Source: a virus. From it: 64,000 nt of DNA. The notes beneath the pieces were generated by a model. That model saw only the letters and a program-made list of their open reading frames with translations, did not search any database and was not told where the DNA came from. Positions 1-64,000 of the stretch are shown one piece after another (positions within the stretch are counted from its first letter, which is position 1; every line of letters starts with the position of its first letter). The stretch covers positions 61,910-125,909 of IMG/VR virus record IMGVR_UViG_3300020442_000009, one strand, 5' to 3'. A program made the position numbers and the translations under genes.

Positions 1-529
1 CGCCGTTCTCGCCAACTATAACATCTCCTCCGTTTCCTAAATTATACTGTTGCATTTCTGAATCTAATTTAATTTTTATTTCTTTTTCTGAAGCATTTCT
101 TTTATTCATACTTAAGCCTTCAAAGAAAACATTTTTGCCAAAACTTCCACCAAAAAATTCAAACTTTTCTGAGTAAAAGTAATTTCCTTTGAATGCCCAG
201 CCGTAATCTTTAATGTGTTCTGGCTTAGGATCTGCACAGTTTGTGACTGATTTTTGTTTTGTTTGATAAGGAATGCGCGATTTTACATCATCCCATTCAC
301 TTAATTCCGGTTTAAGTCTGTATGTTTTACTCGCAACTCCTTCTAGTTCGTCGGCTGAAAAGGAACCTGCTTCTAAATCTATGAACCTGTATCCTCTATC
401 ATATAGGTCTTGAATTTTATCCTGTTCAGCCTTACCACATTCTGCACCTTCTGCTGCAGGAATTTTTTTGGCTTTTTCATCTCCATATTTTTCTAGAGCT
501 TGAGCTAATGATGCATATTGTATGGCCAT
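1..529 (-). CDS. Hypothetical protein, runs off the window start (MAIQYASLAQALEKYGDEK...)
   Basis: Hand translation: open frame from ATG at 529 to the window edge; GTGTA motif 14 nt upstream. Absent from the ORF track because it is truncated. Confidence 0.8.
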   Translation of the reverse strand, partial: MAIQYASLAQALEKYGDEKAKKIPAAEGAECGKAEQDKIQDLYDRGYRFIDLEAGSFSADELEGVASKTYRLKPELSEWDDVKSRIPYQTKQKSVTNCADPKPEHIKDYGWAFKGNYFYSEKFEFFGGSFGKNVFFEGLSMNKRNASEKEIKIKLDSEMQQYNLGNGGDVIVGENG

Positions 530-543
530 ACATATATATACAC
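530..543 (-). promoter_or_regulatory. GTGTA upstream motif (candidate phage promoter)
   Basis: GTGTATATATATGT-ATG. Confidence 0.65.
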
Positions 544-563
544 CAAGACAATCATTTTTCTAT

Positions 564-1577
564 TTAAAAATCGTCTTCCAAAGAGCCACTTTGTTGATAT
601 TCTCTAACTCTTCTTTCGAAAAAATTACCCATGGCCTGAACATCAACAACCTCGCCCAGCCAAGGAAAAGGGTTTTTGTCACTAGGAAAGCGATAGTCTA
701 AACCAATAGATTCTAGTCTTCTGTTACCTATATAATGCATATAGTCAACAAACATTTCTGCATTTAAACCAAGAATCCCTGTAGGTAAGACATCATGAGC
801 ATATGCAATTTCAAGTTCAACTGCTTTTTTAATATGCTCAACAAATTCATCTTGTATTTTTTTAGTCCATATAGATGGATTTTGCTCAATTAAAGTATTA
901 ATTAGGTATGCCCCAAAAGCAATATGTGAACTCTCATCTCTTAAAGTATATTTTATTTGATCAGAAATGCCCTGAAGTTTATTTTGTCTGCCTAATGCAA
1001 GCAGCATTGCAAAGCCGCTAAAGAAAAAAGTTCCTTCACATACAATCCAATAAGTTAAAAAGTTTCTAAGTATCTCTTGCTTACCTTCTTTAGTATGTGG
1101 ATTGAAATCTTGACGACTAATGTCATTAGTGATACCCATTAAAAAATCATCTTTAGCTTTTATGCTTGGAATTGTCTCATAGGCTGTAAAAACCTCATCA
1201 ATATCTAGGTCAAGACTGTCACAAATATAAACTACCGTAAGATTGTGAAGGCTTTCTTCAAAAGCTTGACGCAAAATATACTGACGGCATTCAGCGTCCG
1301 TAATAAATCTGAAAGCCGAAAGCAAAAGGTTATTACCAACCAAAGACTCGCTTCCAGCAAAAAATCCAAGACAGCGTTTGACGAGTAATTTTTCATCTTC
1401 TGTGATTTCATTATTTTTCCATTGTTTAATATCATTCTGCATGCTAATTTCAGTAGGCATCCAGTTATTTGCACAGCTCTTTAGGAATAAATCCCATGCA
1501 TATTTATGTTTGTGAGGAAGTATTCTGTTTACTCCAGCAATATTTTTAGTTAAAAGTTCTCCTGTTTTTTCGCTCAT
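564..1577 (-). CDS. nrdB: Ribonucleotide reductase beta subunit, class Ic-like (no radical Tyr)
   Basis: Ferritin-like ligand motifs SESLVGNN, QAFEESLH, CEGTFFFSGF, RDESSH; C-terminal NFFERRVREYQ; resembles Chlamydia R2c. Confidence 0.95.
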   Translation of the reverse strand: MSEKTGELLTKNIAGVNRILPHKHKYAWDLFLKSCANNWMPTEISMQNDIKQWKNNEITEDEKLLVKRCLGFFAGSESLVGNNLLLSAFRFITDAECRQYILRQAFEESLHNLTVVYICDSLDLDIDEVFTAYETIPSIKAKDDFLMGITNDISRQDFNPHTKEGKQEILRNFLTYWIVCEGTFFFSGFAMLLALGRQNKLQGISDQIKYTLRDESSHIAFGAYLINTLIEQNPSIWTKKIQDEFVEHIKKAVELEIAYAHDVLPTGILGLNAEMFVDYMHYIGNRRLESIGLDYRFPSDKNPFPWLGEVVDVQAMGNFFERRVREYQQSGSLEDDF

Positions 1578-1617
1578 TATGTATGGTATATCGTATTATT
1601 ATGTTTTTAGGTTCATA

Positions 1618-1646
1618 ATAATAGCAAAAAAATATTAAAGTGTCAA
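1618..1646 (-). promoter_or_regulatory. sigma70-type promoter for nrdB
   Basis: TTGACA-17 nt-TATTAT on the minus strand, about 40 nt upstream of the nrdB ATG. Confidence 0.7.
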
Positions 1647-1900
1647 GTTTTAATTCCGTCAACCGTTAGGGGTCTAAATCCAGCATCGTGATCGTCTCCA
1701 ATGCTTATAATTTCTGCTCCCATTCCAAAATTACTTAACTTTCTATACAATTCTCTGCCTGTATGGTTCATGTAATACAGTTCGGACTCACCAGCAACTA
1801 GAGCTGTTTTAATTTGACCTTTTAAGGTGTTAAGTTTTGTTGCCATCTCATTTTGATTTTGAATGGCATGTATCTGGTTGTTTAATTCTTGAAGAGTCAT
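1643..1900 (-). CDS. Small hypothetical protein (MTLQELNNQ..., N-terminal coiled coil)
   Basis: The ORF-track start at 1915 is the GTG of the GTGTA motif; ATG at 1900 lies 15 nt downstream and is the likelier start. Confidence 0.7.
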   Translation of the reverse strand: MTLQELNNQIHAIQNQNEMATKLNTLKGQIKTALVAGESELYYMNHTGRELYRKLSNFGMGAEIISIGDDHDAGFRPLTVDGIKT

Positions 1901-1915
1901 ATATAATATGTACAC
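1901..1915 (-). promoter_or_regulatory. GTGTA upstream motif
   Basis: GTGTACATATTATAT-ATG. Confidence 0.6.
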
Positions 1916-1920
1916 TTTTT

Positions 1921-1949
1921 TTGGAAAAAAACAAGCAACCTTTTAATAT
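1921..1949 (+). promoter_or_regulatory. Putative sigma70-type promoter giving a leaderless transcript
   Basis: TTGGAA-17 nt-TAATAT, then 5 nt to ATG 1955. Confidence 0.45.
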
Positions 1950-1954
1950 TGAAT

Positions 1955-3013
1955 ATGATTAAATCTATTTTAAAAAACAGAGAAATTCAAGATAAAGAAG
2001 CATCGTTAAGCGATTTAGCGGATAAGCTTTTAAGTAATATAGATATGTCTTTGTTTGATAAAGATTTTGTAGAGCAAGAATGGGCTAAGTCAAAGATTAA
2101 AAAAATTGCAGCAAAAATAGATATTAAAAATAATATACCTTACTTTGATGCTCCTTATGGTCATCATCATGGTAGGTATCCAGATTTAAAATATAGCATG
2201 TTGCAAACTTGTAGAAAGTATCAACTGCCTGACTGTAGTTTTTTAGTTTTTTTAAATGATGCATATGCATCTACTTTTCCTGCATTTTCGACTATAAGAA
2301 GGTTAAAGGAAGACATTTTTAATATACCTATTCCCATGGGAAATATGAGAGGAATGGGTGACGGAAATAATACACCATTAATGGGTTGGGATGAGCTTGT
2401 TCAGGGTGAATTGTTGAATACTCATAATCAATATCCTTGGGATAAGAAAATAGATATAGCTGTATTTAGGGGTCAATACATGCATCAAACTTGGAAGCTT
2501 GGGAAATACACAGAAGAGAAAGCTGAAAGTTGGACAGAAGTTAATCGTGGAGTATTGTTTAATGTAGGTTCTAGCAATAAAGATTTATTTGATATTGGTT
2601 TCAATGTTGTTGGAGCTAATCCTTTTGAGGAGGATATTCCGTCTACTGACCTTATACCTTTTGCTGAACAACAAAAATATAAATACATGATATGCATGGG
2701 GACAAATGCAAACTGGGCAGAAAGATTGAGGAATCATTTGTTTACTAATTCTGTATTAATTAAACACGAAGCAGAATGTATGGAATGGTTTTATTATTTA
2801 CTTGAGCCTTATAAACATTATATACCGTACAATTTAATGGTTACAGATCTGGCTGAAAATATTAAATGGGCAAAAGCGAATGATGAAAAATGTAAAGACA
2901 TTGTAAAAAATGCGAACCAATTTGCTCAAGAATATTTAAAAGAAGAAACTATGTTCTTATTTACTAAAATATTAATTACAAAATATAGTGAATCAGTACA
3001 AACAAGTAATTGA
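1955..3013 (+). CDS. Glycosyltransferase family 90 / CAP10-domain protein
   Basis: YPWDKKIDIAVFRG, QQKYKYMI, WAERLRNHL, EWFYYLLEPYKHYIP, ENIKWAKAND..CKDIVKNANQFA match the CAP10/GT90 pattern. Confidence 0.85.
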   Translation: MIKSILKNREIQDKEASLSDLADKLLSNIDMSLFDKDFVEQEWAKSKIKKIAAKIDIKNNIPYFDAPYGHHHGRYPDLKYSMLQTCRKYQLPDCSFLVFLNDAYASTFPAFSTIRRLKEDIFNIPIPMGNMRGMGDGNNTPLMGWDELVQGELLNTHNQYPWDKKIDIAVFRGQYMHQTWKLGKYTEEKAESWTEVNRGVLFNVGSSNKDLFDIGFNVVGANPFEEDIPSTDLIPFAEQQKYKYMICMGTNANWAERLRNHLFTNSVLIKHEAECMEWFYYLLEPYKHYIPYNLMVTDLAENIKWAKANDEKCKDIVKNANQFAQEYLKEETMFLFTKILITKYSESVQTSN

Positions 3014-4028
3014 AAATTTTTTTAAAGATTTTCAGCCTAATAGTATCTCAAGAAATGATTTAGATCAATATTATAATCACCCTAGGGAATGGAAATATTT
3101 ATCTAGAATAAAAATTATTAATAACAAACCCATCTTTCATGCAAATGAAGGTGAGAAAAGAGGTAGGTATGGTCCTGTTGTTGATTTAATTAAAAAAGTT
3201 ACTGAATTATATAATTTTAAAGATACTGAGTTCTTGGTAAACACTGGAGATGGGGTACATTCTGATGTACCTTGTTTTGGTGTTATAAGAACCAATCCAG
3301 AAAAGCCTAAAGGAATAATTCCATTTCCCGTAGGAAATTCTAACGGAATGAAATATGGTTTTGGTACACCGATAGTTAACTGGGATAAATATGTTGATGA
3401 GCATATTGTGCAACTTGGGAAAAAATATGATTTTAAATCTAAAATAAATAAAGTAGCATGGCGAGGGTCTTTTAAAATGATTACTTGGGCAGCTGGACAA
3501 TATTCAAAAAAAAGAATAGAGTCTTGGAGGGATTGCACTCGATCAAAACTTTATTTTATAACTAAAGATCGAGAGGACATTTTTGATGTTGGAATTACTG
3601 GAATATCAGATAAATACCATAGTCCTAATTCACCAGTGCCAGATGAAGCTTACGATTTAATTAAACTAAAAAATAGAATACCTTTTCCAGAAATGCAAAA
3701 ATATGTTGGTATAATGGATGTGGGTAATGTATGCGAGTGGTCAGAAAGAATAAGAAAGCAGCTATATATGAACTCTGTAATGATTATGCAAGAACAGTCT
3801 GCCCAAGAGTTTTTTACACCATTACTAAAACCTTTCATTCACTATGTCCCAACTAAGGGAGATTGGAGTGATCTTGTTCAAATAGGTGAATGGGTTGTTA
3901 ATAGCCCAGAAGAAGTAAAAAAAATTATAGAAAATGCAAATCAATTTGCTTACCAGTACTTATGCGAAAAGTCGATGTACGAATATACTAAAATGGCAAT
4001 CGAAAAATATACCACTTTGCTAAAGTAA
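2988..4028 (+). CDS. Glycosyltransferase family 90 / CAP10-domain protein (tandem paralog)
   Basis: EFLVNTGD, KINKVAWRG, WSERIRKQL, EFFTPLLKPFIHYVP, IIENANQFA. Confidence 0.85.
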   Translation: MNQYKQVIENFFKDFQPNSISRNDLDQYYNHPREWKYLSRIKIINNKPIFHANEGEKRGRYGPVVDLIKKVTELYNFKDTEFLVNTGDGVHSDVPCFGVIRTNPEKPKGIIPFPVGNSNGMKYGFGTPIVNWDKYVDEHIVQLGKKYDFKSKINKVAWRGSFKMITWAAGQYSKKRIESWRDCTRSKLYFITKDREDIFDVGITGISDKYHSPNSPVPDEAYDLIKLKNRIPFPEMQKYVGIMDVGNVCEWSERIRKQLYMNSVMIMQEQSAQEFFTPLLKPFIHYVPTKGDWSDLVQIGEWVVNSPEEVKKIIENANQFAYQYLCEKSMYEYTKMAIEKYTTLLK

Positions 4029-4976
4029 ATGGAAAAATATGTAATATTAAAAGATATTTTTTATGATGGTGGTAGATTGTTTTGTCCCAACATTAAAAAA
4101 TCAATATCTGTTCCAGTAGCATTTTCAACTACAATCGACATACACCCTCTTTCATATAAGATCGATCCAGTTAAGGTTTATGAGTCTTGTTTTTTACATA
4201 AAAGGCATGTAGTTGGCGGTTATGTTCATATTCTTATGGATGAATGTTGGGGTATGTTTTATGGAATTAAAAAACACAATTTTAATCCAGAATTTATACT
4301 AAGTTTGAACAATGATAATAGGTCATTTAATGGAGAATGGAATCTGTGGTTAAATAAGTTTTTAAAATACGATGTAAAAGAGGAGCCGGCTATTAAATCT
4401 CCAATATTAATTAAAAATGTTTTAACGGGGTGGGCGACTAATAGTATTATATTTAAAGATAATGATTTTAACTATGAATCTTTTCCAAATTCAATTAAAG
4501 ATATTCATAATATAAAGCCCAATGCAAACCCTTCTGAAGTTGTGTTTGATGTAAGATCAAAAACCAGAACTATATTAAATATAGAACAATTAAAAAAAGA
4601 ATTAAGTTTTTTAAATGTAAATTTTGTTAAATTTGATCAAATGTCAATAAAACGCCAAATTCAAACAATGAATAATGCTAAGCTATTTATATCACAGCAT
4701 GGTGCTGGATTGGCTAATTCTATATTTATGAACCAAGGTTGTAAAGTGATGGAATTAATTCAAGAGGATTATCAGAAGTATGATGCATATCAAATGATTT
4801 GCAAAAGGTTTAATCTTAATTATGTTAAACATGTTGAGCCTCAAAAAAATTCAATTAAAAAAATAACCAAACACGAAAAGAGAGATCAGGACTTGATTAT
4901 TAATACCAGACAAATAATAAATGAAATTTTGCGATCCGAAATTTCTAAACAAGATTTGGCTGATAGGTGGGGATAA
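4029..4976 (+). CDS. Glycosyltransferase family 61 (DUF563)
   Basis: RTILN, QMSIKRQIQ, ISQHGAGLANSIFM, KVMEL. Confidence 0.85.
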   Translation: MEKYVILKDIFYDGGRLFCPNIKKSISVPVAFSTTIDIHPLSYKIDPVKVYESCFLHKRHVVGGYVHILMDECWGMFYGIKKHNFNPEFILSLNNDNRSFNGEWNLWLNKFLKYDVKEEPAIKSPILIKNVLTGWATNSIIFKDNDFNYESFPNSIKDIHNIKPNANPSEVVFDVRSKTRTILNIEQLKKELSFLNVNFVKFDQMSIKRQIQTMNNAKLFISQHGAGLANSIFMNQGCKVMELIQEDYQKYDAYQMICKRFNLNYVKHVEPQKNSIKKITKHEKRDQDLIINTRQIINEILRSEISKQDLADRWG

Positions 4977-5006
4977 ATGAAATTATTAATATAAACAAAA
5001 TAAAAA

Positions 5007-5594
5007 ATGAAATTATTCGATAAAAATTCAAAATTCTTTAAAGAAAAAGGGCAAATAAGAAAACTTTCTTATGTAGCAGAGTATTGCTGTCAAAACTTTG
5101 AAGGCGACTTGATTGAAATAGGTTGCTTGAGGGGAGTTATGACATGCAAGTATGCTGAAGTGGCAAAAAAATATGGAAGAAAAGTTTGGGCGGTAGACCC
5201 TTGGTATGAAGACAACCCAAAATATTGTGCTAATTTGCAAGGATTTTATGATGAATTTATAAAAAATACAGAGGATTATAAAAATCATATAGAAATCATT
5301 AGAGCCAGCTCCTTGGATGTGGATGTAATTAAAAAAATTAAAGGTATCAATCTATGTTTCGCTTCCGTTGATGGTTTGCATACTAAGGAAGCATGCTATT
5401 CAGATATAATGTCGGTATCTCATTGTTCTGGAGTCATTGCTGTAGATGATGTAATAAACTATAAAGGAGAAATTAATTGGGAACAAAAAATGAGAGATGC
5501 TATAAGTGAAGCAATGATTAACCTTAAAGATTATTCAGTAATTTGGCCTACTGCAGAAAATAAAATAGAAAAAAATGCATACCTATATAGATGA
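5007..5594 (+). CDS. Class I SAM-dependent methyltransferase (Methyltransf_24-like)
   Basis: LIEIGCLRG, WAVDPW, VDGLH, IAVDD. Confidence 0.8.
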   Translation: MKLFDKNSKFFKEKGQIRKLSYVAEYCCQNFEGDLIEIGCLRGVMTCKYAEVAKKYGRKVWAVDPWYEDNPKYCANLQGFYDEFIKNTEDYKNHIEIIRASSLDVDVIKKIKGINLCFASVDGLHTKEACYSDIMSVSHCSGVIAVDDVINYKGEINWEQKMRDAISEAMINLKDYSVIWPTAENKIEKNAYLYR

Positions 5595-6385
5595 AATTAT
5601 TAATTAATTTTTTACCAACAGGACTTGGAGATAGGTTACAATATAACATAAAGAAAATACCTTATCTAAAATCAAAATTTAAACAGCTAGATATTTATGC
5701 AAGCTGGAAAATAAATAATCAATGTTTGGCAAATTTTGAGGACTTATTTAAAAATGTGTATAATATAAATTTTGTTGACGAGCTTTTTAGTGAAGAAGAT
5801 TTACTTAAAAATGAAGAAGAAATTTGTAGTAAATTAAATATAAAACCAATAGATTTGACACACAAAGCGTTACCAAAAGAAAATACCCACAAAGTATTAC
5901 AAATAAAAGATGAAATTTTAAATGAAATTTTAAGTTTGCAAAAAAAATATCAAATTGACAAATCAGTTATTGGTATTCATTTAAGGGTTCCTGAGAATTT
6001 TGATTTTAAAAATCCAGAAAAAATATTGGATAAAGATCCCAGTTATGCTAATTGGAAAGCTAAGCATTTGATGGATAACTTAAGTGTTTTAGAAAAAAAC
6101 TATGATTTTCTAAAAAATAAAAGAGTGCTTGTTTTTTCAGATAGCAAAGAATTAATAGAAGAAATGCTTTTAAAATATGATAATTTTTTTACAATTGATG
6201 AATGTGAAAAGCTTCCCATAGATAATAAAAAGGGAATCAGTCACGTTCGTAGAAGTAAGGAATCTGTAATTGCAGGTTTGAAAGCGGCTGGGCTACTGTC
6301 TTTGTGTAATTATAACAATAAAATCAAACTAAGGTTAACCAGCAATTTTTCAAAAATCCCAACGTGGATTAAAATTGGTAATTAA
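5591..6385 (+). CDS. Putative GT-B fucosyltransferase-like protein (NodZ/GT23/GT11-like)
   Basis: GLGDRL, VIGIHLR, VFSDS, LLSLC motif order typical of GDP-fucose-type transferases. Confidence 0.55.
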   Translation: MKLLINFLPTGLGDRLQYNIKKIPYLKSKFKQLDIYASWKINNQCLANFEDLFKNVYNINFVDELFSEEDLLKNEEEICSKLNIKPIDLTHKALPKENTHKVLQIKDEILNEILSLQKKYQIDKSVIGIHLRVPENFDFKNPEKILDKDPSYANWKAKHLMDNLSVLEKNYDFLKNKRVLVFSDSKELIEEMLLKYDNFFTIDECEKLPIDNKKGISHVRRSKESVIAGLKAAGLLSLCNYNNKIKLRLTSNFSKIPTWIKIGN

Positions 6386-7007
6386 AATTTATAATATCTC
6401 GATTATATTTTTCCAGAGTTATTGCTTTGGTTGATTCGTTATAATATTCTCTATAATTAATAGACCGATTGGATTTATTTCTGTGAGGTAGATTGAGTTT
6501 TTCGAGGCCAATTGCTTTACAAACATGGTTGAAACCTGATTGTAAATTTTCATATTTAATAATAAAATCTAAATTGCTGGCTCCATCTTTAACTTCAGTA
6601 AAGCAAGTTTGATCTGCAAGGTGACCATTCTTGATTTCTCGTTTAGGATACCAAGTTTGTGATGTTTCTCTCCAAGTTAATTGGTGATCATTTGGTTGGT
6701 CTCTAACCATATTTACAAAATTTTCAAAAGAAACTTCTTTATTTCCCCAAGGTGTAGATATTTGACCTTTGCCCGTTCCGCTTTGCCAGCTGTATTCAGA
6801 GACCAATCTATCCCAAGGATTTCTAACTACAGTAAATTTGTAATAATTGTTCCAAGTTTCTAAACCAAAACGGTCAATTAGTTGCGAAGATGTGTGATGC
6901 CACAACCCTTCATCCACTAAACCTCTTCCAGAAAAAAGAGTGTCAATACTATTACCTGCAGTTTTAGGTATGTGAATGAAAATAAATTTATGCTTATGGT
7001 TTATCAT
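6369..7007 (-). CDS. Carbohydrate sulfotransferase (Sulfotransfer_2 family)
   Basis: FIFIHIPKTAGNSI (5' PAPS site), VRNPWDRLVS (3' PAPS site), IIKYENL, LPHRNKS; likelier start MINHK at 7007. Confidence 0.9.
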   Translation of the reverse strand: MINHKHKFIFIHIPKTAGNSIDTLFSGRGLVDEGLWHHTSSQLIDRFGLETWNNYYKFTVVRNPWDRLVSEYSWQSGTGKGQISTPWGNKEVSFENFVNMVRDQPNDHQLTWRETSQTWYPKREIKNGHLADQTCFTEVKDGASNLDFIIKYENLQSGFNHVCKAIGLEKLNLPHRNKSNRSINYREYYNESTKAITLEKYNRDIINFNYQF

Positions 7008-8025
7008 TGAAAGCTGCATTTAAAATTGGCCAAACTCGATCATCAATCATGTGGCAATTTTTTGGGTGGTGACAATGCATATCTATGTAATAACCATTTT
7101 TTAATAAATTTAAATCTAAATTTTTATTAGATAGATTTCTAATGCCAGATTCAAGTTCACTCTCAGTTAGATTTAAGGTTAGAAGTTCTTTATGCTGCCT
7201 GCTATCTTCATTCCTTAATTGTTCTTCATAGGGAAATGAATGAGGGAGAATTGTTTTATCGTCAAATCCATATTTTTTTAAAAAATCTTCTTTAAGCTCT
7301 TCATGTAATCGTGCTTTTGGTTGCAATTTTCTGTATTGAGGTGCAATAAATCCAGTAAACTTATCAAAATGATTAAACCAATGATGACTTTCCATACTAG
7401 AGGCATTAAGGGATGGAATATTTTTTTTAATTAAATCAGTAGTATAGTATTCTTCATATGTCCAAACAGAGCCTCCATGTGCGGGTTGAGTATTAAGTGA
7501 TTCCCAGTCTGTTTTTGTTAATTCTTGAGCTCCCGCTAATTGAGCAAAAGAATGTTCTACTAAACTTCTTTGTAATTCTAAAATGGCAGAAAATGTTTTG
7601 CCTTTGGCTACATGATAATGTCCAGTAAGTCTGCGAGGAAGCCTGTTAGAGCATAGGTGTACATAGTAATCGTCTGGAATTTCTGATATATTTTTAATGA
7701 AATGATTTTTTTGCAAGGGCAATAAGTCTATATCTCCAACAAGCCATGTTGTTTCTGGTTCATTTTGAGTATAGTACCATTTATTAAAAATTAATTGACG
7801 CATATTGAAAGATCTTAAATCACCGAAAATAGAACTTGTTGGAGGTTCTTCGTATTTACATTCGATAATTTGACCATATTCTTCACTTAAATTATGCTTT
7901 TTTTTAGAACCGTACAACAATAAAACTGGATCAATATTTAAAAAGGTTTTCCATACCTTGGATTGCACATTCCACCAGCAGGAATATTCTTCGGAACTAC
8001 TAAAAATAACTTTATCAATTTTCAT
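6994..8025 (-). CDS. Putative GT-A glycosyltransferase-like protein
   Basis: GDIDLLPL DxD motif, YIDMH near the C-terminus; lies within the glycan island. Confidence 0.45.
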   Translation of the reverse strand: MKIDKVIFSSSEEYSCWWNVQSKVWKTFLNIDPVLLLYGSKKKHNLSEEYGQIIECKYEEPPTSSIFGDLRSFNMRQLIFNKWYYTQNEPETTWLVGDIDLLPLQKNHFIKNISEIPDDYYVHLCSNRLPRRLTGHYHVAKGKTFSAILELQRSLVEHSFAQLAGAQELTKTDWESLNTQPAHGGSVWTYEEYYTTDLIKKNIPSLNASSMESHHWFNHFDKFTGFIAPQYRKLQPKARLHEELKEDFLKKYGFDDKTILPHSFPYEEQLRNEDSRQHKELLTLNLTESELESGIRNLSNKNLDLNLLKNGYYIDMHCHHPKNCHMIDDRVWPILNAAFNDKP

Positions 8026-8464
8026 TAATTAATGATACGAAATCTGAGCAAACTGCATGAACTTTAGGGAGGTGTTTCAAAAGAAGCAAGTCATTTTTGC
8101 TTAAAAGGGGAATGACTGAGTTGTTATCACAGATATTTAAATCGTGGCACCATATATTTTTTTCATTTCTAATTGCTGTGCAAATTTCAGAACTATGATA
8201 GAAAGTTTTTAGAGGTGTGTTTGTCAGGAAAGACAATGATTGATAATCTTTACAGTGAATCCATAAATTTTCAGCTCTGTCCAGTAACCATGACTTTTCT
8301 ACTTTATATTGAGCTACATCATGACCTAAAAAAAGACTTCCATTAATTAATCTAACATCAATCTCTGCATCATAATTAATAAGAGCTTGATCTATATAAT
8401 CAGCGGTATTTTCTAACTCTTTGTTAGGTCCAGAAATGTTTCCTCTGTGAGCAATCAATCTCAT
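8015..8464 (-). CDS. Glycerophosphodiester phosphodiesterase-like (short PLC-like) protein
   Basis: IAHRGN, EN, EIDV, LGHD, WIHCK, VCSD; ATG 8464 overlaps the upstream stop (ATGA). Confidence 0.75.
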   Translation of the reverse strand: MRLIAHRGNISGPNKELENTADYIDQALINYDAEIDVRLINGSLFLGHDVAQYKVEKSWLLDRAENLWIHCKDYQSLSFLTNTPLKTFYHSSEICTAIRNEKNIWCHDLNICDNNSVIPLLSKNDLLLLKHLPKVHAVCSDFVSLINEN

Positions 8465-9270
8465 TTGAACCAATTTTGCCAAAAAATATAATCTTCAACA
8501 TCTTCAGGTATACCAAAAGATACATAAGGACATTCATATAGTTTGACTTTTAAGCCGTCTGCGATCATCTCTTGGTAAAGTTGTGTAACGTAATATTCTC
8601 CGTTTACAGTTTTATTTTGACTCATTAAGGAATTTGAATAATCTTTGAATATTTTTCCAGTTTTAAAATAGTAAGATCCATTTGAACCTCCACAGTTAGA
8701 GAGATCTGGTTTAGAAAAATACGATTTGCTTAAACCTAGTAAATCAAAATTTTGATTTAAGTCTAAAAATATGTTTTCAAAATTATATTTTTCTATAACT
8801 TCTTGACAGTTAAATTCTCCGTCATGCCTTACGAAGCAATAATATTTATTATTTCTCCAATGAGGATTGTGGAGATTATGAGATGTTAGTCCACCGTCTA
8901 CATCGCTAAATGTACTCAGCATATTGGTTATATTGAGTTTCTGGGGAGCATCAATATAGGTAATTAACAAATCTTCATCATCTAGCAAATTGTCGTGTAT
9001 ATTAGTGAGACTATAAAGCGGTCCTAATTGGTTTGATTCTATGCCGATTGCTTTGCCGTTTGAGTGTTTTTTGATTTCTTTTTCTAAATCAGTGCTTTCT
9101 AGGTCTTCGTTGCGGCATAAAAATATTGTTTCATAATCATGAAAGTCGGGAATTAAATCAATAAAAACCTCTATTGAGGTTTTTCCATTTATGTTTAACA
9201 GTGATTTGTGCGGATATCCTTTTGCAGTAAATCGTTTACTGTTTCCTGATAGGGTTATTACATGTTTCAT
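8461..9270 (-). CDS. Sugar-phosphate nucleotidyltransferase (NTP_transferase family)
   Basis: SGNSKRFT..GY..KSLL, IEK, GSYYF, NGEYYV, FGIPED. Confidence 0.8.
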   Translation of the reverse strand: MKHVITLSGNSKRFTAKGYPHKSLLNINGKTSIEVFIDLIPDFHDYETIFLCRNEDLESTDLEKEIKKHSNGKAIGIESNQLGPLYSLTNIHDNLLDDEDLLITYIDAPQKLNITNMLSTFSDVDGGLTSHNLHNPHWRNNKYYCFVRHDGEFNCQEVIEKYNFENIFLDLNQNFDLLGLSKSYFSKPDLSNCGGSNGSYYFKTGKIFKDYSNSLMSQNKTVNGEYYVTQLYQEMIADGLKVKLYECPYVSFGIPEDVEDYIFWQNWFK

Positions 9271-10007
9271 GGGTTAAAATTATTTATAAATGCTTGTACG
9301 TTTTTGTTTTTATTTGTATCTGGGTGACCTGTAAAAATATTGCAATTTCTTTTTTTGCAAAGCAAAGAGAGAATACTTTGGTCTTCTCTATGAGACCTGT
9401 GTTCTTTAAATTTTGAATAAATTTCTGTAGATCCTCCACATATATTTTGTTTGATGCAGCAATTATGTAACCACTCTTTAACAAAACTTATATTCTGTTC
9501 ATTATTTTTTAGAAAAAACCAAGTTGCTTGAACTTGTTCGCTGTCAAAATACTTTTCGTGGTTGCAGTCCATTGTTACAAATAAATCTCTTTTTGTCCAT
9601 AATCGCTCAGCTCCCCACCTAGTTTCATGAAAAAGATTGCCTTGTTTTTTTACATAATCAACCAATACAGAAATATTTGTCTTTGAAAAATCATTATGAT
9701 TACAATCATAATAAAAAATAATATCATCTGGGTCAGATTGTTGTAGTGCATCAAGAACTATAAAAGGTTTCCATAACCACATGCCTGCTCCTCTTGGCAT
9801 TTTTAGAATTTCTTTATTCCTTCCATAAAAATTATTTTTTTTTAAAGATTCTTTATTGTAAGTTATTACTTCATCTATTCCGCAGTTATTTTTTGGGATA
9901 TTGTTTTTTCTTCTTTCAGCGACATTTGCGAAATGAAGCTGTCTTGGTTGATTATCCAAGTCTTCCGGGTTCGGGTTGTCAAAGTATTGAACTAATTTTA
10001 CTTTCAT
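9267..10007 (-). CDS. Putative GT-A glycosyltransferase
   Basis: GMWLWKPFI, IFYYD, WTKRD, HREDQSILSLL family motifs. Confidence 0.6.
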   Translation of the reverse strand: MKVKLVQYFDNPNPEDLDNQPRQLHFANVAERRKNNIPKNNCGIDEVITYNKESLKKNNFYGRNKEILKMPRGAGMWLWKPFIVLDALQQSDPDDIIFYYDCNHNDFSKTNISVLVDYVKKQGNLFHETRWGAERLWTKRDLFVTMDCNHEKYFDSEQVQATWFFLKNNEQNISFVKEWLHNCCIKQNICGGSTEIYSKFKEHRSHREDQSILSLLCKKRNCNIFTGHPDTNKNKNVQAFINNFNP

Positions 10008-11059
10008 AATAATTTTTTAAATTCTTCTAAATTAATTTTTATATTTTGATTCTTTCCTTTTTCTTTTCCTAGATTATCCCCCTCCCCTATAATATAATAG
10101 TAATCAAGGTCTAATATGTTACACATATTCCAATATAATGCTAAGAAATAGCTTGGATTGAATAGTTCAATCAATTTAGTATTAGGTTGGCAAAAAACTA
10201 AATTAGTAAGACCAGCCCCATGAGCCGAAACTATTTCTTTAGATGAATTAAATAAAGTTGCCTGTTCGTAAACGGAATAATCTTCTAGATATACTTTCTC
10301 ATAACCTTCTTGAGATAGAGCCCTCCATAATTCGTCTTCGTTTTCTATACATCTACCTGTCTCTGATCTACGTGAAATAAAAATTTTCTTTTCTTGTTTT
10401 TCATTTTCTTTTAAAAAATTATCACATAAAAAATCTATACTCCAAGGTGTTAGATGTATGTGTCGATTTGGCTTGCATGGAATTATTAGGCTATCAAATG
10501 TGTATGTAGTATTTTTATCTGTTTCAATTATTTTATGTACAGGAATATCCAATATTGAAAGAGTTTGATCTACAAAATTACCTCTATTTTCTGGCAATAT
10601 AATCTTATTGATTTCACTCCAATCTATTCCATACTCTTGTAGTAGTTTTATTCTTGGTAATACATGGCACATCCAATGGAAATAATTTGAGCCAGAATCT
10701 ATCGAAAGTAATGCAGATTTTGAATCAACATGTTCGTTTTTTTCTGAAGAAAAATCTGGAAAGTCGTACTTTGTGGAAACATCTTCAAAGATATAATCAT
10801 TATGAGCTATAGAAACTGAACCTACTTGGTTAAAGCAATGCACTTTGACATCATTAGCTTTTGCCACATAATACGGTTTGAGATTTTGCTCTCTGATATT
10901 AGAAATGTAGTTAACTATATCTGGATGTATTTCTATGCTTGGAGTCTTTGGGACTTTTTTAAACAAAACATTGTTTTCATTTTCAAAAAAATAATCTATA
11001 GACCAGTTTTTAGGTGAAAAACCTTTGATATATTTTTCTATAGACTGTATTTTTTTCAT
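10004..11059 (-). CDS. Glycosyltransferase family 61 (DUF563)
   Basis: NYFHWM..VLPRI, KIFISR, RCIENEDE, VSAHGAGLTNLVFC, LIELF. Confidence 0.9.
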   Translation of the reverse strand: MKKIQSIEKYIKGFSPKNWSIDYFFENENNVLFKKVPKTPSIEIHPDIVNYISNIREQNLKPYYVAKANDVKVHCFNQVGSVSIAHNDYIFEDVSTKYDFPDFSSEKNEHVDSKSALLSIDSGSNYFHWMCHVLPRIKLLQEYGIDWSEINKIILPENRGNFVDQTLSILDIPVHKIIETDKNTTYTFDSLIIPCKPNRHIHLTPWSIDFLCDNFLKENEKQEKKIFISRRSETGRCIENEDELWRALSQEGYEKVYLEDYSVYEQATLFNSSKEIVSAHGAGLTNLVFCQPNTKLIELFNPSYFLALYWNMCNILDLDYYYIIGEGDNLGKEKGKNQNIKINLEEFKKLL

Positions 11060-12801
11060 GGCTGCTGAAGAGATTTTTCGTCAAGGCTTTTTAGAATTTT
11101 TTGAAGAAAACCTTTTGGTGCTTCACTTTTTTCTAAATAAAGTTTTGATTCTATTGGATCTTTTCCATAAACACCTTCTAGTCTATGTGGGTGATCCCAT
11201 AATACAGAGTCTTCGAGAACATTAACTGCATGCCAAGGGCTTTCTTGGAAAACTTGGTATGGAGTAAAATGCTTTAACCTGCTTAAAACATCATGGTTTA
11301 CGATATCATCTTCACATTTATAACCAGTTCTTTCTGTACCATAAATTGAATACCAAAAAGGCACTCTAGCAAAAAATCTTTCCCTAAGTTTTCCAGAACA
11401 AATATCTATTTTTTTATTTTTAAATTTTAATTCTTTCTTTATGTAATGTTTAAGGCATAGCTCTGGATTCCAAACATGAGATTTTCTATAATTATTCCAT
11501 GTTAAAAGTTTTTTATTATTATGGGTTTCGTTGTACCATTTTTTTGTAAAGTAATTGTAAATATTCATTCTTTCTAGCATATGATCAGAATTTCCCATAC
11601 AAAATCTATCATATAGACCTTGTAGGTGATTGTCGTGTGCTGGAAAGTAGATAAACTTATTGTCTAAATTTAGAATGTTGTCAAGTGAATTAAAAAAATG
11701 TAAATCAGGTCTACTCCAAATAACCCAATCATAGCGTACTCCATTTTTCTTTTCTAGCTTTTCTACCATCTGGGAGCAGCTTTTCATGGATAACCACTGA
11801 TATAAATTACCTATTGCTCCATGTCTTTGTATTGACATGTTGACCGTCATTTCTTTATACTCTTCTTCTATCTCTGGATCTTTTTCAAACTTAGTATAAA
11901 AATTATCACAAAAAGGCTCAATAGTCTTTAAGGTATTTACATTGGATCTGGTTTTTGATTGAGTAGGAAAATGACCTATGAAGTCTGGCTTGCATGGTAG
12001 AGTTTTTAATACTCTGCTTATTATTGAGTAGCTAGCAACATCAAAATCTCTTAATAACGAAGAAGTACAAAAAGCTATTTTAGGTATAGAATTTTTATTT
12101 TTTGGTAATTTTAGATTAGAAATTGTAGTTCTTTTCCAAGGAGAATTTCTTTGAACAACAATAGATTTTACATACTCTAGCTGCTCAAGTTTATTATTTA
12201 AACCTTCCGTCCAGTTTGAGTGGTGAATCATAATTTCTTCTGGTACGAATATCTCGTTTAACTCTTCGTAGTTTGCTCCGGGATTCCAGATTCTATCATG
12301 TGATAACTTTAAGACACTTAGGTGGTTTTCATACCACTTTTCAGATAACAATTTTTGCATCTGATATTGCTCGCCACCTCCCGGTTCGTGCATTATTTTT
12401 TTAAGACGCTTTGATACTATGTCAAAAAAGTTATGTGTCTTTAAAGAACACCTGCAAACGAAAAAACCAGAACAAATTGGTCCTCCTTTTTTGTTTTGTT
12501 GAAAAGCTATATCATGGTCTCCCAGAGCTGATGAAAGGAATTTTTTACAGTTGCGTAAAAATTGTATATCTACATCTGCACAAACAATAATGTCTCCCAT
12601 GTTATCTTCTACAGCTTTTTTCCAATGTAAAACTTTATTGTATTGAGTTTCTCTCCAGCCATCTTTTGCATACTCAGAAGACTTGGATATTTGTTCGGGG
12701 TATTCATATGGAATCACCTCAAATTCTTGCGAAGCCGTGGGCTTAAACCAGTTTTTGTAAAAAACTGCATGAGAAGGGGTGTAGAAACAATATAATTTCA
12801 C
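11056..12801 (-). CDS. Two-domain glycosyltransferase-like protein (N-terminal nucleotide-diphospho-sugar transferase, GT77-like; C-terminal RPD-motif domain)
   Basis: ADVDIQF, ICSGFF, GEQ, HHSNW in the N-half; YDWVIWSRPDL, DRF, PE in the C-half. Confidence 0.65.
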   Translation of the reverse strand: MKLYCFYTPSHAVFYKNWFKPTASQEFEVIPYEYPEQISKSSEYAKDGWRETQYNKVLHWKKAVEDNMGDIIVCADVDIQFLRNCKKFLSSALGDHDIAFQQNKKGGPICSGFFVCRCSLKTHNFFDIVSKRLKKIMHEPGGGEQYQMQKLLSEKWYENHLSVLKLSHDRIWNPGANYEELNEIFVPEEIMIHHSNWTEGLNNKLEQLEYVKSIVVQRNSPWKRTTISNLKLPKNKNSIPKIAFCTSSLLRDFDVASYSIISRVLKTLPCKPDFIGHFPTQSKTRSNVNTLKTIEPFCDNFYTKFEKDPEIEEEYKEMTVNMSIQRHGAIGNLYQWLSMKSCSQMVEKLEKKNGVRYDWVIWSRPDLHFFNSLDNILNLDNKFIYFPAHDNHLQGLYDRFCMGNSDHMLERMNIYNYFTKKWYNETHNNKKLLTWNNYRKSHVWNPELCLKHYIKKELKFKNKKIDICSGKLRERFFARVPFWYSIYGTERTGYKCEDDIVNHDVLSRLKHFTPYQVFQESPWHAVNVLEDSVLWDHPHRLEGVYGKDPIESKLYLEKSEAPKGFLQKILKSLDEKSLQQP

Positions 12802-12840
12802 TATATAATACTATAATAAAGAGACTTATTTTCCAGATAA

Positions 12841-12857
12841 GTGTAATAATATTTGAT
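12841..12857 (+). promoter_or_regulatory. GTGTA upstream motif
   Basis: GTGTAATAATATTTGAT-ATG. Confidence 0.6.
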
Positions 12858-13040
12858 ATGGCGTCTATAATTTATCCAGCAGCACATTTTTTAGTAAAAA
12901 ACATTTATGCAGCAGTTGCTTTTTCTGTATCTAGACAGCTGTTTAAAGTGCTACACAGTTTGTTTAAAGCTGGTGCTGGATTATTAAAGATAGGCAAGGT
13001 TTATGTTTTAGGAACTCCTTCTTCGGAGTGTATATATTGA
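12858..13040 (+). CDS. Small amphipathic/hydrophobic protein (60 aa)
   Basis: ATG preceded by GTGTAATAATATTTGAT (GTGTA motif, 17 nt); fills the gap between two minus-strand genes. Confidence 0.55.
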   Translation: MASIIYPAAHFLVKNIYAAVAFSVSRQLFKVLHSLFKAGAGLLKIGKVYVLGTPSSECIY

Positions 13041-13041
13041 T
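13028..13041 (+). promoter_or_regulatory. GTGTA upstream motif
   Basis: GTGTATATATTGAT-ATG. Confidence 0.55.
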
Positions 13042-13241
13042 ATGGAAAACAAGGTTAAAGGGTTATGGTTATTGCTATTGAAAGTTACGTATCTCATAAC
13101 TTAAGTATATTAATAAGATCCTGTATTATAGCCAATTCTATTGTTCGGGGCATATTCAGGTTGTGTTTTACAGCTAAAGGTCCCTTTACTATAAGAGGAA
13201 GCACTCAAGCTTTGGAAAAAAACTATCCCTCTATATATTAG
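13042..13241 (+). pseudogene. Small membrane-protein-like ORF interrupted by a frame change near 13100
   Basis: GTGTA motif 14 nt before ATG 13042 gives MENKVKGLWLLLLKVTYLIT*; the -1 frame continues LSILIRSCIIANSIVRGIFRLCF...YPSIY* to 13241. Confidence 0.35.
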
Positions 13242-14236
13242 AACCCTTTTTCAAAGTTTTTTTGTCTAGCTTTAATTTCTTGTTTTTTTAAGGATTTGTC
13301 AATAAATTTGTTTAGTCTTCCAAGCCAATGAGTTTCGTCTTCATTAATTTCATTGAAATAATTTTTAATTAATTTTTCTAAATTTTTATTTTTTATATTA
13401 ATAAGTTTGTTTTCATAATATATATCTAATTTTGGATTGTATTCTTCGTCTTTTAGTATTTGATATCTAGATATGTATTTTTTATTTTTTGTTTGTCCGT
13501 GGGCTAAAGATTTAATTTGGCTATATAGGCATGAAACTTTTGATTGTATAACACTAGACCACTTTTCGGCCCAATCAAAATAATCCATTAGGTAACTATT
13601 AAGTTCTAGTTTTCCCAGTGGATGTTGTGTCATTAATTCAAAGAGGCTTTTATTGTTGCTTAAGGATGCTAGCCAAATAAGGCTATCTGCGCCACCTATT
13701 ATTGATTTGTCGTAAAGTTGGCATTGTTTTAAGCATGATGCTGTAGATGCCCAAGCATAGCCTGTATGGTAAAATCTGTTAATTGGTAGAATATTCCCAG
13801 AATCTTGCCAGTATCTGGCGCAACCGGGATGAAAGGTTTCATGGCCGTCAATATGTTGCTTAATTGATCTAGAAAAGAGCTGGCATAGATTGTAGTTTTG
13901 GAGTTGATATAATGCTTCCTCAACCCAAAAGCTATCTTGAAAAATTATATCTGCATCAAGCCATGCTATGTATTCATAACCTTCTTCTATTAATTGATTG
14001 ATGCCTAGGTTTAATAAATTTTCTTTATGCCAAAGTTTTGCATTGGAATGATACTTTATTGAATTAACTTCTTTTGGTAAAGTATAAATAGAATCATCAG
14101 AAACTAATTCTATTGTTAGAACTTTATCTATATATGAAGATACATGGCTATAATAATTTATAAAATTATCTAATTTAGTTTTGTAGTTGCCATGATTAAA
14201 ATAACAGCAAACTACAGCTAGATCTTTATTCTTCAA
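13238..14236 (-). CDS. GT-A nucleotide-diphospho-sugar transferase
   Basis: LWHKENLLNLG, IAWLDADI, GYAWA, IIGGAD, HG. Confidence 0.7.
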   Translation of the reverse strand: MKNKDLAVVCCYFNHGNYKTKLDNFINYYSHVSSYIDKVLTIELVSDDSIYTLPKEVNSIKYHSNAKLWHKENLLNLGINQLIEEGYEYIAWLDADIIFQDSFWVEEALYQLQNYNLCQLFSRSIKQHIDGHETFHPGCARYWQDSGNILPINRFYHTGYAWASTASCLKQCQLYDKSIIGGADSLIWLASLSNNKSLFELMTQHPLGKLELNSYLMDYFDWAEKWSSVIQSKVSCLYSQIKSLAHGQTKNKKYISRYQILKDEEYNPKLDIYYENKLINIKNKNLEKLIKNYFNEINEDETHWLGRLNKFIDKSLKKQEIKARQKNFEKGF

Positions 14237-14238
14237 AA

Positions 14239-14481
14239 CTACTTATTGTTAAATTTATTATACCAATAAGTTCCGTTTTTTCTAAGAGAATCGTTAGAAT
14301 CTCTTATGTATTCTAATATTTCATTTGCTAATGATATTTTTTTGTGAATAAACTCTTCAGTAGTTTCGTCTTTAACTTCTTCAAGAATTGACTGTAGAAA
14401 ATCTATATACGGGCAAGTTATGTTTGGTATTTCAGGAGCATTGTCCTTGATTTTTTGCCAGTTGTTAGGTCTTCTTGACAT
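14239..14481 (-). CDS. Small hypothetical phage protein
   Basis: 80 aa, tightly packed; APEIPNITCPYID...LEYIRDSNDSLR. Confidence 0.7.
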   Translation of the reverse strand: MSRRPNNWQKIKDNAPEIPNITCPYIDFLQSILEEVKDETTEEFIHKKISLANEILEYIRDSNDSLRKNGTYWYNKFNNK

Positions 14482-14482
14482 T

Positions 14483-14722
14483 TTATTTTCTGCTTTGTAC
14501 TAAGTCGTATAGTTTTATAACATCTTGACGTCTGTCTTCCAACCCTTTTTCAATTTGATGCCATCTTTGGGAATCAATAGCTTCATTTTGTGCAAGTTTA
14601 ATATTAATTTTATTAATTAAGTCTTCCATTTCTTCTAATCGTTTATTTTCTCTTTTTAAAAAATAACCAATGATTGAGATACATGCCCCAATCCCGATAA
14701 ATAAATATTCATTAATCTCCAT
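14483..14722 (-). CDS. Small protein with N-terminal TM helix and coiled coil (holin/XhlA-like architecture)
   Basis: YLFIGIGACISIIGYFLKR followed by a heptad-rich region; GTGTA motif 14 nt upstream. Confidence 0.6.
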   Translation of the reverse strand: MEINEYLFIGIGACISIIGYFLKRENKRLEEMEDLINKINIKLAQNEAIDSQRWHQIEKGLEDRRQDVIKLYDLVQSRK

Positions 14723-14736
14723 ACTTATATATACAC
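14723..14736 (-). promoter_or_regulatory. GTGTA upstream motif directly after the hsp20 terminator
   Basis: GTGTATATATAAGT-ATG. Confidence 0.7.
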
Positions 14737-14777
14737 AAAAAAGGGAGAGAGCCCGATCAAATGAAGGCTCTCTCCCT
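14737..14777 (-). terminator. Rho-independent terminator downstream of hsp20
   Basis: Minus strand AGGGAGAGAGCCT-loop-GGGCTCTCTCCC followed by TTTTTT. Confidence 0.85.
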
Positions 14778-14799
14778 GTGGGTGGGCGGGTTCGAAATA

Positions 14800-15258
14800 T
14801 TACAAAATTTTAATTTTTTGTGGTTTTTCTGGCTCTAGTTTATTAATTTTTACATTTAATAACCCATTCTCAAATTCAGCTTTAATTCCTTTTAAATCAA
14901 GTTTACCATTTAATTTAAAAGACCTTTTGAAAGAAGATCTCTTAAGTTCTCTTCTGATATACTTAATTTCATTTGTGTCAATATTTTGCCTGTTACCTAT
15001 AATAGAAAGGACGTCTCCGTCCAAATCAACAGAAACATCATCTTTAGATAGGCCCGGTATTTCTGCCTCAATAGTAATGCAATCAGGGTTATCTAGAACA
15101 TCAACTTTCGGGTAACTATTGTTACCAAAAAATTGAACACCAAATTCCTGACCAAATTCAGGGAATGCCTTTTGAATTACATTATCAAAGAAAGAATCAA
15201 AAGGTGTTAAAAATTCTTCTCTGCTTACTGGTACTGTTTTTAGACTTAACTGTGTCAT
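14800..15258 (-). CDS. hsp20: Small heat shock protein Hsp20/alpha-crystallin
   Basis: YPKVDV, EAEIPGLSKDDVSV, SFKRSFKL, AEFENGLLNV; clear SD AAGGAG. Confidence 0.95.
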   Translation of the reverse strand: MTQLSLKTVPVSREEFLTPFDSFFDNVIQKAFPEFGQEFGVQFFGNNSYPKVDVLDNPDCITIEAEIPGLSKDDVSVDLDGDVLSIIGNRQNIDTNEIKYIRRELKRSSFKRSFKLNGKLDLKGIKAEFENGLLNVKINKLEPEKPQKIKIL

Positions 15259-15336
15259 GTTTACTCCTTGGTTAGATGTTAATGAGACCTTTCGGCTCTC
15301 AGAAGACCTCTTTTGAGTATCTTCACCTATATTATA
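15259..15336 (-). promoter_or_regulatory. hsp20 -10 box and structured 5' UTR
   Basis: TATAAT at 15336-15331, two hairpins (15324-15302 and 15300-15284, the latter with a GAAA tetraloop), then AAGGAG. Confidence 0.55.
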
Positions 15337-15363
15337 GAATAAACTGCGCCAGATTCTAGAAAA

Positions 15364-16260
15364 TTATTCTTTAGAGTCTTTTTTGTCTTCCTTATCTTTT
15401 CCGCCATCTTTCCCTTCTTTATTCATTTTTTGCAAGATAGCTTTTTGGATAGGAGCTGGAAGCTTTTTTTGAGCTGGGGTTAGTCCCGCACCAGAGTATT
15501 TCATCATGGCAGCCATTTTTTTGTACTGCATGGCACAAGTTTTGGCTGTCATTTTGGTATCCATACCTTTGGTGTTAACTAATGCTTTGTCGTCCATGGC
15601 ACAAACTGCCATAAACTTTTTATATACAGCATCGTTTTTCATATAAGCTTCACTAGTTTCTGCTTTACTCATTTCTTTTTCTTCTTTCATAGATTTAGAT
15701 TCCTTTTTCTTTTTTGGGCCTTGAGCTTTTTTCCAAGATTTTGGATCTGGCCTGTCTTTGTCGCCCGGTTTTGCAGGTTTATAGTTTTTACCTTCTCTTT
15801 TTTTCTTTTCTCTGATGTTATGCCAAAGACCTTTTCTTTCAGCTTCAGACAGTTCTTGTCTTTCTCCTTCGGATTCGTCTAAGTACCAAAGCAACTCTTC
15901 TTCTCCTTCATCTCCAGACCCTTGGACTTTTGTACTTGAACGCCACTGTTTGCATGACCAATAACGAGCTTTTGTTTTTGGTCCGGGATTAGCACAGTTA
16001 TGCCTAGCCCTAAAACTTTTTCTTCTTGCAGGATCGTCGCGTTTAATCTCCATATTGGGGTCTCCAAAATTAACTTTTACAACATTTCCCTTTTCATTTT
16101 TTACATAAACGGAAAACTTTTTAGGACCTTTGGAGGTTCTAAATGGCTTGTTAAGTTTTTTACCTGTCTTCTTTTCTTCAGCCCAAGCTTCGTGAGAAAC
16201 ATCTTCTTCAGATCCAAAAGACTCGTTGATTTGATTAGTGAGATCGATATTTACTTCCAT
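15364..16260 (-). CDS. Basic modular phage protein, possibly virion-internal
   Basis: LNKPFRT..KKFSVYVK..VNFGDPNM..RRKSFRARHNC..ARYWSCKQW domain of a kind common in large phages, plus a GLWHNIREK module; GTGTA motif upstream. Confidence 0.7.
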   Translation of the reverse strand: MEVNIDLTNQINESFGSEEDVSHEAWAEEKKTGKKLNKPFRTSKGPKKFSVYVKNEKGNVVKVNFGDPNMEIKRDDPARRKSFRARHNCANPGPKTKARYWSCKQWRSSTKVQGSGDEGEEELLWYLDESEGERQELSEAERKGLWHNIREKKKREGKNYKPAKPGDKDRPDPKSWKKAQGPKKKKESKSMKEEKEMSKAETSEAYMKNDAVYKKFMAVCAMDDKALVNTKGMDTKMTAKTCAMQYKKMAAMMKYSGAGLTPAQKKLPAPIQKAILQKMNKEGKDGGKDKEDKKDSKE

Positions 16261-16277
16261 AACATATTATGTTACAC
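16261..16277 (-). promoter_or_regulatory. GTGTA upstream motif
   Basis: GTGTAACATAATATGTT-ATG. Confidence 0.6.
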
Positions 16278-16688
16278 ATTTTTTGTATAAATTTCTACGC
16301 ATTCTATTATTTTTTGATCTATTTTTTCTGTAAAAGTGTTTAAGGAATTTATTAAGTACCATCCAGACTCAGTATGTTCTTCATTTAACTTTGGTAAAAG
16401 AAGTTCGTCTACCTCTAAAATATGAAAATGAAACCTATTTCCATTTTCTACAAAAGATTTAATAAAAACAAGGTCTTCTGGGTTACATTTTATCTGAGCT
16501 TCTTCTTCTAGCTCCCTAGAGGCACATACTTTGGGTGTCTCTCCATCTTCTATGCGTCCACCAAAAATTGACCAATAACCTCCATAAGGTATGGGTTTTC
16601 CCTCCCACTCTTCAGCTCTTTTTGCTAGCAGTATATTGCCATTGAAAATAATTGCTACACCAGAAGACTCTCTATTGACAAGACTCAC
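16272..16688 (-). CDS. NUDIX hydrolase
   Basis: Nudix box GGRIEDGETPKVCASRELEEEAQI and LNEEH; overlaps the nrdA 3' end. Confidence 0.9.
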   Translation of the reverse strand: MSLVNRESSGVAIIFNGNILLAKRAEEWEGKPIPYGGYWSIFGGRIEDGETPKVCASRELEEEAQIKCNPEDLVFIKSFVENGNRFHFHILEVDELLLPKLNEEHTESGWYLINSLNTFTEKIDQKIIECVEIYTKNV

Positions 16689-19128
16689 AAATTTCTCCGT
16701 TTTTCATAGCCTCAATACTGCATGCACTTGGTTCCTCTGTGCTTTTTGTTTCAGATTGACCAGCTTTTTCAACCTTGCTTGCAGCCCTATTTCTTAAATA
16801 ATATGTTGTCTTGAGACCATGTTCCCAACAGCTCATATAAATATCATTTAAATACTTTAAAGATGTTCCACTATTATAAAGATTAAAACTAATAGATTGA
16901 TCCATCCATTTTTGTCTGCCAGCATTGCTTTCAATTAATTTTAGCATATCCCTATCAAATGCAGTCTTATATTTACTTTTGATATGTTCTGGTATGTCTC
17001 CATTTAACATAGAAAGATCTCCGTCAACATTTTTTACTAAAGAGGAAATTTCTGAAGTCCACAATCCTAGCTCTTTCATGTCATTTACAAAATGCTCATT
17101 CATGATATAAGAATTTCCGGATTTATTTTCATAAACAAACAGAACTGAAAAGTTAGGCTCAATACTTTGTTCGCAGCCATTTATATATCCAATAGTAGCT
17201 GTAGGTGCAATTGCCATAACATTAGAATTTCTCATGCCAAACTCTGCAACATTCTGGCGAACTTTACCCCAATCTTCAAGACTTTGGCCTTGGCCTGTTT
17301 TTGGATCTTTTTGTTTTCCCCTGTAAGTCATTAGATTATTATAAGAATCTATTGGAAAAATATTTTCACTCCATAATGAGCCTTCATAAGTTTTATACTT
17401 ACCCCTTTCGCTTGCTAATATAGAACTTGCATATATTGCATGCATGGAATAAAATTCAAAAAGTTTATCACTAAATTCAACTGCCTCGTCACTATCAATA
17501 TGTATATCTAATTTATGTAATACATCATGTAAAGCCATCATTCCCAATCCTACAGGTCTATTTTTAAGATTAGAATTTTCTGCTTCTTTTGTAGGATAAA
17601 AATTTAAATCAATTACATTATCAAGCATTCTAACTGCTATATGTATAGTTTCTTCTAGTTTTTTATAATTGATTGTATATCTTGATTTGCCGTGAGTCTG
17701 TTTTTCCTCTAAGTGATTAAGCAAATTAACAGACCCAAGATTGCAAACAGCAGTTTCTCCATGTTCTACTTTTTCTCCCTGACTATACTTTGATGCTTTT
17801 GTATGTAAGGTAATTTCTGTGCAAAGATTTGAACTATGTACTATTCCTTCTTGTTGATTTGTATATCTAATATTACAAGGGTCTTTAAAAGTATTCCAAG
17901 GATGCGATGTTTCAAATAAAACTTTCAGCATTTTTTTCCAAAGATCTTTAGCTGGAGTTGTTCTATAATTTTTAATTAATCCTTCTTCTGCTTTATTGCA
18001 CAATTCATTATATTTTTTATCAAACTCTGCCCCAAAACAATCATGTAGATCAGCTTCATTTGGATCAAAGAAATACCAGACATCTTCATTTTGTACCCTC
18101 CTCATAAATTCATCAGGAATCCAAGATGCAGTATTCATATCATGACAGCGAAGTCTGTCATCCCCAGTATTTCTTCTTAAATTAAGAAAATCTTCAAAGT
18201 CTAAATGCCAAGGCTCTAAATATGCACAGCCAGCTCCCGGCCTCTTGCCTCCTTGATTTACTGCAATTAATAGATCATTATATATTTTTAGCCAAGGGAC
18301 GAGACCACTAGAAATACCATTAGTGCCTTGAATATGAGAACCTGTAGATCTAAATGGAGTTACATCTAATCCAAGTCCACCTGCAAATTTAGATTTTCTA
18401 GCCTCTTGCCAAGCTCCATCAAAAATACCGTCAATGCTATCATCAAAGGTATTTAGATAGCAGGAACTTAATTGAGAATGAACTGTCCCGCTATTAAATA
18501 AAGTTGGAGTAGAAGGAGTATACCTAAACTCACTCATTAGATTATAAAATTCTATGGCTTTTTTGTTTTTATTTTTTTCATTAATAGCTAGCCCCATTGC
18601 AACTCTCATCCAGAAAGATTGAGGGGCTTCCATAATTTTATCATCCTGCCTAATGAAATATCTATCATGTAAAGTTTGTATCCCAAGATATTTAAAAGAT
18701 TTATCTCTTCTTATTTTAATTGCATCAGCTAAACGCTTAAGATCAAAGTCTAAAAGTTTAGGATTAAGCCTTTCTAATTTAACTAACTTTTTAATATTTT
18801 GTATAAAACTTTTTCTATATTGAAGGCTAAATGCATCAGAGTCTACTCCCTCTCGAAAGACCTCTTTATAGATACAATTAGTAAGCAGACTTGCTGCGGC
18901 ATAGCTATAGTTAGGTTCTTTCTCTATTTTTTCTCTTGCCGAAAGCACTAAGGCTTTATCAATTTCTGTTGTAGGAATCTTATCATAAAGTTGTAATTGA
19001 GCATCTAGAACAATTTCGCTTGCAGATACATCCTCTACTCCTTCACAAGCTCTTTGGGCTCTCGCATTTATCTTATCAACAATAAAGTCTACTAGTCTTC
19101 CGTTTCTTTTCTTAACTTTGATATCCAT
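16672..19128 (-). CDS. nrdA: Ribonucleotide reductase alpha subunit with N-terminal ATP cone
   Basis: VKKRNG ATP cone, TPTLFNSG, LSSCY, SNLCTEI, CNLGSVNL, IAPTATI, KTTYYLR, C-terminal CESCQ. Confidence 0.97.
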   Translation of the reverse strand: MDIKVKKRNGRLVDFIVDKINARAQRACEGVEDVSASEIVLDAQLQLYDKIPTTEIDKALVLSAREKIEKEPNYSYAAASLLTNCIYKEVFREGVDSDAFSLQYRKSFIQNIKKLVKLERLNPKLLDFDLKRLADAIKIRRDKSFKYLGIQTLHDRYFIRQDDKIMEAPQSFWMRVAMGLAINEKNKNKKAIEFYNLMSEFRYTPSTPTLFNSGTVHSQLSSCYLNTFDDSIDGIFDGAWQEARKSKFAGGLGLDVTPFRSTGSHIQGTNGISSGLVPWLKIYNDLLIAVNQGGKRPGAGCAYLEPWHLDFEDFLNLRRNTGDDRLRCHDMNTASWIPDEFMRRVQNEDVWYFFDPNEADLHDCFGAEFDKKYNELCNKAEEGLIKNYRTTPAKDLWKKMLKVLFETSHPWNTFKDPCNIRYTNQQEGIVHSSNLCTEITLHTKASKYSQGEKVEHGETAVCNLGSVNLLNHLEEKQTHGKSRYTINYKKLEETIHIAVRMLDNVIDLNFYPTKEAENSNLKNRPVGLGMMALHDVLHKLDIHIDSDEAVEFSDKLFEFYSMHAIYASSILASERGKYKTYEGSLWSENIFPIDSYNNLMTYRGKQKDPKTGQGQSLEDWGKVRQNVAEFGMRNSNVMAIAPTATIGYINGCEQSIEPNFSVLFVYENKSGNSYIMNEHFVNDMKELGLWTSEISSLVKNVDGDLSMLNGDIPEHIKSKYKTAFDRDMLKLIESNAGRQKWMDQSISFNLYNSGTSLKYLNDIYMSCWEHGLKTTYYLRNRAASKVEKAGQSETKSTEEPSACSIEAMKNGEICESCQ

Positions 19129-19143
19129 ATTGAAAAATTACAC
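19129..19143 (-). promoter_or_regulatory. GTGTA upstream motif (nrdA)
   Basis: GTGTAATTTTTCAAT-ATG. Confidence 0.6.
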
Positions 19144-19230
19144 TGTGATTATAAGGGGATTTTAAAAAAAATCAATATTTGATTAAGAATATATCTTAAC
19201 ATAAAAAAGAGTGTACGTCGATAAAAAAAA

Positions 19231-19258
19231 TTGAATTTTTTATTAACACTAATATTAT
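19231..19258 (+). promoter_or_regulatory. Putative sigma70-type promoter for the epimerase gene
   Basis: TTGAAT-16 nt-TATTAT, 7 nt before ATG 19266. Confidence 0.4.
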
Positions 19259-19265
19259 AACTTAT

Positions 19266-20246
19266 ATGAAAATACTTATTGCAGGAGCTGGCGGTTTTAT
19301 AGCAGGACATTTAACGAGAGCATTAGCAGCTGAAGAAGAGCATCAAATTACTGCTGTTGATATTAAAAAGAAAGAAAATTGGTTTCAAGTTAGTAAATCT
19401 GAAAAGGTGGATAGTATTGGTAAGATAGATTTAAAAGATAGGCATCTTGTTAAGAAGTTGTTATCTGAAAATAGATATGATAGAATTTATAATTTAGCAT
19501 GTAACATGGGGGGTATGGGCTTTATACAAAATAACCATGTAGATTGCTTAGAGAGTGTTTATATACAAACTAATTTTATTACGGTTATGAGAGAAATGGA
19601 TAACCCTCCTTCCATTTTTTACAGCTCTTCTGCCTGTGCTTATCCAGAGCATATACAGCAAGAAGTAAGTTCTCCAGCCATTAAGGAAAGTGATGCATAT
19701 CCTGCAGCACCTCAAGATGGTTACGGTTGGGAAAAATTATTTAGTGAAATCATTACACAACATGCAGCTAAAGATCACTCTTTGGATACAAGAATAGCTA
19801 GATTTCATAATTGCTATGGGCCATTTGGTACTTGGCAGGGAGGTAGAGAGAAAGCTCCAGCGGCATTGTGTAGGAAGGTTATTGAAGCTCAACAAAGTAA
19901 AAATCTTAAAATTGATGTTTGGGGAGACGGAGAGCAAACTAGATCTTTTATGTATGTTGATGATTGTATAGAGGGAATGGATAGATTGTGGGATAGTGAT
20001 TATTCAGATCCAGTTAATTTAGGTAGCTCAGAGTTAGTTAGTATTAATCAAATGATTGATATGATAGAAGACATAGCTGGCGTGAAAGTTGAAAGAAATT
20101 ATCAACTAGATAAACCTCAGGGTGTTAGAGGTAGAAATAGTGATAACTCCCTAATTAAAAAAATAACTAGTGGTTGGGAGCCTTCAATTAAATTATTTAA
20201 TGGATTAGAAAAAACTTATTCTTGGATCTGGGATCAAATCATTTAA
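19266..20246 (+). CDS. GDP-mannose 3,5-epimerase-like NAD-dependent epimerase
   Basis: GAGGFIA, MGGMGFIQ, SSACAYP, PQDGYGWEK, RFHNCYGPFGTWQGGREKAPAALCRK, GVRGRNSDN, close to the plant GME signature. Confidence 0.85.
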   Translation: MKILIAGAGGFIAGHLTRALAAEEEHQITAVDIKKKENWFQVSKSEKVDSIGKIDLKDRHLVKKLLSENRYDRIYNLACNMGGMGFIQNNHVDCLESVYIQTNFITVMREMDNPPSIFYSSSACAYPEHIQQEVSSPAIKESDAYPAAPQDGYGWEKLFSEIITQHAAKDHSLDTRIARFHNCYGPFGTWQGGREKAPAALCRKVIEAQQSKNLKIDVWGDGEQTRSFMYVDDCIEGMDRLWDSDYSDPVNLGSSELVSINQMIDMIEDIAGVKVERNYQLDKPQGVRGRNSDNSLIKKITSGWEPSIKLFNGLEKTYSWIWDQII

Positions 20247-21043
20247 TAATTTTTTTTAAAAGGTAGCATTTTGCTATTATTAACTGGGTTGTGATGGGCT
20301 GGACAACCCCATTTGTTTTGAAAAAAACCATGAGCCATAGCTTCTTTTCTTGAACTTTCATGGCTTTCTTCTGGAGTTTTTCTCGTTGCAGCTCCAGCAA
20401 AATGATAAAAGTTGCAAGCATATGTTCTCTCCATTTTTAAACCCCAATATTCACACTTAAGAAAGAAATCCCAATCAACTACATGTGGAGATGGATAAAG
20501 CTCATCCCAGCCACCTAAAGCTAAATAGTCATATTTGTTTATTGCAAAGGGCAGGGTAGAGCCCTCTTCTGTTGTTTCATTTTTTCTTAACAAAACTTCT
20601 TCTTTTTGAAAATTAGAGATATCAAATGTGTTGGGATTTTTGCCAAAATCTTTTATTATAAATTGAGGAAACATTGATGGGTTAGGCTCAATTTGGTTTG
20701 GAGTTAATACTGATTTTGGTTTTAAGTTTTCGGCAATAATTGTATCCCAATTTGACGGGAAAATATTATCATCATTGACCACTAAAATAGTGTCATTGCT
20801 TGAGTTATAAACACCTAGATTTGTAGCTACAGATAAACCTTGGTTAGTTGGTAGATTTAAAACTTTTATATTATCTTCCAGTGCTTTATATTTTTCAATA
20901 ACGGTTTTATTTAAATCATAAAATCCATCAACCACTATAACTACCTCGAAATTCTTCCTTGAGGAGGGTTCCATGAATATAGATTTAAGACATACGTCTA
21001 AATAATCTGGCTCTTTGTATGTTGGTATAATTACTGATATCAT
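20243..21043 (-). CDS. Glycosyltransferase family 2
   Basis: ISVIIPTY, VVDG, NQGLSVATNLG, VNDD, GGWDE, FYHF. Confidence 0.9.
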   Translation of the reverse strand: MISVIIPTYKEPDYLDVCLKSIFMEPSSRKNFEVVIVVDGFYDLNKTVIEKYKALEDNIKVLNLPTNQGLSVATNLGVYNSSNDTILVVNDDNIFPSNWDTIIAENLKPKSVLTPNQIEPNPSMFPQFIIKDFGKNPNTFDISNFQKEEVLLRKNETTEEGSTLPFAINKYDYLALGGWDELYPSPHVVDWDFFLKCEYWGLKMERTYACNFYHFAGAATRKTPEESHESSRKEAMAHGFFQNKWGCPAHHNPVNNSKMLPFKKNY

Positions 21044-21044
21044 A

Positions 21045-21743
21045 TTAAAATAATCTGGCTGTTACTTTGTCCCACTCTATTAGTGGGGTTAAAAATTTTG
21101 TTTCTCCATGTGTGGATAGTCCGGGAATCGATGATACTAGTTTTCTTCCTTTTTCATTTAAGTTGAGAAACATTTTAAAGTCGTCTGGGTGAGTGGACGA
21201 TGTCCACTTTCTTAAAATTTCTTCATCTTTCTTTAATGTTTTTACTTTTGCTGCAAAAGTCATTGTTGTTGAGTTAGTTATTTTCCAATGGCTGTATTTA
21301 CCACAATAAACTCTAGTATCTTCAGCACCTCCTTTGCAAAATGGGTTTCCCCCAAACATGGGCTCCCAGTATTTATCAGGGTGATCATAAAGCGTTACAT
21401 AGTCTCCGAAGCCTAGTCCCTCTGGTATGGCAAATGGAGATAATTCTAAATGTAAATAGTCATTTTCTAAAAAATATACAATATCTTCATCATCAAAAGT
21501 TAATGCTTTATCTAAAGCTAGATTAAAAGTTCCTGCTCCATGACCAACTGAAACATCTTCTATATTAGACTGAAAGCCTAAAATCATACGTTTAGTATCG
21601 CTTGAAATATTATCAGCAATTACAGTCCAGTCACAGTCTCTATAGAAGACATCTGTTGCATTTTTGAGACACTCTTTATTGTTTACATAAGGTGGTTTTT
21701 CTTTTTCGTAACCAGAGTCTGATATTCTATATAAAATTTTCAT
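21045..21743 (-). CDS. GT-A glycosyltransferase-like protein
   Basis: IADN, VYFLENDYLH, LYDHPDKY, STTMTFA, STHGE. Confidence 0.7.
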   Translation of the reverse strand: MKILYRISDSGYEKEKPPYVNNKECLKNATDVFYRDCDWTVIADNISSDTKRMILGFQSNIEDVSVGHGAGTFNLALDKALTFDDEDIVYFLENDYLHLELSPFAIPEGLGFGDYVTLYDHPDKYWEPMFGGNPFCKGGAEDTRVYCGKYSHWKITNSTTMTFAAKVKTLKKDEEILRKWTSSTHPDDFKMFLNLNEKGRKLVSSIPGLSTHGETKFLTPLIEWDKVTARLF

Positions 21744-22396
21744 AAGTCTTTATCTTTTCTGTTGCCCAGATGAGGCACATGTTGTATACCTGTCAGTTTT
21801 TTATTGATATATACTTTGTGTTTTATTATATTCCATAATGCATGACTAACCCTGAAGTCTCCTGAGCCCCAAGGTTCAAATTGTGCATCTTTTATGTATT
21901 TAGAATGAAACATAAAACCTATCATACTTATGTTGGCTGGAATTGGGGGAGATGTTTCTAGGTTTGGGCTGCCTTGTCTAGGAATAGTAAACCCCGGAAA
22001 TTCCACATCCCAAAAAAGTAAAGTATCATCATTTTTTATGTGACTAACTATTTCTGAAAGAGACTCGTTTGAAATGAAATGATCGTCATCGTCTAGAAAC
22101 ATTATCCAACCCTCTTCAACCAAATCATACATATCATTTAAATAAGAGTTCCACCAAGCAGGACTGTCAGAGCCTCCGTACCAAAAACTTTTATGTTGCT
22201 CGTGTCTGTATTTTAAAGGATCTATGTATAAAAAGCTTTCTCTATGTTTTTCAATATATGTGCTTGCAGAGTGTTCGTCTGTACCTATTATATGTTTAAT
22301 ATTTTCGTAAGTTTGAGAGTCAACACTTTTGCAGCAATCCCTAAAATAGTTTGGCCTATTTGATGTTCTCGTTAAAATGTTTACTTTTTCCGACAT
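21740..22396 (-). CDS. Glycosyltransferase family 2
   Basis: ILTRTSNRP, SVDSQTY, WIMFLDDDD, GDF. Confidence 0.8.
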   Translation of the reverse strand: MSEKVNILTRTSNRPNYFRDCCKSVDSQTYENIKHIIGTDEHSASTYIEKHRESFLYIDPLKYRHEQHKSFWYGGSDSPAWWNSYLNDMYDLVEEGWIMFLDDDDHFISNESLSEIVSHIKNDDTLLFWDVEFPGFTIPRQGSPNLETSPPIPANISMIGFMFHSKYIKDAQFEPWGSGDFRVSHALWNIIKHKVYINKKLTGIQHVPHLGNRKDKDL

Positions 22397-23112
22397 ACTT
22401 TATAAACTTTTTGTAAATTTTTGCCAATCAAGCAAAGCTGTTTTAATTCTTCTGGGGTAATACTACATTTATGATCGGACCCCTCCATTGTTTTGGAAAG
22501 GGTAAAGTGTCTTTCTACAAAACTAGCGCCTCTAGCTATAGCCAAAAGAGACATTTCAATTCCATGTGTATGATCAGATATTCCGTAATATTCAGAGTTT
22601 ACATAGTCTGTTGGTTGATCTGCATAATCCTTGTACTGAGATGGATAAAGGGATTTGCAAAATAAATATTTCACATTACTATAATCACCCATAATATCTT
22701 TGGCTTTTTCTAAAGATTCCATGCCTAGTGCAACATAGGTTGGCTTGCCTAGTTTGCAGATAGTTTTGCAAAAATCTGGAGTTTTTTTGACAGACCTAGA
22801 TGCAATCTTATAAATCTTGCAATCATGTTTTTCTGTCCACTCTAGTCTGGTTTCGTCAAACACACTAAAAAATGGCTCTATAGATTCTTCGTGACACCAA
22901 TCTAAAACTCTTTTAAATTGATCATAATTAAACTGGCATCTTTGTCCTTCTGCTATTAAGTGTGGTTCATCTGCAAAAAGGATTTTAGGTTCATATAGTT
23001 GAAATTTTACTAAGTCTGCCCCATTGATGGAGGCTTGTCTAATTAACTCATGACACAAGTCCATGTCACCATTGTGGTTAATTCCTATTTCTGCTGCTAT
23101 GGTTAGGTTCAT
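22381..23112 (-). CDS. neuB: Nonulosonic (sialic) acid synthase, short form without antifreeze-like domain
   Basis: AEIGINHNGD, GADLVKFQ, SVFD, KIAS, C.S.YP, GISDHT, ERHFTL, GSDH. Confidence 0.9.
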   Translation of the reverse strand: MNLTIAAEIGINHNGDMDLCHELIRQASINGADLVKFQLYEPKILFADEPHLIAEGQRCQFNYDQFKRVLDWCHEESIEPFFSVFDETRLEWTEKHDCKIYKIASRSVKKTPDFCKTICKLGKPTYVALGMESLEKAKDIMGDYSNVKYLFCKSLYPSQYKDYADQPTDYVNSEYYGISDHTHGIEMSLLAIARGASFVERHFTLSKTMEGSDHKCSITPEELKQLCLIGKNLQKVYKVCRKK

Positions 23113-23654
23113 AATAGTTTTGATACTTCTATTATATCATTTTTTGTATGAATGTCTAGCCAATTTGTTATAACAAAACCGTTATAGCTTATTTTACCTT
23201 TATGAGAACTTACAAAATTTCTGTAAACATGAACTGCTCCATTGTGAATTAGATCTTCTCCAGTAGTATGCACTTGCCATAATTTATTATCAATAAGTTT
23301 ATCTATGCATTCGTCTATTATTGAGCTTGTAATTTGTGGGGAATTTGCTTGCAATAAAACTATAATGTCATCATCTTTAGCCTTAATGGATTGTGAAAAG
23401 TGATCAACTACTGGTTGAGTCCACACATTATCTCCAGCTAGTTCGGGTGGACGGTTAATAATATTGAAACCAGTGCATGCATCTTTAATTTTTTGATCTT
23501 CGGTAGATATATAAAGATTATTTTTATTAATGTATTTTGATTTTAAAGCAGCATCTATCGTCCAATGAATTAAAGGTTTGCCTTTTAGGGGATAAATATT
23601 TTTACCTTTTAGTCTTTTAGAGCCACCCCTAGCTGGTATTAAGCAGTGAATCAT
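23109..23654 (-). CDS. neuA: Acylneuraminate cytidylyltransferase (CMP-nonulosonate synthetase)
   Basis: IPARGGSKRLKGKNI, GKPLI.WTI, STED, RPPELAGD, LQANSP, NGA, LDIHT. Confidence 0.9.
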   Translation of the reverse strand: MIHCLIPARGGSKRLKGKNIYPLKGKPLIHWTIDAALKSKYINKNNLYISTEDQKIKDACTGFNIINRPPELAGDNVWTQPVVDHFSQSIKAKDDDIIVLLQANSPQITSSIIDECIDKLIDNKLWQVHTTGEDLIHNGAVHVYRNFVSSHKGKISYNGFVITNWLDIHTKNDIIEVSKLL

Positions 23655-24664
23655 ATATCAGAAAAATCTTTTATTTGTTTTGGCCCGTCTGATATTTTAG
23701 TTTTAAATAATTTAGATTGCAATTTATCTTCATAGAAATCTGCAACCGGCAAATATTTGTCTAATAAGATTTGTCGATTTGGTGTGTGCCAGTTATATTT
23801 GTGTTTTTCTAAAAACCTTTCATGAGGATTAAGTCCTGATCTTTTGTTTCTTATAAAAAGATTGTCTGTATTATGTTTTATTCCGCTTTTTAATCCATGA
23901 TCAGTGCTTGCCATTAAATGAGGGAAAGTGATATTAAAAATATTTTTAGATAAAAATTGATGAGCTATGTCATCAGCCCAAAGATCTTGTTTCATGATTG
24001 GGTCTGGGATGATATGATCTCTATACAGTTTCCTGTTAAAAAAACAAAAGTTCCAGTTGGGGACTTCAACCACAAAATGATCTACTTCGTAATAAGAGTT
24101 TGGTAATTGCCTGTACCAATTTCCGTATGGGTGTGCTTGTATATCTTCTGGGAATATACCTCTTCCTAAATGTGTTCCAGTTTTTGATCTTTGTATTTTA
24201 TTTTTACTTCTTGCTAGTTCTTTTGCTCTTGAATAAGAGACAGTTGACCAAACGTATGTTGATCCACTAAACATTCCCACTTTTTCTTTTAACCAATTAT
24301 TGTTTTTGTTGATTGTGTCGTTTACTTGATCCCAGAAATCTTCTTCTAGGAAAACACAATCATGTTGAATATACAAAATCCAGTCAACATCTATATTATT
24401 TTCTTTTAAATAATTGTCAGCAAGCTCTATTGATTGTTGGTGTGAATGTAGTTTTAAGCTTGAATGTATGTAGTTTATATTTAAATCTTTGCATATTTTT
24501 TCTCCATATTCCATGGCAGAAGGTTCTGAATCAACGTCAACATTTAATACAACTAAATCATCAAAGCTGGGTACATTAAACTTATATATTAAATCTTTTA
24601 GTAAGTTATGATAACATCCTGTAGATTTTGTGGAAAATAAAATACAAAATTTTTTGTTATTCAT
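23651..24664 (-). CDS. Putative GT-A / GT2-like glycosyltransferase
   Basis: VDVDS, WILYIQHDC, LWADD; position within the operon. Confidence 0.55.
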   Translation of the reverse strand: MNNKKFCILFSTKSTGCYHNLLKDLIYKFNVPSFDDLVVLNVDVDSEPSAMEYGEKICKDLNINYIHSSLKLHSHQQSIELADNYLKENNIDVDWILYIQHDCVFLEEDFWDQVNDTINKNNNWLKEKVGMFSGSTYVWSTVSYSRAKELARSKNKIQRSKTGTHLGRGIFPEDIQAHPYGNWYRQLPNSYYEVDHFVVEVPNWNFCFFNRKLYRDHIIPDPIMKQDLWADDIAHQFLSKNIFNITFPHLMASTDHGLKSGIKHNTDNLFIRNKRSGLNPHERFLEKHKYNWHTPNRQILLDKYLPVADFYEDKLQSKLFKTKISDGPKQIKDFSDI

Positions 24665-24665
24665 T

Positions 24666-25241
24666 TTAAAATAATTTTATTGCATCTATTAGGGTTATGT
24701 TTGTATCTACATCTAGTTCACTATGCCTTTTTATATCCTGCATTGTGTAGCTTCTAGTTATAACTTCGTAACCTAGATCTAAAAATTCTTGAGAATCCCA
24801 TCCAGATCTGTGTGTTTGGTATTCATCTCCGCCGTGGCCCCATATGTCAATATCTTGTGGTATAAAACCTTCTGGAGTTTCTATGATGCAAGCTTTTTTC
24901 GCTATTTTCTCACAATCTTTGATTAGCTTTAGTGCATCTTCTTTTGTTAGATGTTCTACTACATCTAAAGCCATAACGATATCAAAAGAATTTTCTAGGA
25001 AAAGGTTTGAAATGTTTTTTACATTTTCGCAGACAGGAATAAACGGAACTTTGCTTTCTATTTTTTCTAAATAAGGTTTGTAAACATCTATCCCTACCCT
25101 TATGTCGCAATCAAGATATTGAGACTTGAGGGATAGGCCGCATGCCACATCTAATACTGACACAATTTTGCCTTTTGGGTATAAGCCTTTCTCGTTAAAT
25201 ATATTATATATAGTATTTTTTTTCCAATCTTCTTTAGGCAT
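24666..25241 (-). CDS. Class I SAM-dependent methyltransferase
   Basis: VLDVACG, GIDV, FDIVMALDVVEHL, ETP, HRSGW. Confidence 0.85.
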   Translation of the reverse strand: MPKEDWKKNTIYNIFNEKGLYPKGKIVSVLDVACGLSLKSQYLDCDIRVGIDVYKPYLEKIESKVPFIPVCENVKNISNLFLENSFDIVMALDVVEHLTKEDALKLIKDCEKIAKKACIIETPEGFIPQDIDIWGHGGDEYQTHRSGWDSQEFLDLGYEVITRSYTMQDIKRHSELDVDTNITLIDAIKLF

Positions 25242-26316
25242 AATATTTTTCCTTAATAATTTTAGTTATTCTTGAGCTTGATAATCCATCCCAATATTTT
25301 ATTTTACTAGTTTTATTATAATCAAGTTTATTTATATGATTTCTAATATTTTTAGGATCGGAGCCAATTAAATGATTTGTTCCATCTGAAATTGTTATAG
25401 GTCTTTCTGTGTTATCTCTTAAGGTTAAGCAAGGTATGTTAAAAAACGAGGACTCTTCTTGGACTCCGCCAGAATCTGTAATAATAAATTTAGAATTTTT
25501 TTGTAGATTCATAAAATCTAAATAACCTAATGAATCTACGAATAATAAAGAATTGTTTTTAGGGTTATATAGTTCGCAATTCTCTAGTAGTTTTTTTGTT
25601 CTTGGATGCACAGGAAAAATGCAGTCTATTGATTTAGATAAAGAGTATAATTCTTTTATTATTGCATTTAAATTCTTTTTATTGTCAACATTTGAAGGTC
25701 TGTGTAGTGTAATTAGGCTATAATTTTTTGTAGTTAAATTTAAATCTTTTAAAATTGTAGATTGGCAGATCTTTTTAGAAAAAGAAACTAAAGAATCAAT
25801 CATTGTGTTACCAACAAAGTAGCATTTTTTAGAATTAACACTTTCTTTTTTTAGATTGTTTAGAGCATCTTTGCATGTTAAGAACAGAATGTCTGAGATT
25901 GAATCAACTAGAGTTCTATTAATTTCCTCTGGCATGCTTCTGTCAAAACTTCTGAGCCCGGATTCTACATGTGCTATTTTTATGCCCATTTTGTTTGCAC
26001 ATATAGCAGCAGCTAAAGAGCTAGTTACATCTCCATATACAAAAACTAAATCAGGTTTTTCTTTACTAAAATATTTTTCACAACCAACTATGATTTCTGA
26101 TATTTGTTGACACTGAGACTTGTGACCAATGTTTAGGTTTAAATTTGGTTGGGGCATTTCTAGATCTTCAAAGAAAACTTTTGACATATTTTTATCAAAA
26201 TGTTGACCTGTATGTAAAACTAAATTTAAAAAACCTGCATCAGATAAATTTTTAACTACGGGAAATGCTTTTATGAAGTTTGGTCTCGCCCCAATGATGT
26301 GAATGATTTTAAACAT
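25234..26316 (-). CDS. wecB: UDP-N-acetylglucosamine 2-epimerase (non-hydrolysing)
   Basis: GARPNF, HTGQH, YGDVTS, HVESGLRS, MPEEINR, TLHRPSN, TDSGGVQEE, TERP. Confidence 0.92.
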   Translation of the reverse strand: MFKIIHIIGARPNFIKAFPVVKNLSDAGFLNLVLHTGQHFDKNMSKVFFEDLEMPQPNLNLNIGHKSQCQQISEIIVGCEKYFSKEKPDLVFVYGDVTSSLAAAICANKMGIKIAHVESGLRSFDRSMPEEINRTLVDSISDILFLTCKDALNNLKKESVNSKKCYFVGNTMIDSLVSFSKKICQSTILKDLNLTTKNYSLITLHRPSNVDNKKNLNAIIKELYSLSKSIDCIFPVHPRTKKLLENCELYNPKNNSLLFVDSLGYLDFMNLQKNSKFIITDSGGVQEESSFFNIPCLTLRDNTERPITISDGTNHLIGSDPKNIRNHINKLDYNKTSKIKYWDGLSSSRITKIIKEKYYA

Positions 26317-27256
26317 TATAGTAGGATTTCATCCAATCAATTGTCTTCTGTACTCCACTGTCTAAATCAATAGTATTTTGATGGTCTAAGTCTCTAATGG
26401 CTTTATCCACATTAACAAATTTATGTTTTGTTGTTAAGATTTCAGATTCTTCAATGTATTCAACTAATTTAGGATTTGCATTAGTATGTTTTAAAACTAA
26501 CTTAGCTAGTTCTTCTATCGTATGAGTTGTGTTGCTAGCTATATTATAGGATTCACCAGAAATAAAATTATTGGAAATGTTAGCTAGTGTTGTAGCTGTA
26601 TCGTATATGTAGGTACTTGTTCTGCTATGTCCCTTATATACTTTAATTGGTTTGGAGTGTAACAAATTGTAGCAAAAAACACAATTAACACTCCTAAATG
26701 GGTGAAACCATTCTCCGTCTCCATAAGTATTAAATATACGCACAAAAACACTTTCTGTATCATGCATAATTTGAGAGTTTTTTATTTGCATTTCATTAAC
26801 TCTTTTACTCATTGCATAATCATTCATTTGATGAATTGAAACTTTATCAATTACATCTTCATACATAATATCGCTATAGTCTCCATAAACTTCCGATGAA
26901 GAGATATGCACTAGTTTGAAATTTTTTTGTTCTTGTAGTCGAATAATGTTTTTTAAGCCTATCGCATTACTTTTCCAGACTTGTTCGTAGAAGTGTTCTC
27001 CGTTCCACCTACCAAATTCTGCGGCGCAATTATATACTAAATCTGGATTAACATAGTTTATAACTGTTTCGATCTGCCTATATTCACTGATATCGCATCT
27101 AAAGAAATCATCATTGGCGACAGAGCCTAAACCATGACCGTAATTTTTATCAGAATGAATTTTGTCTATTCCGAAAACTGAGTGACCTCTGCTTTTTAAT
27201 ATTTCTGAGAGTTTGCTACCTACAACTCCAAGTGATCCTGTTACTAATATTTTCAT
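26309..27256 (-). CDS. NAD-dependent nucleotide-sugar epimerase/dehydratase
   Basis: VTGSLGVVG, SSSEVYG, YAMSK, RIFNTYG. Confidence 0.9.
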   Translation of the reverse strand: MKILVTGSLGVVGSKLSEILKSRGHSVFGIDKIHSDKNYGHGLGSVANDDFFRCDISEYRQIETVINYVNPDLVYNCAAEFGRWNGEHFYEQVWKSNAIGLKNIIRLQEQKNFKLVHISSSEVYGDYSDIMYEDVIDKVSIHQMNDYAMSKRVNEMQIKNSQIMHDTESVFVRIFNTYGDGEWFHPFRSVNCVFCYNLLHSKPIKVYKGHSRTSTYIYDTATTLANISNNFISGESYNIASNTTHTIEELAKLVLKHTNANPKLVEYIEESEILTTKHKFVNVDKAIRDLDHQNTIDLDSGVQKTIDWMKSYYNV

Positions 27257-27885
27257 TATTGTGTGCCGTTTATTTCAGCGGTATCAAAACCTCCGCTAGT
27301 TAAAGATTTTTCGTGTTTTAAATATTTATAAAGAGGTAGGTTTAAATATTCAACATCAAAATGTTTGTCAAACCTATCTCGAAGCTCAACTTCTTCGCCA
27401 ACTCTTTGGGTTGAGTATCCGCCAACAAACTCCAAGCAATCTAGCCTGAATAATATTCCGCATGCTATTGGGTGTTGTTTTGCATTTTTTCTAGCAATAA
27501 TTTCTTCATTAAAATTGACTTCAATGTAATCACAAGCAATTGCATGAGACTTATTATAATGAGCATGACTGTAAAGGAATAATAAAAAGTTTTCATTAAT
27601 GTAGTCATCTGCATCAACTCTTACGACATATGGAGATCTGCACTCAGATAAGCCCCTATTACAGCTATGACCTAAACCTAAGTTTTCTTCATTAAAAATT
27701 ACTCTAATATTTTCTTTATTGTTCCAATAATTTAATTGAGAACAACTATTATCACTACTCTTGTCGTCAATTATTATAATCTCATACTCATCTTTTTTGA
27801 AGTTTTGATCTAAGCAGGATCTTATACAACGATTGATGTATCTAGCGTAGTTGTAATTAGTGATTAATATTGAAACTTTTTTCAT
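27256..27885 (-). CDS. Glycosyltransferase family 2
   Basis: VSILITNYN, IDDKSSD, NLGL, RVDADD. Confidence 0.9.
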   Translation of the reverse strand: MKKVSILITNYNYARYINRCIRSCLDQNFKKDEYEIIIIDDKSSDNSCSQLNYWNNKENIRVIFNEENLGLGHSCNRGLSECRSPYVVRVDADDYINENFLLFLYSHAHYNKSHAIACDYIEVNFNEEIIARKNAKQHPIACGILFRLDCLEFVGGYSTQRVGEEVELRDRFDKHFDVEYLNLPLYKYLKHEKSLTSGGFDTAEINGTQ

Positions 27886-28822
27886 TTAATATATAGTCAA
27901 TTATATTATCTGTTCCGTTAGGTGTGAGATTATCGTTGAGGAAAATATTACTATCTTCTTTATTAGGATTCTCGCTGGAAGAGTATGGTAAGATGTGACT
28001 TTTGTGTTGATTAAAATAATTTAATGTATAATTACAGTGAGAGTCTGAATAAAGTGCATATGTTTTGCAGCCCATAACTTTAGCTATAGTAATTAAGCTA
28101 GAAGGGAACCAGAAGTATGCATGGCTTATACTGTTAAATAAATCGTAAAAATTATCAGATGAAAAATCTTTATCTATTGATTCTAAGTTTCCTAGCTTCA
28201 TTGGACCTAGAACCTTTCCTTTAAACTTTACATGGTCATGTTTATCGCAAATAGTTTTTAATTTTTCCTCTATGCTAACAGACCAAGGTTTTGTTCCTTC
28301 TGCTTTGGTTCCAAAAATTACAGCACTGTTGGTTTTATTTGATTTAATTTCTCTACTAGCAAAATAATGGTCAATTCTTGGGCTACCAAGTGCCGGAACA
28401 GTTTCTGGTTTACAGCCAAATTTAATCATTAAATCTTTGCCCACATTACCCCAAGTTGGGTGAGAGATTGATCCCTGTAGGTTACCTCTGTAATGGCCAA
28501 CTCCATAGTAAAGCATGGGTGAGCCATGCTCTGTTGTAATGACGGGGATACCTTTTGATGAAAATTCTTTTGATAAATTTAATCCAGTACCCCACCAACA
28601 TTGATTTAATATTACTAATTTTGGTTGAGGTAAATCCCCTTTTCTTATCTTACTTAAGTTGTGTAGTCCTTGATGTCTCTTTGCCTCTTCTGATATACCG
28701 GGTCCTTGGTGGCTAAATTCAGCATCAAGATAGCAATTAATATTTTTTTCTTTTAGTTTAAGATATAGTGGATATAAATTCTCGAAAGAATAAATGTATG
28801 GATCTGAAAATAAATATATCAT
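27857..28822 (-). CDS. Putative GT-B protein, candidate nonulosonate (sialyl) transferase
   Basis: EHG, WG, GSPRID, PSS motif order as in CDP-glycerophosphotransferase/sialyltransferase-like GT-B proteins; same operon as neuAB. Confidence 0.45.
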   Translation of the reverse strand: MIYLFSDPYIYSFENLYPLYLKLKEKNINCYLDAEFSHQGPGISEEAKRHQGLHNLSKIRKGDLPQPKLVILNQCWWGTGLNLSKEFSSKGIPVITTEHGSPMLYYGVGHYRGNLQGSISHPTWGNVGKDLMIKFGCKPETVPALGSPRIDHYFASREIKSNKTNSAVIFGTKAEGTKPWSVSIEEKLKTICDKHDHVKFKGKVLGPMKLGNLESIDKDFSSDNFYDLFNSISHAYFWFPSSLITIAKVMGCKTYALYSDSHCNYTLNYFNQHKSHILPYSSSENPNKEDSNIFLNDNLTPNGTDNIIDYILNEKSFNINH

Positions 28823-29727
28823 GTATGGTCATGCCCGCATCCAGTTGTATCAAATCCAGATTCTTTTGTAAAGAAATCTTTTTTAGATACAGCTGAACTA
28901 AAATTTTCCCAATCTTTTTCAGGTCTAACTTTTAAGTTTAAATTCCAAGCGGACTTAAGTATTTCTGCGTCGACTCCAACACTATTCATTTTTACTATTA
29001 ATGAGTTGATATCTTTGGGGAAGCATGTGCCTCCGAAGCCGGGTTTTCCATCATGGCCCGGAACTTGATAATGGCTTACTCCAATGCGGCCATCAGATAA
29101 AGTTCCTTCAATAATTTTATCCCAATTTAAATCAAGTTTATCGCAGAGCAATTTGATTTGATTAAAATAACTAATTTTTACAGCAAAAAAACAATTAGCT
29201 GCATATTTTACAGTTTCTGATTCATCAGAGGACATTAATATGCAGGCAACTCCGGGGAACCTTTCTTTGTAAAGATCTACTAAAAAACTTGGTCTGCCGT
29301 CTAGGTTGGTAAACTTTGATGAATGGCCTACTATATTTCTAGATGGTGTTATAAAGTCTAATTTGGCTGTCCTAGCTGTTAAAAATTCAGGTGAATGTAC
29401 AATATTAAGTTCTGGATATTTTTCTTGAATTTTATTTGTAGTTCCAATTTCTACTGTAGATTTTATTACTAGTAAACTCTGCGTTTGTAGCTTAGATGCT
29501 TGAGTGAAAACATCTTCTATAATAGAAAGATCACATTTGCCTCCTTCGTTGATTAACATTGGTGTCGGAACACAAATGAAAACTATGTCTTGCTGTAAGA
29601 CGTGTTCAATTAAGTCTATTGACTTTGATTCATCTTTGTCGTAAATTTTAACATCCGTATAGTGTTTAAACCCTTCGGCTATTGCTGAGCCAACAAATCC
29701 ATTACCTATTATGCCTACGGTTTTCAT
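28819..29727 (-). CDS. ugd: UDP-glucose/GDP-mannose 6-dehydrogenase, short form
   Basis: GNGFVG, ICVPTP, IKST, SPEFL, KYAANCF, GFGGTCFPKD; lacks the C-terminal UDP-binding domain. Confidence 0.88.
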   Translation of the reverse strand: MKTVGIIGNGFVGSAIAEGFKHYTDVKIYDKDESKSIDLIEHVLQQDIVFICVPTPMLINEGGKCDLSIIEDVFTQASKLQTQSLLVIKSTVEIGTTNKIQEKYPELNIVHSPEFLTARTAKLDFITPSRNIVGHSSKFTNLDGRPSFLVDLYKERFPGVACILMSSDESETVKYAANCFFAVKISYFNQIKLLCDKLDLNWDKIIEGTLSDGRIGVSHYQVPGHDGKPGFGGTCFPKDINSLIVKMNSVGVDAEILKSAWNLNLKVRPEKDWENFSSAVSKKDFFTKESGFDTTGCGHDHT

Positions 29728-30344
29728 TGTATTTCTTCGTAGAGTTTATTTTGTTTTATTTGTTTTTTAAGTGTTTTCTCGTGAGTTAGTGCATACTCAG
29801 GAGTAGCTGGTAGTTGAGTTCCAGTATTTGCACCAATAATGCTTTCGTGGACTGGGTTTATCCACTTGATGTTGAAGTTGTTTTTAAAAATTCTGTACTG
29901 ATAGTCTGGCCAATTAATCCAACCCTGAGAATTTAAATTCCAGTTCCATTTTTCTACATGCTCATAATCTATGTCTTCTACAGTATTAATTCTTGGTACT
30001 AAAAATAATTCTATATCTAAATTAGATTCTATAATTTTATGTAAATTTTTAACAGTCTCTAGCGAAGGTACTTCATCTGCATCTATTTGAAATATATAAT
30101 CTCCACCACATAGCGATTTAAGGTTGTTTTTAAAAGATGCGAAATCATTATTTAAATTAAATTCATTTTTAGTTAAATTAAATTTTTCTATTACTTTTGT
30201 TACTTTTTTAGTATGATTTTCTTTATCTACTTGTACAACTATTTCATCTTGCTTTCTTTTATGTTCGCTTAGGAAGGTTAGGAGTTTATCTAATTCCTCG
30301 TGTTCGTTGCAGGCTGTGACAGCAAAAGAGATTTTGAAATTCAT
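29724..30344 (-). CDS. Glycosyltransferase family 2
   Basis: DFASFKN, FQIDADE, PRIN, WPDYQYRI, VHE. Confidence 0.88.
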   Translation of the reverse strand: MNFKISFAVTACNEHEELDKLLTFLSEHKRKQDEIVVQVDKENHTKKVTKVIEKFNLTKNEFNLNNDFASFKNNLKSLCGGDYIFQIDADEVPSLETVKNLHKIIESNLDIELFLVPRINTVEDIDYEHVEKWNWNLNSQGWINWPDYQYRIFKNNFNIKWINPVHESIIGANTGTQLPATPEYALTHEKTLKKQIKQNKLYEEIQ

Positions 30345-30350
30345 AATTAA

Positions 30351-31190
30351 CTATACTAAATTAAAGTTTCCTGTTTTCCATAGAAATCTATTCCAAGGAT
30401 TTGATAAAAGTTTTTTTTGTTTTTCTACAACTAAATTCTCATAATCCCATTGTGATTGATTTACTGTAACCGATGGTTGGATGCTTGGTATTAAGAATAT
30501 TTTTCCATATTTTACAAGTGAGTCACATAACGAAAAATGTTCAGACTCCCCCTTTGAGTTCCACTTACAATTAAAAAGATGTTTGGATTTTAAAAATGCG
30601 AATCCACCAAACGCTCTAGAAACTTCTATTGGTTGTTGTGATTCAAATTTTTCCCTATCTTCTTCTTCGTAAAACGGATTATCACTCCAAGTCATACAGT
30701 TAATTCCGTTTGTGTCAAATAATATTGAGCTATCGTAGTAGGAAGTGTCGCAACCACTACCCATTTTGCAGGGAACATTCTGCCTTATATTTGGAGTAAG
30801 CATTGAGAAATCTAGATCTTTGAATTTTAAAAAATCATTTACTATCTCAGGGTAAAAAACTACATCACTATCGAGTATAATTGAAAAATCTGAGTCTGAA
30901 TTTGAACCTAAGTCTAACATCTTGTTTCTGATGTTGGACATATGTATCATTCTTTCTGTATGTAATGTAGATCCAAACTTCTCAGCATTGAGCATTTCAG
31001 ATTGTATTTTAATTTTTCTACCCTTAGACCATTGATTTAAAATTTCTACAGTTTTATCTTTTGAATCGTTTTCATAAAAAAAATATTCAAACTCAGATTT
31101 AGTACATTTCTCAACTGAATCCAGCATGGATAGTGTGTCTTTTATTGTTTTTTCTGAATCCCTAAATAAACTAAATATGGATATTTTCAT
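30351..31190 (-). CDS. GT-A glycosyltransferase (CAP59/GT69- or Anp1-like)
   Basis: YENDSKD, IRN, LDSD, YYD, AFGG, SEH. Confidence 0.65.
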   Translation of the reverse strand: MKISIFSLFRDSEKTIKDTLSMLDSVEKCTKSEFEYFFYENDSKDKTVEILNQWSKGRKIKIQSEMLNAEKFGSTLHTERMIHMSNIRNKMLDLGSNSDSDFSIILDSDVVFYPEIVNDFLKFKDLDFSMLTPNIRQNVPCKMGSGCDTSYYDSSILFDTNGINCMTWSDNPFYEEEDREKFESQQPIEVSRAFGGFAFLKSKHLFNCKWNSKGESEHFSLCDSLVKYGKIFLIPSIQPSVTVNQSQWDYENLVVEKQKKLLSNPWNRFLWKTGNFNLV

Positions 31191-31326
31191 TTTTTTCTTG
31201 ATTTTTTTTTAACTAATGTTATAATAATATTTCAATTGACTATATATAGACAAATTATAATTAAATTATATAAATATATAACCAATATAAAATACGAAGT
31301 ATTTTGTTTTCACAATAAAAACATTC

Positions 31327-31355
31327 TTGACATTTAAACCGAAATGTGGCATAAT
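31327..31355 (+). promoter_or_regulatory. sigma70-type promoter, leaderless, heading the replication block
   Basis: TTGACA-17 nt-CATAAT with TG extension, 6 nt before ATG 31362. Confidence 0.75.
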
Positions 31356-31361
31356 GGACGG

Positions 31362-31676
31362 ATGAATAAAAAATCGCAAATTAAAAATTTCAAAGTTTCT
31401 TGCTCTGGTTGGGAGATAGATGTTGATTCAGACTCTTTTGAGTCTGCAGCCTTATCTGGTTTAATCATTGCTTTTAAAAAATTTAATTCTAATTTACTAC
31501 TTTCAACTACAATAATGGTATCAGATGTAAAATTTTCAACAAAAAATCTAATAGATAGTTCCGAGTTTTTCTCTACTGAAAAAATGCTTAGAAAACTAGG
31601 TCTTGATTACCTGTCTGAAGGTTTATCTATTATATCAAGGGCTAAACTAGAAAAGGAGCTTTCAGTTGCATCTTAA
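31362..31676 (+). CDS. Hypothetical protein
   Basis: ORF directly after the promoter; start revised from 31344 to 31362. Confidence 0.7.
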   Translation: MNKKSQIKNFKVSCSGWEIDVDSDSFESAALSGLIIAFKKFNSNLLLSTTIMVSDVKFSTKNLIDSSEFFSTEKMLRKLGLDYLSEGLSIISRAKLEKELSVAS

Positions 31677-32193
31677 AGTTTTAGATAATCAAGGCATTAT
31701 TCATCAGCCAGCTAATGGCTCTGATGACGTTGGTTACGATATAGTTGCTCAGGATTACCCTGAAATAGTTGGTAATATATATCAAGGACCTTATTATTCT
31801 TTTATATCTCACTTAGTTTACAAAACTGAAATATATTTAGAACCTGATAGTGATTACTACATGCTTCTTTATCCTAGATCTAGCATAATTAAAACAAATT
31901 TAGTTTTAGCAAATTCTGTAGGAGTAATTGATCCCGGATACAGGGGAGAAATTAAGGTATGCTTTAAATATATATCCCAACCTGAAGATCAAAAAATAGT
32001 AGAAGGTAAAACTGTAGCAGGGGTGAAGGCAAAAGGCATAGTTACATCTATAAATCCACAAAGAATATATCACGAAGGAGATAAGATAGCTCAATTAGTA
32101 CCTACTAAAATAAACCCTTTAACAATAAAAAAAGTAAATCAACTTTCGGAAACTAAAAGGTCTGATGGAGGATTTGGTAGCACTGGAAAATAA
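31666..32193 (+). CDS. dut: Trimeric dUTPase
   Basis: GYDI, PRSS, NSVGVIDPGYRGEI, KIAQL, RSDGGFGSTG. Confidence 0.93.
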   Translation: MHLKVLDNQGIIHQPANGSDDVGYDIVAQDYPEIVGNIYQGPYYSFISHLVYKTEIYLEPDSDYYMLLYPRSSIIKTNLVLANSVGVIDPGYRGEIKVCFKYISQPEDQKIVEGKTVAGVKAKGIVTSINPQRIYHEGDKIAQLVPTKINPLTIKKVNQLSETKRSDGGFGSTGK

Positions 32194-32798
32194 TGGAATA
32201 CTCAAAATTAACAGATGAAGAATTAGTAAAAAATATTCAGCAATCTATAAATGCTCAAGATTCTCTCAGAGAACTAGTCAATAGACACTCAGGGATATAT
32301 CTAGATATGATTAATGGATATGTATCTACATTCAATAATAAATCAACTAAAGATGAAATGATAAAAGAAAAAGAATATCAAATATATTCTTCTGCACTTA
32401 AATTTAATCCAGACAAAGGAGCTAAGTTTAGTACATACCTAGGAAATGAAACTAAGTGGAAATGTTTAAATATGTATAATAAAAACAAAAGACATCCATC
32501 TGTTCCTATTCAAGAAGAATTGATAGATTTTTTTAATTATAAATTCATAGAAGAACATCAAGCTGGCTCTCCGGCAGAGTTTAAAAATGAAATTTTTGTA
32601 AATATAATGAAGCAAGCAAACAGTCACCCCGACTCAAGAGTTGGTAAGATTTTTAATCTTAGATATGTCGAGGGTAAAGATAATGGTGTCATGCCTTGGA
32701 AAAATGTAAGCTCTAAATTAAAATTAAGTATTCAAGGATGTATCAATATACATAACTCAGCAATAAAACAATTTAAACAATCATTTAATAAAGAATAA
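32193..32798 (+). CDS. Phage-encoded sigma70-family RNA polymerase sigma factor
   Basis: LTDEELV, LVNRH, region-2-like KFNPDKGAKFSTYL, region-4-like IFNLRY..MPWKNVSSKLKLSIQGCINIHNSAI. Confidence 0.8.
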   Translation: MEYSKLTDEELVKNIQQSINAQDSLRELVNRHSGIYLDMINGYVSTFNNKSTKDEMIKEKEYQIYSSALKFNPDKGAKFSTYLGNETKWKCLNMYNKNKRHPSVPIQEELIDFFNYKFIEEHQAGSPAEFKNEIFVNIMKQANSHPDSRVGKIFNLRYVEGKDNGVMPWKNVSSKLKLSIQGCINIHNSAIKQFKQSFNKE

Positions 32799-32805
32799 AT
32801 AAATT

Positions 32806-33222
32806 ATGAATAAGTATATAGCATTAGGAAATCTTACAAAAGATCCAGAAACTAAAGAAGTTGGTGAATATAAAGTCACTACATTTGGCCTTGCGGTCAA
32901 TGATATTGTTTACAAGAATAAGGAGAAGCAACAGCTTGTTACTTATATTGATATTGAAACTTGGGGGAAACAGGCAGAAAATTGTGCCAAATACCTTGCA
33001 AAAGGCAAAAAGGTTTTGATTGAAGGTAAGTTAAGGTTGAATAGTTGGGAGAAAAATGGAGAAAAAAGAAGTAAAGTTTATTGCATTGGTGATAAGGTTA
33101 CTTTCTTAAACCAAGAACAGGGCTCTGATTCTCCAAAGTCTGCACCAAAAAAAGTAGAGTCACCAAAAGAAAATGTTGAAAATTCTGAAGATGATGATAT
33201 CATTGATGATATACCATTTTAA
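32806..33222 (+). CDS. ssb: Single-stranded DNA-binding protein
   Basis: MNK..LGNLTKDPE, WGKQAE..YLAKGKKVLIEGKL, acidic DDIPF tail. Confidence 0.95.
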   Translation: MNKYIALGNLTKDPETKEVGEYKVTTFGLAVNDIVYKNKEKQQLVTYIDIETWGKQAENCAKYLAKGKKVLIEGKLRLNSWEKNGEKRSKVYCIGDKVTFLNQEQGSDSPKSAPKKVESPKENVENSEDDDIIDDIPF

Positions 33223-33224
33223 TT

Positions 33225-34310
33225 ATGCAAGATATTGTTTTCAAAGGTCCACTAAATTCTCTAAGTTTCGGTAATGTCACCTATAATTTCCTAAGGGAAA
33301 TGTATAGGAAGCAAATGAATGTAGCAATATTCCCTATAGGGGATGACATAAAGCTAGATGCATTTGATAAAATTGATGAAAACTTTAAGAAGTGGATGGT
33401 GGAAAGAGTTCAAAATAGATTTCACCTAGTTAAAAAAGATATACCTACACTAACCATGTGGCATTTAAATGGATCTGAGCAAAGAATTACCCCAGATCAA
33501 TATCTTTATACTTTCTATGAAACGAATGAACCAACTCTAGTTGAAAAATCCATCTGCGATCTTCAAAACAAAACTATTTTTAGCACAAATCATGCATCTG
33601 ATGCATTTAAAAAAGCTGGCTGCAATAACACTACCTCAATTCCAATTGGTTTTGATGAAGATTTTGAGCAAACAGGCAAAACATATCTTCCAAACAAAAT
33701 CCACTTTGGTCTCATGGGTAAATTTGAGAAGAGAAAAAATACCGCAAACATTATAAAAGCTTGGATCAAGAAATACGGTAATGATTATAATTATCAATTA
33801 TCTTGCTGCATTACTAATCCTTTCTTCAAGCCCGAACAGATGAATCAAGTTATATCTCAAATTTTTGAGGGTAAAACTTACGGTAATGTAAATTTCATTC
33901 CATATTTAAAAACTAATTCAGAAGTCAATGAATTTATGAATGCGGTTGACATAGACCTTACTGGTTTAAGTGGAGCAGAGGGGTGGAACTTGCCAGCATT
34001 TAATGCAACCTGTTTGGGCAAATGGAGTATTGTTATGAATCACACTTCCCATAAAGAGTGGGCAACTAAAGATAACTGTATATTAATTGAGCCTGACAGA
34101 CCTGAACCTATATACGATGGAGTCTTTTTTCATCAAGGGCAAGCATTTAATCAAGGTAGTATGTATATTATTTCTGAAGAAAAAATGATAGATGCATTTG
34201 AAAAGGCTGAAAAAATGTCAGGAAAACCTAATAAAAAAGGTGTAAATTTAATTAAGAAATTTAATTATAAAAACTCATTAAACAAAATATTGGAAACTAT
34301 CTATGAATAA
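33225..34310 (+). CDS. GT-B glycosyltransferase (GT4-like)
   Basis: FYET, MGKFEKRKN, SGAEGWNLPAFNATCLG. Confidence 0.85.
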   Translation: MQDIVFKGPLNSLSFGNVTYNFLREMYRKQMNVAIFPIGDDIKLDAFDKIDENFKKWMVERVQNRFHLVKKDIPTLTMWHLNGSEQRITPDQYLYTFYETNEPTLVEKSICDLQNKTIFSTNHASDAFKKAGCNNTTSIPIGFDEDFEQTGKTYLPNKIHFGLMGKFEKRKNTANIIKAWIKKYGNDYNYQLSCCITNPFFKPEQMNQVISQIFEGKTYGNVNFIPYLKTNSEVNEFMNAVDIDLTGLSGAEGWNLPAFNATCLGKWSIVMNHTSHKEWATKDNCILIEPDRPEPIYDGVFFHQGQAFNQGSMYIISEEKMIDAFEKAEKMSGKPNKKGVNLIKKFNYKNSLNKILETIYE

Positions 34311-34560
34311 TTATCATGTAAGAATGGAAGAAGGAAAAGCATTCCTTTGTTGTGGAAAAGCTGGCTGCCCTAGTGTATCTAAGGATGATGAGGGACTCGT
34401 TGTTATTACCGATGACTACGGTAGCACTGTAAAGATGAAAGAAGAAGAAGCAGAGTTAATTCATCATGCATTAGCTCATGTAAATGATAATCTTGAGGGT
34501 GAAACATCCTGTGAACCGAGACCAGAAAAATTTGGAATCGAACCAGCTAGCACAGAATAA
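34303..34560 (+). CDS. Small Cys-containing protein (DUF397-like fold suspected)
   Basis: LCCGKAGCPSV...VVITDDYGSTVKM. Confidence 0.65.
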   Translation: MNNYHVRMEEGKAFLCCGKAGCPSVSKDDEGLVVITDDYGSTVKMKEEEAELIHHALAHVNDNLEGETSCEPRPEKFGIEPASTE

Positions 34561-34750
34561 TCAGAGTCAAGAATTATCTGTAGTCGGTAGGGCTTGGTGT
34601 TGTAATCCACCAACAAATCCTTGCTGTCCAGAAATGAATTTACTTTCTGATGATACTATTGTAATTAAAGACGATTATGGAGACTCTATAAAACTAGATA
34701 GGGATTCCATAAAAGATGTTATTAGCAAGGTTTCCAAAATATTACAATGA
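34484..34750 (+). CDS. Paralog of the preceding small Cys-containing protein (start uncertain)
   Basis: WCCNPPTNPCCPEM...IVIKDDYGDSIKL mirrors the upstream ORF. Confidence 0.6.
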   Translation: MIILRVKHPVNRDQKNLESNQLAQNNQSQELSVVGRAWCCNPPTNPCCPEMNLLSDDTIVIKDDYGDSIKLDRDSIKDVISKVSKILQ

Positions 34751-35052
34751 ACCTACTGGCCTGTATAGGCTTAGTATGGATAGTAAAAGATAGCTACATA
34801 CTCCAAAAGCCAAGAAATTACTTAAAGTCTAAAGCAAACTGGCTAAAAAAACTTTTATCATGTTCAATGTGTCTAGGTTTTTGGGTTGGTGTTCTACTTT
34901 CTCTTTTTCAGTTTCATGTCTTAAGAGATGATAGTAATATATATTACTATCCATTAGCCTCCTCTGCATTTTGTTTTTTTACTGATGTATTAATGGACAT
35001 GATGCAAGAAGTTTGGGTTAAACTTAAAACAGAAAGAGAAAAAAGTGAATAA
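34747..35052 (+). CDS. Small membrane protein, DUF1360-like
   Basis: LLSCSMCLGFWVG CxxC motif within hydrophobic helices. Confidence 0.65.
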   Translation: MNLLACIGLVWIVKDSYILQKPRNYLKSKANWLKKLLSCSMCLGFWVGVLLSLFQFHVLRDDSNIYYYPLASSAFCFFTDVLMDMMQEVWVKLKTEREKSE

Positions 35053-35701
35053 TTACATTGTAGATTTTTCAGATAAAATAGAAATAGATCGCATAAACTC
35101 AATGGGCTTTGGTCCCATGTCAGAAAAACTTGAAAAAAGATCTAAAGATAACTCTACCCTACTTTCGGTAGATGAAATAAAAGAGATTCCTTTCCCAGAA
35201 AATGCAAGTGAAGAAGTTTTCTCAGAGCTGAATACAATCAGGTTAGTTCAATCAACAGTACCAAGCTGGCACAAAGGAGACTATAAAGAAAAAATAGATA
35301 AAAACTTCTTATCTATATATACAGATTATTTAGACGAGGTTAATTTAGATTACAATATAGAATACATAGATGATGTATTAAAAGACATAAACCCTTTGAT
35401 TTTAAAAATTAAAAAGAAATACAACAGACCTAGACCAGCTCAATTAGCAGAATTTCACGGAATAGATTTAATACTAGACCCTACTTCTACAGCAAAAACA
35501 CCAGCGTATCCCAGTGGCCATTCATTTCAAGCTAAAGTTATAGAAATCATACTAACAAAAGAACACCCGTCTCATAAAAATATATTCAAACAAATTACAG
35601 ATAGGGTTAGTTTGGCTAGAATATTAAGAGGTCTTCACTTTCCTAGCGATATAGAGTTTTCTTATCACATCGTTAATACTTATTTAAGTAAAAAAATTTA
35701 A
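35045..35701 (+). CDS. PAP2/haloperoxidase-superfamily phosphatase
   Basis: KKKYNRPRP, PAYPSGHS, RILRGLHFPSD. Confidence 0.88.
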   Translation: MNNYIVDFSDKIEIDRINSMGFGPMSEKLEKRSKDNSTLLSVDEIKEIPFPENASEEVFSELNTIRLVQSTVPSWHKGDYKEKIDKNFLSIYTDYLDEVNLDYNIEYIDDVLKDINPLILKIKKKYNRPRPAQLAEFHGIDLILDPTSTAKTPAYPSGHSFQAKVIEIILTKEHPSHKNIFKQITDRVSLARILRGLHFPSDIEFSYHIVNTYLSKKI

Positions 35702-35741
35702 TTTTTTATAGAAAAATTAGTTTCTAAAAGTATCATTTGGT

Positions 35742-36167
35742 ATGAATCTATCAATTGATAAACGTTACAGCTCATTGTCATTAGGTATTCTTTTACATCT
35801 CATACATAACAATGAGGATTTTAAAAATAAGTGGATAGAAAAGTATCCAAATACAAAACAGTACGCAGAGAATTTTTTCAAAGATGAAAACTGTGGCTGC
35901 AGACCTAGAATTATTCAGCAATATAAAGCCGACAGGTTTGATGCTGACATCTTTATTGTTAATTACATTAACGAAAATGAAGGTGTCATAGACTGGAATG
36001 AAATGGAGTCAAAAGCTGAAAGAGATATCTCTGGTCATGTTTTTTCAATACCTGCAACAGAATCTCACTATCAAGATTTTTTATCTTCCTTGCATCAAAA
36101 AAATGCTACATATGAACATTTTACTAGTTTAGTTTTAAAAGATAAAATAATTTTAACTTTTTTCTAA
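35742..36167 (+). CDS. Hypothetical protein
   Basis: 141 aa with NCGCR; a TATCAT -10-like box lies 5 nt upstream of the ATG. Confidence 0.7.
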   Translation: MNLSIDKRYSSLSLGILLHLIHNNEDFKNKWIEKYPNTKQYAENFFKDENCGCRPRIIQQYKADRFDADIFIVNYINENEGVIDWNEMESKAERDISGHVFSIPATESHYQDFLSSLHQKNATYEHFTSLVLKDKIILTFF

Positions 36168-36550
36168 TGCCCCTTTATCCTTTTAGTCATCCTGATACAG
36201 GAGAAATAAAAGATGTTTTCTTTCATATGAAAGACGAAAAAAAATATATAGATGATTCTGGTGTGGAGTGGGTTAGGGAGTTTCACTCACCTCAATTAAA
36301 CACTCAAGGATCAATAGACCCTTGGAGCAATGCTGACTTTGTTAATAAAACCAACAAAAAGGGAACTGTTGGAGAATTACTTGACAGAAGCGCAGACCTA
36401 TCAAGGCAAAGAGCTGAACAAAATGGAGGAGTAGATCCAATTAAACAGAAATACTACGAGAACTATTCCAAAACAAGAAAAGGTTCTAAGCATCCAGATC
36501 AAATGCCAAAAACTTTTGAGGATAAAAATATAAAAATAGAATTAGATTAA
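36167..36550 (+). CDS. Hypothetical protein with an FmdB-like N-terminus lacking the Cys ligands
   Basis: MPLYPF start typical of the FmdB-like phage family; TAATG coupling. Confidence 0.6.
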   Translation: MPLYPFSHPDTGEIKDVFFHMKDEKKYIDDSGVEWVREFHSPQLNTQGSIDPWSNADFVNKTNKKGTVGELLDRSADLSRQRAEQNGGVDPIKQKYYENYSKTRKGSKHPDQMPKTFEDKNIKIELD

Positions 36551-37098
36551 TGAGTCTACAAATATATAAACCAAATAAAAACAATTCTGGATTTGCTTTC
36601 AGTTTTTACATGGGCGAAGATAGAAAAACTAAAATGCCTATATTGTTTCTTAATGCAATAGCCCAGCACTCTTGGGATTCATCTAAAAGACTAGGCTCTT
36701 TTTCAGGCAATAAAGATAATCCAGATAAAAATCTAAGTATAAAGTTTAATGAATTTGAGGTCGGGTCTATTATGAGCGCCATAAGGAATAGGTTTGAATG
36801 GAGCACTTACCATTCTTTTGAGGATAATAAAACTCAAATTAGATTATCACCTTGGGATAAGGAAATTAAAGTTAGCAAAATTAATCAAAAAACTAAAGAA
36901 GCGTACGAAGAAACTCAAAAAATTCCTGCATTTGGCTTAGTTGTTACAAGAAACGGCAACCAAACTTTTAGGATAGCACTGGAGCCCGGAGAAGCTGAGT
37001 CTCTAAAAGAATTGTGTCGTTTTATCTTGGCAACTAAAAACGAAAAGGCTTGGCTAGTAAGTCAAAAATTAAGATCTTCTCAAAACAATGAATTTTAA
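36550..37098 (+). CDS. Putative Whirly/PC4-like single-stranded nucleic acid-binding protein
   Basis: By-eye match to the plant Whirly pattern: IYK, LFLNA, WD, IKFNEFEVGSIM, YH, IRLSP, FGLVV, IALEPGEAESL. Confidence 0.45.
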   Translation: MSLQIYKPNKNNSGFAFSFYMGEDRKTKMPILFLNAIAQHSWDSSKRLGSFSGNKDNPDKNLSIKFNEFEVGSIMSAIRNRFEWSTYHSFEDNKTQIRLSPWDKEIKVSKINQKTKEAYEETQKIPAFGLVVTRNGNQTFRIALEPGEAESLKELCRFILATKNEKAWLVSQKLRSSQNNEF

Positions 37099-39023
37099 TG
37101 GCTAAGAAAAAAAAGAAAAAAGTTTTAATTCATAGTAATCATTGCCGAGCTAAAACTGGCTTTGGCAAACATATGAAGCACTTAATTACATACCTTTACA
37201 ATACAGGTAAATATGATTTAGTTGAGTTTGCGAATGGTAGACCTTGGAATGATGCACAACTTTCTAGAATGCCTTGGAAAGCCATCGGTTCTTTACCTAT
37301 TGAACCTCATGTAGTTCAGCAAATTAATGCAGATCCAAATAAAGCTAGAGCTGCTGGCTATGGCCAAATGAAAATAGATGATGCAATAAAACAAGAAAAG
37401 CCTGACATATATTTAGGTATAGAAGATGTATGGGGCATGGACGGTTTCTGGAAAAAGACTTGGTGGAAAAAAATAAACTCAATAATGTGGACACCAATTG
37501 ACAGTCTGCCTTTATTGGACAAGCATACAGAATCTGCCTCAAACACATCTAATTATATTGTACAAGCTTCTTTTGCAAAAAAAGCCCTAAACGATCAAGG
37601 GCTTAATAATGTTCACTTGTTTCCAGTTCCCTTAGATCCTAAAAATTTCAATAGATTAAAAGATGATAAAAGAGAAGCTTTAAGGAAGGCTCACGGAATC
37701 CCTGTTAATGATTACATTATTGGTTTTGTGTTCAGAAACCAATTAAGAAAAAGCGTCCCAAATATGCTTGAAGGATTTAAAATATTTAAAGATAAAAATC
37801 CACACATTCAAGCTAGACTGCTTTTTCACACTCATTGGTCCGAAGGTTGGGATATACCTAGGTTACTTAAAGAGAAAGGGATTGATCCCTCCTTAGTTTT
37901 AACTACATATTATTGTGATAATTGTAAGAATTATCAAATAAAAGCATTCACTGGTCAAGATTTAGATTGCCCCTTTTGTGGTTCAAAAAAATCTCAACAA
38001 ACTGCCCAAATAACAAGAGGGGTGAATGAAAAGCAATTAAATGAGATCTATAATTTAATGGATGTATATTGTCACCCTTTTACCAGCGGCGGTCAAGAGA
38101 TACCAATCCAAGAAGCTAAACTTAATGAAATAATAACTTTAGTTACTGACTATTCTTGTGGAGAAGATTATTCTTCAGAGGAAAGTGGAGGTCTACCCTT
38201 AAAATGGACTGAATACAGAGAGCCCGGAACTCAATTCATAAAAGCATCGACAGACTCTGAACATATTGCCGAACAGCTATCTAAAGTCTATGAAATGCCA
38301 GAAAAAGAGAAAGCTGAAATGGGTAAAAAAGCTAGAGATTTTACTATAGATTTTTGCTCTATTGACTCAGTATGCTCTCAATTTGAAGAACTGATTGATA
38401 AAATGGAGCCAACATCTTGGGATTTTGATTTTTCATATGTTCAGAAAAACCCAAGTTACAACCCCCCTGAGATACAAGATGACAGAGAGTGGATAATAGA
38501 TTTGTACAAAAATATACTAAAGTCTGAAGATGTAGAAAAAGAAGACTCGCAAGGCATTGATCACTGGATCAGAAGACTACAGACGGACTTAAATAGGCAG
38601 CAGGTTATTGATTATTTTAGAAAGGTTGCACAGAAAGATAACCTTGAGAATAATAAAATTCCATTTGAAGATATCTTAGATAAAGATGATGATGGAAAAA
38701 GAATACTATTTGTTCTCCCTGAGAACGAAAATGATATCTTTTTATCTACATCATTATTGAAATCAATAAAAGATAATAATCCGGACTGTAATATATATTA
38801 TGCCACAAAGCCTGAGTATTTTGAAATACTTTACGGTAATGAAAATATTCACAAAATGATTAACTATGATCCTATCATGGAGAACATTCCTTGGTCAACA
38901 GGGCAAGGCTCCCATAAAGGTTATTTTAAATTTGTAGTAACTCCTCACACCAATACTCATAAGTTTAATAATTTTTCTCACTCAGATGCAAACCCATTAA
39001 TGTTTGAAGTATGCACAAATTAG
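37098..39023 (+). CDS. Multidomain GT4-like glycosyltransferase with Zn-ribbon insertion and C-terminal GT9-like segment
   Basis: TGFG, FVFRNQLRK, CDNC..CPFC insertion, LNEIYNLMDVY.HP..GGQEIPIQEA; C-terminal DIFLST..LKSIK..IYYATKPEY. Confidence 0.8.
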   Translation: MAKKKKKKVLIHSNHCRAKTGFGKHMKHLITYLYNTGKYDLVEFANGRPWNDAQLSRMPWKAIGSLPIEPHVVQQINADPNKARAAGYGQMKIDDAIKQEKPDIYLGIEDVWGMDGFWKKTWWKKINSIMWTPIDSLPLLDKHTESASNTSNYIVQASFAKKALNDQGLNNVHLFPVPLDPKNFNRLKDDKREALRKAHGIPVNDYIIGFVFRNQLRKSVPNMLEGFKIFKDKNPHIQARLLFHTHWSEGWDIPRLLKEKGIDPSLVLTTYYCDNCKNYQIKAFTGQDLDCPFCGSKKSQQTAQITRGVNEKQLNEIYNLMDVYCHPFTSGGQEIPIQEAKLNEIITLVTDYSCGEDYSSEESGGLPLKWTEYREPGTQFIKASTDSEHIAEQLSKVYEMPEKEKAEMGKKARDFTIDFCSIDSVCSQFEELIDKMEPTSWDFDFSYVQKNPSYNPPEIQDDREWIIDLYKNILKSEDVEKEDSQGIDHWIRRLQTDLNRQQVIDYFRKVAQKDNLENNKIPFEDILDKDDDGKRILFVLPENENDIFLSTSLLKSIKDNNPDCNIYYATKPEYFEILYGNENIHKMINYDPIMENIPWSTGQGSHKGYFKFVVTPHTNTHKFNNFSHSDANPLMFEVCTN

Positions 39024-40159
39024 AAAGTTTCTCCCTATCAGCTAATGCAAAAATTGGAAAACCCTCAATAGAAGAGTTTTTCTTTCCTATACTTGAAGAT
39101 AAGTTTATATGTGTTAGCACATACTCAGATGAAGGCGCAAAATCTTATGATTATTTTGATGATGTAATTTTTCACATAAAACCTTTTCTAGATAAAAATG
39201 GAATCAGTATACTACAAGTAGGTAAACCAAAAGACAGAAATTTATTTTATTGTAAACCATATTTAAATACAAATAGATTACATAGTTCTTATATTATTAA
39301 TAAAAGTTTATTATATTTTGGTAATTATAATTTGTATACAAATATTGCATCTTATAAAAATAAGAAAATTGTTTGCCCTATTAATATCGAATACTCTAAT
39401 TCTATATTTCCTTATTGGAGCAATGAAGATAATTGCAAATTTATTCAGTCAAACCCAGACAATATAAAACCATCTCTATCAGTTGAAGAAGTTAATAAAA
39501 CAATTAATGAAGTAAAGCCTGAAGTTATAGCTTGTCAGATATTAGATTTTCTAAATATAAAACATGACTTAAACAAGTTGGAAACAATTCATATTGGAAA
39601 ACATTATGCAAATCAGCTAACAGAAGTTGTTCCGTTTTCCGGTTTTGACCCCAATACTCAGATAGGAGAAGATATAGTTTTGAGGTTAGATAAATCAACA
39701 AATATAGAATCTCTTCCATCAATTGCTCACAAAAGAAAATTAAGTGTTGTTATTAGAGACAATATTGACATTAATGTATTAAAGATGATATCTCAATCAA
39801 TATCTAGAATTACATACTTTGTTACAAATAAAACAAAACTTGATGAAATCACAAGTCTATCATCAATAGGAAAGCCCTTAGCTCTTGTATCAGAAGATAA
39901 AAAAAATATAAATAAAATTAGATTAAAATTTATAGATTATGATATAGGTTTAATTAATAAATTAAATAAGTCGGATTGTGGAATTAAAAAAGTTACAAAA
40001 GACATGCAATTCCTTAGTCGAAAGAACATTGTTTCAAACAGTCAAATATATAATTCTTATTTATCTGAGTCAAAATCTCAAAACACTACAAAAGTAGAAG
40101 ACAACCCTTTGCTCTGGGAAGACTCACATCACATAAGAATCTTTAAAAATAAAGCTTGA
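39011..40159 (+). CDS. Degenerate GT9/heptosyltransferase-like GT-B protein
   Basis: KSYDYF, ILQVG, YIINKSLLYFG, INEVKPEVI pattern. Confidence 0.5.
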   Translation: MHKLESFSLSANAKIGKPSIEEFFFPILEDKFICVSTYSDEGAKSYDYFDDVIFHIKPFLDKNGISILQVGKPKDRNLFYCKPYLNTNRLHSSYIINKSLLYFGNYNLYTNIASYKNKKIVCPINIEYSNSIFPYWSNEDNCKFIQSNPDNIKPSLSVEEVNKTINEVKPEVIACQILDFLNIKHDLNKLETIHIGKHYANQLTEVVPFSGFDPNTQIGEDIVLRLDKSTNIESLPSIAHKRKLSVVIRDNIDINVLKMISQSISRITYFVTNKTKLDEITSLSSIGKPLALVSEDKKNINKIRLKFIDYDIGLINKLNKSDCGIKKVTKDMQFLSRKNIVSNSQIYNSYLSESKSQNTTKVEDNPLLWEDSHHIRIFKNKA

Positions 40160-40184
40160 CATTTTATTTTAGTTTTGGTATTAT
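40156..40184 (+). promoter_or_regulatory. sigma70-type promoter, leaderless
   Basis: TTGACA-17 nt-TATTAT with TG extension, 6 nt before ATG 40191. Confidence 0.75.
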
Positions 40185-40190
40185 ATAGGC

Positions 40191-40964
40191 ATGCCAAGAA
40201 AAAAACAAACAGAAGAAACTAGTTCCGTAGATAATTCAATAGGCCCAAATCTTTTCCAAAGAGACGAAAATGGATTATTGAAAAATATTCAATATGATTT
40301 CAATGAAGATGGGTCAGTTAATTGGAGATCTATGATTAGAGAAGAGTATTTGTTTCCAAATAAGTCTTGGTTTGAATTGAGAAAAAAAGATGTGCCTAGA
40401 AGTATTGATGGATTAAAAGATCACCAGCTTCTAATTAAACTTGGGGGTATTAAAGAACTTGCTAGACTTAGGGGTTTTACTGCCGTTCATTTCTATACAG
40501 AAAAATGTGAAGCAGATCATGTTGCTGTTACTTGCACTATTGATTTTATTAAAAATTACGAGACAGGAGAGAGTGTATCTTTTCAGGATATGGCAAATGC
40601 TACAGTAGAAAATACAAGTAGTTTTGCAAAAAAGTTTTTAGAGACTATTGCCTGTAACAGAGCATTTGTAAGATGTGTCAGAAATTTCCTTAATGTTCAT
40701 ATTGTAGGAGATGATGAAATTGACAAGTCTGACACTAAGCAAGCTAGTTCTGCTCCTGCTTCTATGTCTCCAATTAGTTTTCTTAAGGGTGTACTTCAAG
40801 ACAAGTATGGAGCTAAAGAATATGAAGAGTTTCTTGATATTATTAGACCTATACACAAAGAAGGTAAATTAGAAAAAATATCTGTAGATACTATTAAAAG
40901 TTGGAAAAGTTTTGATGATATATCTGCAAAGGATGCAAGAATTTTATTAGGTGTATTAAAGTAG
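40191..40964 (+). CDS. Putative single-strand annealing recombinase (Rad52/ERF-like)
   Basis: IKLGGIKELARLRG, beta-strand core, then FLETIACNRAFVRCVRNFLNV..GDDEI, resembling the Rad52-superfamily helix. Confidence 0.55.
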   Translation: MPRKKQTEETSSVDNSIGPNLFQRDENGLLKNIQYDFNEDGSVNWRSMIREEYLFPNKSWFELRKKDVPRSIDGLKDHQLLIKLGGIKELARLRGFTAVHFYTEKCEADHVAVTCTIDFIKNYETGESVSFQDMANATVENTSSFAKKFLETIACNRAFVRCVRNFLNVHIVGDDEIDKSDTKQASSAPASMSPISFLKGVLQDKYGAKEYEEFLDIIRPIHKEGKLEKISVDTIKSWKSFDDISAKDARILLGVLK

Positions 40965-43487
40965 CCTATCAAAGTCTCCATCTTTTTGGCCGGGACCTTC
41001 TACAAAAGTTATTCCAACCCCTTTATTTGCATTTAATTCGTCAAACCTAATAGCCTTACCTTCATCACCATCATTAGGGTCTTCTATTATTGGAGGTTGT
41101 CTTACTATCATAAGATCTTTAGTGTTTCTTTGAATACAGTTGCACCCTCTTAGCTGCTCATCTAAACCATTCCATTCTTTGGCAAAATTTCTCTTCATCA
41201 CTCTGCCCCAAGCTCCCGCATCAGGGGTATGTTTTTTATCCCAAAAAATGCCCTTGTCTTTATCGCCTTTCTCAAACCACTCATCACTTTTAAATGGAGC
41301 CTTGTCTCCAAAAATATCATATTTAGTTATTACATTTGCACCCCAAACAAAAGTTCCTATTTGAAAAGAAAAATAAACAGATAAATTTGTATTAGCAAAA
41401 TCCTTATTATTTAAACCTGCACGAGAATTAAGTTTATATGTTTTTGTAAATTTCGTTCCGCCTCCCTGAGCATTACTCCAGCCTCCTAAAGTTGGAGAAC
41501 CTACAGGCCCTTCTCTTCCAAAATATTTATTATCCTTGTGAGAAACCTCAGATATAGGAAAATGAAATTTTGGAGCACTTACATCGCCATCAAAAGAAGC
41601 TGGTAGTTCAGCAACTAATTGAATCTCTGTTCCTTCTCCATAATCCCAGCACCAATAATCAGACTCTGGATTAAAATCAGCTTGATGAGGAGGTTTACTT
41701 TTTATTGTTATTCTTACATTTGGGCATAAGCTTCTAAAACTCATGTACATAGCTCTCTGAGTCCAAGGTATAATGTTCGCTCCAAGACCCACCATAGGGC
41801 TAATTTTTAAACTATTAGTTTCGTTGGTATCATTGTTCGTGGCAGGGTGAAGACCATTTGCATCATTTTGAATTTCAATTTCCACAGGTTGCGCCGGAGC
41901 GGGTGGAGCTAAATATTTATATTTATCTAAATTTTCATTTCTAGTCACAGTTCCATATGCATACAGAGAACTTCCATCTATACTACCATAGTCTATTTCT
42001 ATGGTAGCAGGTAGATAGTTTGTTGGAGCTTTAGAATGTATTTTTATACTGTTCTTTTTTGGTGAAGCAAAAACAAATGAGCTATCATCATTTTGACTTG
42101 CTCCTATTGGCCCCGTGTTTTCTTTTGCTGCTCCAGCAACTCTTAATTTTTCTGGATCAACAGGCAAGAATGGTTGTTCTAAAACTTTAACTTTAGGTCT
42201 TCTGCCATAATCTCCAAAAAAAGCTCCATCTGTTAGAGTTTTTGGTAAAGGAACTTCAACCTCTTGTCCTACAAAAGCACTGCTTGGACCAACTTTTCCA
42301 TCACCAAAATGCACTGATCTTGGGATATCTATACCAATTTTACCATCATATTTTTTTGTATTTCTGGAGCATTGAATAAAAGTAGTTCCTGCTGTATATA
42401 AATCTGGCGCATTTTCTTCGTTTTGACCTTTTGTTTTTGCAATTGATTCAGCTTTTACACTTGTATTAGAGGCGGCAGTTTTAGCGTTTTCGTTATCGCA
42501 GTCACAGATAGAAAAATCACTTCCTACATTTCTGCTTATATAATATCTTTCCATAAGAGAGATATCTTGACCCACTGGTAAAAAGTTTGTTCTAAATTCT
42601 AATATACCCTTTGCATCATCTGCACTAAACGGCATTTCATATCTATTTGGATTGCCCTCCCAAGTAAAACTATCAGTTTGATTTCCAAATTGAGCACTGT
42701 GTTGCGGGCCGTTGATTGGTTTCATTTTATTCCAATCATAGCAATGACTAGCCATTACATTCATAACCCAATATCTAATACAAGAAGCTTGATCCATCAC
42801 CGAAAAATAAGTTGCTCCAACTTTGTTTGCAGAAAACTCAAAAGTATGAGATCCTTCTCCATATTTTCTTTCAAATATCATTTTTTTTCCAGCAGCTATT
42901 TGACCGGGGACTTCATCTTTTAACCAAGGAACAAAAAAACCATCTGTAGGGTTAGCTGATTCAGTTAACCTTCTATTCACGATTGGTCTTGTGGCTCCAC
43001 CTAAATTTTTATTAGATGCATTAACAGTTCTAGTCATTCCAAATCCACCAAAAAACTGAACTTTTATTTTATTACCAACAGGAACATCAAAACCTTGCAC
43101 ATTAGGTGGAAGAGGACCCAAAACAACAGGTCCGGTACAATTTCCTAAAGTCATACCCCTAAATGTAGTTTTAGAAATAGGTAAACCAAAGCCTCCTATT
43201 TGAGTGATAGTCAGAGGAGATACAATATTCTCCAAAACACACGGATCTAGACATCTTAAAGATATTCTTAAGTCTCCAATTAATTCGCCACAAGAGTCTA
43301 TTTGTGTGTGATCAGCCTGTATCCATATATATTTTAAACCATTGCCTCTCCAGTATGTATTTTCTACAAAATCTACACCACCAATTGTGTTCTTCTTAGG
43401 AACATAACTCCAACTGTGTATATAATGATATTGATTAGGCCCACAGCATCTATCATTAGCTTTATATATTAAAAATTTCTTGGCCAT
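40956..43487 (-). CDS. Large Cys-containing hypothetical protein, probably structural
   Basis: 843 aa, end of the minus-strand structural block; GTGTA motif 14 nt upstream. Confidence 0.8.
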   Translation of the reverse strand: MAKKFLIYKANDRCCGPNQYHYIHSWSYVPKKNTIGGVDFVENTYWRGNGLKYIWIQADHTQIDSCGELIGDLRISLRCLDPCVLENIVSPLTITQIGGFGLPISKTTFRGMTLGNCTGPVVLGPLPPNVQGFDVPVGNKIKVQFFGGFGMTRTVNASNKNLGGATRPIVNRRLTESANPTDGFFVPWLKDEVPGQIAAGKKMIFERKYGEGSHTFEFSANKVGATYFSVMDQASCIRYWVMNVMASHCYDWNKMKPINGPQHSAQFGNQTDSFTWEGNPNRYEMPFSADDAKGILEFRTNFLPVGQDISLMERYYISRNVGSDFSICDCDNENAKTAASNTSVKAESIAKTKGQNEENAPDLYTAGTTFIQCSRNTKKYDGKIGIDIPRSVHFGDGKVGPSSAFVGQEVEVPLPKTLTDGAFFGDYGRRPKVKVLEQPFLPVDPEKLRVAGAAKENTGPIGASQNDDSSFVFASPKKNSIKIHSKAPTNYLPATIEIDYGSIDGSSLYAYGTVTRNENLDKYKYLAPPAPAQPVEIEIQNDANGLHPATNNDTNETNSLKISPMVGLGANIIPWTQRAMYMSFRSLCPNVRITIKSKPPHQADFNPESDYWCWDYGEGTEIQLVAELPASFDGDVSAPKFHFPISEVSHKDNKYFGREGPVGSPTLGGWSNAQGGGTKFTKTYKLNSRAGLNNKDFANTNLSVYFSFQIGTFVWGANVITKYDIFGDKAPFKSDEWFEKGDKDKGIFWDKKHTPDAGAWGRVMKRNFAKEWNGLDEQLRGCNCIQRNTKDLMIVRQPPIIEDPNDGDEGKAIRFDELNANKGVGITFVEGPGQKDGDFDRLL

Positions 43488-43501
43488 AATATTATATACA
43501 C
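43488..43501 (-). promoter_or_regulatory. GTGTA upstream motif
   Basis: GTGTATATAATATT-ATG fills almost the whole intergenic gap. Confidence 0.7.
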
Positions 43502-43502
43502 A

Positions 43503-46331
43503 TTAACAATCAGGGCCTGTTGGATAATCGTATCCCGGAAACGGTATTGCATCTCCATCACTTGTTGTTTGTTCAAAAAAGTTAAATTCACAAACAAGTG
43601 GCTCTGTAGGAGTTCTAGTCACAGAAGGTGTTGGAGTTGGGGTTGGAGTATTACTTGGACTAGTTGTTGGGGTTGGAGTTGGAGTTGAGGTTGGAGTTGG
43701 AGTAGATGTAGAGGTTGGAGTTGGAGTTGGAGTTATTGTTGGTGTAGGTGTTTGACTAATAGAAATAGTGCAAGTTGCAGTTGGAGTCAAACTCATCGTA
43801 GGACTCGGAGTTACAGTTATTGTTGGAGTCGGGGTTTGAGTTGGGGGAGGAGTTACTGAGGGGGTAGGGGTTATACTAGGAGTTGGAGTCCTAGATGAAT
43901 CTGGACTAGTTGTTGGGGTTGGGGTTCTTGAGTGTGATGGGGTTATTGATATTGTAGGCGTAGGAGTTTGAGTGGGTGTAGGCGTAGGAGTAGATGTAGG
44001 TGTAGGAGTTTGAGTAGATGTAGGTGTTACTGTAGATGTTGGAGTAACTGTAGGTGTTGGTGTCCTAGAAGGTGGCGGACTTGGTGTTGCAGTAGGAGTT
44101 GTACTATTTGATGGAGTCGGCTGGGGACTTGGAGTATTTGATGGAGAGGGCTCTGGTTTACATATTTTATTATCACAAAAACCATCTAAGTCATTCCATC
44201 TGTTTGGTAAATATTGATACGGTAGAACAATCTCTCCATTGGGCCTTTCAACCCTTTCAAATGTATAACAACCATCTACTATTTCATAATCTTTTTTCTC
44301 CGTAGACTTTTTATATACATATTGAACTAAATTTCCGCTGATTACATTCCAAGGCGAAGCTAGGTGAGCCGGAGGCTGCTTATATTTATACTTTTGCCTC
44401 TCTGTCTCATATATAGTAAAAGCCTCCCCGGTGGATAAGCCACTTAAATAATATGTATAATTTTTATATTCTATTGGGAAAAAGTCTTGGTCTTTCTCGC
44501 TAACCACAGATCCCTCACCCAAATGAGATAAGTTAAATAAACCAGTTAGAGAATAATCATAAAAAGGATGATATTCTACATAAAAAACAACTCTACCATC
44601 ATCAACATAATATTCTGGATTACATCTCGTAACTTTCCATACGGGAGGTTCAATTATTTTCCTGTCTGAATACTCTCTTGGTTCTCCCCCTAGCATTAAT
44701 TTACCATCAACCATTAAGCTATCTTTTACATCTTTATATTTAGTATCTTGTAAGTCTATTCCGTATTGAAACTTTACATAATCAAATTTCTGAGTTAATG
44801 CTGCATGAAACAGATCACATGCTTCTTTTGAGTTCCAATTAATTGTAGCAGGAACAATCCCTTCGGGTATCACAACTGGCTCATTTGGGGGCTGACTAAA
44901 AGGATTTCTTGCAGGTGCATTGTCGGATATAAAAAAACATAAATCTATAAACTGGTTTCTAAATCCGGGAATTAGTGTTTTTTCTGTATTGGCTTGAAAA
45001 TATTCTAAATCTACCCTACTAAAATGCATAGCATTTCCGTCAGTATCAACCGCCACAGCCATATCAGAGCTACCCCTAGATGCTGCTACATATGAAGAGT
45101 TGTATTTTGCTATAGCTAATTGCTTAATAACATCATACTGACTAGGCACGACTAGGTCAACCACTAAATTTTGCTTTTCTAGAATTTCATAAAAACTTTG
45201 AACTCTAAAAAGTTTATCAAAATTATCAGTTCCACCCTTAAATCTTACTTTTGCAAGACCATCATTTATTGGATCTAAAACTTTACCATGATTAATTGGG
45301 TCTTCTTGTAGCATGTCCCAAAAAGTTAAACCAGTTTTTCCCTTATATGAAAACCCTCCCAAGTAACTCTGCAAATAACTTAATGCTAAAGAAAATTGCC
45401 ATCCCGACTCAGGTGACCTTATATCATTTTTTATAAAATCGTCCTCAATGATTGGGAAGAAATTTCTAGTTTGAGTATTTTTAAAAAACTCATTGTCTAA
45501 AAATTTAAAATCCCTTATTTTCCCTTCGTGTTGATGACCTTCTTCATATATATCAAACACACAACAATTCAACATTATATTTATTATTACCTCACCATTG
45601 TATCTTATATTAGGTTTCGTACTGTTTTTCAGCTTTAATGCTCCGGGTAAAGGCTGAACACCTCCAACCGGGTGGCTTACAGCTCTACCAAAAGGTAGGT
45701 ATCCTGCTTGAGGCAAGCTTACTTGATAAACTTTATGAAAATTACTTTCTAATGAATTAACTGGATAAATTTCTATTTCATTCTTTCCCTCATTTTTGTA
45801 GAATTTTGATAAAAATTTAATATCTCTACTTTGTTTAACAAAAATTTCTTTTGTTAGCCTATTAGCTAATTTAGATATAACCTCAAAAGCTGCTTTTTGA
45901 TTTGCATAAGGAAAATCACTAAAAGCTTTTGTGCTTCCATCCTCCATGTGAATATGACTATGCATATTCCAATCTAATGTTGACTCAAAAGGGTAATATA
46001 ATTCTTTTCCTTGAGCATACAAGTTTTTCAAATTAAAAGTAGAAAATACTTGGCCTGCTTTTTTTGTAGGATCAGCTCCGTCAGCTTCACTAAACCCAAC
46101 TTTTGCCGCATGTGCTTGAGCTGCTTGGTATTCTAACCACAACGGCACTGAAGCAGAAAAAACTGAAGCATCAGTTTGAGATATATCTCCATCTTTATTA
46201 AAATCCCAAACATTAGGATCAAAGATATCTTGAGAACCGCCAGCGCTTTCCTTGTCATAAAAAACAACAGGCTCAGGGCCTTCTATATCGGGCTTTACAA
46301 ATTTTATTTGCAATCTTTTCTTTTCTGCCAT
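43503..46331 (-). CDS. Putative virion protein with EF-hand/dockerin-like motif and C-terminal mucin-like Thr-Pro tract
   Basis: WDFNKDGDISQTD near the N-terminus; T/P/S tract encoded at about 43600-44155; likelier start ATG 46331, 1 nt after the upstream stop. Confidence 0.8.
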   Translation of the reverse strand: MAEKKRLQIKFVKPDIEGPEPVVFYDKESAGGSQDIFDPNVWDFNKDGDISQTDASVFSASVPLWLEYQAAQAHAAKVGFSEADGADPTKKAGQVFSTFNLKNLYAQGKELYYPFESTLDWNMHSHIHMEDGSTKAFSDFPYANQKAAFEVISKLANRLTKEIFVKQSRDIKFLSKFYKNEGKNEIEIYPVNSLESNFHKVYQVSLPQAGYLPFGRAVSHPVGGVQPLPGALKLKNSTKPNIRYNGEVIINIMLNCCVFDIYEEGHQHEGKIRDFKFLDNEFFKNTQTRNFFPIIEDDFIKNDIRSPESGWQFSLALSYLQSYLGGFSYKGKTGLTFWDMLQEDPINHGKVLDPINDGLAKVRFKGGTDNFDKLFRVQSFYEILEKQNLVVDLVVPSQYDVIKQLAIAKYNSSYVAASRGSSDMAVAVDTDGNAMHFSRVDLEYFQANTEKTLIPGFRNQFIDLCFFISDNAPARNPFSQPPNEPVVIPEGIVPATINWNSKEACDLFHAALTQKFDYVKFQYGIDLQDTKYKDVKDSLMVDGKLMLGGEPREYSDRKIIEPPVWKVTRCNPEYYVDDGRVVFYVEYHPFYDYSLTGLFNLSHLGEGSVVSEKDQDFFPIEYKNYTYYLSGLSTGEAFTIYETERQKYKYKQPPAHLASPWNVISGNLVQYVYKKSTEKKDYEIVDGCYTFERVERPNGEIVLPYQYLPNRWNDLDGFCDNKICKPEPSPSNTPSPQPTPSNSTTPTATPSPPPSRTPTPTVTPTSTVTPTSTQTPTPTSTPTPTPTQTPTPTISITPSHSRTPTPTTSPDSSRTPTPSITPTPSVTPPPTQTPTPTITVTPSPTMSLTPTATCTISISQTPTPTITPTPTPTSTSTPTPTSTPTPTPTTSPSNTPTPTPTPSVTRTPTEPLVCEFNFFEQTTSDGDAIPFPGYDYPTGPDC

Positions 46332-46332
46332 A

Positions 46333-49300
46333 TTAAAAAGTCTCCATTCCAAAATCTTTAAAAGGAAAATAATTCAAACTGCTTCTCATATCTGCTTTAA
46401 ATAAATTATTTAAATATATTTTTTCATCATGCATGCTTGCAAGGCTAGTATTATTTCCACCTTTTGCATTCCATTCACTATGACTAAGAAAAACTTTTTC
46501 ATAATCATCTTCTGCTATCACAACATTATTCTCAGCTCCATGATGAAGATAAGGGTCTCTAGTTGCTTGACCATAAACTTTCACAAAAGGAATTTCAGGT
46601 GATCTTAATTTTGAGTTAATACTTTTTGATGTATCATGTTCAAATCCATCTCTGTCTACAAAAGGATTAAAACTATTTGCATAACCTTCAAACATTTTTG
46701 GCTGATAATCATTAAATTTTATTAATTTTCCATCTGTTTTTGTTGTATATAACATTCTCCACCTAACTCCAATTAAAAGATCTATAGGTTTTTTAAGTTC
46801 TGAATCTATTTCATTCCATAAATCTATTGGTATTTGACTATATGAATTTGTACTTTCTGCTGAATTTTGATATCCTTGAAAGTTTCCATCAGAATCATAC
46901 GTGTTCATATAGTTAGGGTCTGAATATGGATCTGAATATGTGTCATAATTATTATAAGAATAACTATCTGTATAATCTATTGGCATTGACGGATTTCCCA
47001 TCCAATCCATACTAGAATCATAATTAGAAGTAGAAGAATCTTGATAGCTTTCATTTTGAGCATTTCCAAGACGAGTTGGGCTAAATCGATCCTTGAAAAG
47101 CCAATGTATATCAGCAAAAGGAGTGGCATAATAATTTCCATTAGAATTTATTGTACTTCTAAAATCTAAAGGAGTCCCTAAACTAGCTCCTTGATTTTGA
47201 AATTTATTTAAATTAAACATATGAATGTTTGTAAATAAAGTTAAAAGAGGTATTGTTACTATTACAGGCTCTCTATAGATTATATTACCATCTTCACTTA
47301 GATAAACTTTAGGAGAAGAATCTAAATTTTCATAAGGGTTTACTGGAACTCCCCTGTAGAGATTTCTAACGGAAAAATTTCTTTGCATCTCACCATCATA
47401 CGAATTACCATTCATATAATTTTCTATAATTGAGTCTGAATTACCCCCATCAGCACTGCTCCTTTTAACATAACTATTGCTTACTAAATAATCAAACTCT
47501 TCTTGACTTGCTACTCTAGCAAAAGGAATATTAAGACCATCATAGTCTTTGAGGCCGGTATCCCTAGGTGATTTATATCTTATATATGATTCTTTGTGAT
47601 AATTATAGGAGCATAAGTAAAACATTACCTGCCTCATGTTCGCTATTATACTATTAGCACCTACATCATTAGGAACATAAGGCAGAACTCTGTCTTGGCT
47701 TGCTCCATATATTTGAAATTTATTTGAGTTGCTATTCATCCACTCTGTTAAATCCGAAGCAGCACTACTACTAATCCACAAGCTTGAGGCGGTGCCATTC
47801 CAATAAGTATTCCACGTTTGTAAAGCCTTTTCTAATTTAACTTCCTGTTCGTAAAATGCATTGTATACAGCAGAACCCACACCTTGTTTTTTAATCGCAT
47901 CTAAAACTAGGCTAGTTGACCCTTTGTCTTCAAAGAAATAAGACCTGCCTTTTTTTCTCATCTCTCCCTTAACCCTATAGTACTTAGATAAAATTGATCC
48001 GTTAATTTGATCGTTTTGAGTAATCTCTGAATTAGTTAATGATGCGGGTATTGATTTTAATTCATATTTTTCATTATTGTCAAATTCTATAGTTCCATAG
48101 TCGTACTTTATGCCGTCATCAACATTATACTCTTCATAAATAGGGGCATAATTTTTACCCCAAGAACCATCCTCCCAACTTATCATTTGATAATGTTCAT
48201 TATTTTTTTCAAAATCTTCACTATGAGCGAAATCTTCAAGAGATGGATTATATTTGTTTTGCAAACTTGAAACTTTTTCTCTCAATGATGTATTAATTGA
48301 GTTTTGTATAGATACGTAATTTTTAAAGATTTGACTTTCAGTTTGTTCTTCTGTAGGTATTCCAGCTATCAATGTAACCGTAAAATATTGAGACCTTCTC
48401 ATTGCCTCGTCTTTAAAGATAAAATTATACCAAGGAGTATATATATGATCATCCTCCAAATAATAAGGCGAATCAGGGTTAGCACTTATAGGAATTAATA
48501 TCTCGATAGTCTCTTCTTCTTTCTTGCTAAAAAAGTAATTATAAGAATTTTGATTGTCTTTTAATTTAAAATTGTTTTTATCTTGATTTAATTCTGCATG
48601 TCTTAAAACTTGAAGATTTACTAAATTATTATAAACTGTATCATTTTCATCTATTTGGTGTCCCGCACAAGAATTTATCCAATGTGCATACTTTCCAGAA
48701 TCATCATTACTAAAAGAGTAACCTAAGCCCTCTATGTTTTCTACATAACCCTTTCCGTTCGTGAAAGAATTTAATGCGTTTTTACATATTCTAATTCTAA
48801 TTAAAGGCTCCTGCAGTATTCTCCATAAATAAGGAATTTTAATTTTCCACCTAGTGAAATCTGATTCTCCCGCAGTTTCACTAGTCAAAGTAAACTCATT
48901 TTGAGGTTTTGCTTTTCTTAAAGGGTCTAAAGTTTGCTGAGAAAAGTTTGTATTAAAAATAGGATTATCTTCAACATTTGAAAAATTTAAATCTGATCCA
49001 TTATCAAAGAAAAATTTCTTTTTATATTTTGTTGAACCATCATATGTGCCATCCATCATGAAATTTAAAACATCATTCCTTAGTTGATATTCATAAATTA
49101 ATCCATCATCAATTTCATATTGAACAAGCAGCTTAAATTCTTCTTCTTGTTGTTTTCTTTTTACATTATCCCAATAACGAAGCGGTAAAAGTTTAAACAA
49201 CCCTTTTAAAGAAAGGCTTATATCACCAGTAGCACTTAAAAGATCAATTTTCTTTAAAGTATTTAATACAATGCCTTTGTTTACTTGATACAAAGATACA

Positions 49301-52300
49301 ACTAGTTTTTCTTCCCCAGCACCAGCCCAAGCCCCCACGCTGTACTCCATATCTAAAGTAATATCATCTGATTTAAAATTAATAACTGGAGATAAGAACA
49401 TAGTATTAAAACCAATAGAGGCCTTAATTTCCTTTTCTCCATAAACCAACTCTTCAAAAGCTCCAGATGTTTCGTCATCTTCATATCCAGAAGCTTGATA
49501 TATTTTTGTTGGATTATAAAAATCAATAGGTTCAATCTTGACATCAACACCCACAGGAATGGTTCTTCCGTCGCCCCCTCTTGATCTAGGACTATTATAT
49601 CCAGATTTTAGTGCTCCAATTTTAGTATTTCCTTGACCTAAAAATTCTGCCGACAACAATTCTTTTATTCTCGGTGTGTTGTTTACAAAATCAACTAATT
49701 CTGCAGTAGTAACTTGAGCACCCCAGATGTTTTCTGCACTTGCTATTATTATTTCAAGATTATCAACAGGCTGCCCATCTTCTATTGAGTCAGACCTAAG
49801 TCCAATAAAACAATTCTCCCCCGGACCGGAAGTACTTGGATAAGTAGAATAAAGTCTTTGCCATCCATTCCACTGTGCATGCGAACTAGAAGTTGCAGGG
49901 ATGTGATAAGCTACATATCTGGAATCTAATTTTACATATTCCCCTTTAGTTAATTCTATTTCACCCACAGCAACATCAGAAAGAGTTTTTTCAGAAAGGC
50001 CATTTTGATCAGGCCCAAGAGACAATCTTTTTGTAACAGTTGCACCATTTACCTCTTTTGTTTTATATGCAGTTCCTGTAGGAATTATAAAAATTTTAGC
50101 TCCTGCAACATGGCTTCCAAACTTTTCATATATAGAGGTAGTAAAAGTAATACTGGTATTTTCAGCTCTTCCGATTGTACCTATTTTCTCTTGTAACCTA
50201 GTAGCATTAGTTCCCCAAATTTCAAAACCGATATCATCAGCTATATATTTTTTATAAGTACCATTTTTTGTTTTTAATCCATTGTAAAACCAATTAGTTG
50301 TGACTCCATTTCTTGTTTCTGGAGTAGTTGGGGCCATTTGATGTATTTCATTTGTAAATTCAATAACATCACCCTGTCTTATTTTTATTTTTTTACTATG
50401 ATGTAAATTTTTAACTATCGGTTCGTTATCTATTGTATACCCCATTATTCGAGGGCGAGTCATGAGTCTTACATGTTTTCCCTTAATTGGATATTCAGGT
50501 AAACTTACATCAAAATTAGCGCTTCCCGCAACTACATTAAACATAGCTCCATCACCCGGCGGCGTAGCATAGCTTAAATTAAAATAGCTTCCCGCGTGTG
50601 CTTCAATATAATATTCACCAATATTACTAAGGGTAATACTTTGCTTCCAATTTCCTTGACCCGATCTCCAATTATTCATATTGCCATATCCGGGTATTGT
50701 GGCTACGGTTTGATAGTCGCCACTGAGCCCTAAGTATACAACATAATAAGTTCTAGTGCGATGACCATTTGTAATTGTAACAACACTGTTTTGAGCAACC
50801 TCTTTACCAAGGTTCGGCTGGCCATATACTTTTAACTTTTGTGAAGTAAAATTTATTCCACCTTTCCAACTACGTTGGATATTTAAATCAATGTTCTCGC
50901 CAAACCTTCTGTTGCCATATGGAGTATAATTGTAAAATATGAATTGACTCCAATTCACCGCTTTAAATTTTGATTTAAGACCCAATTTAGATAAAGCATT
51001 ACTATCTGAATAAAGTCCATAAGTTTTTGCATGCCAAGGGTTCTCTGCAAAGGCTCCAATAACTATTGGGTTTTGATATAAAGGATGGCCAGAAGTTTTG
51101 TGCTCTAAAGTAAGGTGCTTACTATTAATATCAAATTTTACAAGATAGTCATAATATGCCTTTATGTTGGAAGATTGATTATCCAGAAAATCCCAAAAAT
51201 AAACATCATTTTGTTTTGGTATTATTTGGTACTCAAAACCTTTATCTCCTCCATAGCCAGACTTTAAGGCAAAAACATAAAAAAGGGAATGCTCGAACCA
51301 ATAAGTTGAGCCTACTGGATGCCCTGCTCGATTAGCCCAAGGTCTGTTTGCATAAAATAATTGGTTACTATAAGATTCATTTATAATATGTTGGACTACA
51401 TCTGCTTCATGGTATCCCTGCAACGGAGTGTAACCCACTTCACTTAAAAAACTAGTTATTTCAGATGAGCTATTATTATATGGATCATCCGGGAGCATTG
51501 ACCCAGCTCTATAATTCTTAGTGCTTCTAAATCTTAACAGGTCAGCAAGATTATGATACAAAGACTGTGGTTCTAGCGGGTCAAAGTTAAAGTCACTAGA
51601 GTCTCCTCTGAATCCCTCAAGAATACTATCAAGTGGATCTTTTGCAGGACTGATTGAAAAACTTTTTTGTCCGAATTTTTCAGTAAACACAGAAGACTTA
51701 TTTGACTCCATATTCAAAAGAGCGAAATACCCAGCTCTATCATCAACATCTTGATCCATGTTAAATTCTTTAAATGTAATATTATAAGTCTCACTTTCAA
51801 GCTTTATGTTCTTCGAAAGAGGTGGCCAATAGTTTGGGTTTACTATATAACTTTTATTCCCTTGATCAAATGGCGCTTTAGCTGGAGCATATTTAAAAAT
51901 TAAATCATTATCATTACTAGTAAACGGTCCGTACGTATCAATAGTTGACTGAAACTTAAATACATTAGGTGTATACAGAGAGTTCCAGCCTACCCTTGGG
52001 AGATCATCTCTTGCTATATGTAAATTGATTTTTTTCTTAGGGTCAGCAATAAATCTCACAACTTCTTTATTTCCATTTACTTGATCTGTAAAAGTAATAT
52101 CTACTGATTTTTTTGAGGGCGGAGCAGGTTTATTGCTTTTAGCCAAACTGTAATAAAACTTTGAAGAAGAAGGGTCTCCAGCAGTCCTGAAAACCACAAG
52201 TCTACCCATTAATGAATATAGCTTTATTGGATTTTTTGTTGTATATCCATACAATATAGCGGGATTTTTTTTGTTATAAAGCTGCCATTGTTTAGCACTA

Positions 52301-53604
52301 GGTGACCACTTAAAAAAGTAATCACCTGAATCCATATTATATATATCTCCAGTAAAAGCTTTTGTGTATGATCCTATAAAATCTATTGGAGCACTTTTTA
52401 GTGGATTTTTTCTTATAAGAATATAATCATGTAATGGAAATTGATGATAAGTAGTAATGGTTGGCGTTACCGTTGGAGTTGGGGAATTAGTGGGAGTCTG
52501 TGTTGGTGGAGGAGTAGCCCCCGGACTCCTAGAAACAGATACTGTTGGAGTAATAGAAGGGGTTACTGAAATAGATGTAGAAATAGACGGTGTAACACTT
52601 GGACTAACACTACTGCTAGGAGTCGTGCTTGGTGTTGCTAAAGGAGTTTTACTTATGGAGGGAGTAACACTTGGGGTTGGCGATTGAGAGGTGGTTATGC
52701 TTGGTGTCGGGGTTGGAGTTACAAGAGTGAACCCTCCACCGCCCTGCTTAATTGGAATTGTAAGATCTAGGGTTTGTTGTGTAGTTACATAACCTCCCAC
52801 ACAACAAGTTGAATCGTCATTATCAAATGCCCCAACATATGCATTTCTGTAATCGTACAAAGAAAAGTTTTCACCAAAAATTTGTTTTCCTTCTTGTTCT
52901 ATTTCGTATACAGAAAAAACAGTTTTTTCATTACTTGGAAACAATAATTCTATATTTGTTTCATTTTGATTAAGATATTCATCTCTTGCATCCCCAGTAC
53001 TAATAACAAGTTTTAGAGTTGGATCTATATAATTTGTATCACCCGCTCCAGCAGGATTATTAGATGCTTTTACTCCAATAGTTCTTCTATCTGGGTAATC
53101 TGCAAAATTACCATCATCGTCTCTTAATTCAATTTGTAGACCTGTAGGCTTGTAATTAAATAATTTAATTGCTGCTGGATTACTTGGCCCCAAAAACAAA
53201 CCAGTGTTATAAAATCTATCCATGAAGTTTACCTGAGTAAATTTTCCCTCAGAGTCTAACATTTCTATGGGTAGCTCTACACTTGTTGCCGCTCCCATGC
53301 CAGAACTGGATAAGAACATCTCATGATCATTATTATTCCCTTTGAAAAATAGATAAATATTTGCAGACTCATCCATAGCGAGAACCCAATGCATTAAGAC
53401 GTAATTACTATTTGCTGCATTCTGGGAATCATCATTAATAAACACATAAGGCAAAAAGTCAGAACCTAGCCAACTTGGTTTAAAATATAAGTTATATAAA
53501 CCTAATGGACTTTCTGGAAGCAAAGACTTATTATTTCCATCACCTGAAGGAGTGAAGAGTTTCTCTGCTTCTAACAGAAAAATTTGGTTTTCTTTTAGCT
53601 TCAT
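46333..53604 (-). CDS. Very large putative virion/tail-associated protein (2423 aa) with an internal Thr/Ser-Pro tract
   Basis: Uninterrupted ORF; T/S/P tract at about 52450-52722; Asp/Tyr/Ser-rich segment near the C-terminus. Confidence 0.8.
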   Translation of the reverse strand: MKLKENQIFLLEAEKLFTPSGDGNNKSLLPESPLGLYNLYFKPSWLGSDFLPYVFINDDSQNAANSNYVLMHWVLAMDESANIYLFFKGNNNDHEMFLSSSGMGAATSVELPIEMLDSEGKFTQVNFMDRFYNTGLFLGPSNPAAIKLFNYKPTGLQIELRDDDGNFADYPDRRTIGVKASNNPAGAGDTNYIDPTLKLVISTGDARDEYLNQNETNIELLFPSNEKTVFSVYEIEQEGKQIFGENFSLYDYRNAYVGAFDNDDSTCCVGGYVTTQQTLDLTIPIKQGGGGFTLVTPTPTPSITTSQSPTPSVTPSISKTPLATPSTTPSSSVSPSVTPSISTSISVTPSITPTVSVSRSPGATPPPTQTPTNSPTPTVTPTITTYHQFPLHDYILIRKNPLKSAPIDFIGSYTKAFTGDIYNMDSGDYFFKWSPSAKQWQLYNKKNPAILYGYTTKNPIKLYSLMGRLVVFRTAGDPSSSKFYYSLAKSNKPAPPSKKSVDITFTDQVNGNKEVVRFIADPKKKINLHIARDDLPRVGWNSLYTPNVFKFQSTIDTYGPFTSNDNDLIFKYAPAKAPFDQGNKSYIVNPNYWPPLSKNIKLESETYNITFKEFNMDQDVDDRAGYFALLNMESNKSSVFTEKFGQKSFSISPAKDPLDSILEGFRGDSSDFNFDPLEPQSLYHNLADLLRFRSTKNYRAGSMLPDDPYNNSSSEITSFLSEVGYTPLQGYHEADVVQHIINESYSNQLFYANRPWANRAGHPVGSTYWFEHSLFYVFALKSGYGGDKGFEYQIIPKQNDVYFWDFLDNQSSNIKAYYDYLVKFDINSKHLTLEHKTSGHPLYQNPIVIGAFAENPWHAKTYGLYSDSNALSKLGLKSKFKAVNWSQFIFYNYTPYGNRRFGENIDLNIQRSWKGGINFTSQKLKVYGQPNLGKEVAQNSVVTITNGHRTRTYYVVYLGLSGDYQTVATIPGYGNMNNWRSGQGNWKQSITLSNIGEYYIEAHAGSYFNLSYATPPGDGAMFNVVAGSANFDVSLPEYPIKGKHVRLMTRPRIMGYTIDNEPIVKNLHHSKKIKIRQGDVIEFTNEIHQMAPTTPETRNGVTTNWFYNGLKTKNGTYKKYIADDIGFEIWGTNATRLQEKIGTIGRAENTSITFTTSIYEKFGSHVAGAKIFIIPTGTAYKTKEVNGATVTKRLSLGPDQNGLSEKTLSDVAVGEIELTKGEYVKLDSRYVAYHIPATSSSHAQWNGWQRLYSTYPSTSGPGENCFIGLRSDSIEDGQPVDNLEIIIASAENIWGAQVTTAELVDFVNNTPRIKELLSAEFLGQGNTKIGALKSGYNSPRSRGGDGRTIPVGVDVKIEPIDFYNPTKIYQASGYEDDETSGAFEELVYGEKEIKASIGFNTMFLSPVINFKSDDITLDMEYSVGAWAGAGEEKLVVSLYQVNKGIVLNTLKKIDLLSATGDISLSLKGLFKLLPLRYWDNVKRKQQEEEFKLLVQYEIDDGLIYEYQLRNDVLNFMMDGTYDGSTKYKKKFFFDNGSDLNFSNVEDNPIFNTNFSQQTLDPLRKAKPQNEFTLTSETAGESDFTRWKIKIPYLWRILQEPLIRIRICKNALNSFTNGKGYVENIEGLGYSFSNDDSGKYAHWINSCAGHQIDENDTVYNNLVNLQVLRHAELNQDKNNFKLKDNQNSYNYFFSKKEEETIEILIPISANPDSPYYLEDDHIYTPWYNFIFKDEAMRRSQYFTVTLIAGIPTEEQTESQIFKNYVSIQNSINTSLREKVSSLQNKYNPSLEDFAHSEDFEKNNEHYQMISWEDGSWGKNYAPIYEEYNVDDGIKYDYGTIEFDNNEKYELKSIPASLTNSEITQNDQINGSILSKYYRVKGEMRKKGRSYFFEDKGSTSLVLDAIKKQGVGSAVYNAFYEQEVKLEKALQTWNTYWNGTASSLWISSSAASDLTEWMNSNSNKFQIYGASQDRVLPYVPNDVGANSIIANMRQVMFYLCSYNYHKESYIRYKSPRDTGLKDYDGLNIPFARVASQEEFDYLVSNSYVKRSSADGGNSDSIIENYMNGNSYDGEMQRNFSVRNLYRGVPVNPYENLDSSPKVYLSEDGNIIYREPVIVTIPLLTLFTNIHMFNLNKFQNQGASLGTPLDFRSTINSNGNYYATPFADIHWLFKDRFSPTRLGNAQNESYQDSSTSNYDSSMDWMGNPSMPIDYTDSYSYNNYDTYSDPYSDPNYMNTYDSDGNFQGYQNSAESTNSYSQIPIDLWNEIDSELKKPIDLLIGVRWRMLYTTKTDGKLIKFNDYQPKMFEGYANSFNPFVDRDGFEHDTSKSINSKLRSPEIPFVKVYGQATRDPYLHHGAENNVVIAEDDYEKVFLSHSEWNAKGGNNTSLASMHDEKIYLNNLFKADMRSSLNYFPFKDFGMETF

Positions 53605-55571
53605 TATGTATCAAAAGGAATTTGAAATGTTATTGCTAATAATTGCTGAGCCTGAACAACTCCGGGGTCATCCGCTTGAGCATCAGCTAGTCCGGGTATA
53701 ACACTTGGATTATGCAAGGCATTTCCTGAGTCAATAAACAAATGACGTTCTTTTATTCTAGAATACTCCACTATTGTATCATCAAGTGTGAGTGGTTGAT
53801 GGTGATCCATGTCTAATAAAGGAGGCGATGGACTACCTCCCACATATCCATCAGCAGATACATAATACAAATCATAATTACCAGCACCATACCTAAATCC
53901 TGTAGCAAAAGGAACAAACCTAACTTGCTCAATTCCATTGTCATGTAGAGAAGAAGTTTGATACCACATATTGTAAGCTTCTTGACTACTAAACTCTAAA
54001 AAAGCAGTTCCATTTAAAAGCGAAGCTCCTTGGCTAACAAAGTGACCAGATTTATAATTCCACATTCTGATGGGATTATCAATATTAATCGGAAGGCTAT
54101 TGGTGATTTGTTTTCTATATTCTGTAATTAAATCTTCAGAAGGCAGGTCGTCAATCCTTCCAGCCCATCCACTAATTCCTGATAACTGACTGTCATTTCC
54201 ACTCGGATATATTTGAAAAACATAAACTCCACTACTAAATTCAGTTATGCCATTTGGATTTGAAGAGTCAAAAAGCTCTGAAAAATCAGTGCCATTTCCA
54301 GTAACATTACCAGTAAACATCATTGGCCTGTAAGTACCAACTCTGTATATTCCATCCATAAATTCAGAAGTTTGAAAGCATCCACTCTTACCTTCAACCC
54401 CATAGGTAGATTTAAAACTTTGCACATTAGTATCTGCACAATGAGGAGTTCTATTATAATTCAAACCATAGATACCTACATTGGCTGAAAATTCTTCAGA
54501 ACCAGATCCATCGGCATTTGCATCTAAACTATAAAAATCACTATTTTCATATGGAGGATAATAATCAAAGGCATAATCGTGAAGAGCTTTCCTGCCTTGA
54601 AATTTTGCATTGTTTTGAGCAAAGTAATGACCATGTCCTGTTACTGAATACAACTGAACATATGGATCTGAAGAGTTGCCTGTTAATAAATCTAAATTTA
54701 CTAGCTCTAAATCTTCTGGTTGAAATTTAATTGCAGGTTCATTAATATCATCAACAGACTTATCTGGCAAAAAGTATTTTTGAAAAGATAATCCTGTCCC
54801 AAATTCATATCTCACTATTTGTCCGGGGGTTCTTGGCACTCCTGTGCAATTCAAGTAAACCCAACTAGCTTCTCTTGATCCCCCAACTTCCATATATTTT
54901 GGAAAACTTTCTGAAACTTGACCCCTCAGTCTAAAATTAACATCATACTGACTGCAGGGCGTTTCACATAAAGATTTAAACTTAATTGTTTTTAGTGTGT
55001 TTTGATAAGATATAGCATTATCGTGCTGAGTAATATAATCCCAAGCTGGAACCTGACCCATTTCTCCCTGAGCTAAAGCATTAGACAGGTCTCTTCTCTC
55101 ATATATATCTTGACCTGATGCATAATTGAAATGAGCTATATAGGAAGAATCTGAATCAAAAGATGCATATATTCCTGACTGTAAATCTATTTTTCTATCA
55201 TAACATCTTATTGAAACAGGTTTGAAATTTATATTTGAATCTCCATCATTTAAAAATCCTGACTCAATAGCGATTTCTTGCCACCCAACACTGCTTGTTT
55301 GTATTTTAAAGCTTTTTTCTGCAAAAGAAAAGCTGTCAGCAGAAACATCATGCCTAATCCCACCCATGATAAACTCTATTGTTTTAGGGCAATTACAAGT
55401 ATTACAATCAAGGCAGCTGTCAAATCCTGTAACAAAATTCGTTATTTGTTTTCCCGCACTAACTACACCAGTATCAACCCTTCTATAACAATAGCCACTT
55501 ATTCTTATAAAATCATCATCGCCAGCCAACCCAGTTGGAATATATACGGCGTTTGGAAAATTATCAGACAT
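53604..55571 (-). CDS. Putative structural protein rich in Ser-Gly/Thr-Gly dipeptides
   Basis: 655 aa, CLDCNTCNC cluster, about 20 SG/TG dipeptides; GTGTA motif 17 nt upstream. Confidence 0.8.
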   Translation of the reverse strand: MSDNFPNAVYIPTGLAGDDDFIRISGYCYRRVDTGVVSAGKQITNFVTGFDSCLDCNTCNCPKTIEFIMGGIRHDVSADSFSFAEKSFKIQTSSVGWQEIAIESGFLNDGDSNINFKPVSIRCYDRKIDLQSGIYASFDSDSSYIAHFNYASGQDIYERRDLSNALAQGEMGQVPAWDYITQHDNAISYQNTLKTIKFKSLCETPCSQYDVNFRLRGQVSESFPKYMEVGGSREASWVYLNCTGVPRTPGQIVRYEFGTGLSFQKYFLPDKSVDDINEPAIKFQPEDLELVNLDLLTGNSSDPYVQLYSVTGHGHYFAQNNAKFQGRKALHDYAFDYYPPYENSDFYSLDANADGSGSEEFSANVGIYGLNYNRTPHCADTNVQSFKSTYGVEGKSGCFQTSEFMDGIYRVGTYRPMMFTGNVTGNGTDFSELFDSSNPNGITEFSSGVYVFQIYPSGNDSQLSGISGWAGRIDDLPSEDLITEYRKQITNSLPINIDNPIRMWNYKSGHFVSQGASLLNGTAFLEFSSQEAYNMWYQTSSLHDNGIEQVRFVPFATGFRYGAGNYDLYYVSADGYVGGSPSPPLLDMDHHQPLTLDDTIVEYSRIKERHLFIDSGNALHNPSVIPGLADAQADDPGVVQAQQLLAITFQIPFDT

Positions 55572-55588
55572 ATCAATTATTATTACAC
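55572..55588 (-). promoter_or_regulatory. GTGTA upstream motif
   Basis: GTGTAATAATAATTGAT-ATG. Confidence 0.7.
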
Positions 55589-55610
55589 TTTATTTATTAT
55601 AAAACCATTT

Positions 55611-57221
55611 TTAAAAAATACCAGTTTGAGTATATGTAAATGCTCCTCCAGTATAGGCTAATCCAGTAGAAGAGTAATTTGGACCCCAAGCGGCAGACGG
55701 TATCATTTGACTAAGTTGATTGCCCTTGCCTCCACCGAAATCTGAACATAGCTCATATTTATCAAATAATTCTTGCGGGCCTTCTAGATCAGTAATTAAA
55801 ACTTGATAAGGATTTTTGTATAAAATTCTAGATTTAACACAATTAAATGTATCTAAATCATATAATTCTACATTGAAAAATTCCGAAGGCTCCTCAATCG
55901 CATTGTATATTGTGCCTATATCTATAATTTTTTCGTTTTCTCCTACTGCAAAATTTAAGACTCCATGAGTTCCTGTATAATCAACCCCAGAAACCGCAGT
56001 AGATGGAGTATCAAAAGTTCTGTATTTAACGGAAAATGCTCCGGTGTAATGACTATTATGGCAACACGGCTCTCTATAAACTCTTACTCCAGTAGTTTGA
56101 CCTTCTACAACATAAGTAGAGTAGTATTGAAATCTAATGTTTAAGTATTTTTCTGCACAGGTTGGAGTTGGAGTAAGAGTGACAGTCGGAGTTGTTGTTT
56201 TTGTTGGAGTAATTGTAGCTGTTGGGGTAGCTGTTGCTACAGGTGTTTGAGTTGCCGTTGGAGTAATAGTAGAGGTTGGTGTAACCGTTGGTGTTGGAGT
56301 TACTGATATTGTAGGTGTAGAGGTTATTGATATAGTCGGTGTTGGGGTTACTGATATGGTAGCAGTAGGAGTTACTGATATAGTAGCTGTAGGAGTAACC
56401 GATATGGTAGATGTAGGAGTAACTGATATGGTAGCCGTAGGAGTAACAGATATGGTTGGTGTTGGAGTTACCGATATAGTAGCTGTTGGAGTTACTGATA
56501 TAGTTGGCGTTGGAGTGATCGATATTGTGGGTGTGGGAGTAACTGATATGGTAGCTGTAGGAGTAACCGATATTGTGGGTGTCGGGGTGATCGATATAGT
56601 TGGCGTTGGAGTGATCGATATTGTGGGTGTGGGAGTAACTGATATGGTAGCTGTAGGAGTAACCGATATTGTGGGTGTCGGGGTGATCGATATAGTTGGT
56701 GTTGGAGTGATCGATATTGTGGGTGTGGGAGTAGCCGTAGGAGTAATGGTTGAGGTTGGAGTAGGCGTTGTTGTCTCAGTAGGAGTTTGAGTGGGTGTCC
56801 TTGTTGGAGTTCGTGTTAAGGTTGGAGTAGTGGTTTGAGTTGGAGTTACAGAAGGAGTGGGAGTAACCGTCCTTGTTGGAGTCACACTTGCTACTATGTT
56901 TTTAACCAAACCGCATTTAGATTGTCTTTTTGATTCTAAATTTTCTATCAGTATTGCTGCATCATAAGATCCAAAAGCCGCATATTGATGCATATGGTCT
57001 AGCGAATATCCAGAGCCTGCAGTCCACTTTAATACACCGCTACGCTCATATGTTCCATCACCCCAGTCAATATGGTATTGTAAATTTTTAGGTATTCTAT
57101 CTTTATCACTTACATCAATATTGAAATAAGAAAGACCATAGGAATATAGATCTGGAAATTTCTCGCAACAACCAGTTTCGATTGGGCTTGGAGTTGGTTT
57201 TGGTGGACCTATATAAACCAT
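55611..57221 (-). CDS. PKD-like domain + mucin-like repeat + Calx-beta domain protein
   Basis: IDWGDGT..HQYAAFGSY (PKD-like); TPT(P/A)TIS(I/V) repeats; VKYRT..TAVSGVDY..GVLNFAVGENEKII..EFFNVEL (Calx-beta). Confidence 0.85.
   Translation of the reverse strand: MVYIGPPKPTPSPIETGCCEKFPDLYSYGLSYFNIDVSDKDRIPKNLQYHIDWGDGTYERSGVLKWTAGSGYSLDHMHQYAAFGSYDAAILIENLESKRQSKCGLVKNIVASVTPTRTVTPTPSVTPTQTTTPTLTRTPTRTPTQTPTETTTPTPTSTITPTATPTPTISITPTPTISITPTPTISVTPTATISVTPTPTISITPTPTISITPTPTISVTPTATISVTPTPTISITPTPTISVTPTATISVTPTPTISVTPTATISVTPTSTISVTPTATISVTPTATISVTPTPTISITSTPTISVTPTPTVTPTSTITPTATQTPVATATPTATITPTKTTTPTVTLTPTPTCAEKYLNIRFQYYSTYVVEGQTTGVRVYREPCCHNSHYTGAFSVKYRTFDTPSTAVSGVDYTGTHGVLNFAVGENEKIIDIGTIYNAIEEPSEFFNVELYDLDTFNCVKSRILYKNPYQVLITDLEGPQELFDKYELCSDFGGGKGNQLSQMIPSAAWGPNYSSTGLAYTGGAFTYTQTGIF
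56281..56740 (-). repeat. Coding tandem repeat, 24-nt unit (TPTxTISV), containing an exact 96-nt duplication
   Basis: 56497-56592 is repeated at 56593-56688 with a partial third copy. Confidence 0.9.
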
Positions 57222-57228
57222 ATCTTTT

Positions 57229-59382
57229 TTAGCTAGGTTCTACAATAAACACAGCATACGGGTTTGATCCTGTTATGAAAGAATTAACTCCTGCATATGC
57301 CGACCTTGGGTTACTTAATTTTATAAAGAAGAACTCATCATTCTCTAAAGGAGTAGTGTCTGGTGTTAAAGGTATTCCTGTAACTGTTATAGTTTTTTCA
57401 TTTTCGCCAGCAGCAAAGTAGAAGGTTCCACTACCAGACAAGTAGTCTCCATCATCATCTGTTCCGTTAGTTATGACACCAGTTACAGCACTATTTGATG
57501 CATTTTGAGTGTTCCAGTCCACAGAGAAAGGACATCCCACAAAATCAGGCTCACAATGACCAGTTTCTCGTAAGACTTTAATATTTGCAGTTCCCCCTTC
57601 AATTAAATATGTAGATGCATATTGAAATCTAACTGGAGCGTCTCCAGCACATACAGATGTAGTTGGAGTAATTGAAGGAGTTATAGAAATAGTGGGAGTA
57701 ACTGATGCTGCCGGAGTCTTGCTAGGTGTTGGAGTAACAGAAATAGTAGGTGTTGTTGTAACTGAAATCGTTGGTGTCACAGATGGACTAATTTGCCTAC
57801 TTGGCGTGGTAGTAACGGATATTGTTGGAGTTACACTGTTAGATATTGTTGGAGTAACGGTAGGAGTTGTAGTAGGAGTAGGACTTTGTGTTACAGATAT
57901 TGTTGGAGTTTGGGTAGCTGTTGGTGTTGGTGTTTGAGTGACAGAAATAGTTGGTGTTACCGATGGAGTTACTGAAGGTGTTACGGATATAGTAGGAGTA
58001 TTTGTGGGAGTAATTGATATTGTTGAAGTAGGAGTAGGAGTGGGAGTGCTTGATGGAATGGCTTTGCCCGGAGGTGGGGGCAATACAGGCTTCCACCAGC
58101 CCGGATCACCGGGATCAAACCCCCCAGTTGGAACCGGCTCAGAAGAATTACATCCAGAACCTGTACATGGGGGATCATTGGAACCCGGCGCATCTCCAGA
58201 TTCTAAACAACCTCCACTGATCAAAAAACCGTTTTCCTTAGTTACTGTAAAATCAAAATCAATTTTAGTTGTTGACATTGAATGCAAAGGAAAAGTGTTT
58301 GACCTAGATTTTAATACAGCATTATCAATTACATACCTAATTAAAGGCATTTTAGTTGGAGCATCGCAAAAACTTGAACTATGAGGGCAGTTATTATTGC
58401 ATGTAATATGAATTTCGTAAGGTTTATCTTTTTTTAATATTGTATTTAAATTTCCAATTTCTAAATCTTTATCAAGGATATCTAAAGACAGATTTCCCAT
58501 TACTGGTAAATTTAATTTTCTATCATACGGATACATAGAACCAAATCCATATAAATTTCGTCTTGATAAATCTAAATTAATATTAAAGCCTTGAGCATTC
58601 GCATTGTTACCGCTTATTTTTTGCCCGCCTATATTAGTTTCAGTTATTTTTAAATCTATATTATTAGGTAATATCGCAGGAACTGTATATTCATTTGCTG
58701 AATCATGCTTTGTAAACCCGTAATGAAAAACATCTTTCTTTTTTCCATCAAATAAATGAATCGCTGGAATATAGTTTTTATTTGCCCCACCAGCACTACT
58801 AGTACCTGAATAAGTGTCAATTTGCACATTAGATGCGGCATAAGACATATCAACTTTTACTGGTGAATTTAGTGAAGCATTTACGGAATATCTTGTTGCA
58901 AAACAATTTCCTATAGAAAGAACATTATGCCCTATGAAGTCATTGTCTTTTTGTAAAGATAAAGCTTGCTGTCCAGCATCAGACCTCAAAACCAAAAAAA
59001 AGTTTTTATCCCCATGATGCCTTGTTATAAAGCTCCTGATTGGCTCTCCACCAGAAGGCACTACGTTAAAATTTAACAAGTATTCATTAAATCCACATGT
59101 TGGTAGATATGAAAAATTAAAATTAACAGGTACTGGCTCTATGTTTACATCTATATTTGAACCGGGAGCAGGAGAATCGCTAATGACATTAATTCTTCTT
59201 GTTAATAAATCTTCGCCACCAATTTGTCTTATTTCTTCTCTGTTTATCCCAAAGTCATAACCAATAGATTGAACTTTTGTCAAATGCCTTAGAAAGTCTT
59301 TCTCCCCATCGTGATGCGGCGAAAAAGCTGGAGCGGGACCAACAAACAATGCTACATATTCAGACCTTATAAAATTCCTCAT
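57229..59382 (-). CDS. Divergent tail-tube-like paralog fused to a mucin-like tract and Calx-beta domain
   Basis: ALFVGP, LTKVQSIGYDFGINREEIRQIG align with the two upstream paralogs; C-terminal DYLSGSGTFYFAAGENEKTITV..ENDEFFFIKLSNP. Confidence 0.75.
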   Translation of the reverse strand: MRNFIRSEYVALFVGPAPAFSPHHDGEKDFLRHLTKVQSIGYDFGINREEIRQIGGEDLLTRRINVISDSPAPGSNIDVNIEPVPVNFNFSYLPTCGFNEYLLNFNVVPSGGEPIRSFITRHHGDKNFFLVLRSDAGQQALSLQKDNDFIGHNVLSIGNCFATRYSVNASLNSPVKVDMSYAASNVQIDTYSGTSSAGGANKNYIPAIHLFDGKKKDVFHYGFTKHDSANEYTVPAILPNNIDLKITETNIGGQKISGNNANAQGFNINLDLSRRNLYGFGSMYPYDRKLNLPVMGNLSLDILDKDLEIGNLNTILKKDKPYEIHITCNNNCPHSSSFCDAPTKMPLIRYVIDNAVLKSRSNTFPLHSMSTTKIDFDFTVTKENGFLISGGCLESGDAPGSNDPPCTGSGCNSSEPVPTGGFDPGDPGWWKPVLPPPPGKAIPSSTPTPTPTSTISITPTNTPTISVTPSVTPSVTPTISVTQTPTPTATQTPTISVTQSPTPTTTPTVTPTISNSVTPTISVTTTPSRQISPSVTPTISVTTTPTISVTPTPSKTPAASVTPTISITPSITPTTSVCAGDAPVRFQYASTYLIEGGTANIKVLRETGHCEPDFVGCPFSVDWNTQNASNSAVTGVITNGTDDDGDYLSGSGTFYFAAGENEKTITVTGIPLTPDTTPLENDEFFFIKLSNPRSAYAGVNSFITGSNPYAVFIVEPS

Positions 59383-59402
59383 ACCTTATATAGGTATTAC
59401 AC
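59383..59402 (-). promoter_or_regulatory. GTGTA upstream motif
   Basis: GTGTAATACCTATATAAGGT-ATG. Confidence 0.65.
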
Positions 59403-59441
59403 TTCTACAGGAATTATTTCAAATAAAATAATTTAATTATT

Positions 59442-59837
59442 TTAAACTGAAGTTGTTGGTGTGGGTGTTGGCGTTGGCGAAACAGATATCGTAGGTGTTA
59501 CCGAAGGTGGAGGGGGAGTATTGGTTGGCGAAACAGATATCGTAGGTGTTACCGAAGGTGGAGGGGGAGTATTGGTTGAAGTTACGGATATCGTTGGGGT
59601 AACTGATATTGTAGGTGTCACCGACACACTTATTGTTGGAGTTATTGTTGGAGTTACGGATATCGTTGGAGTAACTGATATCGTTGGGGTTGGAGTTGGG
59701 GTAATCCAAGTTCTATGTTCACCAATTGCTGTGTGCCTATACATTTCATTACTGAACCCACCCCTTAAAGAAGGAGCATTATATCGCCCAGTAGTACCTT
59801 CGTTACCGTACCTTATAAAATATTCAAAATTACTCAC
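59442..59837 (-). CDS. Short ORF homologous to the C-terminus of the major tube paralog plus mucin-like tail; possibly a frameshift extension of 59839-61422
   Basis: EYFIRYGNEGTTGRYNA vs EYFAPYGKNGTTGWYSA in 61484-63199; GTG start 1 nt after the upstream TAA. Confidence 0.7.
   Translation of the reverse strand: MSNFEYFIRYGNEGTTGRYNAPSLRGGFSNEMYRHTAIGEHRTWITPTPTPTISVTPTISVTPTITPTISVSVTPTISVTPTISVTSTNTPPPPSVTPTISVSPTNTPPPPSVTPTISVSPTPTPTPTTSV
59473..59578 (-). repeat. 51-nt coding tandem duplication (TNTPPPPSVTPTISVS unit)
   Basis: Identical units starting at 59473 and 59524. Confidence 0.9.
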
Positions 59838-59838
59838 C

Positions 59839-61422
59839 TTAACTTCCGTCTAATTTACCAAACCTTGGGCTAATTGAAGGAGGCTCTTTATATTTACCAT
59901 CCTCTCCCTTAACATTAGCAAAACCAGAAAAGAAAATACCTTTATCATCTTCTTCTGGTCCAGTGATTTGGGTTACAAAAGTAAGATCAACTGATTTATT
60001 TTCTCCTATTGCCGAAGTAAATCCTTCAGATTCAAGATAAGCACCTTTAAAATCAATAGTAATTCCATCTGGCTGATTGTTAGGTGTGCATCTTATGCAC
60101 ATAGGATTTTGCATCCTTATTTTTAAATCAACCATATTTCCACAATAAATTTCATCAGCTAAATTGCCTGCTTTTATATCTGACACTAAAGCATTAACAG
60201 TTAATGTTGCGGTTACTGGGTATTCAATTTCTTTTGCAAAAGCATAAGTGTTACCCATTCTATTAAGAGATTCTCTTGCTAATGGAGCACTGAGAGTAAA
60301 ACTTTGTATGTGAGCACTACCCCTGTCATCTGACCCTTCAGAATAATCTCTTGTATCCCCTGATATTTGTTTTGATATTAAAGCTCTCCCATTTAAATCT
60401 AAATGTATGTCTCCAGCCTTTAGGCATGGAACACCAAAACCTGATTCAGAAGGTGGCAAAACAAAACATGTATCACAAATCTGAGTGCCGTCCTGAGGGT
60501 TGATTGCAGGAATTTCCCTAAAATCAGTTCCACCCACATCACTTTTTATATTTAAACCTTCCATTGTTACAGAAACTGTTGGCATTCCGCCAACACTAGC
60601 TTCAATAGAATAGTCCGTTATGAATGCATTTCCTATTGAGATAACAGATTTCCTGTCTTCGGCAACCATAGTATCTCCCTTAACAGCATCTCTACCTTCA
60701 GGAACAGTTAATATAAACATATTGTGGCCAAATTCATTTTGCTCTTTGACCATGATGCCAGATAAATGCTCTTTTTGTCCGTGAGTTACAAAGCCTAATA
60801 GTCTTTCGTTTTCACCATCCGTAATATAATAAGAAAAATCTAAATTAACAACTGGAGATTCATTTACAATCGCATCTATTCTACCAAGTTGACCAAATTG
60901 ATTTACATCTGTCCTGTTTACAGTAAAGCTATAATTTGCAGATTGTATTCTTTTAAGTTGCTCTATGGCTGTTCCCCAGCTTCCAGAAGTCGAAGTTAGG
61001 TCTTCGTTTTGAATGTATTTTAACCCACCACCAGAAACACCGCTCTTCATTCCAACGTCACTAAGAACTGCATGCTTGGCTAAAGTTACTTCATTTCCTG
61101 CACTATCTACACCCGTGCATTTATACATTCTATTTTTGTAATCAATAACTTCTGTTTTTCCGGGATTATCTCCAGTTCCAACACAGGCATCAAATACAAA
61201 AGTTTGTCCACCGTCTCCGCTTCCTGAAATCCAACACTCTGATCTATACTGCTCTCGCCCTAAGGGTGCATTTGGATAATTTGCTTTATCAATTAATCCT
61301 GCATTTGATGCAGGCATATAATATATATGCTTTCCCGTAGCATCTGGAGAAATGAACAACGCTTCACTTTGATAGATTACTCTATTTCTGTTTGAAAGTT
61401 TAGTTGTTCTTTTTTTACTCAT
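59839..61422 (-). CDS. Putative tail tube protein, paralog 2
   Basis: Colinear with 61484-63199 (identical RNRVIYQSEALFISPDATGKHIYYMP); beta-rich alternating pattern. Confidence 0.65.
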   Translation of the reverse strand: MSKKRTTKLSNRNRVIYQSEALFISPDATGKHIYYMPASNAGLIDKANYPNAPLGREQYRSECWISGSGDGGQTFVFDACVGTGDNPGKTEVIDYKNRMYKCTGVDSAGNEVTLAKHAVLSDVGMKSGVSGGGLKYIQNEDLTSTSGSWGTAIEQLKRIQSANYSFTVNRTDVNQFGQLGRIDAIVNESPVVNLDFSYYITDGENERLLGFVTHGQKEHLSGIMVKEQNEFGHNMFILTVPEGRDAVKGDTMVAEDRKSVISIGNAFITDYSIEASVGGMPTVSVTMEGLNIKSDVGGTDFREIPAINPQDGTQICDTCFVLPPSESGFGVPCLKAGDIHLDLNGRALISKQISGDTRDYSEGSDDRGSAHIQSFTLSAPLARESLNRMGNTYAFAKEIEYPVTATLTVNALVSDIKAGNLADEIYCGNMVDLKIRMQNPMCIRCTPNNQPDGITIDFKGAYLESEGFTSAIGENKSVDLTFVTQITGPEEDDKGIFFSGFANVKGEDGKYKEPPSISPRFGKLDGS

Positions 61423-61432
61423 TTTTAGATAA

Positions 61433-61462
61433 GCTACTCAAACCGAATTTAGTTTGAGTAGC
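61433..61462. terminator. Perfect 11-bp hairpin between tube paralogs (weak terminator/attenuator or mRNA-stabilising stem)
   Basis: GCTACTCAAAC-8 nt-GTTTGAGTAGC; followed only by TTATCT on the coding (minus) strand. Confidence 0.7.
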
Positions 61463-61483
61463 AATTTTTATTATTAAATGTTA

Positions 61484-63199
61484 TTAGGAATAAGCTCCTG
61501 AAGGAACTGAAACGGAAGGATTATTATCCCAAGATCCTCTGGCCTTGTATTTGTCCGACCCGAATCCAGTTGCACTGTACCAGCCAGTTGTTCCGTTCTT
61601 TCCATAAGGAGCAAAATATTCTCCAGTAGCTCTTTTTGTCTTATTCCAGAAACCTGTGAATGCAGCCTTATCATAATTGACGATACTGGGTGACATTTTT
61701 GTCAGTCCATCTGCTCCTGAAACATTTTCAAAACCAGATAAGAAAACACCCACTCCTGCTTGCTCAGGACCACCAATTTGGGTACTGAATGTCAAGTCAA
61801 CAGTTTTATTATCTCCAATTGCAGAACTGAAACTTTCTGAGTCTAGAACAGCTTTTTTGAAATCAATTAAAATTCCATCAGCATTATCATTTGGATCACA
61901 AACAACACAAGCTGGATTCTGAATCCTGATTTGCATGTCATATTGACCTCCGCAAATTAAGTTTACAAGATTTCCAGATTTAAGGTCTGCTACAAGAGCG
62001 TTAACACTCAAGGTTGCTGTAACAGGGAAATCTACTTCTTTTGCAAAAGAATATGTATTTCCAAGTCTTTGAAGTGCAGCCCTACCAAGAGGAGTACTAA
62101 GAGTGAAACTCTGAATGTGAGCACTACCAGCATCTTCAGAACCATAACCGGGAGTTCTTCCAGAAATTTGTTTTGATATGAGAGCTGAATCAGCTAAATC
62201 AATGGTAATATCTCCGGGCTTAAGAACACTAACACCATATCCAGTGTCAGCAGGAGGAAGAATAAAGCATTTTTCACAGATTTGAGTTCCGTCTTGAGGG
62301 TCAATAGCTGGAATTTGTTTAAACTCTGTTCCAATATCACTCTTAATGTTCATGCCTTCAACAGTAACAGAAGCTGTTGGGAAAGCTCCCACACTTGCTT
62401 CCATCGAGTAATCGGTTACATAACCATTTCCTAGTGAAATAGATGTTTTATTAGTTTCATCTACAAGCTGATCACCTTTAATAGCATCTCTACCTTCAGG
62501 TACAGTTAAAATAAAGTAATTGTTTCCGTACTCATTTTGCTCACGAGTCATTAATCCAGAGAGATTTTGGAATTTACCGTCACTTACAAAACCTAAAAGT
62601 CTTTCATTTTCACCGTCAGTTAAATAGTAGGAAAAGTCTAAACTTACTGTAGGAGCTTCGAGAACAACTGCGTCAATTCTTGAAAGTTGACCAAATTGAT
62701 TGATATCTTGCCTATTAATAGTAAAACTGTAGTTGGCATTTTGAACTCTTTTTAATTGCTCAATAGCGGAACCCCACTCTCCGTCATAATCAACACCGGA
62801 AGTTCTTGTAGTTCCTCTTACCCCATTGGAAAGCTTAGCAAGTGCTGATTTACTACCAGAAATACCACTTACCATTCCATCGTCGGCAAGAACTGCATGG
62901 CGGTTTACTGCGTTACCAGTTCCTAGTCCGTCACCAGTACAATTGTACATTTTATATTTGTAATCAAAAGAAGTCGTAACTCCTGTACCTGCACAAGCAT
63001 CAAAAATTATGTCAGCTGCTCCTGTGGTCAGACCAGTAATGTAGCAGTCAGACTGATACTCAGCTGAACTTCTTGTTCCTGTAACAAGCCCTGCATTAAG
63101 CGGCGGCATGTAGTAAATGTGCTTTCCTGTAGCGTCTGGTGAAATGAACAACGCCTCACTTTGGTAGATAACTCTGTTTCTTGGTGGTAATTTAGCCAT
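61484..63199 (-). CDS. Putative major tail tube protein, paralog 1
   Basis: Acidic G/S/T-rich beta protein with two internally similar halves (QNANYSFTINRQDINQFG / QSFTLSTPLGRAALQRLG); own GTGTA motif and downstream hairpin. Confidence 0.65.
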   Translation of the reverse strand: MAKLPPRNRVIYQSEALFISPDATGKHIYYMPPLNAGLVTGTRSSAEYQSDCYITGLTTGAADIIFDACAGTGVTTSFDYKYKMYNCTGDGLGTGNAVNRHAVLADDGMVSGISGSKSALAKLSNGVRGTTRTSGVDYDGEWGSAIEQLKRVQNANYSFTINRQDINQFGQLSRIDAVVLEAPTVSLDFSYYLTDGENERLLGFVSDGKFQNLSGLMTREQNEYGNNYFILTVPEGRDAIKGDQLVDETNKTSISLGNGYVTDYSMEASVGAFPTASVTVEGMNIKSDIGTEFKQIPAIDPQDGTQICEKCFILPPADTGYGVSVLKPGDITIDLADSALISKQISGRTPGYGSEDAGSAHIQSFTLSTPLGRAALQRLGNTYSFAKEVDFPVTATLSVNALVADLKSGNLVNLICGGQYDMQIRIQNPACVVCDPNDNADGILIDFKKAVLDSESFSSAIGDNKTVDLTFSTQIGGPEQAGVGVFLSGFENVSGADGLTKMSPSIVNYDKAAFTGFWNKTKRATGEYFAPYGKNGTTGWYSATGFGSDKYKARGSWDNNPSVSVPSGAYS

Positions 63200-63232
63200 G
63201 ATATAAAAAATATGTTATAATGTTAAATACAC
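63200..63232 (-). promoter_or_regulatory. GTGTA upstream motif with longer leader (major tube paralog)
   Basis: GTGTATTTAACATTATAACATATTTTTTATATC-ATG. Confidence 0.55.
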
Positions 63233-63272
63233 GCTTTAATTCGTGATGTGAAAAAAGTTTTTATTTTTATTC

Positions 63273-64000
63273 CTAGAACAGCCATCTTACTGTAAACTCT
63301 AGGGTACTTCCTTTTGTTAAGTTTAGCTCGCTATATGAGAAGCATCCATCCTGAGCTACTTGAACTTTAATTTTTGGAGGATTGGACGAATCGTATGCAC
63401 ACTTGGCACATGCTGCATCACTACTGTCAACCGCATGGAAAGTTGACAATCCATTATCAAGAGTATCTTCTGTAAATGTGTCAGGTATAAGATTGTCCGA
63501 GCTATTACCGGGGAAGTTTAATGAAGATTCGCAAAAATCTTCCGCACCATCCACACCATCCATATTCGATGCTTCAACGATTTCAAAACCTGTTGCTTGA
63601 GTTCCTTGTCTTGTCCAACCTCCAATACCAGAGAATGATGCTCCATTAAGAGTTACTCCACTATATATAATACTTGTACCAAAGTTACTTCCTCCTGCTG
63701 GAATAGCCCATGTAAATGTTTCAGTAAAGTCTGATTGGCTTGCTGCAGTGGAAGTGCTCGGCGTTGGACTTGGAGTTACCGAAAGCGAAACACTTGGACT
63801 CACCGAAATGCTTGGAGTAACACTAAGAGAAGTACTTGGAGTTACTGAAATGGTTGGTGTTGCTGTTGGGCTGTTCGGTGGAGTATTAGATACGGAAATA
63901 CTTGGAGTAACCGAAATTGTTGAACTTGGAGTTACTGAAATGGTTGGTGTTGCTGTTGGGCTGTTCGGTGGAGTATTAGATACGGAAATACTTGGAGTAA
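63273..64000 (-). CDS. 3' part of a protein with mucin-like T/S/P repeats and a small C-terminal domain; starts beyond the window
   Basis: The frame of ORF 63273-63803 stays open to 64000 (TPSISVSNTPPNSPTATPTISV...). Confidence 0.85.
   Translation of the reverse strand, partial: TPSISVSNTPPNSPTATPTISVTPSSTISVTPSISVSNTPPNSPTATPTISVTPSTSLSVTPSISVSPSVSLSVTPSPTPSTSTAASQSDFTETFTWAIPAGGSNFGTSIIYSGVTLNGASFSGIGGWTRQGTQATGFEIVEASNMDGVDGAEDFCESSLNFPGNSSDNLIPDTFTEDTLDNGLSTFHAVDSSDAACAKCAYDSSNPPKIKVQVAQDGCFSYSELNLTKGSTLEFTVRWLF
63834..64000 (-). repeat. 90-nt-period coding duplication
   Basis: Sequence from 63834 recurs identically from 63924 to the window end. Confidence 0.9.

Follow-up and report, generated by a model that had tools for sequence, protein, structure and literature searches.

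Soluble sugar-building enzymes and Thr/Pro tracts suggest that a marine phage probably coats its own particle with sugar

We analysed a 64,000-nucleotide stretch of viral DNA (the window) lying on a contig, G000, that covers ~93% of the genome (roughly 140 kb) of an uncultured, long-tailed (siphovirus-like) marine phage, whose host is uncultured too. Judged from gene content, this phage probably coats its own particle with sugar, because it encodes a large set of soluble sugar enzymes together with mucin-like Thr/Pro stalks on tail proteins. Soluble sugar-building enzymes take about a quarter of the phage genome, with about 28–38 glycan genes per genome. It is identified as a phage by replication genes on the contig and by tail-tip genes of the lambda-like type in a relative with a complete genome, G001 (100% complete; a second relative, G002, is 98% complete).

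Using a Pfam profile search of 57 window ORFs, we assessed the 31 at issue: 13 at 1949-14236 (island 1), 15 at 19266-31190 (island 2), and those at 33225, 37098 and 39011. The ORFs named by an earlier, sequence-only reading were recovered in the ORF listing. Its count of about 30 glycan enzymes holds for 23 of the 31 with a glycan-enzyme Pfam match (19 reaching the curated cut-off, 4 below), but eight (6997, 8018, 9270, 13241, 21048, 23654, 27860 and 39011) are familyless in Pfam. Above cut-off, the transferases comprise GT90 (two), GT61 (two), Nucleotid_trans/DUF7796 (GT77-type), GT2 (three), CAP59 (GT69-type) and one Glycos_transf_1, and the decoration and donor enzymes Sulfotransfer_2, Methyltransf_24, Methyltransf_11, NeuB, CTP_transf_3, Epimerase_2, UDPG_MGDP_dh and two SDR epimerases; below it lie NodZ-like 5591, NTP_transf_3 8464, GT2 21743 and Glycos_transf_1 33225. 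Island gene content differs strongly among the close relatives G000, G001 and G002. Island 1 holds the following genes (bit scores against cut-offs).

1949..3013 (+), GT90-family glycosyltransferase, 354 aa, soluble (PF05686, 78.7 bits against 24; maximum 19-residue Kyte–Doolittle score 1.05)
2988..4028 (+), GT90-family glycosyltransferase, 346 aa (PF05686, 45.1 bits)
4029..4976 (+), GT61-family glycosyltransferase, 315 aa (PF04577, 57 bits against 27)
5007..5594 (+), Methyltransf_24 methyltransferase (PF13578, 33 bits against 26.3)
5591..6385 (+), NodZ-like (fucosyltransferase-like) ORF, sub-threshold (PF05830, 25.8 bits against 28.3)
6369..7019 (-), Sulfotransfer_2 sulfotransferase, 216 aa (PF03567, 67.5 bits against 22)
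6994..10007 (-), four ORFs without firm family (343, 155, 269 and 246 aa; phrog_34507, of unknown function, among the matches)
10004..11059 (-), GT61-family glycosyltransferase, 351 aa (PF04577, 108.2 bits; orthologs in G001 and G002)
11056..12801 (-), Nucleotid_trans (GT77-type) plus DUF7796 protein, 581 aa (PF03407, 31.1 bits; PF25072, 41.6 bits)
13238..14236 (-), conserved ORF, 332 aa (49% identity to the G001 and G002 copies; no Pfam or PHROG match)

The earlier calls of two GT90 and two GT61 enzymes, GT69-like and GT77-like transferases, a sulfotransferase and two methyltransferases thus stand on Pfam matches above curated cut-off. Its fucosyltransferase-like and nucleotidyltransferase calls have matches too, but below cut-off, the latter being the 269-aa ORF (8464), weakly NTP_transf_3-like (PF12804, 20.2 bits, cut-off 27). 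The island 1 families GT90, GT61, GT77-type and Sulfotransfer_2 had no match to bacterial NCBIfam models. Island 2 holds these genes:

19266..20246 (+), SDR sugar-nucleotide epimerase/reductase (PF01370, 122 bits)
20243..22396 (-), GT2 (266 aa; PF00535, 74.5 bits), familyless ORF (232 aa) and weak GT2-like ORF (218 aa; 20.9 bits against 23.3)
22381..23654 (-), NeuB-family synthase (243 aa, short; PF03102, 143 bits) and CMP-sugar cytidylyltransferase (181 aa; PF02348, 86.8 bits)
23651..25241 (-), familyless 337-aa ORF and Methyltransf_11 methyltransferase (PF08241, 34 bits)
25234..26316 (-), non-hydrolysing UDP-GlcNAc 2-epimerase, WecB (PF02350, 334.5 bits; TIGR00236, 311 bits against 210)
26309..27256 (-), SDR epimerase/dehydratase/RmlD-like (PF01370, 111.9 bits; PF04321, 74 bits)
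27256..28822 (-), GT2 (209 aa; PF00535, 94.2 bits) and familyless 321-aa ORF (L013 copies 78-87% identical)
28819..29727 (-), NDP-sugar dehydrogenase, UGD-like, 302 aa, short (PF00984, 82.6 bits; PF03721, 69.9 bits; TIGR03026, 166 against 189.8)
29724..31190 (-), GT2 (206 aa; PF00535, 29.4 bits) and CAP59-like (GT69-type) transferase (279 aa; PF11735, 38.8 bits against 28.8)

WecB was the sole pass of an equivalog cut-off in the NCBIfam scan, which bears out that call. The proposed NeuA/NeuB and UGD genes belong to the expected Pfam families above cut-off but fall below NCBIfam equivalog cut-offs (far below, for the synthase and the cytidylyltransferase), and the NeuB-like and dehydrogenase ORFs are short relative to bacterial enzymes. 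The supposed GME-like epimerase can be called no more than an SDR epimerase/reductase; for the SDR ORF at 19266 the best NCBIfam model was GDP-L-fucose synthase, at a score far under cut-off. Three further genes lie downstream of the islands:

33225..34310 (+), GT4-like transferase, core gene (phrog_2170, E 1.1e-20; PF00534, 23.1 bits against 26.4; 52% identical in G006)
37098..39023 (+), GT4-like transferase with C-terminal extension, 641 aa, core gene (PF00534, 33.5 bits; phrog_2170; 44% identical in G006)
39011..40159 (+), 382-aa ORF with no Pfam, PHROG or NCBIfam match

Both GT4-like genes, once counted among the tract-coating set, are retained by a sister lineage with zero tracts, sampled as fragments (G006, 73 kb; G007, 44 kb; plus 8 loci), which also retains a small sugar-nucleotide cassette. 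These conserved genes adjoin SSB and sigma-factor genes. The glycosyltransferase status given to 39011 is not confirmed, because the ORF is familyless. A PAP2-family ORF at 35045-35698, overlooked by the sequence-only reading, has no hydrophobic segment.

The enzymes are soluble, as had been proposed: across 38 glycan ORFs the highest 19-residue Kyte–Doolittle score was 1.41, below the membrane threshold of 1.6, with zero membrane segments. No signal-peptide-like N-termini were seen on the tract proteins. The earlier reading had seen no flippase, polymerase, exporter or initiating transferase in the window and had asked whether lipid-carrier or export genes lie elsewhere on the contig. Its observation extends to the whole contig, where Pfam detected no exporter or lipid-carrier family, and to near-complete relatives: Wzx, Wzy, ABC and PGT families are absent from G000, G001 (126 ORFs) and G002 (138 ORFs), and Bac_transf, the initiating phosphoglycosyl transferase, from G000–G004.

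We defined a Thr/Ser/Pro tract by 40-aa windows with ≥60% S/T/P. Tract ORFs number eight of 149 on the contig, six in the window and two outside. With S/T/P making up 0.171 of proteome residues, the chance per 40-aa window is ~1e-9, and TRF gave 16 rows of tandem repeats in tracts; the six tracts reported earlier are real, well beyond chance and partly tandem-repeated. They lie in the following block.

40956..43487 (-), 843-aa protein, end of the large-protein block (25% identical to a G001 704-aa protein; no Pfam or PHROG family)
43503..46352 (-), 949-aa protein, C-terminal Thr/Pro tract at residues 722-933
46333..53604 (-), 2423-aa protein, tract at residues 282-393
53604..55571 (-), 655-aa lineage-restricted protein, tract-free
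55611..57221 (-), 536-aa protein: N-domain, 257-aa Thr/Pro tract (104-360), Calx-beta domain (PF03160, 31 bits against 27)
57229..59382 (-), 717-aa protein: tail-tube-like domain (1-390), tract (423-584), Calx-beta-like end
59442..59837 (-), 131-aa ORF: 27-aa N-motif, then tract alone (36-131)
59839..61422 (-), 527-aa tail-tube-like paralog (44% identity to the sister phages' 370-aa family; HMM E 1.3e-112)
61484..63199 (-), 571-aa tail-tube-like paralog
63273..64000 (-), tract protein running off the contig end, at least 241 aa, tract 1-101 of the visible part

At least one tract protein, that of 717 aa, is probably a tail-tube paralog with a Calx-beta-like end (weak PF03160; Na/Ca-exchanger CBD E 0.15), and this tract-bearing type occurs in 3/3 genomes of the lineage. 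In the tube-like family PF09393 is sub-threshold in 5/15 members, and ESM Atlas neighbours of the 571-aa paralog are labelled Phage_tube_2/Phi812 tube in a minority of members. The tube assignment is weak, in that PF18906 had no match, PDB profile searches gave nothing meaningful, and hhalign could not align a tube-like protein with the tube protein of phage K. Among the best 150 representatives of the family, a tract occurs in only one. The 63273 ORF has a full-length G001 counterpart (533 aa, tract 83-367) flanked by connector-like genes on one side and by the tube gene on the other, and the 949-aa orthologs (G001 916 aa, G002 805 aa) are tract-terminated too. Within the 536-aa gene, TRF found periods of 24/48/96 at 56290-56733. 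The 131-aa ORF, in the +1 frame, starts 1 nt past the upstream gene's stop and is indel-free in contigs from three studies. For the 655-aa protein we found 29 relatives in all, none with a Pfam domain, and no PDB match. Apart from its tract, the 2423-aa protein has no homologs in G001 or G002; we rejected it as a tape measure. Since we could identify no genes for head, portal or terminase in G000–G002, the 'structural block' label rests on position and on the G001 tail genes. The placement of tracts on tail proteins thus holds for at least one probable tube paralog, but the proteins of 949, 2423, 655 and 843 aa are no more than putatively structural.

Outside the window, the contig carries two genes matching PF11397 (G000:C1:55258-57782; 207.8 and 159 bits against 21), which we take to be CAZy family GT60; all of the 8 copies compared, from five genomes, keep a DSH (DxH-type) motif. 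The tracts co-occur with this protein-O-glycosylation initiator genome-wide and across phages. All five near-complete GT60-bearing phage genomes examined carry tract ORFs, four to nine each (G000 8/149 ORFs, G001 6/143, G002 4/174, G003 6/174, G004 9/105), and the lineage shares just 13 ORFs with G003 and 23 with G004, GT60 and an HtrL-like gene among them. The sister lineage has a homologous tail module (7/15 HMMs match G001) and homologous replication genes; it has no tract ORF in G006, G007 or the 8 loci and no GT60, and DnaB and RecA are contiguous at the site of HtrL-GT60 in this lineage. In IMG/VR, 65/79 GT60-centred loci have a tract ORF compared with 7/73 RNR-centred GT60-less loci (Fisher p = 7e-21), counts that are not phylogenetically independent and whose control loci come partly from related phages. 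After dereplication, 44/56 clusters at 90% identity and 14/18 at 70% are majority tract-positive. Thr/Pro tracts also serve as simple linkers, occurring in 4/32 bacterial control loci as well as in the 7 GT60-less viral ones. The nearest tract ORF lies ≤500 bp from GT60 in 46/65 loci (median gap 83 bp in other phages); most other phages have the two adjacent, and in this phage GT60 and the tail tracts are 35-60 kb apart. The phage-wide association that the earlier reading sought for GT90 and GT61 is found for GT60, which that reading did not see and which is the best-supported enzyme–substrate link; none of the analyses linked GT90 or GT61 to proteins. The GT60 members characterised so far are polypeptide alpha-GlcNAc transferases; they initiate mucin-type O-glycosylation at Thr or, as cytosolic enzymes, modify Skp1 (PMC8724618, PMC3769586).

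The gene families, their solubility, the tracts, the absence of lipid-carrier and export genes and the co-occurrence of GT60 with tract proteins, genome-wide and across phages, are what we observe, and from these we propose the following. In the cytoplasm of the infected cell, the phage would make its own donors: WecB would yield UDP-ManNAc, the NDP-sugar dehydrogenase a uronic acid donor, the NeuB-like synthase together with the cytidylyltransferase a CMP-ulosonic acid, and the SDR enzymes deoxyhexose donors. Both GT60 enzymes, which are soluble, would put the first GlcNAc on Thr or Ser residues of the long Thr/Pro tracts. The same chains would then be lengthened by the soluble GT-A/GT-B enzymes that the variable islands encode (GT2, GT61, GT90, GT77-type, CAP59-type) and decorated by sulfo- and methyltransferases. 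GT90, GT61, sulfotransferase and NeuB-like genes may have protein or some other acceptor as target. As the tracts are carried by the tail-tube paralog, its neighbours with Calx-beta-like ends and proteins next to the tube gene, the tail, once assembled, would bear glycosylated bottle-brush stalks. We infer a virion location for the tract proteins, and an anionic charge and a role for the putative glycan. Taken whole, this explanation has, in our judgement, a little better than an even chance of being right.

A fairly unlikely alternative, and the likeliest of those we weighed, is that the variable islands remodel the cell envelope, exopolysaccharide or a soluble glycan via host lipid carriers and exporters, with protein glycosylation confined to the GT60/HtrL core or absent. 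Island content varies between close relatives as in bacterial surface-polysaccharide loci, of which GT2, WecB, UGD, NeuB-type and RmlD-type genes are typical, yet a virion surface glycan under selection predicts hypervariable islands equally. The host could supply the initiating transferase and flippase, and the tract-less sister lineage does have a sugar-nucleotide cassette and GT4-like genes; against this, G000, G001 and G002 lack initiating phosphoglycosyl transferase, flippase, polymerase and ABC exporter alike, every transferase is soluble, and the island 1 families are unmatched by bacterial NCBIfam models.

It is improbable that the tracts are unglycosylated linkers spacing Calx-beta/Ig-like adhesion domains from the tail and paired with GT60 through shared ancestry or habitat. 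Folded domains do occur at tract ends, tracts without GT60 exist at low frequency (the viral and bacterial control loci above), and the association counts are non-independent; however, the association survives dereplication at 70% identity, spans phages with almost no other common genes and is tight in distance in other phages, the 131-aa ORF is nearly all tract with no distal domain, and XacN1 virions show glycoprotein staining. Glycosylation of phage DNA (hypermodified bases) against restriction, a known process according to the available part of one source (PMC12619734), is very improbable here. The contig does encode dCMP deaminase, dUTPase, dNMP kinase, a nucleoside deoxyribosyltransferase-like protein and a C5 methylase, and the GT4-like genes have SSB and sigma-factor neighbours, but a thymidylate-synthase-family hydroxymethylase is absent in G000–G002 (control positive in 10/14 genomes), ~28–38 glycan genes with sulfotransferases and ulosonic-acid genes far exceed known DNA modification pathways, and the tracts would be left unexplained.

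A self-made sugar coat would have relatives among known systems. Giant viruses (chlorovirus Vp54, mimivirus fibrils) encode their own donors and soluble transferases, although their hosts are eukaryotic, their glycans N-linked or fibril-borne and their virion architecture unrelated. Siphovirus tail tubes display Ig-like/FN3 domains, some via +1 frameshift (SPP1 gp17.1*); similarly, one tube paralog here ends distally in a beta-sandwich-like domain, and a tract ORF in the +1 frame lies right behind a tube gene, but in this phage a long Thr/Pro stalk intervenes, and +1 recoding of the 131-aa ORF is putative. Mycobacteriophage-encoded transferases reportedly place glycans on the C-terminal regions of subunits of the capsid and the tail tube (Freeman et al. 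2023, Cell Host Microbe, as cited by others). The likeness lies in phage-encoded transferases and the C-terminal tract of our tail-tube paralog; this lineage differs in having 28–38 glycan genes per genome rather than few, a eukaryote-type GT60 initiator, tracts of 100-270 aa, sulfotransferases, a marine setting and an uncultured host. The protist enzymes belong to the same family by Pfam and have Thr-rich acceptors, the T. cruzi assay peptide being a Pro-flanked Thr run; in the Skp1 pathway the GT60 enzymes are soluble and cytosolic, and after them act enzymes of the GT2 and GT77 types, both of which this phage encodes as well. Unlike that system, ours sits in a bacterial virus, no prolyl hydroxylase was found in the near-complete relatives scanned, and GT60 activity and sugar are putative. 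PBCV-1 glycosylation, in the passages available, is virus-supplied and independent of host secretory machinery (PMC5852040). GT60 homologs at 33-38% identity occur in the cultured Xanthomonas jumbo phage XacN1 (37%), in Xoo-sp13 and in Stenotrophomonas CM1 and RAS14, and XacN1 has a tract in a giant ORF adjoining its GT cluster. All of them are myoviruses of 300-385 kb that have two annotated GTs but no large islands. Protein bands of XacN1 virions were Schiff-stained (PAS), which the authors attributed to phage GTs (PMC5852040, text and Suppl. Fig. S4 legend). Mycobacteriophages and XacN1 are the precedents for such virion sugar coating.

The window forms the right half (G000:C1:61910-125909) of a single viral contig of 125,909 bp, G000, which has a GC content of 0.33 and a CheckV completeness of 93%; its right end, which is also where the contig stops, cuts through an ORF rich in repeats. 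Genes on the contig include those for a DnaE-type polymerase, DnaB, primase, RecA, a ClpB-like ATPase, ribonucleotide reductase (RNR), dUTPase and SSB, together with sigma factors and an HNH endonuclease, and no tRNA genes were found on it. Two IMG/VR relatives, G001 (146,036 bp, 100% complete) and G002 (139,273 bp, 98%), have the same gene order, with identities to G000 of 77-80% in the RNR large subunit, 71-76% in the polymerase, 79-86% in RecA and 67-69% in the GT60 transferase described below. In G001, the part matching the window end is followed by the gene of a 2984-aa tape measure and by lambda-like M/L/K/J tail-tip genes, and the lineage is therefore of the long-tailed siphovirus type. 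Neither Pfam nor PHROGs revealed a terminase, portal or major capsid gene in G000-G002, and the head genes of a sister lineage (fragments G006, 73 kb, and G007, 44 kb) have no homologs there, with 8 of 15 HMMs silent; this suggests that the head module has been replaced by genes without a known family. At the terminase position of G006 (L086:4248-7385) lies a 1046-aa gene holding an intein with a LAGLIDADG domain.

The queried stretch of G000 is present in contigs of at least three independent marine metagenome studies, and 80 IMG/VR contigs, with lengths up to 213 kb, carry the RNR small subunit (window 564-1577) at 92-97% identity. Using tblastn against cultured phages, only distant matches (≤33% identity) were obtained for DNA polymerase III alpha, and none for the 571-aa protein encoded near the window end. 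In a marine metatranscriptome library, two short contigs match window 61390-61803 exactly, in the region of the 571-aa gene only; these matches are no demonstration of transcription, as carried-over DNA is possible. Left of the window, G000:C1:33910-37208 holds a DUF1501 and PSCyt2/PSD1 gene pair of a type usual in Planctomycetota/Verrucomicrobiota. The nearest relatives of its DUF1501 gene are in Opitutia/Verrucomicrobiales MAGs (44-57%; 57% to an Opitutia MAG), whose loci have a GC of 53-65% vs 33% in the phage; the phage pair is fully at phage GC and is not in G001 or G002. A 655-aa protein has 29 database relatives, none with a Pfam domain and one of them in an NCBI 'Flavobacteriia' MAG; its profile had no match in the PDB, and a related-loci search with it returned none.

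The glycan islands named in the sequence-only reading were borne out by profile searches, with glycan-related Pfam matches in 23 of 31 ORFs, 19 of them over the curated cut-off. The ORF at 39011, previously taken for a glycosyltransferase, is among the eight without any family and is therefore not callable as a transferase. As for the proposed donor enzymes, WecB alone stands at NCBIfam equivalog level, while the NeuB-like, cytidylyltransferase and dehydrogenase ORFs are supported at family level only and are short. The main features are as follows.

Features of the glycan and tract gene set of G000
Window, island 1: two GT90-family genes (PF05686, 78.7 and 45.1 bits, above the curated threshold)
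Window, island 1: two GT61-family genes (PF04577, 57 and 108.2 bits, above the curated threshold)
G000:C1:51995-53698, left of the window: HtrL/YibB-like gene
G000:C1:55258-57782, left of the window: two PF11397 genes (207.8 and 159 bits vs a cut-off of 21)
G000:C1:20146-21954, left half of the contig: two further tract proteins
Window, 717-aa protein: tube-like domain, tract C-terminal to it, Calx-beta-like domain
Window, 536-aa protein: N-domain, tract, Calx-beta domain

The left half of the contig also holds a second sulfotransferase and an RmlD-like reductase. Searched against PDB sequences, the HtrL-like protein gave nothing significant. The expectation of soluble transferases held, as none of 38 glycan ORFs reached a 19-residue hydropathy of 1.6 (maximum 1.41). 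The reported lack of a flippase, polymerase, ABC exporter and initiating phosphoglycosyl transferase extends beyond the window to the whole contig by Pfam. A PAP2-family phosphatase ORF (window 35045-35698) keeps its catalytic motifs; we rejected it as an undecaprenyl-pyrophosphate phosphatase, as it has no hydrophobic segment and is missing from G001 and G002. An Hsp20 gene (window 14800-15258) lies between the two islands. Among the relatives, G001 has 37 Pfam-supported glycan ORFs among 126 scanned, including nine Sulfotransfer_2 genes, one APS-kinase-like and one Fringe-like gene and GT25/34/32-type enzymes, and G002 has ~38 among 138, including eight Sulfotransfer_2, one Sulfotransfer_4 and GT8, GT10, GT31, GT92 and GT-D types. 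Apart from GT60, the HtrL-like gene, a CmcI-like methyltransferase and a small number of others, which all three sets have in common, the islands are strain-specific.

The six Thr/Ser/Pro tracts reported for the window are real: they span 96-257 residues with at least 60% S/T/P in six ORFs, in a proteome with an S/T/P frequency of 0.171 and a chance expectation of ~6e-5 such windows. They are long, dominated by Thr/Ser/Pro and partly made of tandem repeats of 18-96 bp, as is characteristic of mucin-like (PTS) domains. No signal-peptide-like N-termini were found on the tract proteins. The C-terminal domain searched against PDB sequences reached a best E of 0.15, which is not significant, and the N-terminal part of the 949-aa protein scored ≤0.80 in the ESM Atlas, which is uninformative. 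The last ORF, cut off by the contig end, is the counterpart of a G001 533-aa protein encoded between connector-like genes and the tube gene; sister loci have no counterpart at that position. G001 bears another C-terminal tract on the protein after its J-like fibre. For the 2423-aa ORF (window 46333-53604), close relatives have no homolog save the tract, and G001 has two ~730-aa proteins there. The ORF was rejected as the tape measure, since that of G001 lies beyond the window-end match and the ORF has no homolog there.

What could start a glycan on such tracts is suggested by the two PF11397 genes, a family that we take to be CAZy GT60. Their matches cover nearly the whole profile (positions ~96-350 of 352), and the GT60 genes of G001 and G002 are likewise full-length matches above threshold. 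DxH is the metal-binding motif of retaining GT-A enzymes; it appears as DSH in an invariant block in all eight GT60 sequences from five genomes, and is invariant in a 14-row alignment as well. Searching the PDB sequences with GT60 gave nothing significant. The GT60 enzymes described from Trypanosoma cruzi and Dictyostelium are polypeptide alpha-GlcNAc transferases that start mucin-type O-glycosylation at Thr residues, and the family includes the soluble cytosolic Skp1 enzyme (PMC8724618, PMC3769586). For the phage enzymes, the predicted transfer of GlcNAc from UDP-GlcNAc to Thr/Ser or Hyp is supported indirectly, by co-occurrence with tracts.

This co-occurrence was seen at several levels. Tract ORFs are present in all five GT60-bearing genomes (8, 6, 4, 6 and 9 in G000-G004). 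The more distant G003 and G004 have almost nothing in common with the G000 lineage except GT60 and the HtrL-like gene; G003 has myovirus-type baseplate, portal and fibre genes, and the two carry tracts reaching 1250 residues as well as SPPP repeats. In G004 (loci L099 and L104), four ORFs have extensin-like SPPP(A/V) repeats beside Thr/Pro tracts. The sister lineage has its tail and replication modules in common with the G000 lineage, yet neither GT60 nor HtrL is present at the syntenic site, an absence that for GT60 does not rest on a direct PF11397 search, whose control stayed silent. Its scanned ORFs gave only four sugar-related Pfam matches, and neither 73 + 44 kb of its sequence nor eight of its loci contained a tract ORF. 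A profile scan of IMG/VR returned at least 610 GT60-encoding stretches. Comparing 79 new GT60 loci with 73 RNR-centred control loci without GT60, we found a tract ORF in 65/79 of the former (138 ORFs in 1389 kb) vs 7/73 of the latter (9 ORFs in 1348 kb). Of the 65 positive loci, 46 have a tract ORF ≤500 bp from GT60; the median distance to the nearest one is 83 bp, and after dereplication 44/56 and 14/18 GT60 clusters are still tract-positive. The counts are phylogenetically non-independent and the controls include related phages, yet this does not obscure which way the effect points or how large it is.

The 571-, 527- and 717-aa proteins belong, with a fourth paralog beside ClpB, to a ~370-aa family. 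In the sister lineage, the gene of this family closes an operon of three small connector-like genes; the chaperone-like genes and the tape measure gene lie back to back with it. In the ESM Atlas, the family lies at 0.96-0.98 beside viral clusters in which 12-42% of members have tail-tube Pfams, and PF09393 ('Phage tail tube protein') gave below-threshold matches in 5 of 15 family members (best E 0.0076). PF18906 had no match in G000-G002, two sequence/profile searches against the PDB gave nothing significant, and hhalign detected no similarity to the gene that follows the sheath gene in phage K. As these direct tests failed, the tail tube is a good lead rather than a result. Of the family's 150 best representatives, just one carries a tract, though 51 of them are ≥500 aa. 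The fourth paralog (G000:C1:37685-39013) directly adjoins the ClpB-like disaggregase, an arrangement kept in G001 and G002.

At window 59442-59841, a 131-aa tract ORF in the +1 frame begins 1 nt past the stop codon that ends the 527-aa tube-like gene. The 27 residues at its N-terminus match a C-terminal motif of the single tube orthologs that G001 and G002 have, and also the N-termini of the two tract proteins at G000:C1:20146-21954; with a strict pattern, this N-motif was not found outside the G000 contig. The junction is free of indels in contigs of three marine studies, and it could be a site of programmed +1 recoding or of a coupled GTG restart.

Several other uses of these genes are possible. 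The variable islands may act on the cell envelope or exopolysaccharide via a lipid-carrier pathway. The phage does not encode that pathway: PF02397 is missing from G000-G004 (control positive in 11/14 genomes), and Pfam scans of G000, G001 and G002 revealed no initiating phosphoglycosyl transferase, flippase/ABC exporter or polymerase family. The host could supply the missing functions, however, so that the variable islands may still act on the envelope or exopolysaccharide. The enzymes might instead glycosylate phage DNA, as in T-even phages, against which stands the absence from G000-G002 of a pyrimidine hydroxymethylase (thymidylate synthase family, PF00303; control positive in 10/14 genomes). 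Glycosylation linked to hydroxyproline, of the Skp1 or extensin type, is a further possibility; a prolyl 4-hydroxylase (2OG-Fe(II) oxygenase, PF13640) is absent from G000-G002, with a positive control in 3 genomes, and none was among the Pfam matches of the ORF scans of G000, G001 and G002 either. Lastly, the tracts may be plain linkers, which would leave the GT60 association unexplained.

The proposal that the phage coats its own virion with glycans is plausible and better supported now, chiefly through GT60, but it remains unproven. In its most elaborate form, GT60 would start O-glycans on Thr/Pro stalks of 100-270 residues along a very long tail (cf. the 2984-aa tape measure of the complete relative G001). 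The glycocalyx would be made wholly in the cytoplasm by 28-38 phage genes, and additional stalks would be docked on the tube through the conserved N-terminal motif that tube C-termini have in common with small tract-only proteins. The islands would be exchanged among strains as O-antigen loci are, since it is the coat that hosts, grazers or polysaccharide matrices 'see'. That a widespread marine phage lineage bears a true glycocalyx of this kind, with dense sulfated uronic/ulosonic O-glycans, strain-swapped islands and docked stalks all together, we consider a tentative and rather doubtful picture.

The glycan genes of G000 sum to ~35 of 126 kb, and a common ocean phage lineage would put ~28% of its genome into presumed virion glycosylation. 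The enzyme families are otherwise typical of protein glycosylation in eukaryotes, and relatives have as many as nine sulfotransferases in addition. If this holds, phage particles would be able to carry complex, strain-specific and possibly sulfated glycan coats, which would bear on how they adsorb to marine gels and host capsules and on their grazing, decay and immune recognition, and the reading of viral 'auxiliary' sugar genes in metagenomes would change. As the GT60 stretches in IMG/VR lie mostly beside tract genes, the principle would then be general.

To our knowledge, mycobacteriophages are the only phages whose virions have been shown to be glycosylated by phage-encoded enzymes, with a hint of it for phage XacN1. 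The literature searched yielded no account of GT60/tract systems, of phage glycan islands rich in sulfotransferases or of mucin-like phage tails. GT60 homologs are present in four cultured jumbo phages of Xanthomonas and Stenotrophomonas, and XacN1 has a tract in a giant ORF beside its GT cluster. Its authors describe Schiff-stained virion proteins and ascribe them tentatively to phage GTs (PMC5852040, main text and Suppl. Fig. S4 legend); this staining is the nearest experimental hint for the uncultured G000 lineage. In mycobacteriophages, the C-termini of capsid and tail-tube proteins are reported to be glycosylated by phage enzymes. Compared with that type, G000 has transferases, and in its 717-aa protein a tract lies C-terminal to a domain that may be a tail tube; new here are the scale, the enzyme families involved and the setting in a marine siphovirus.
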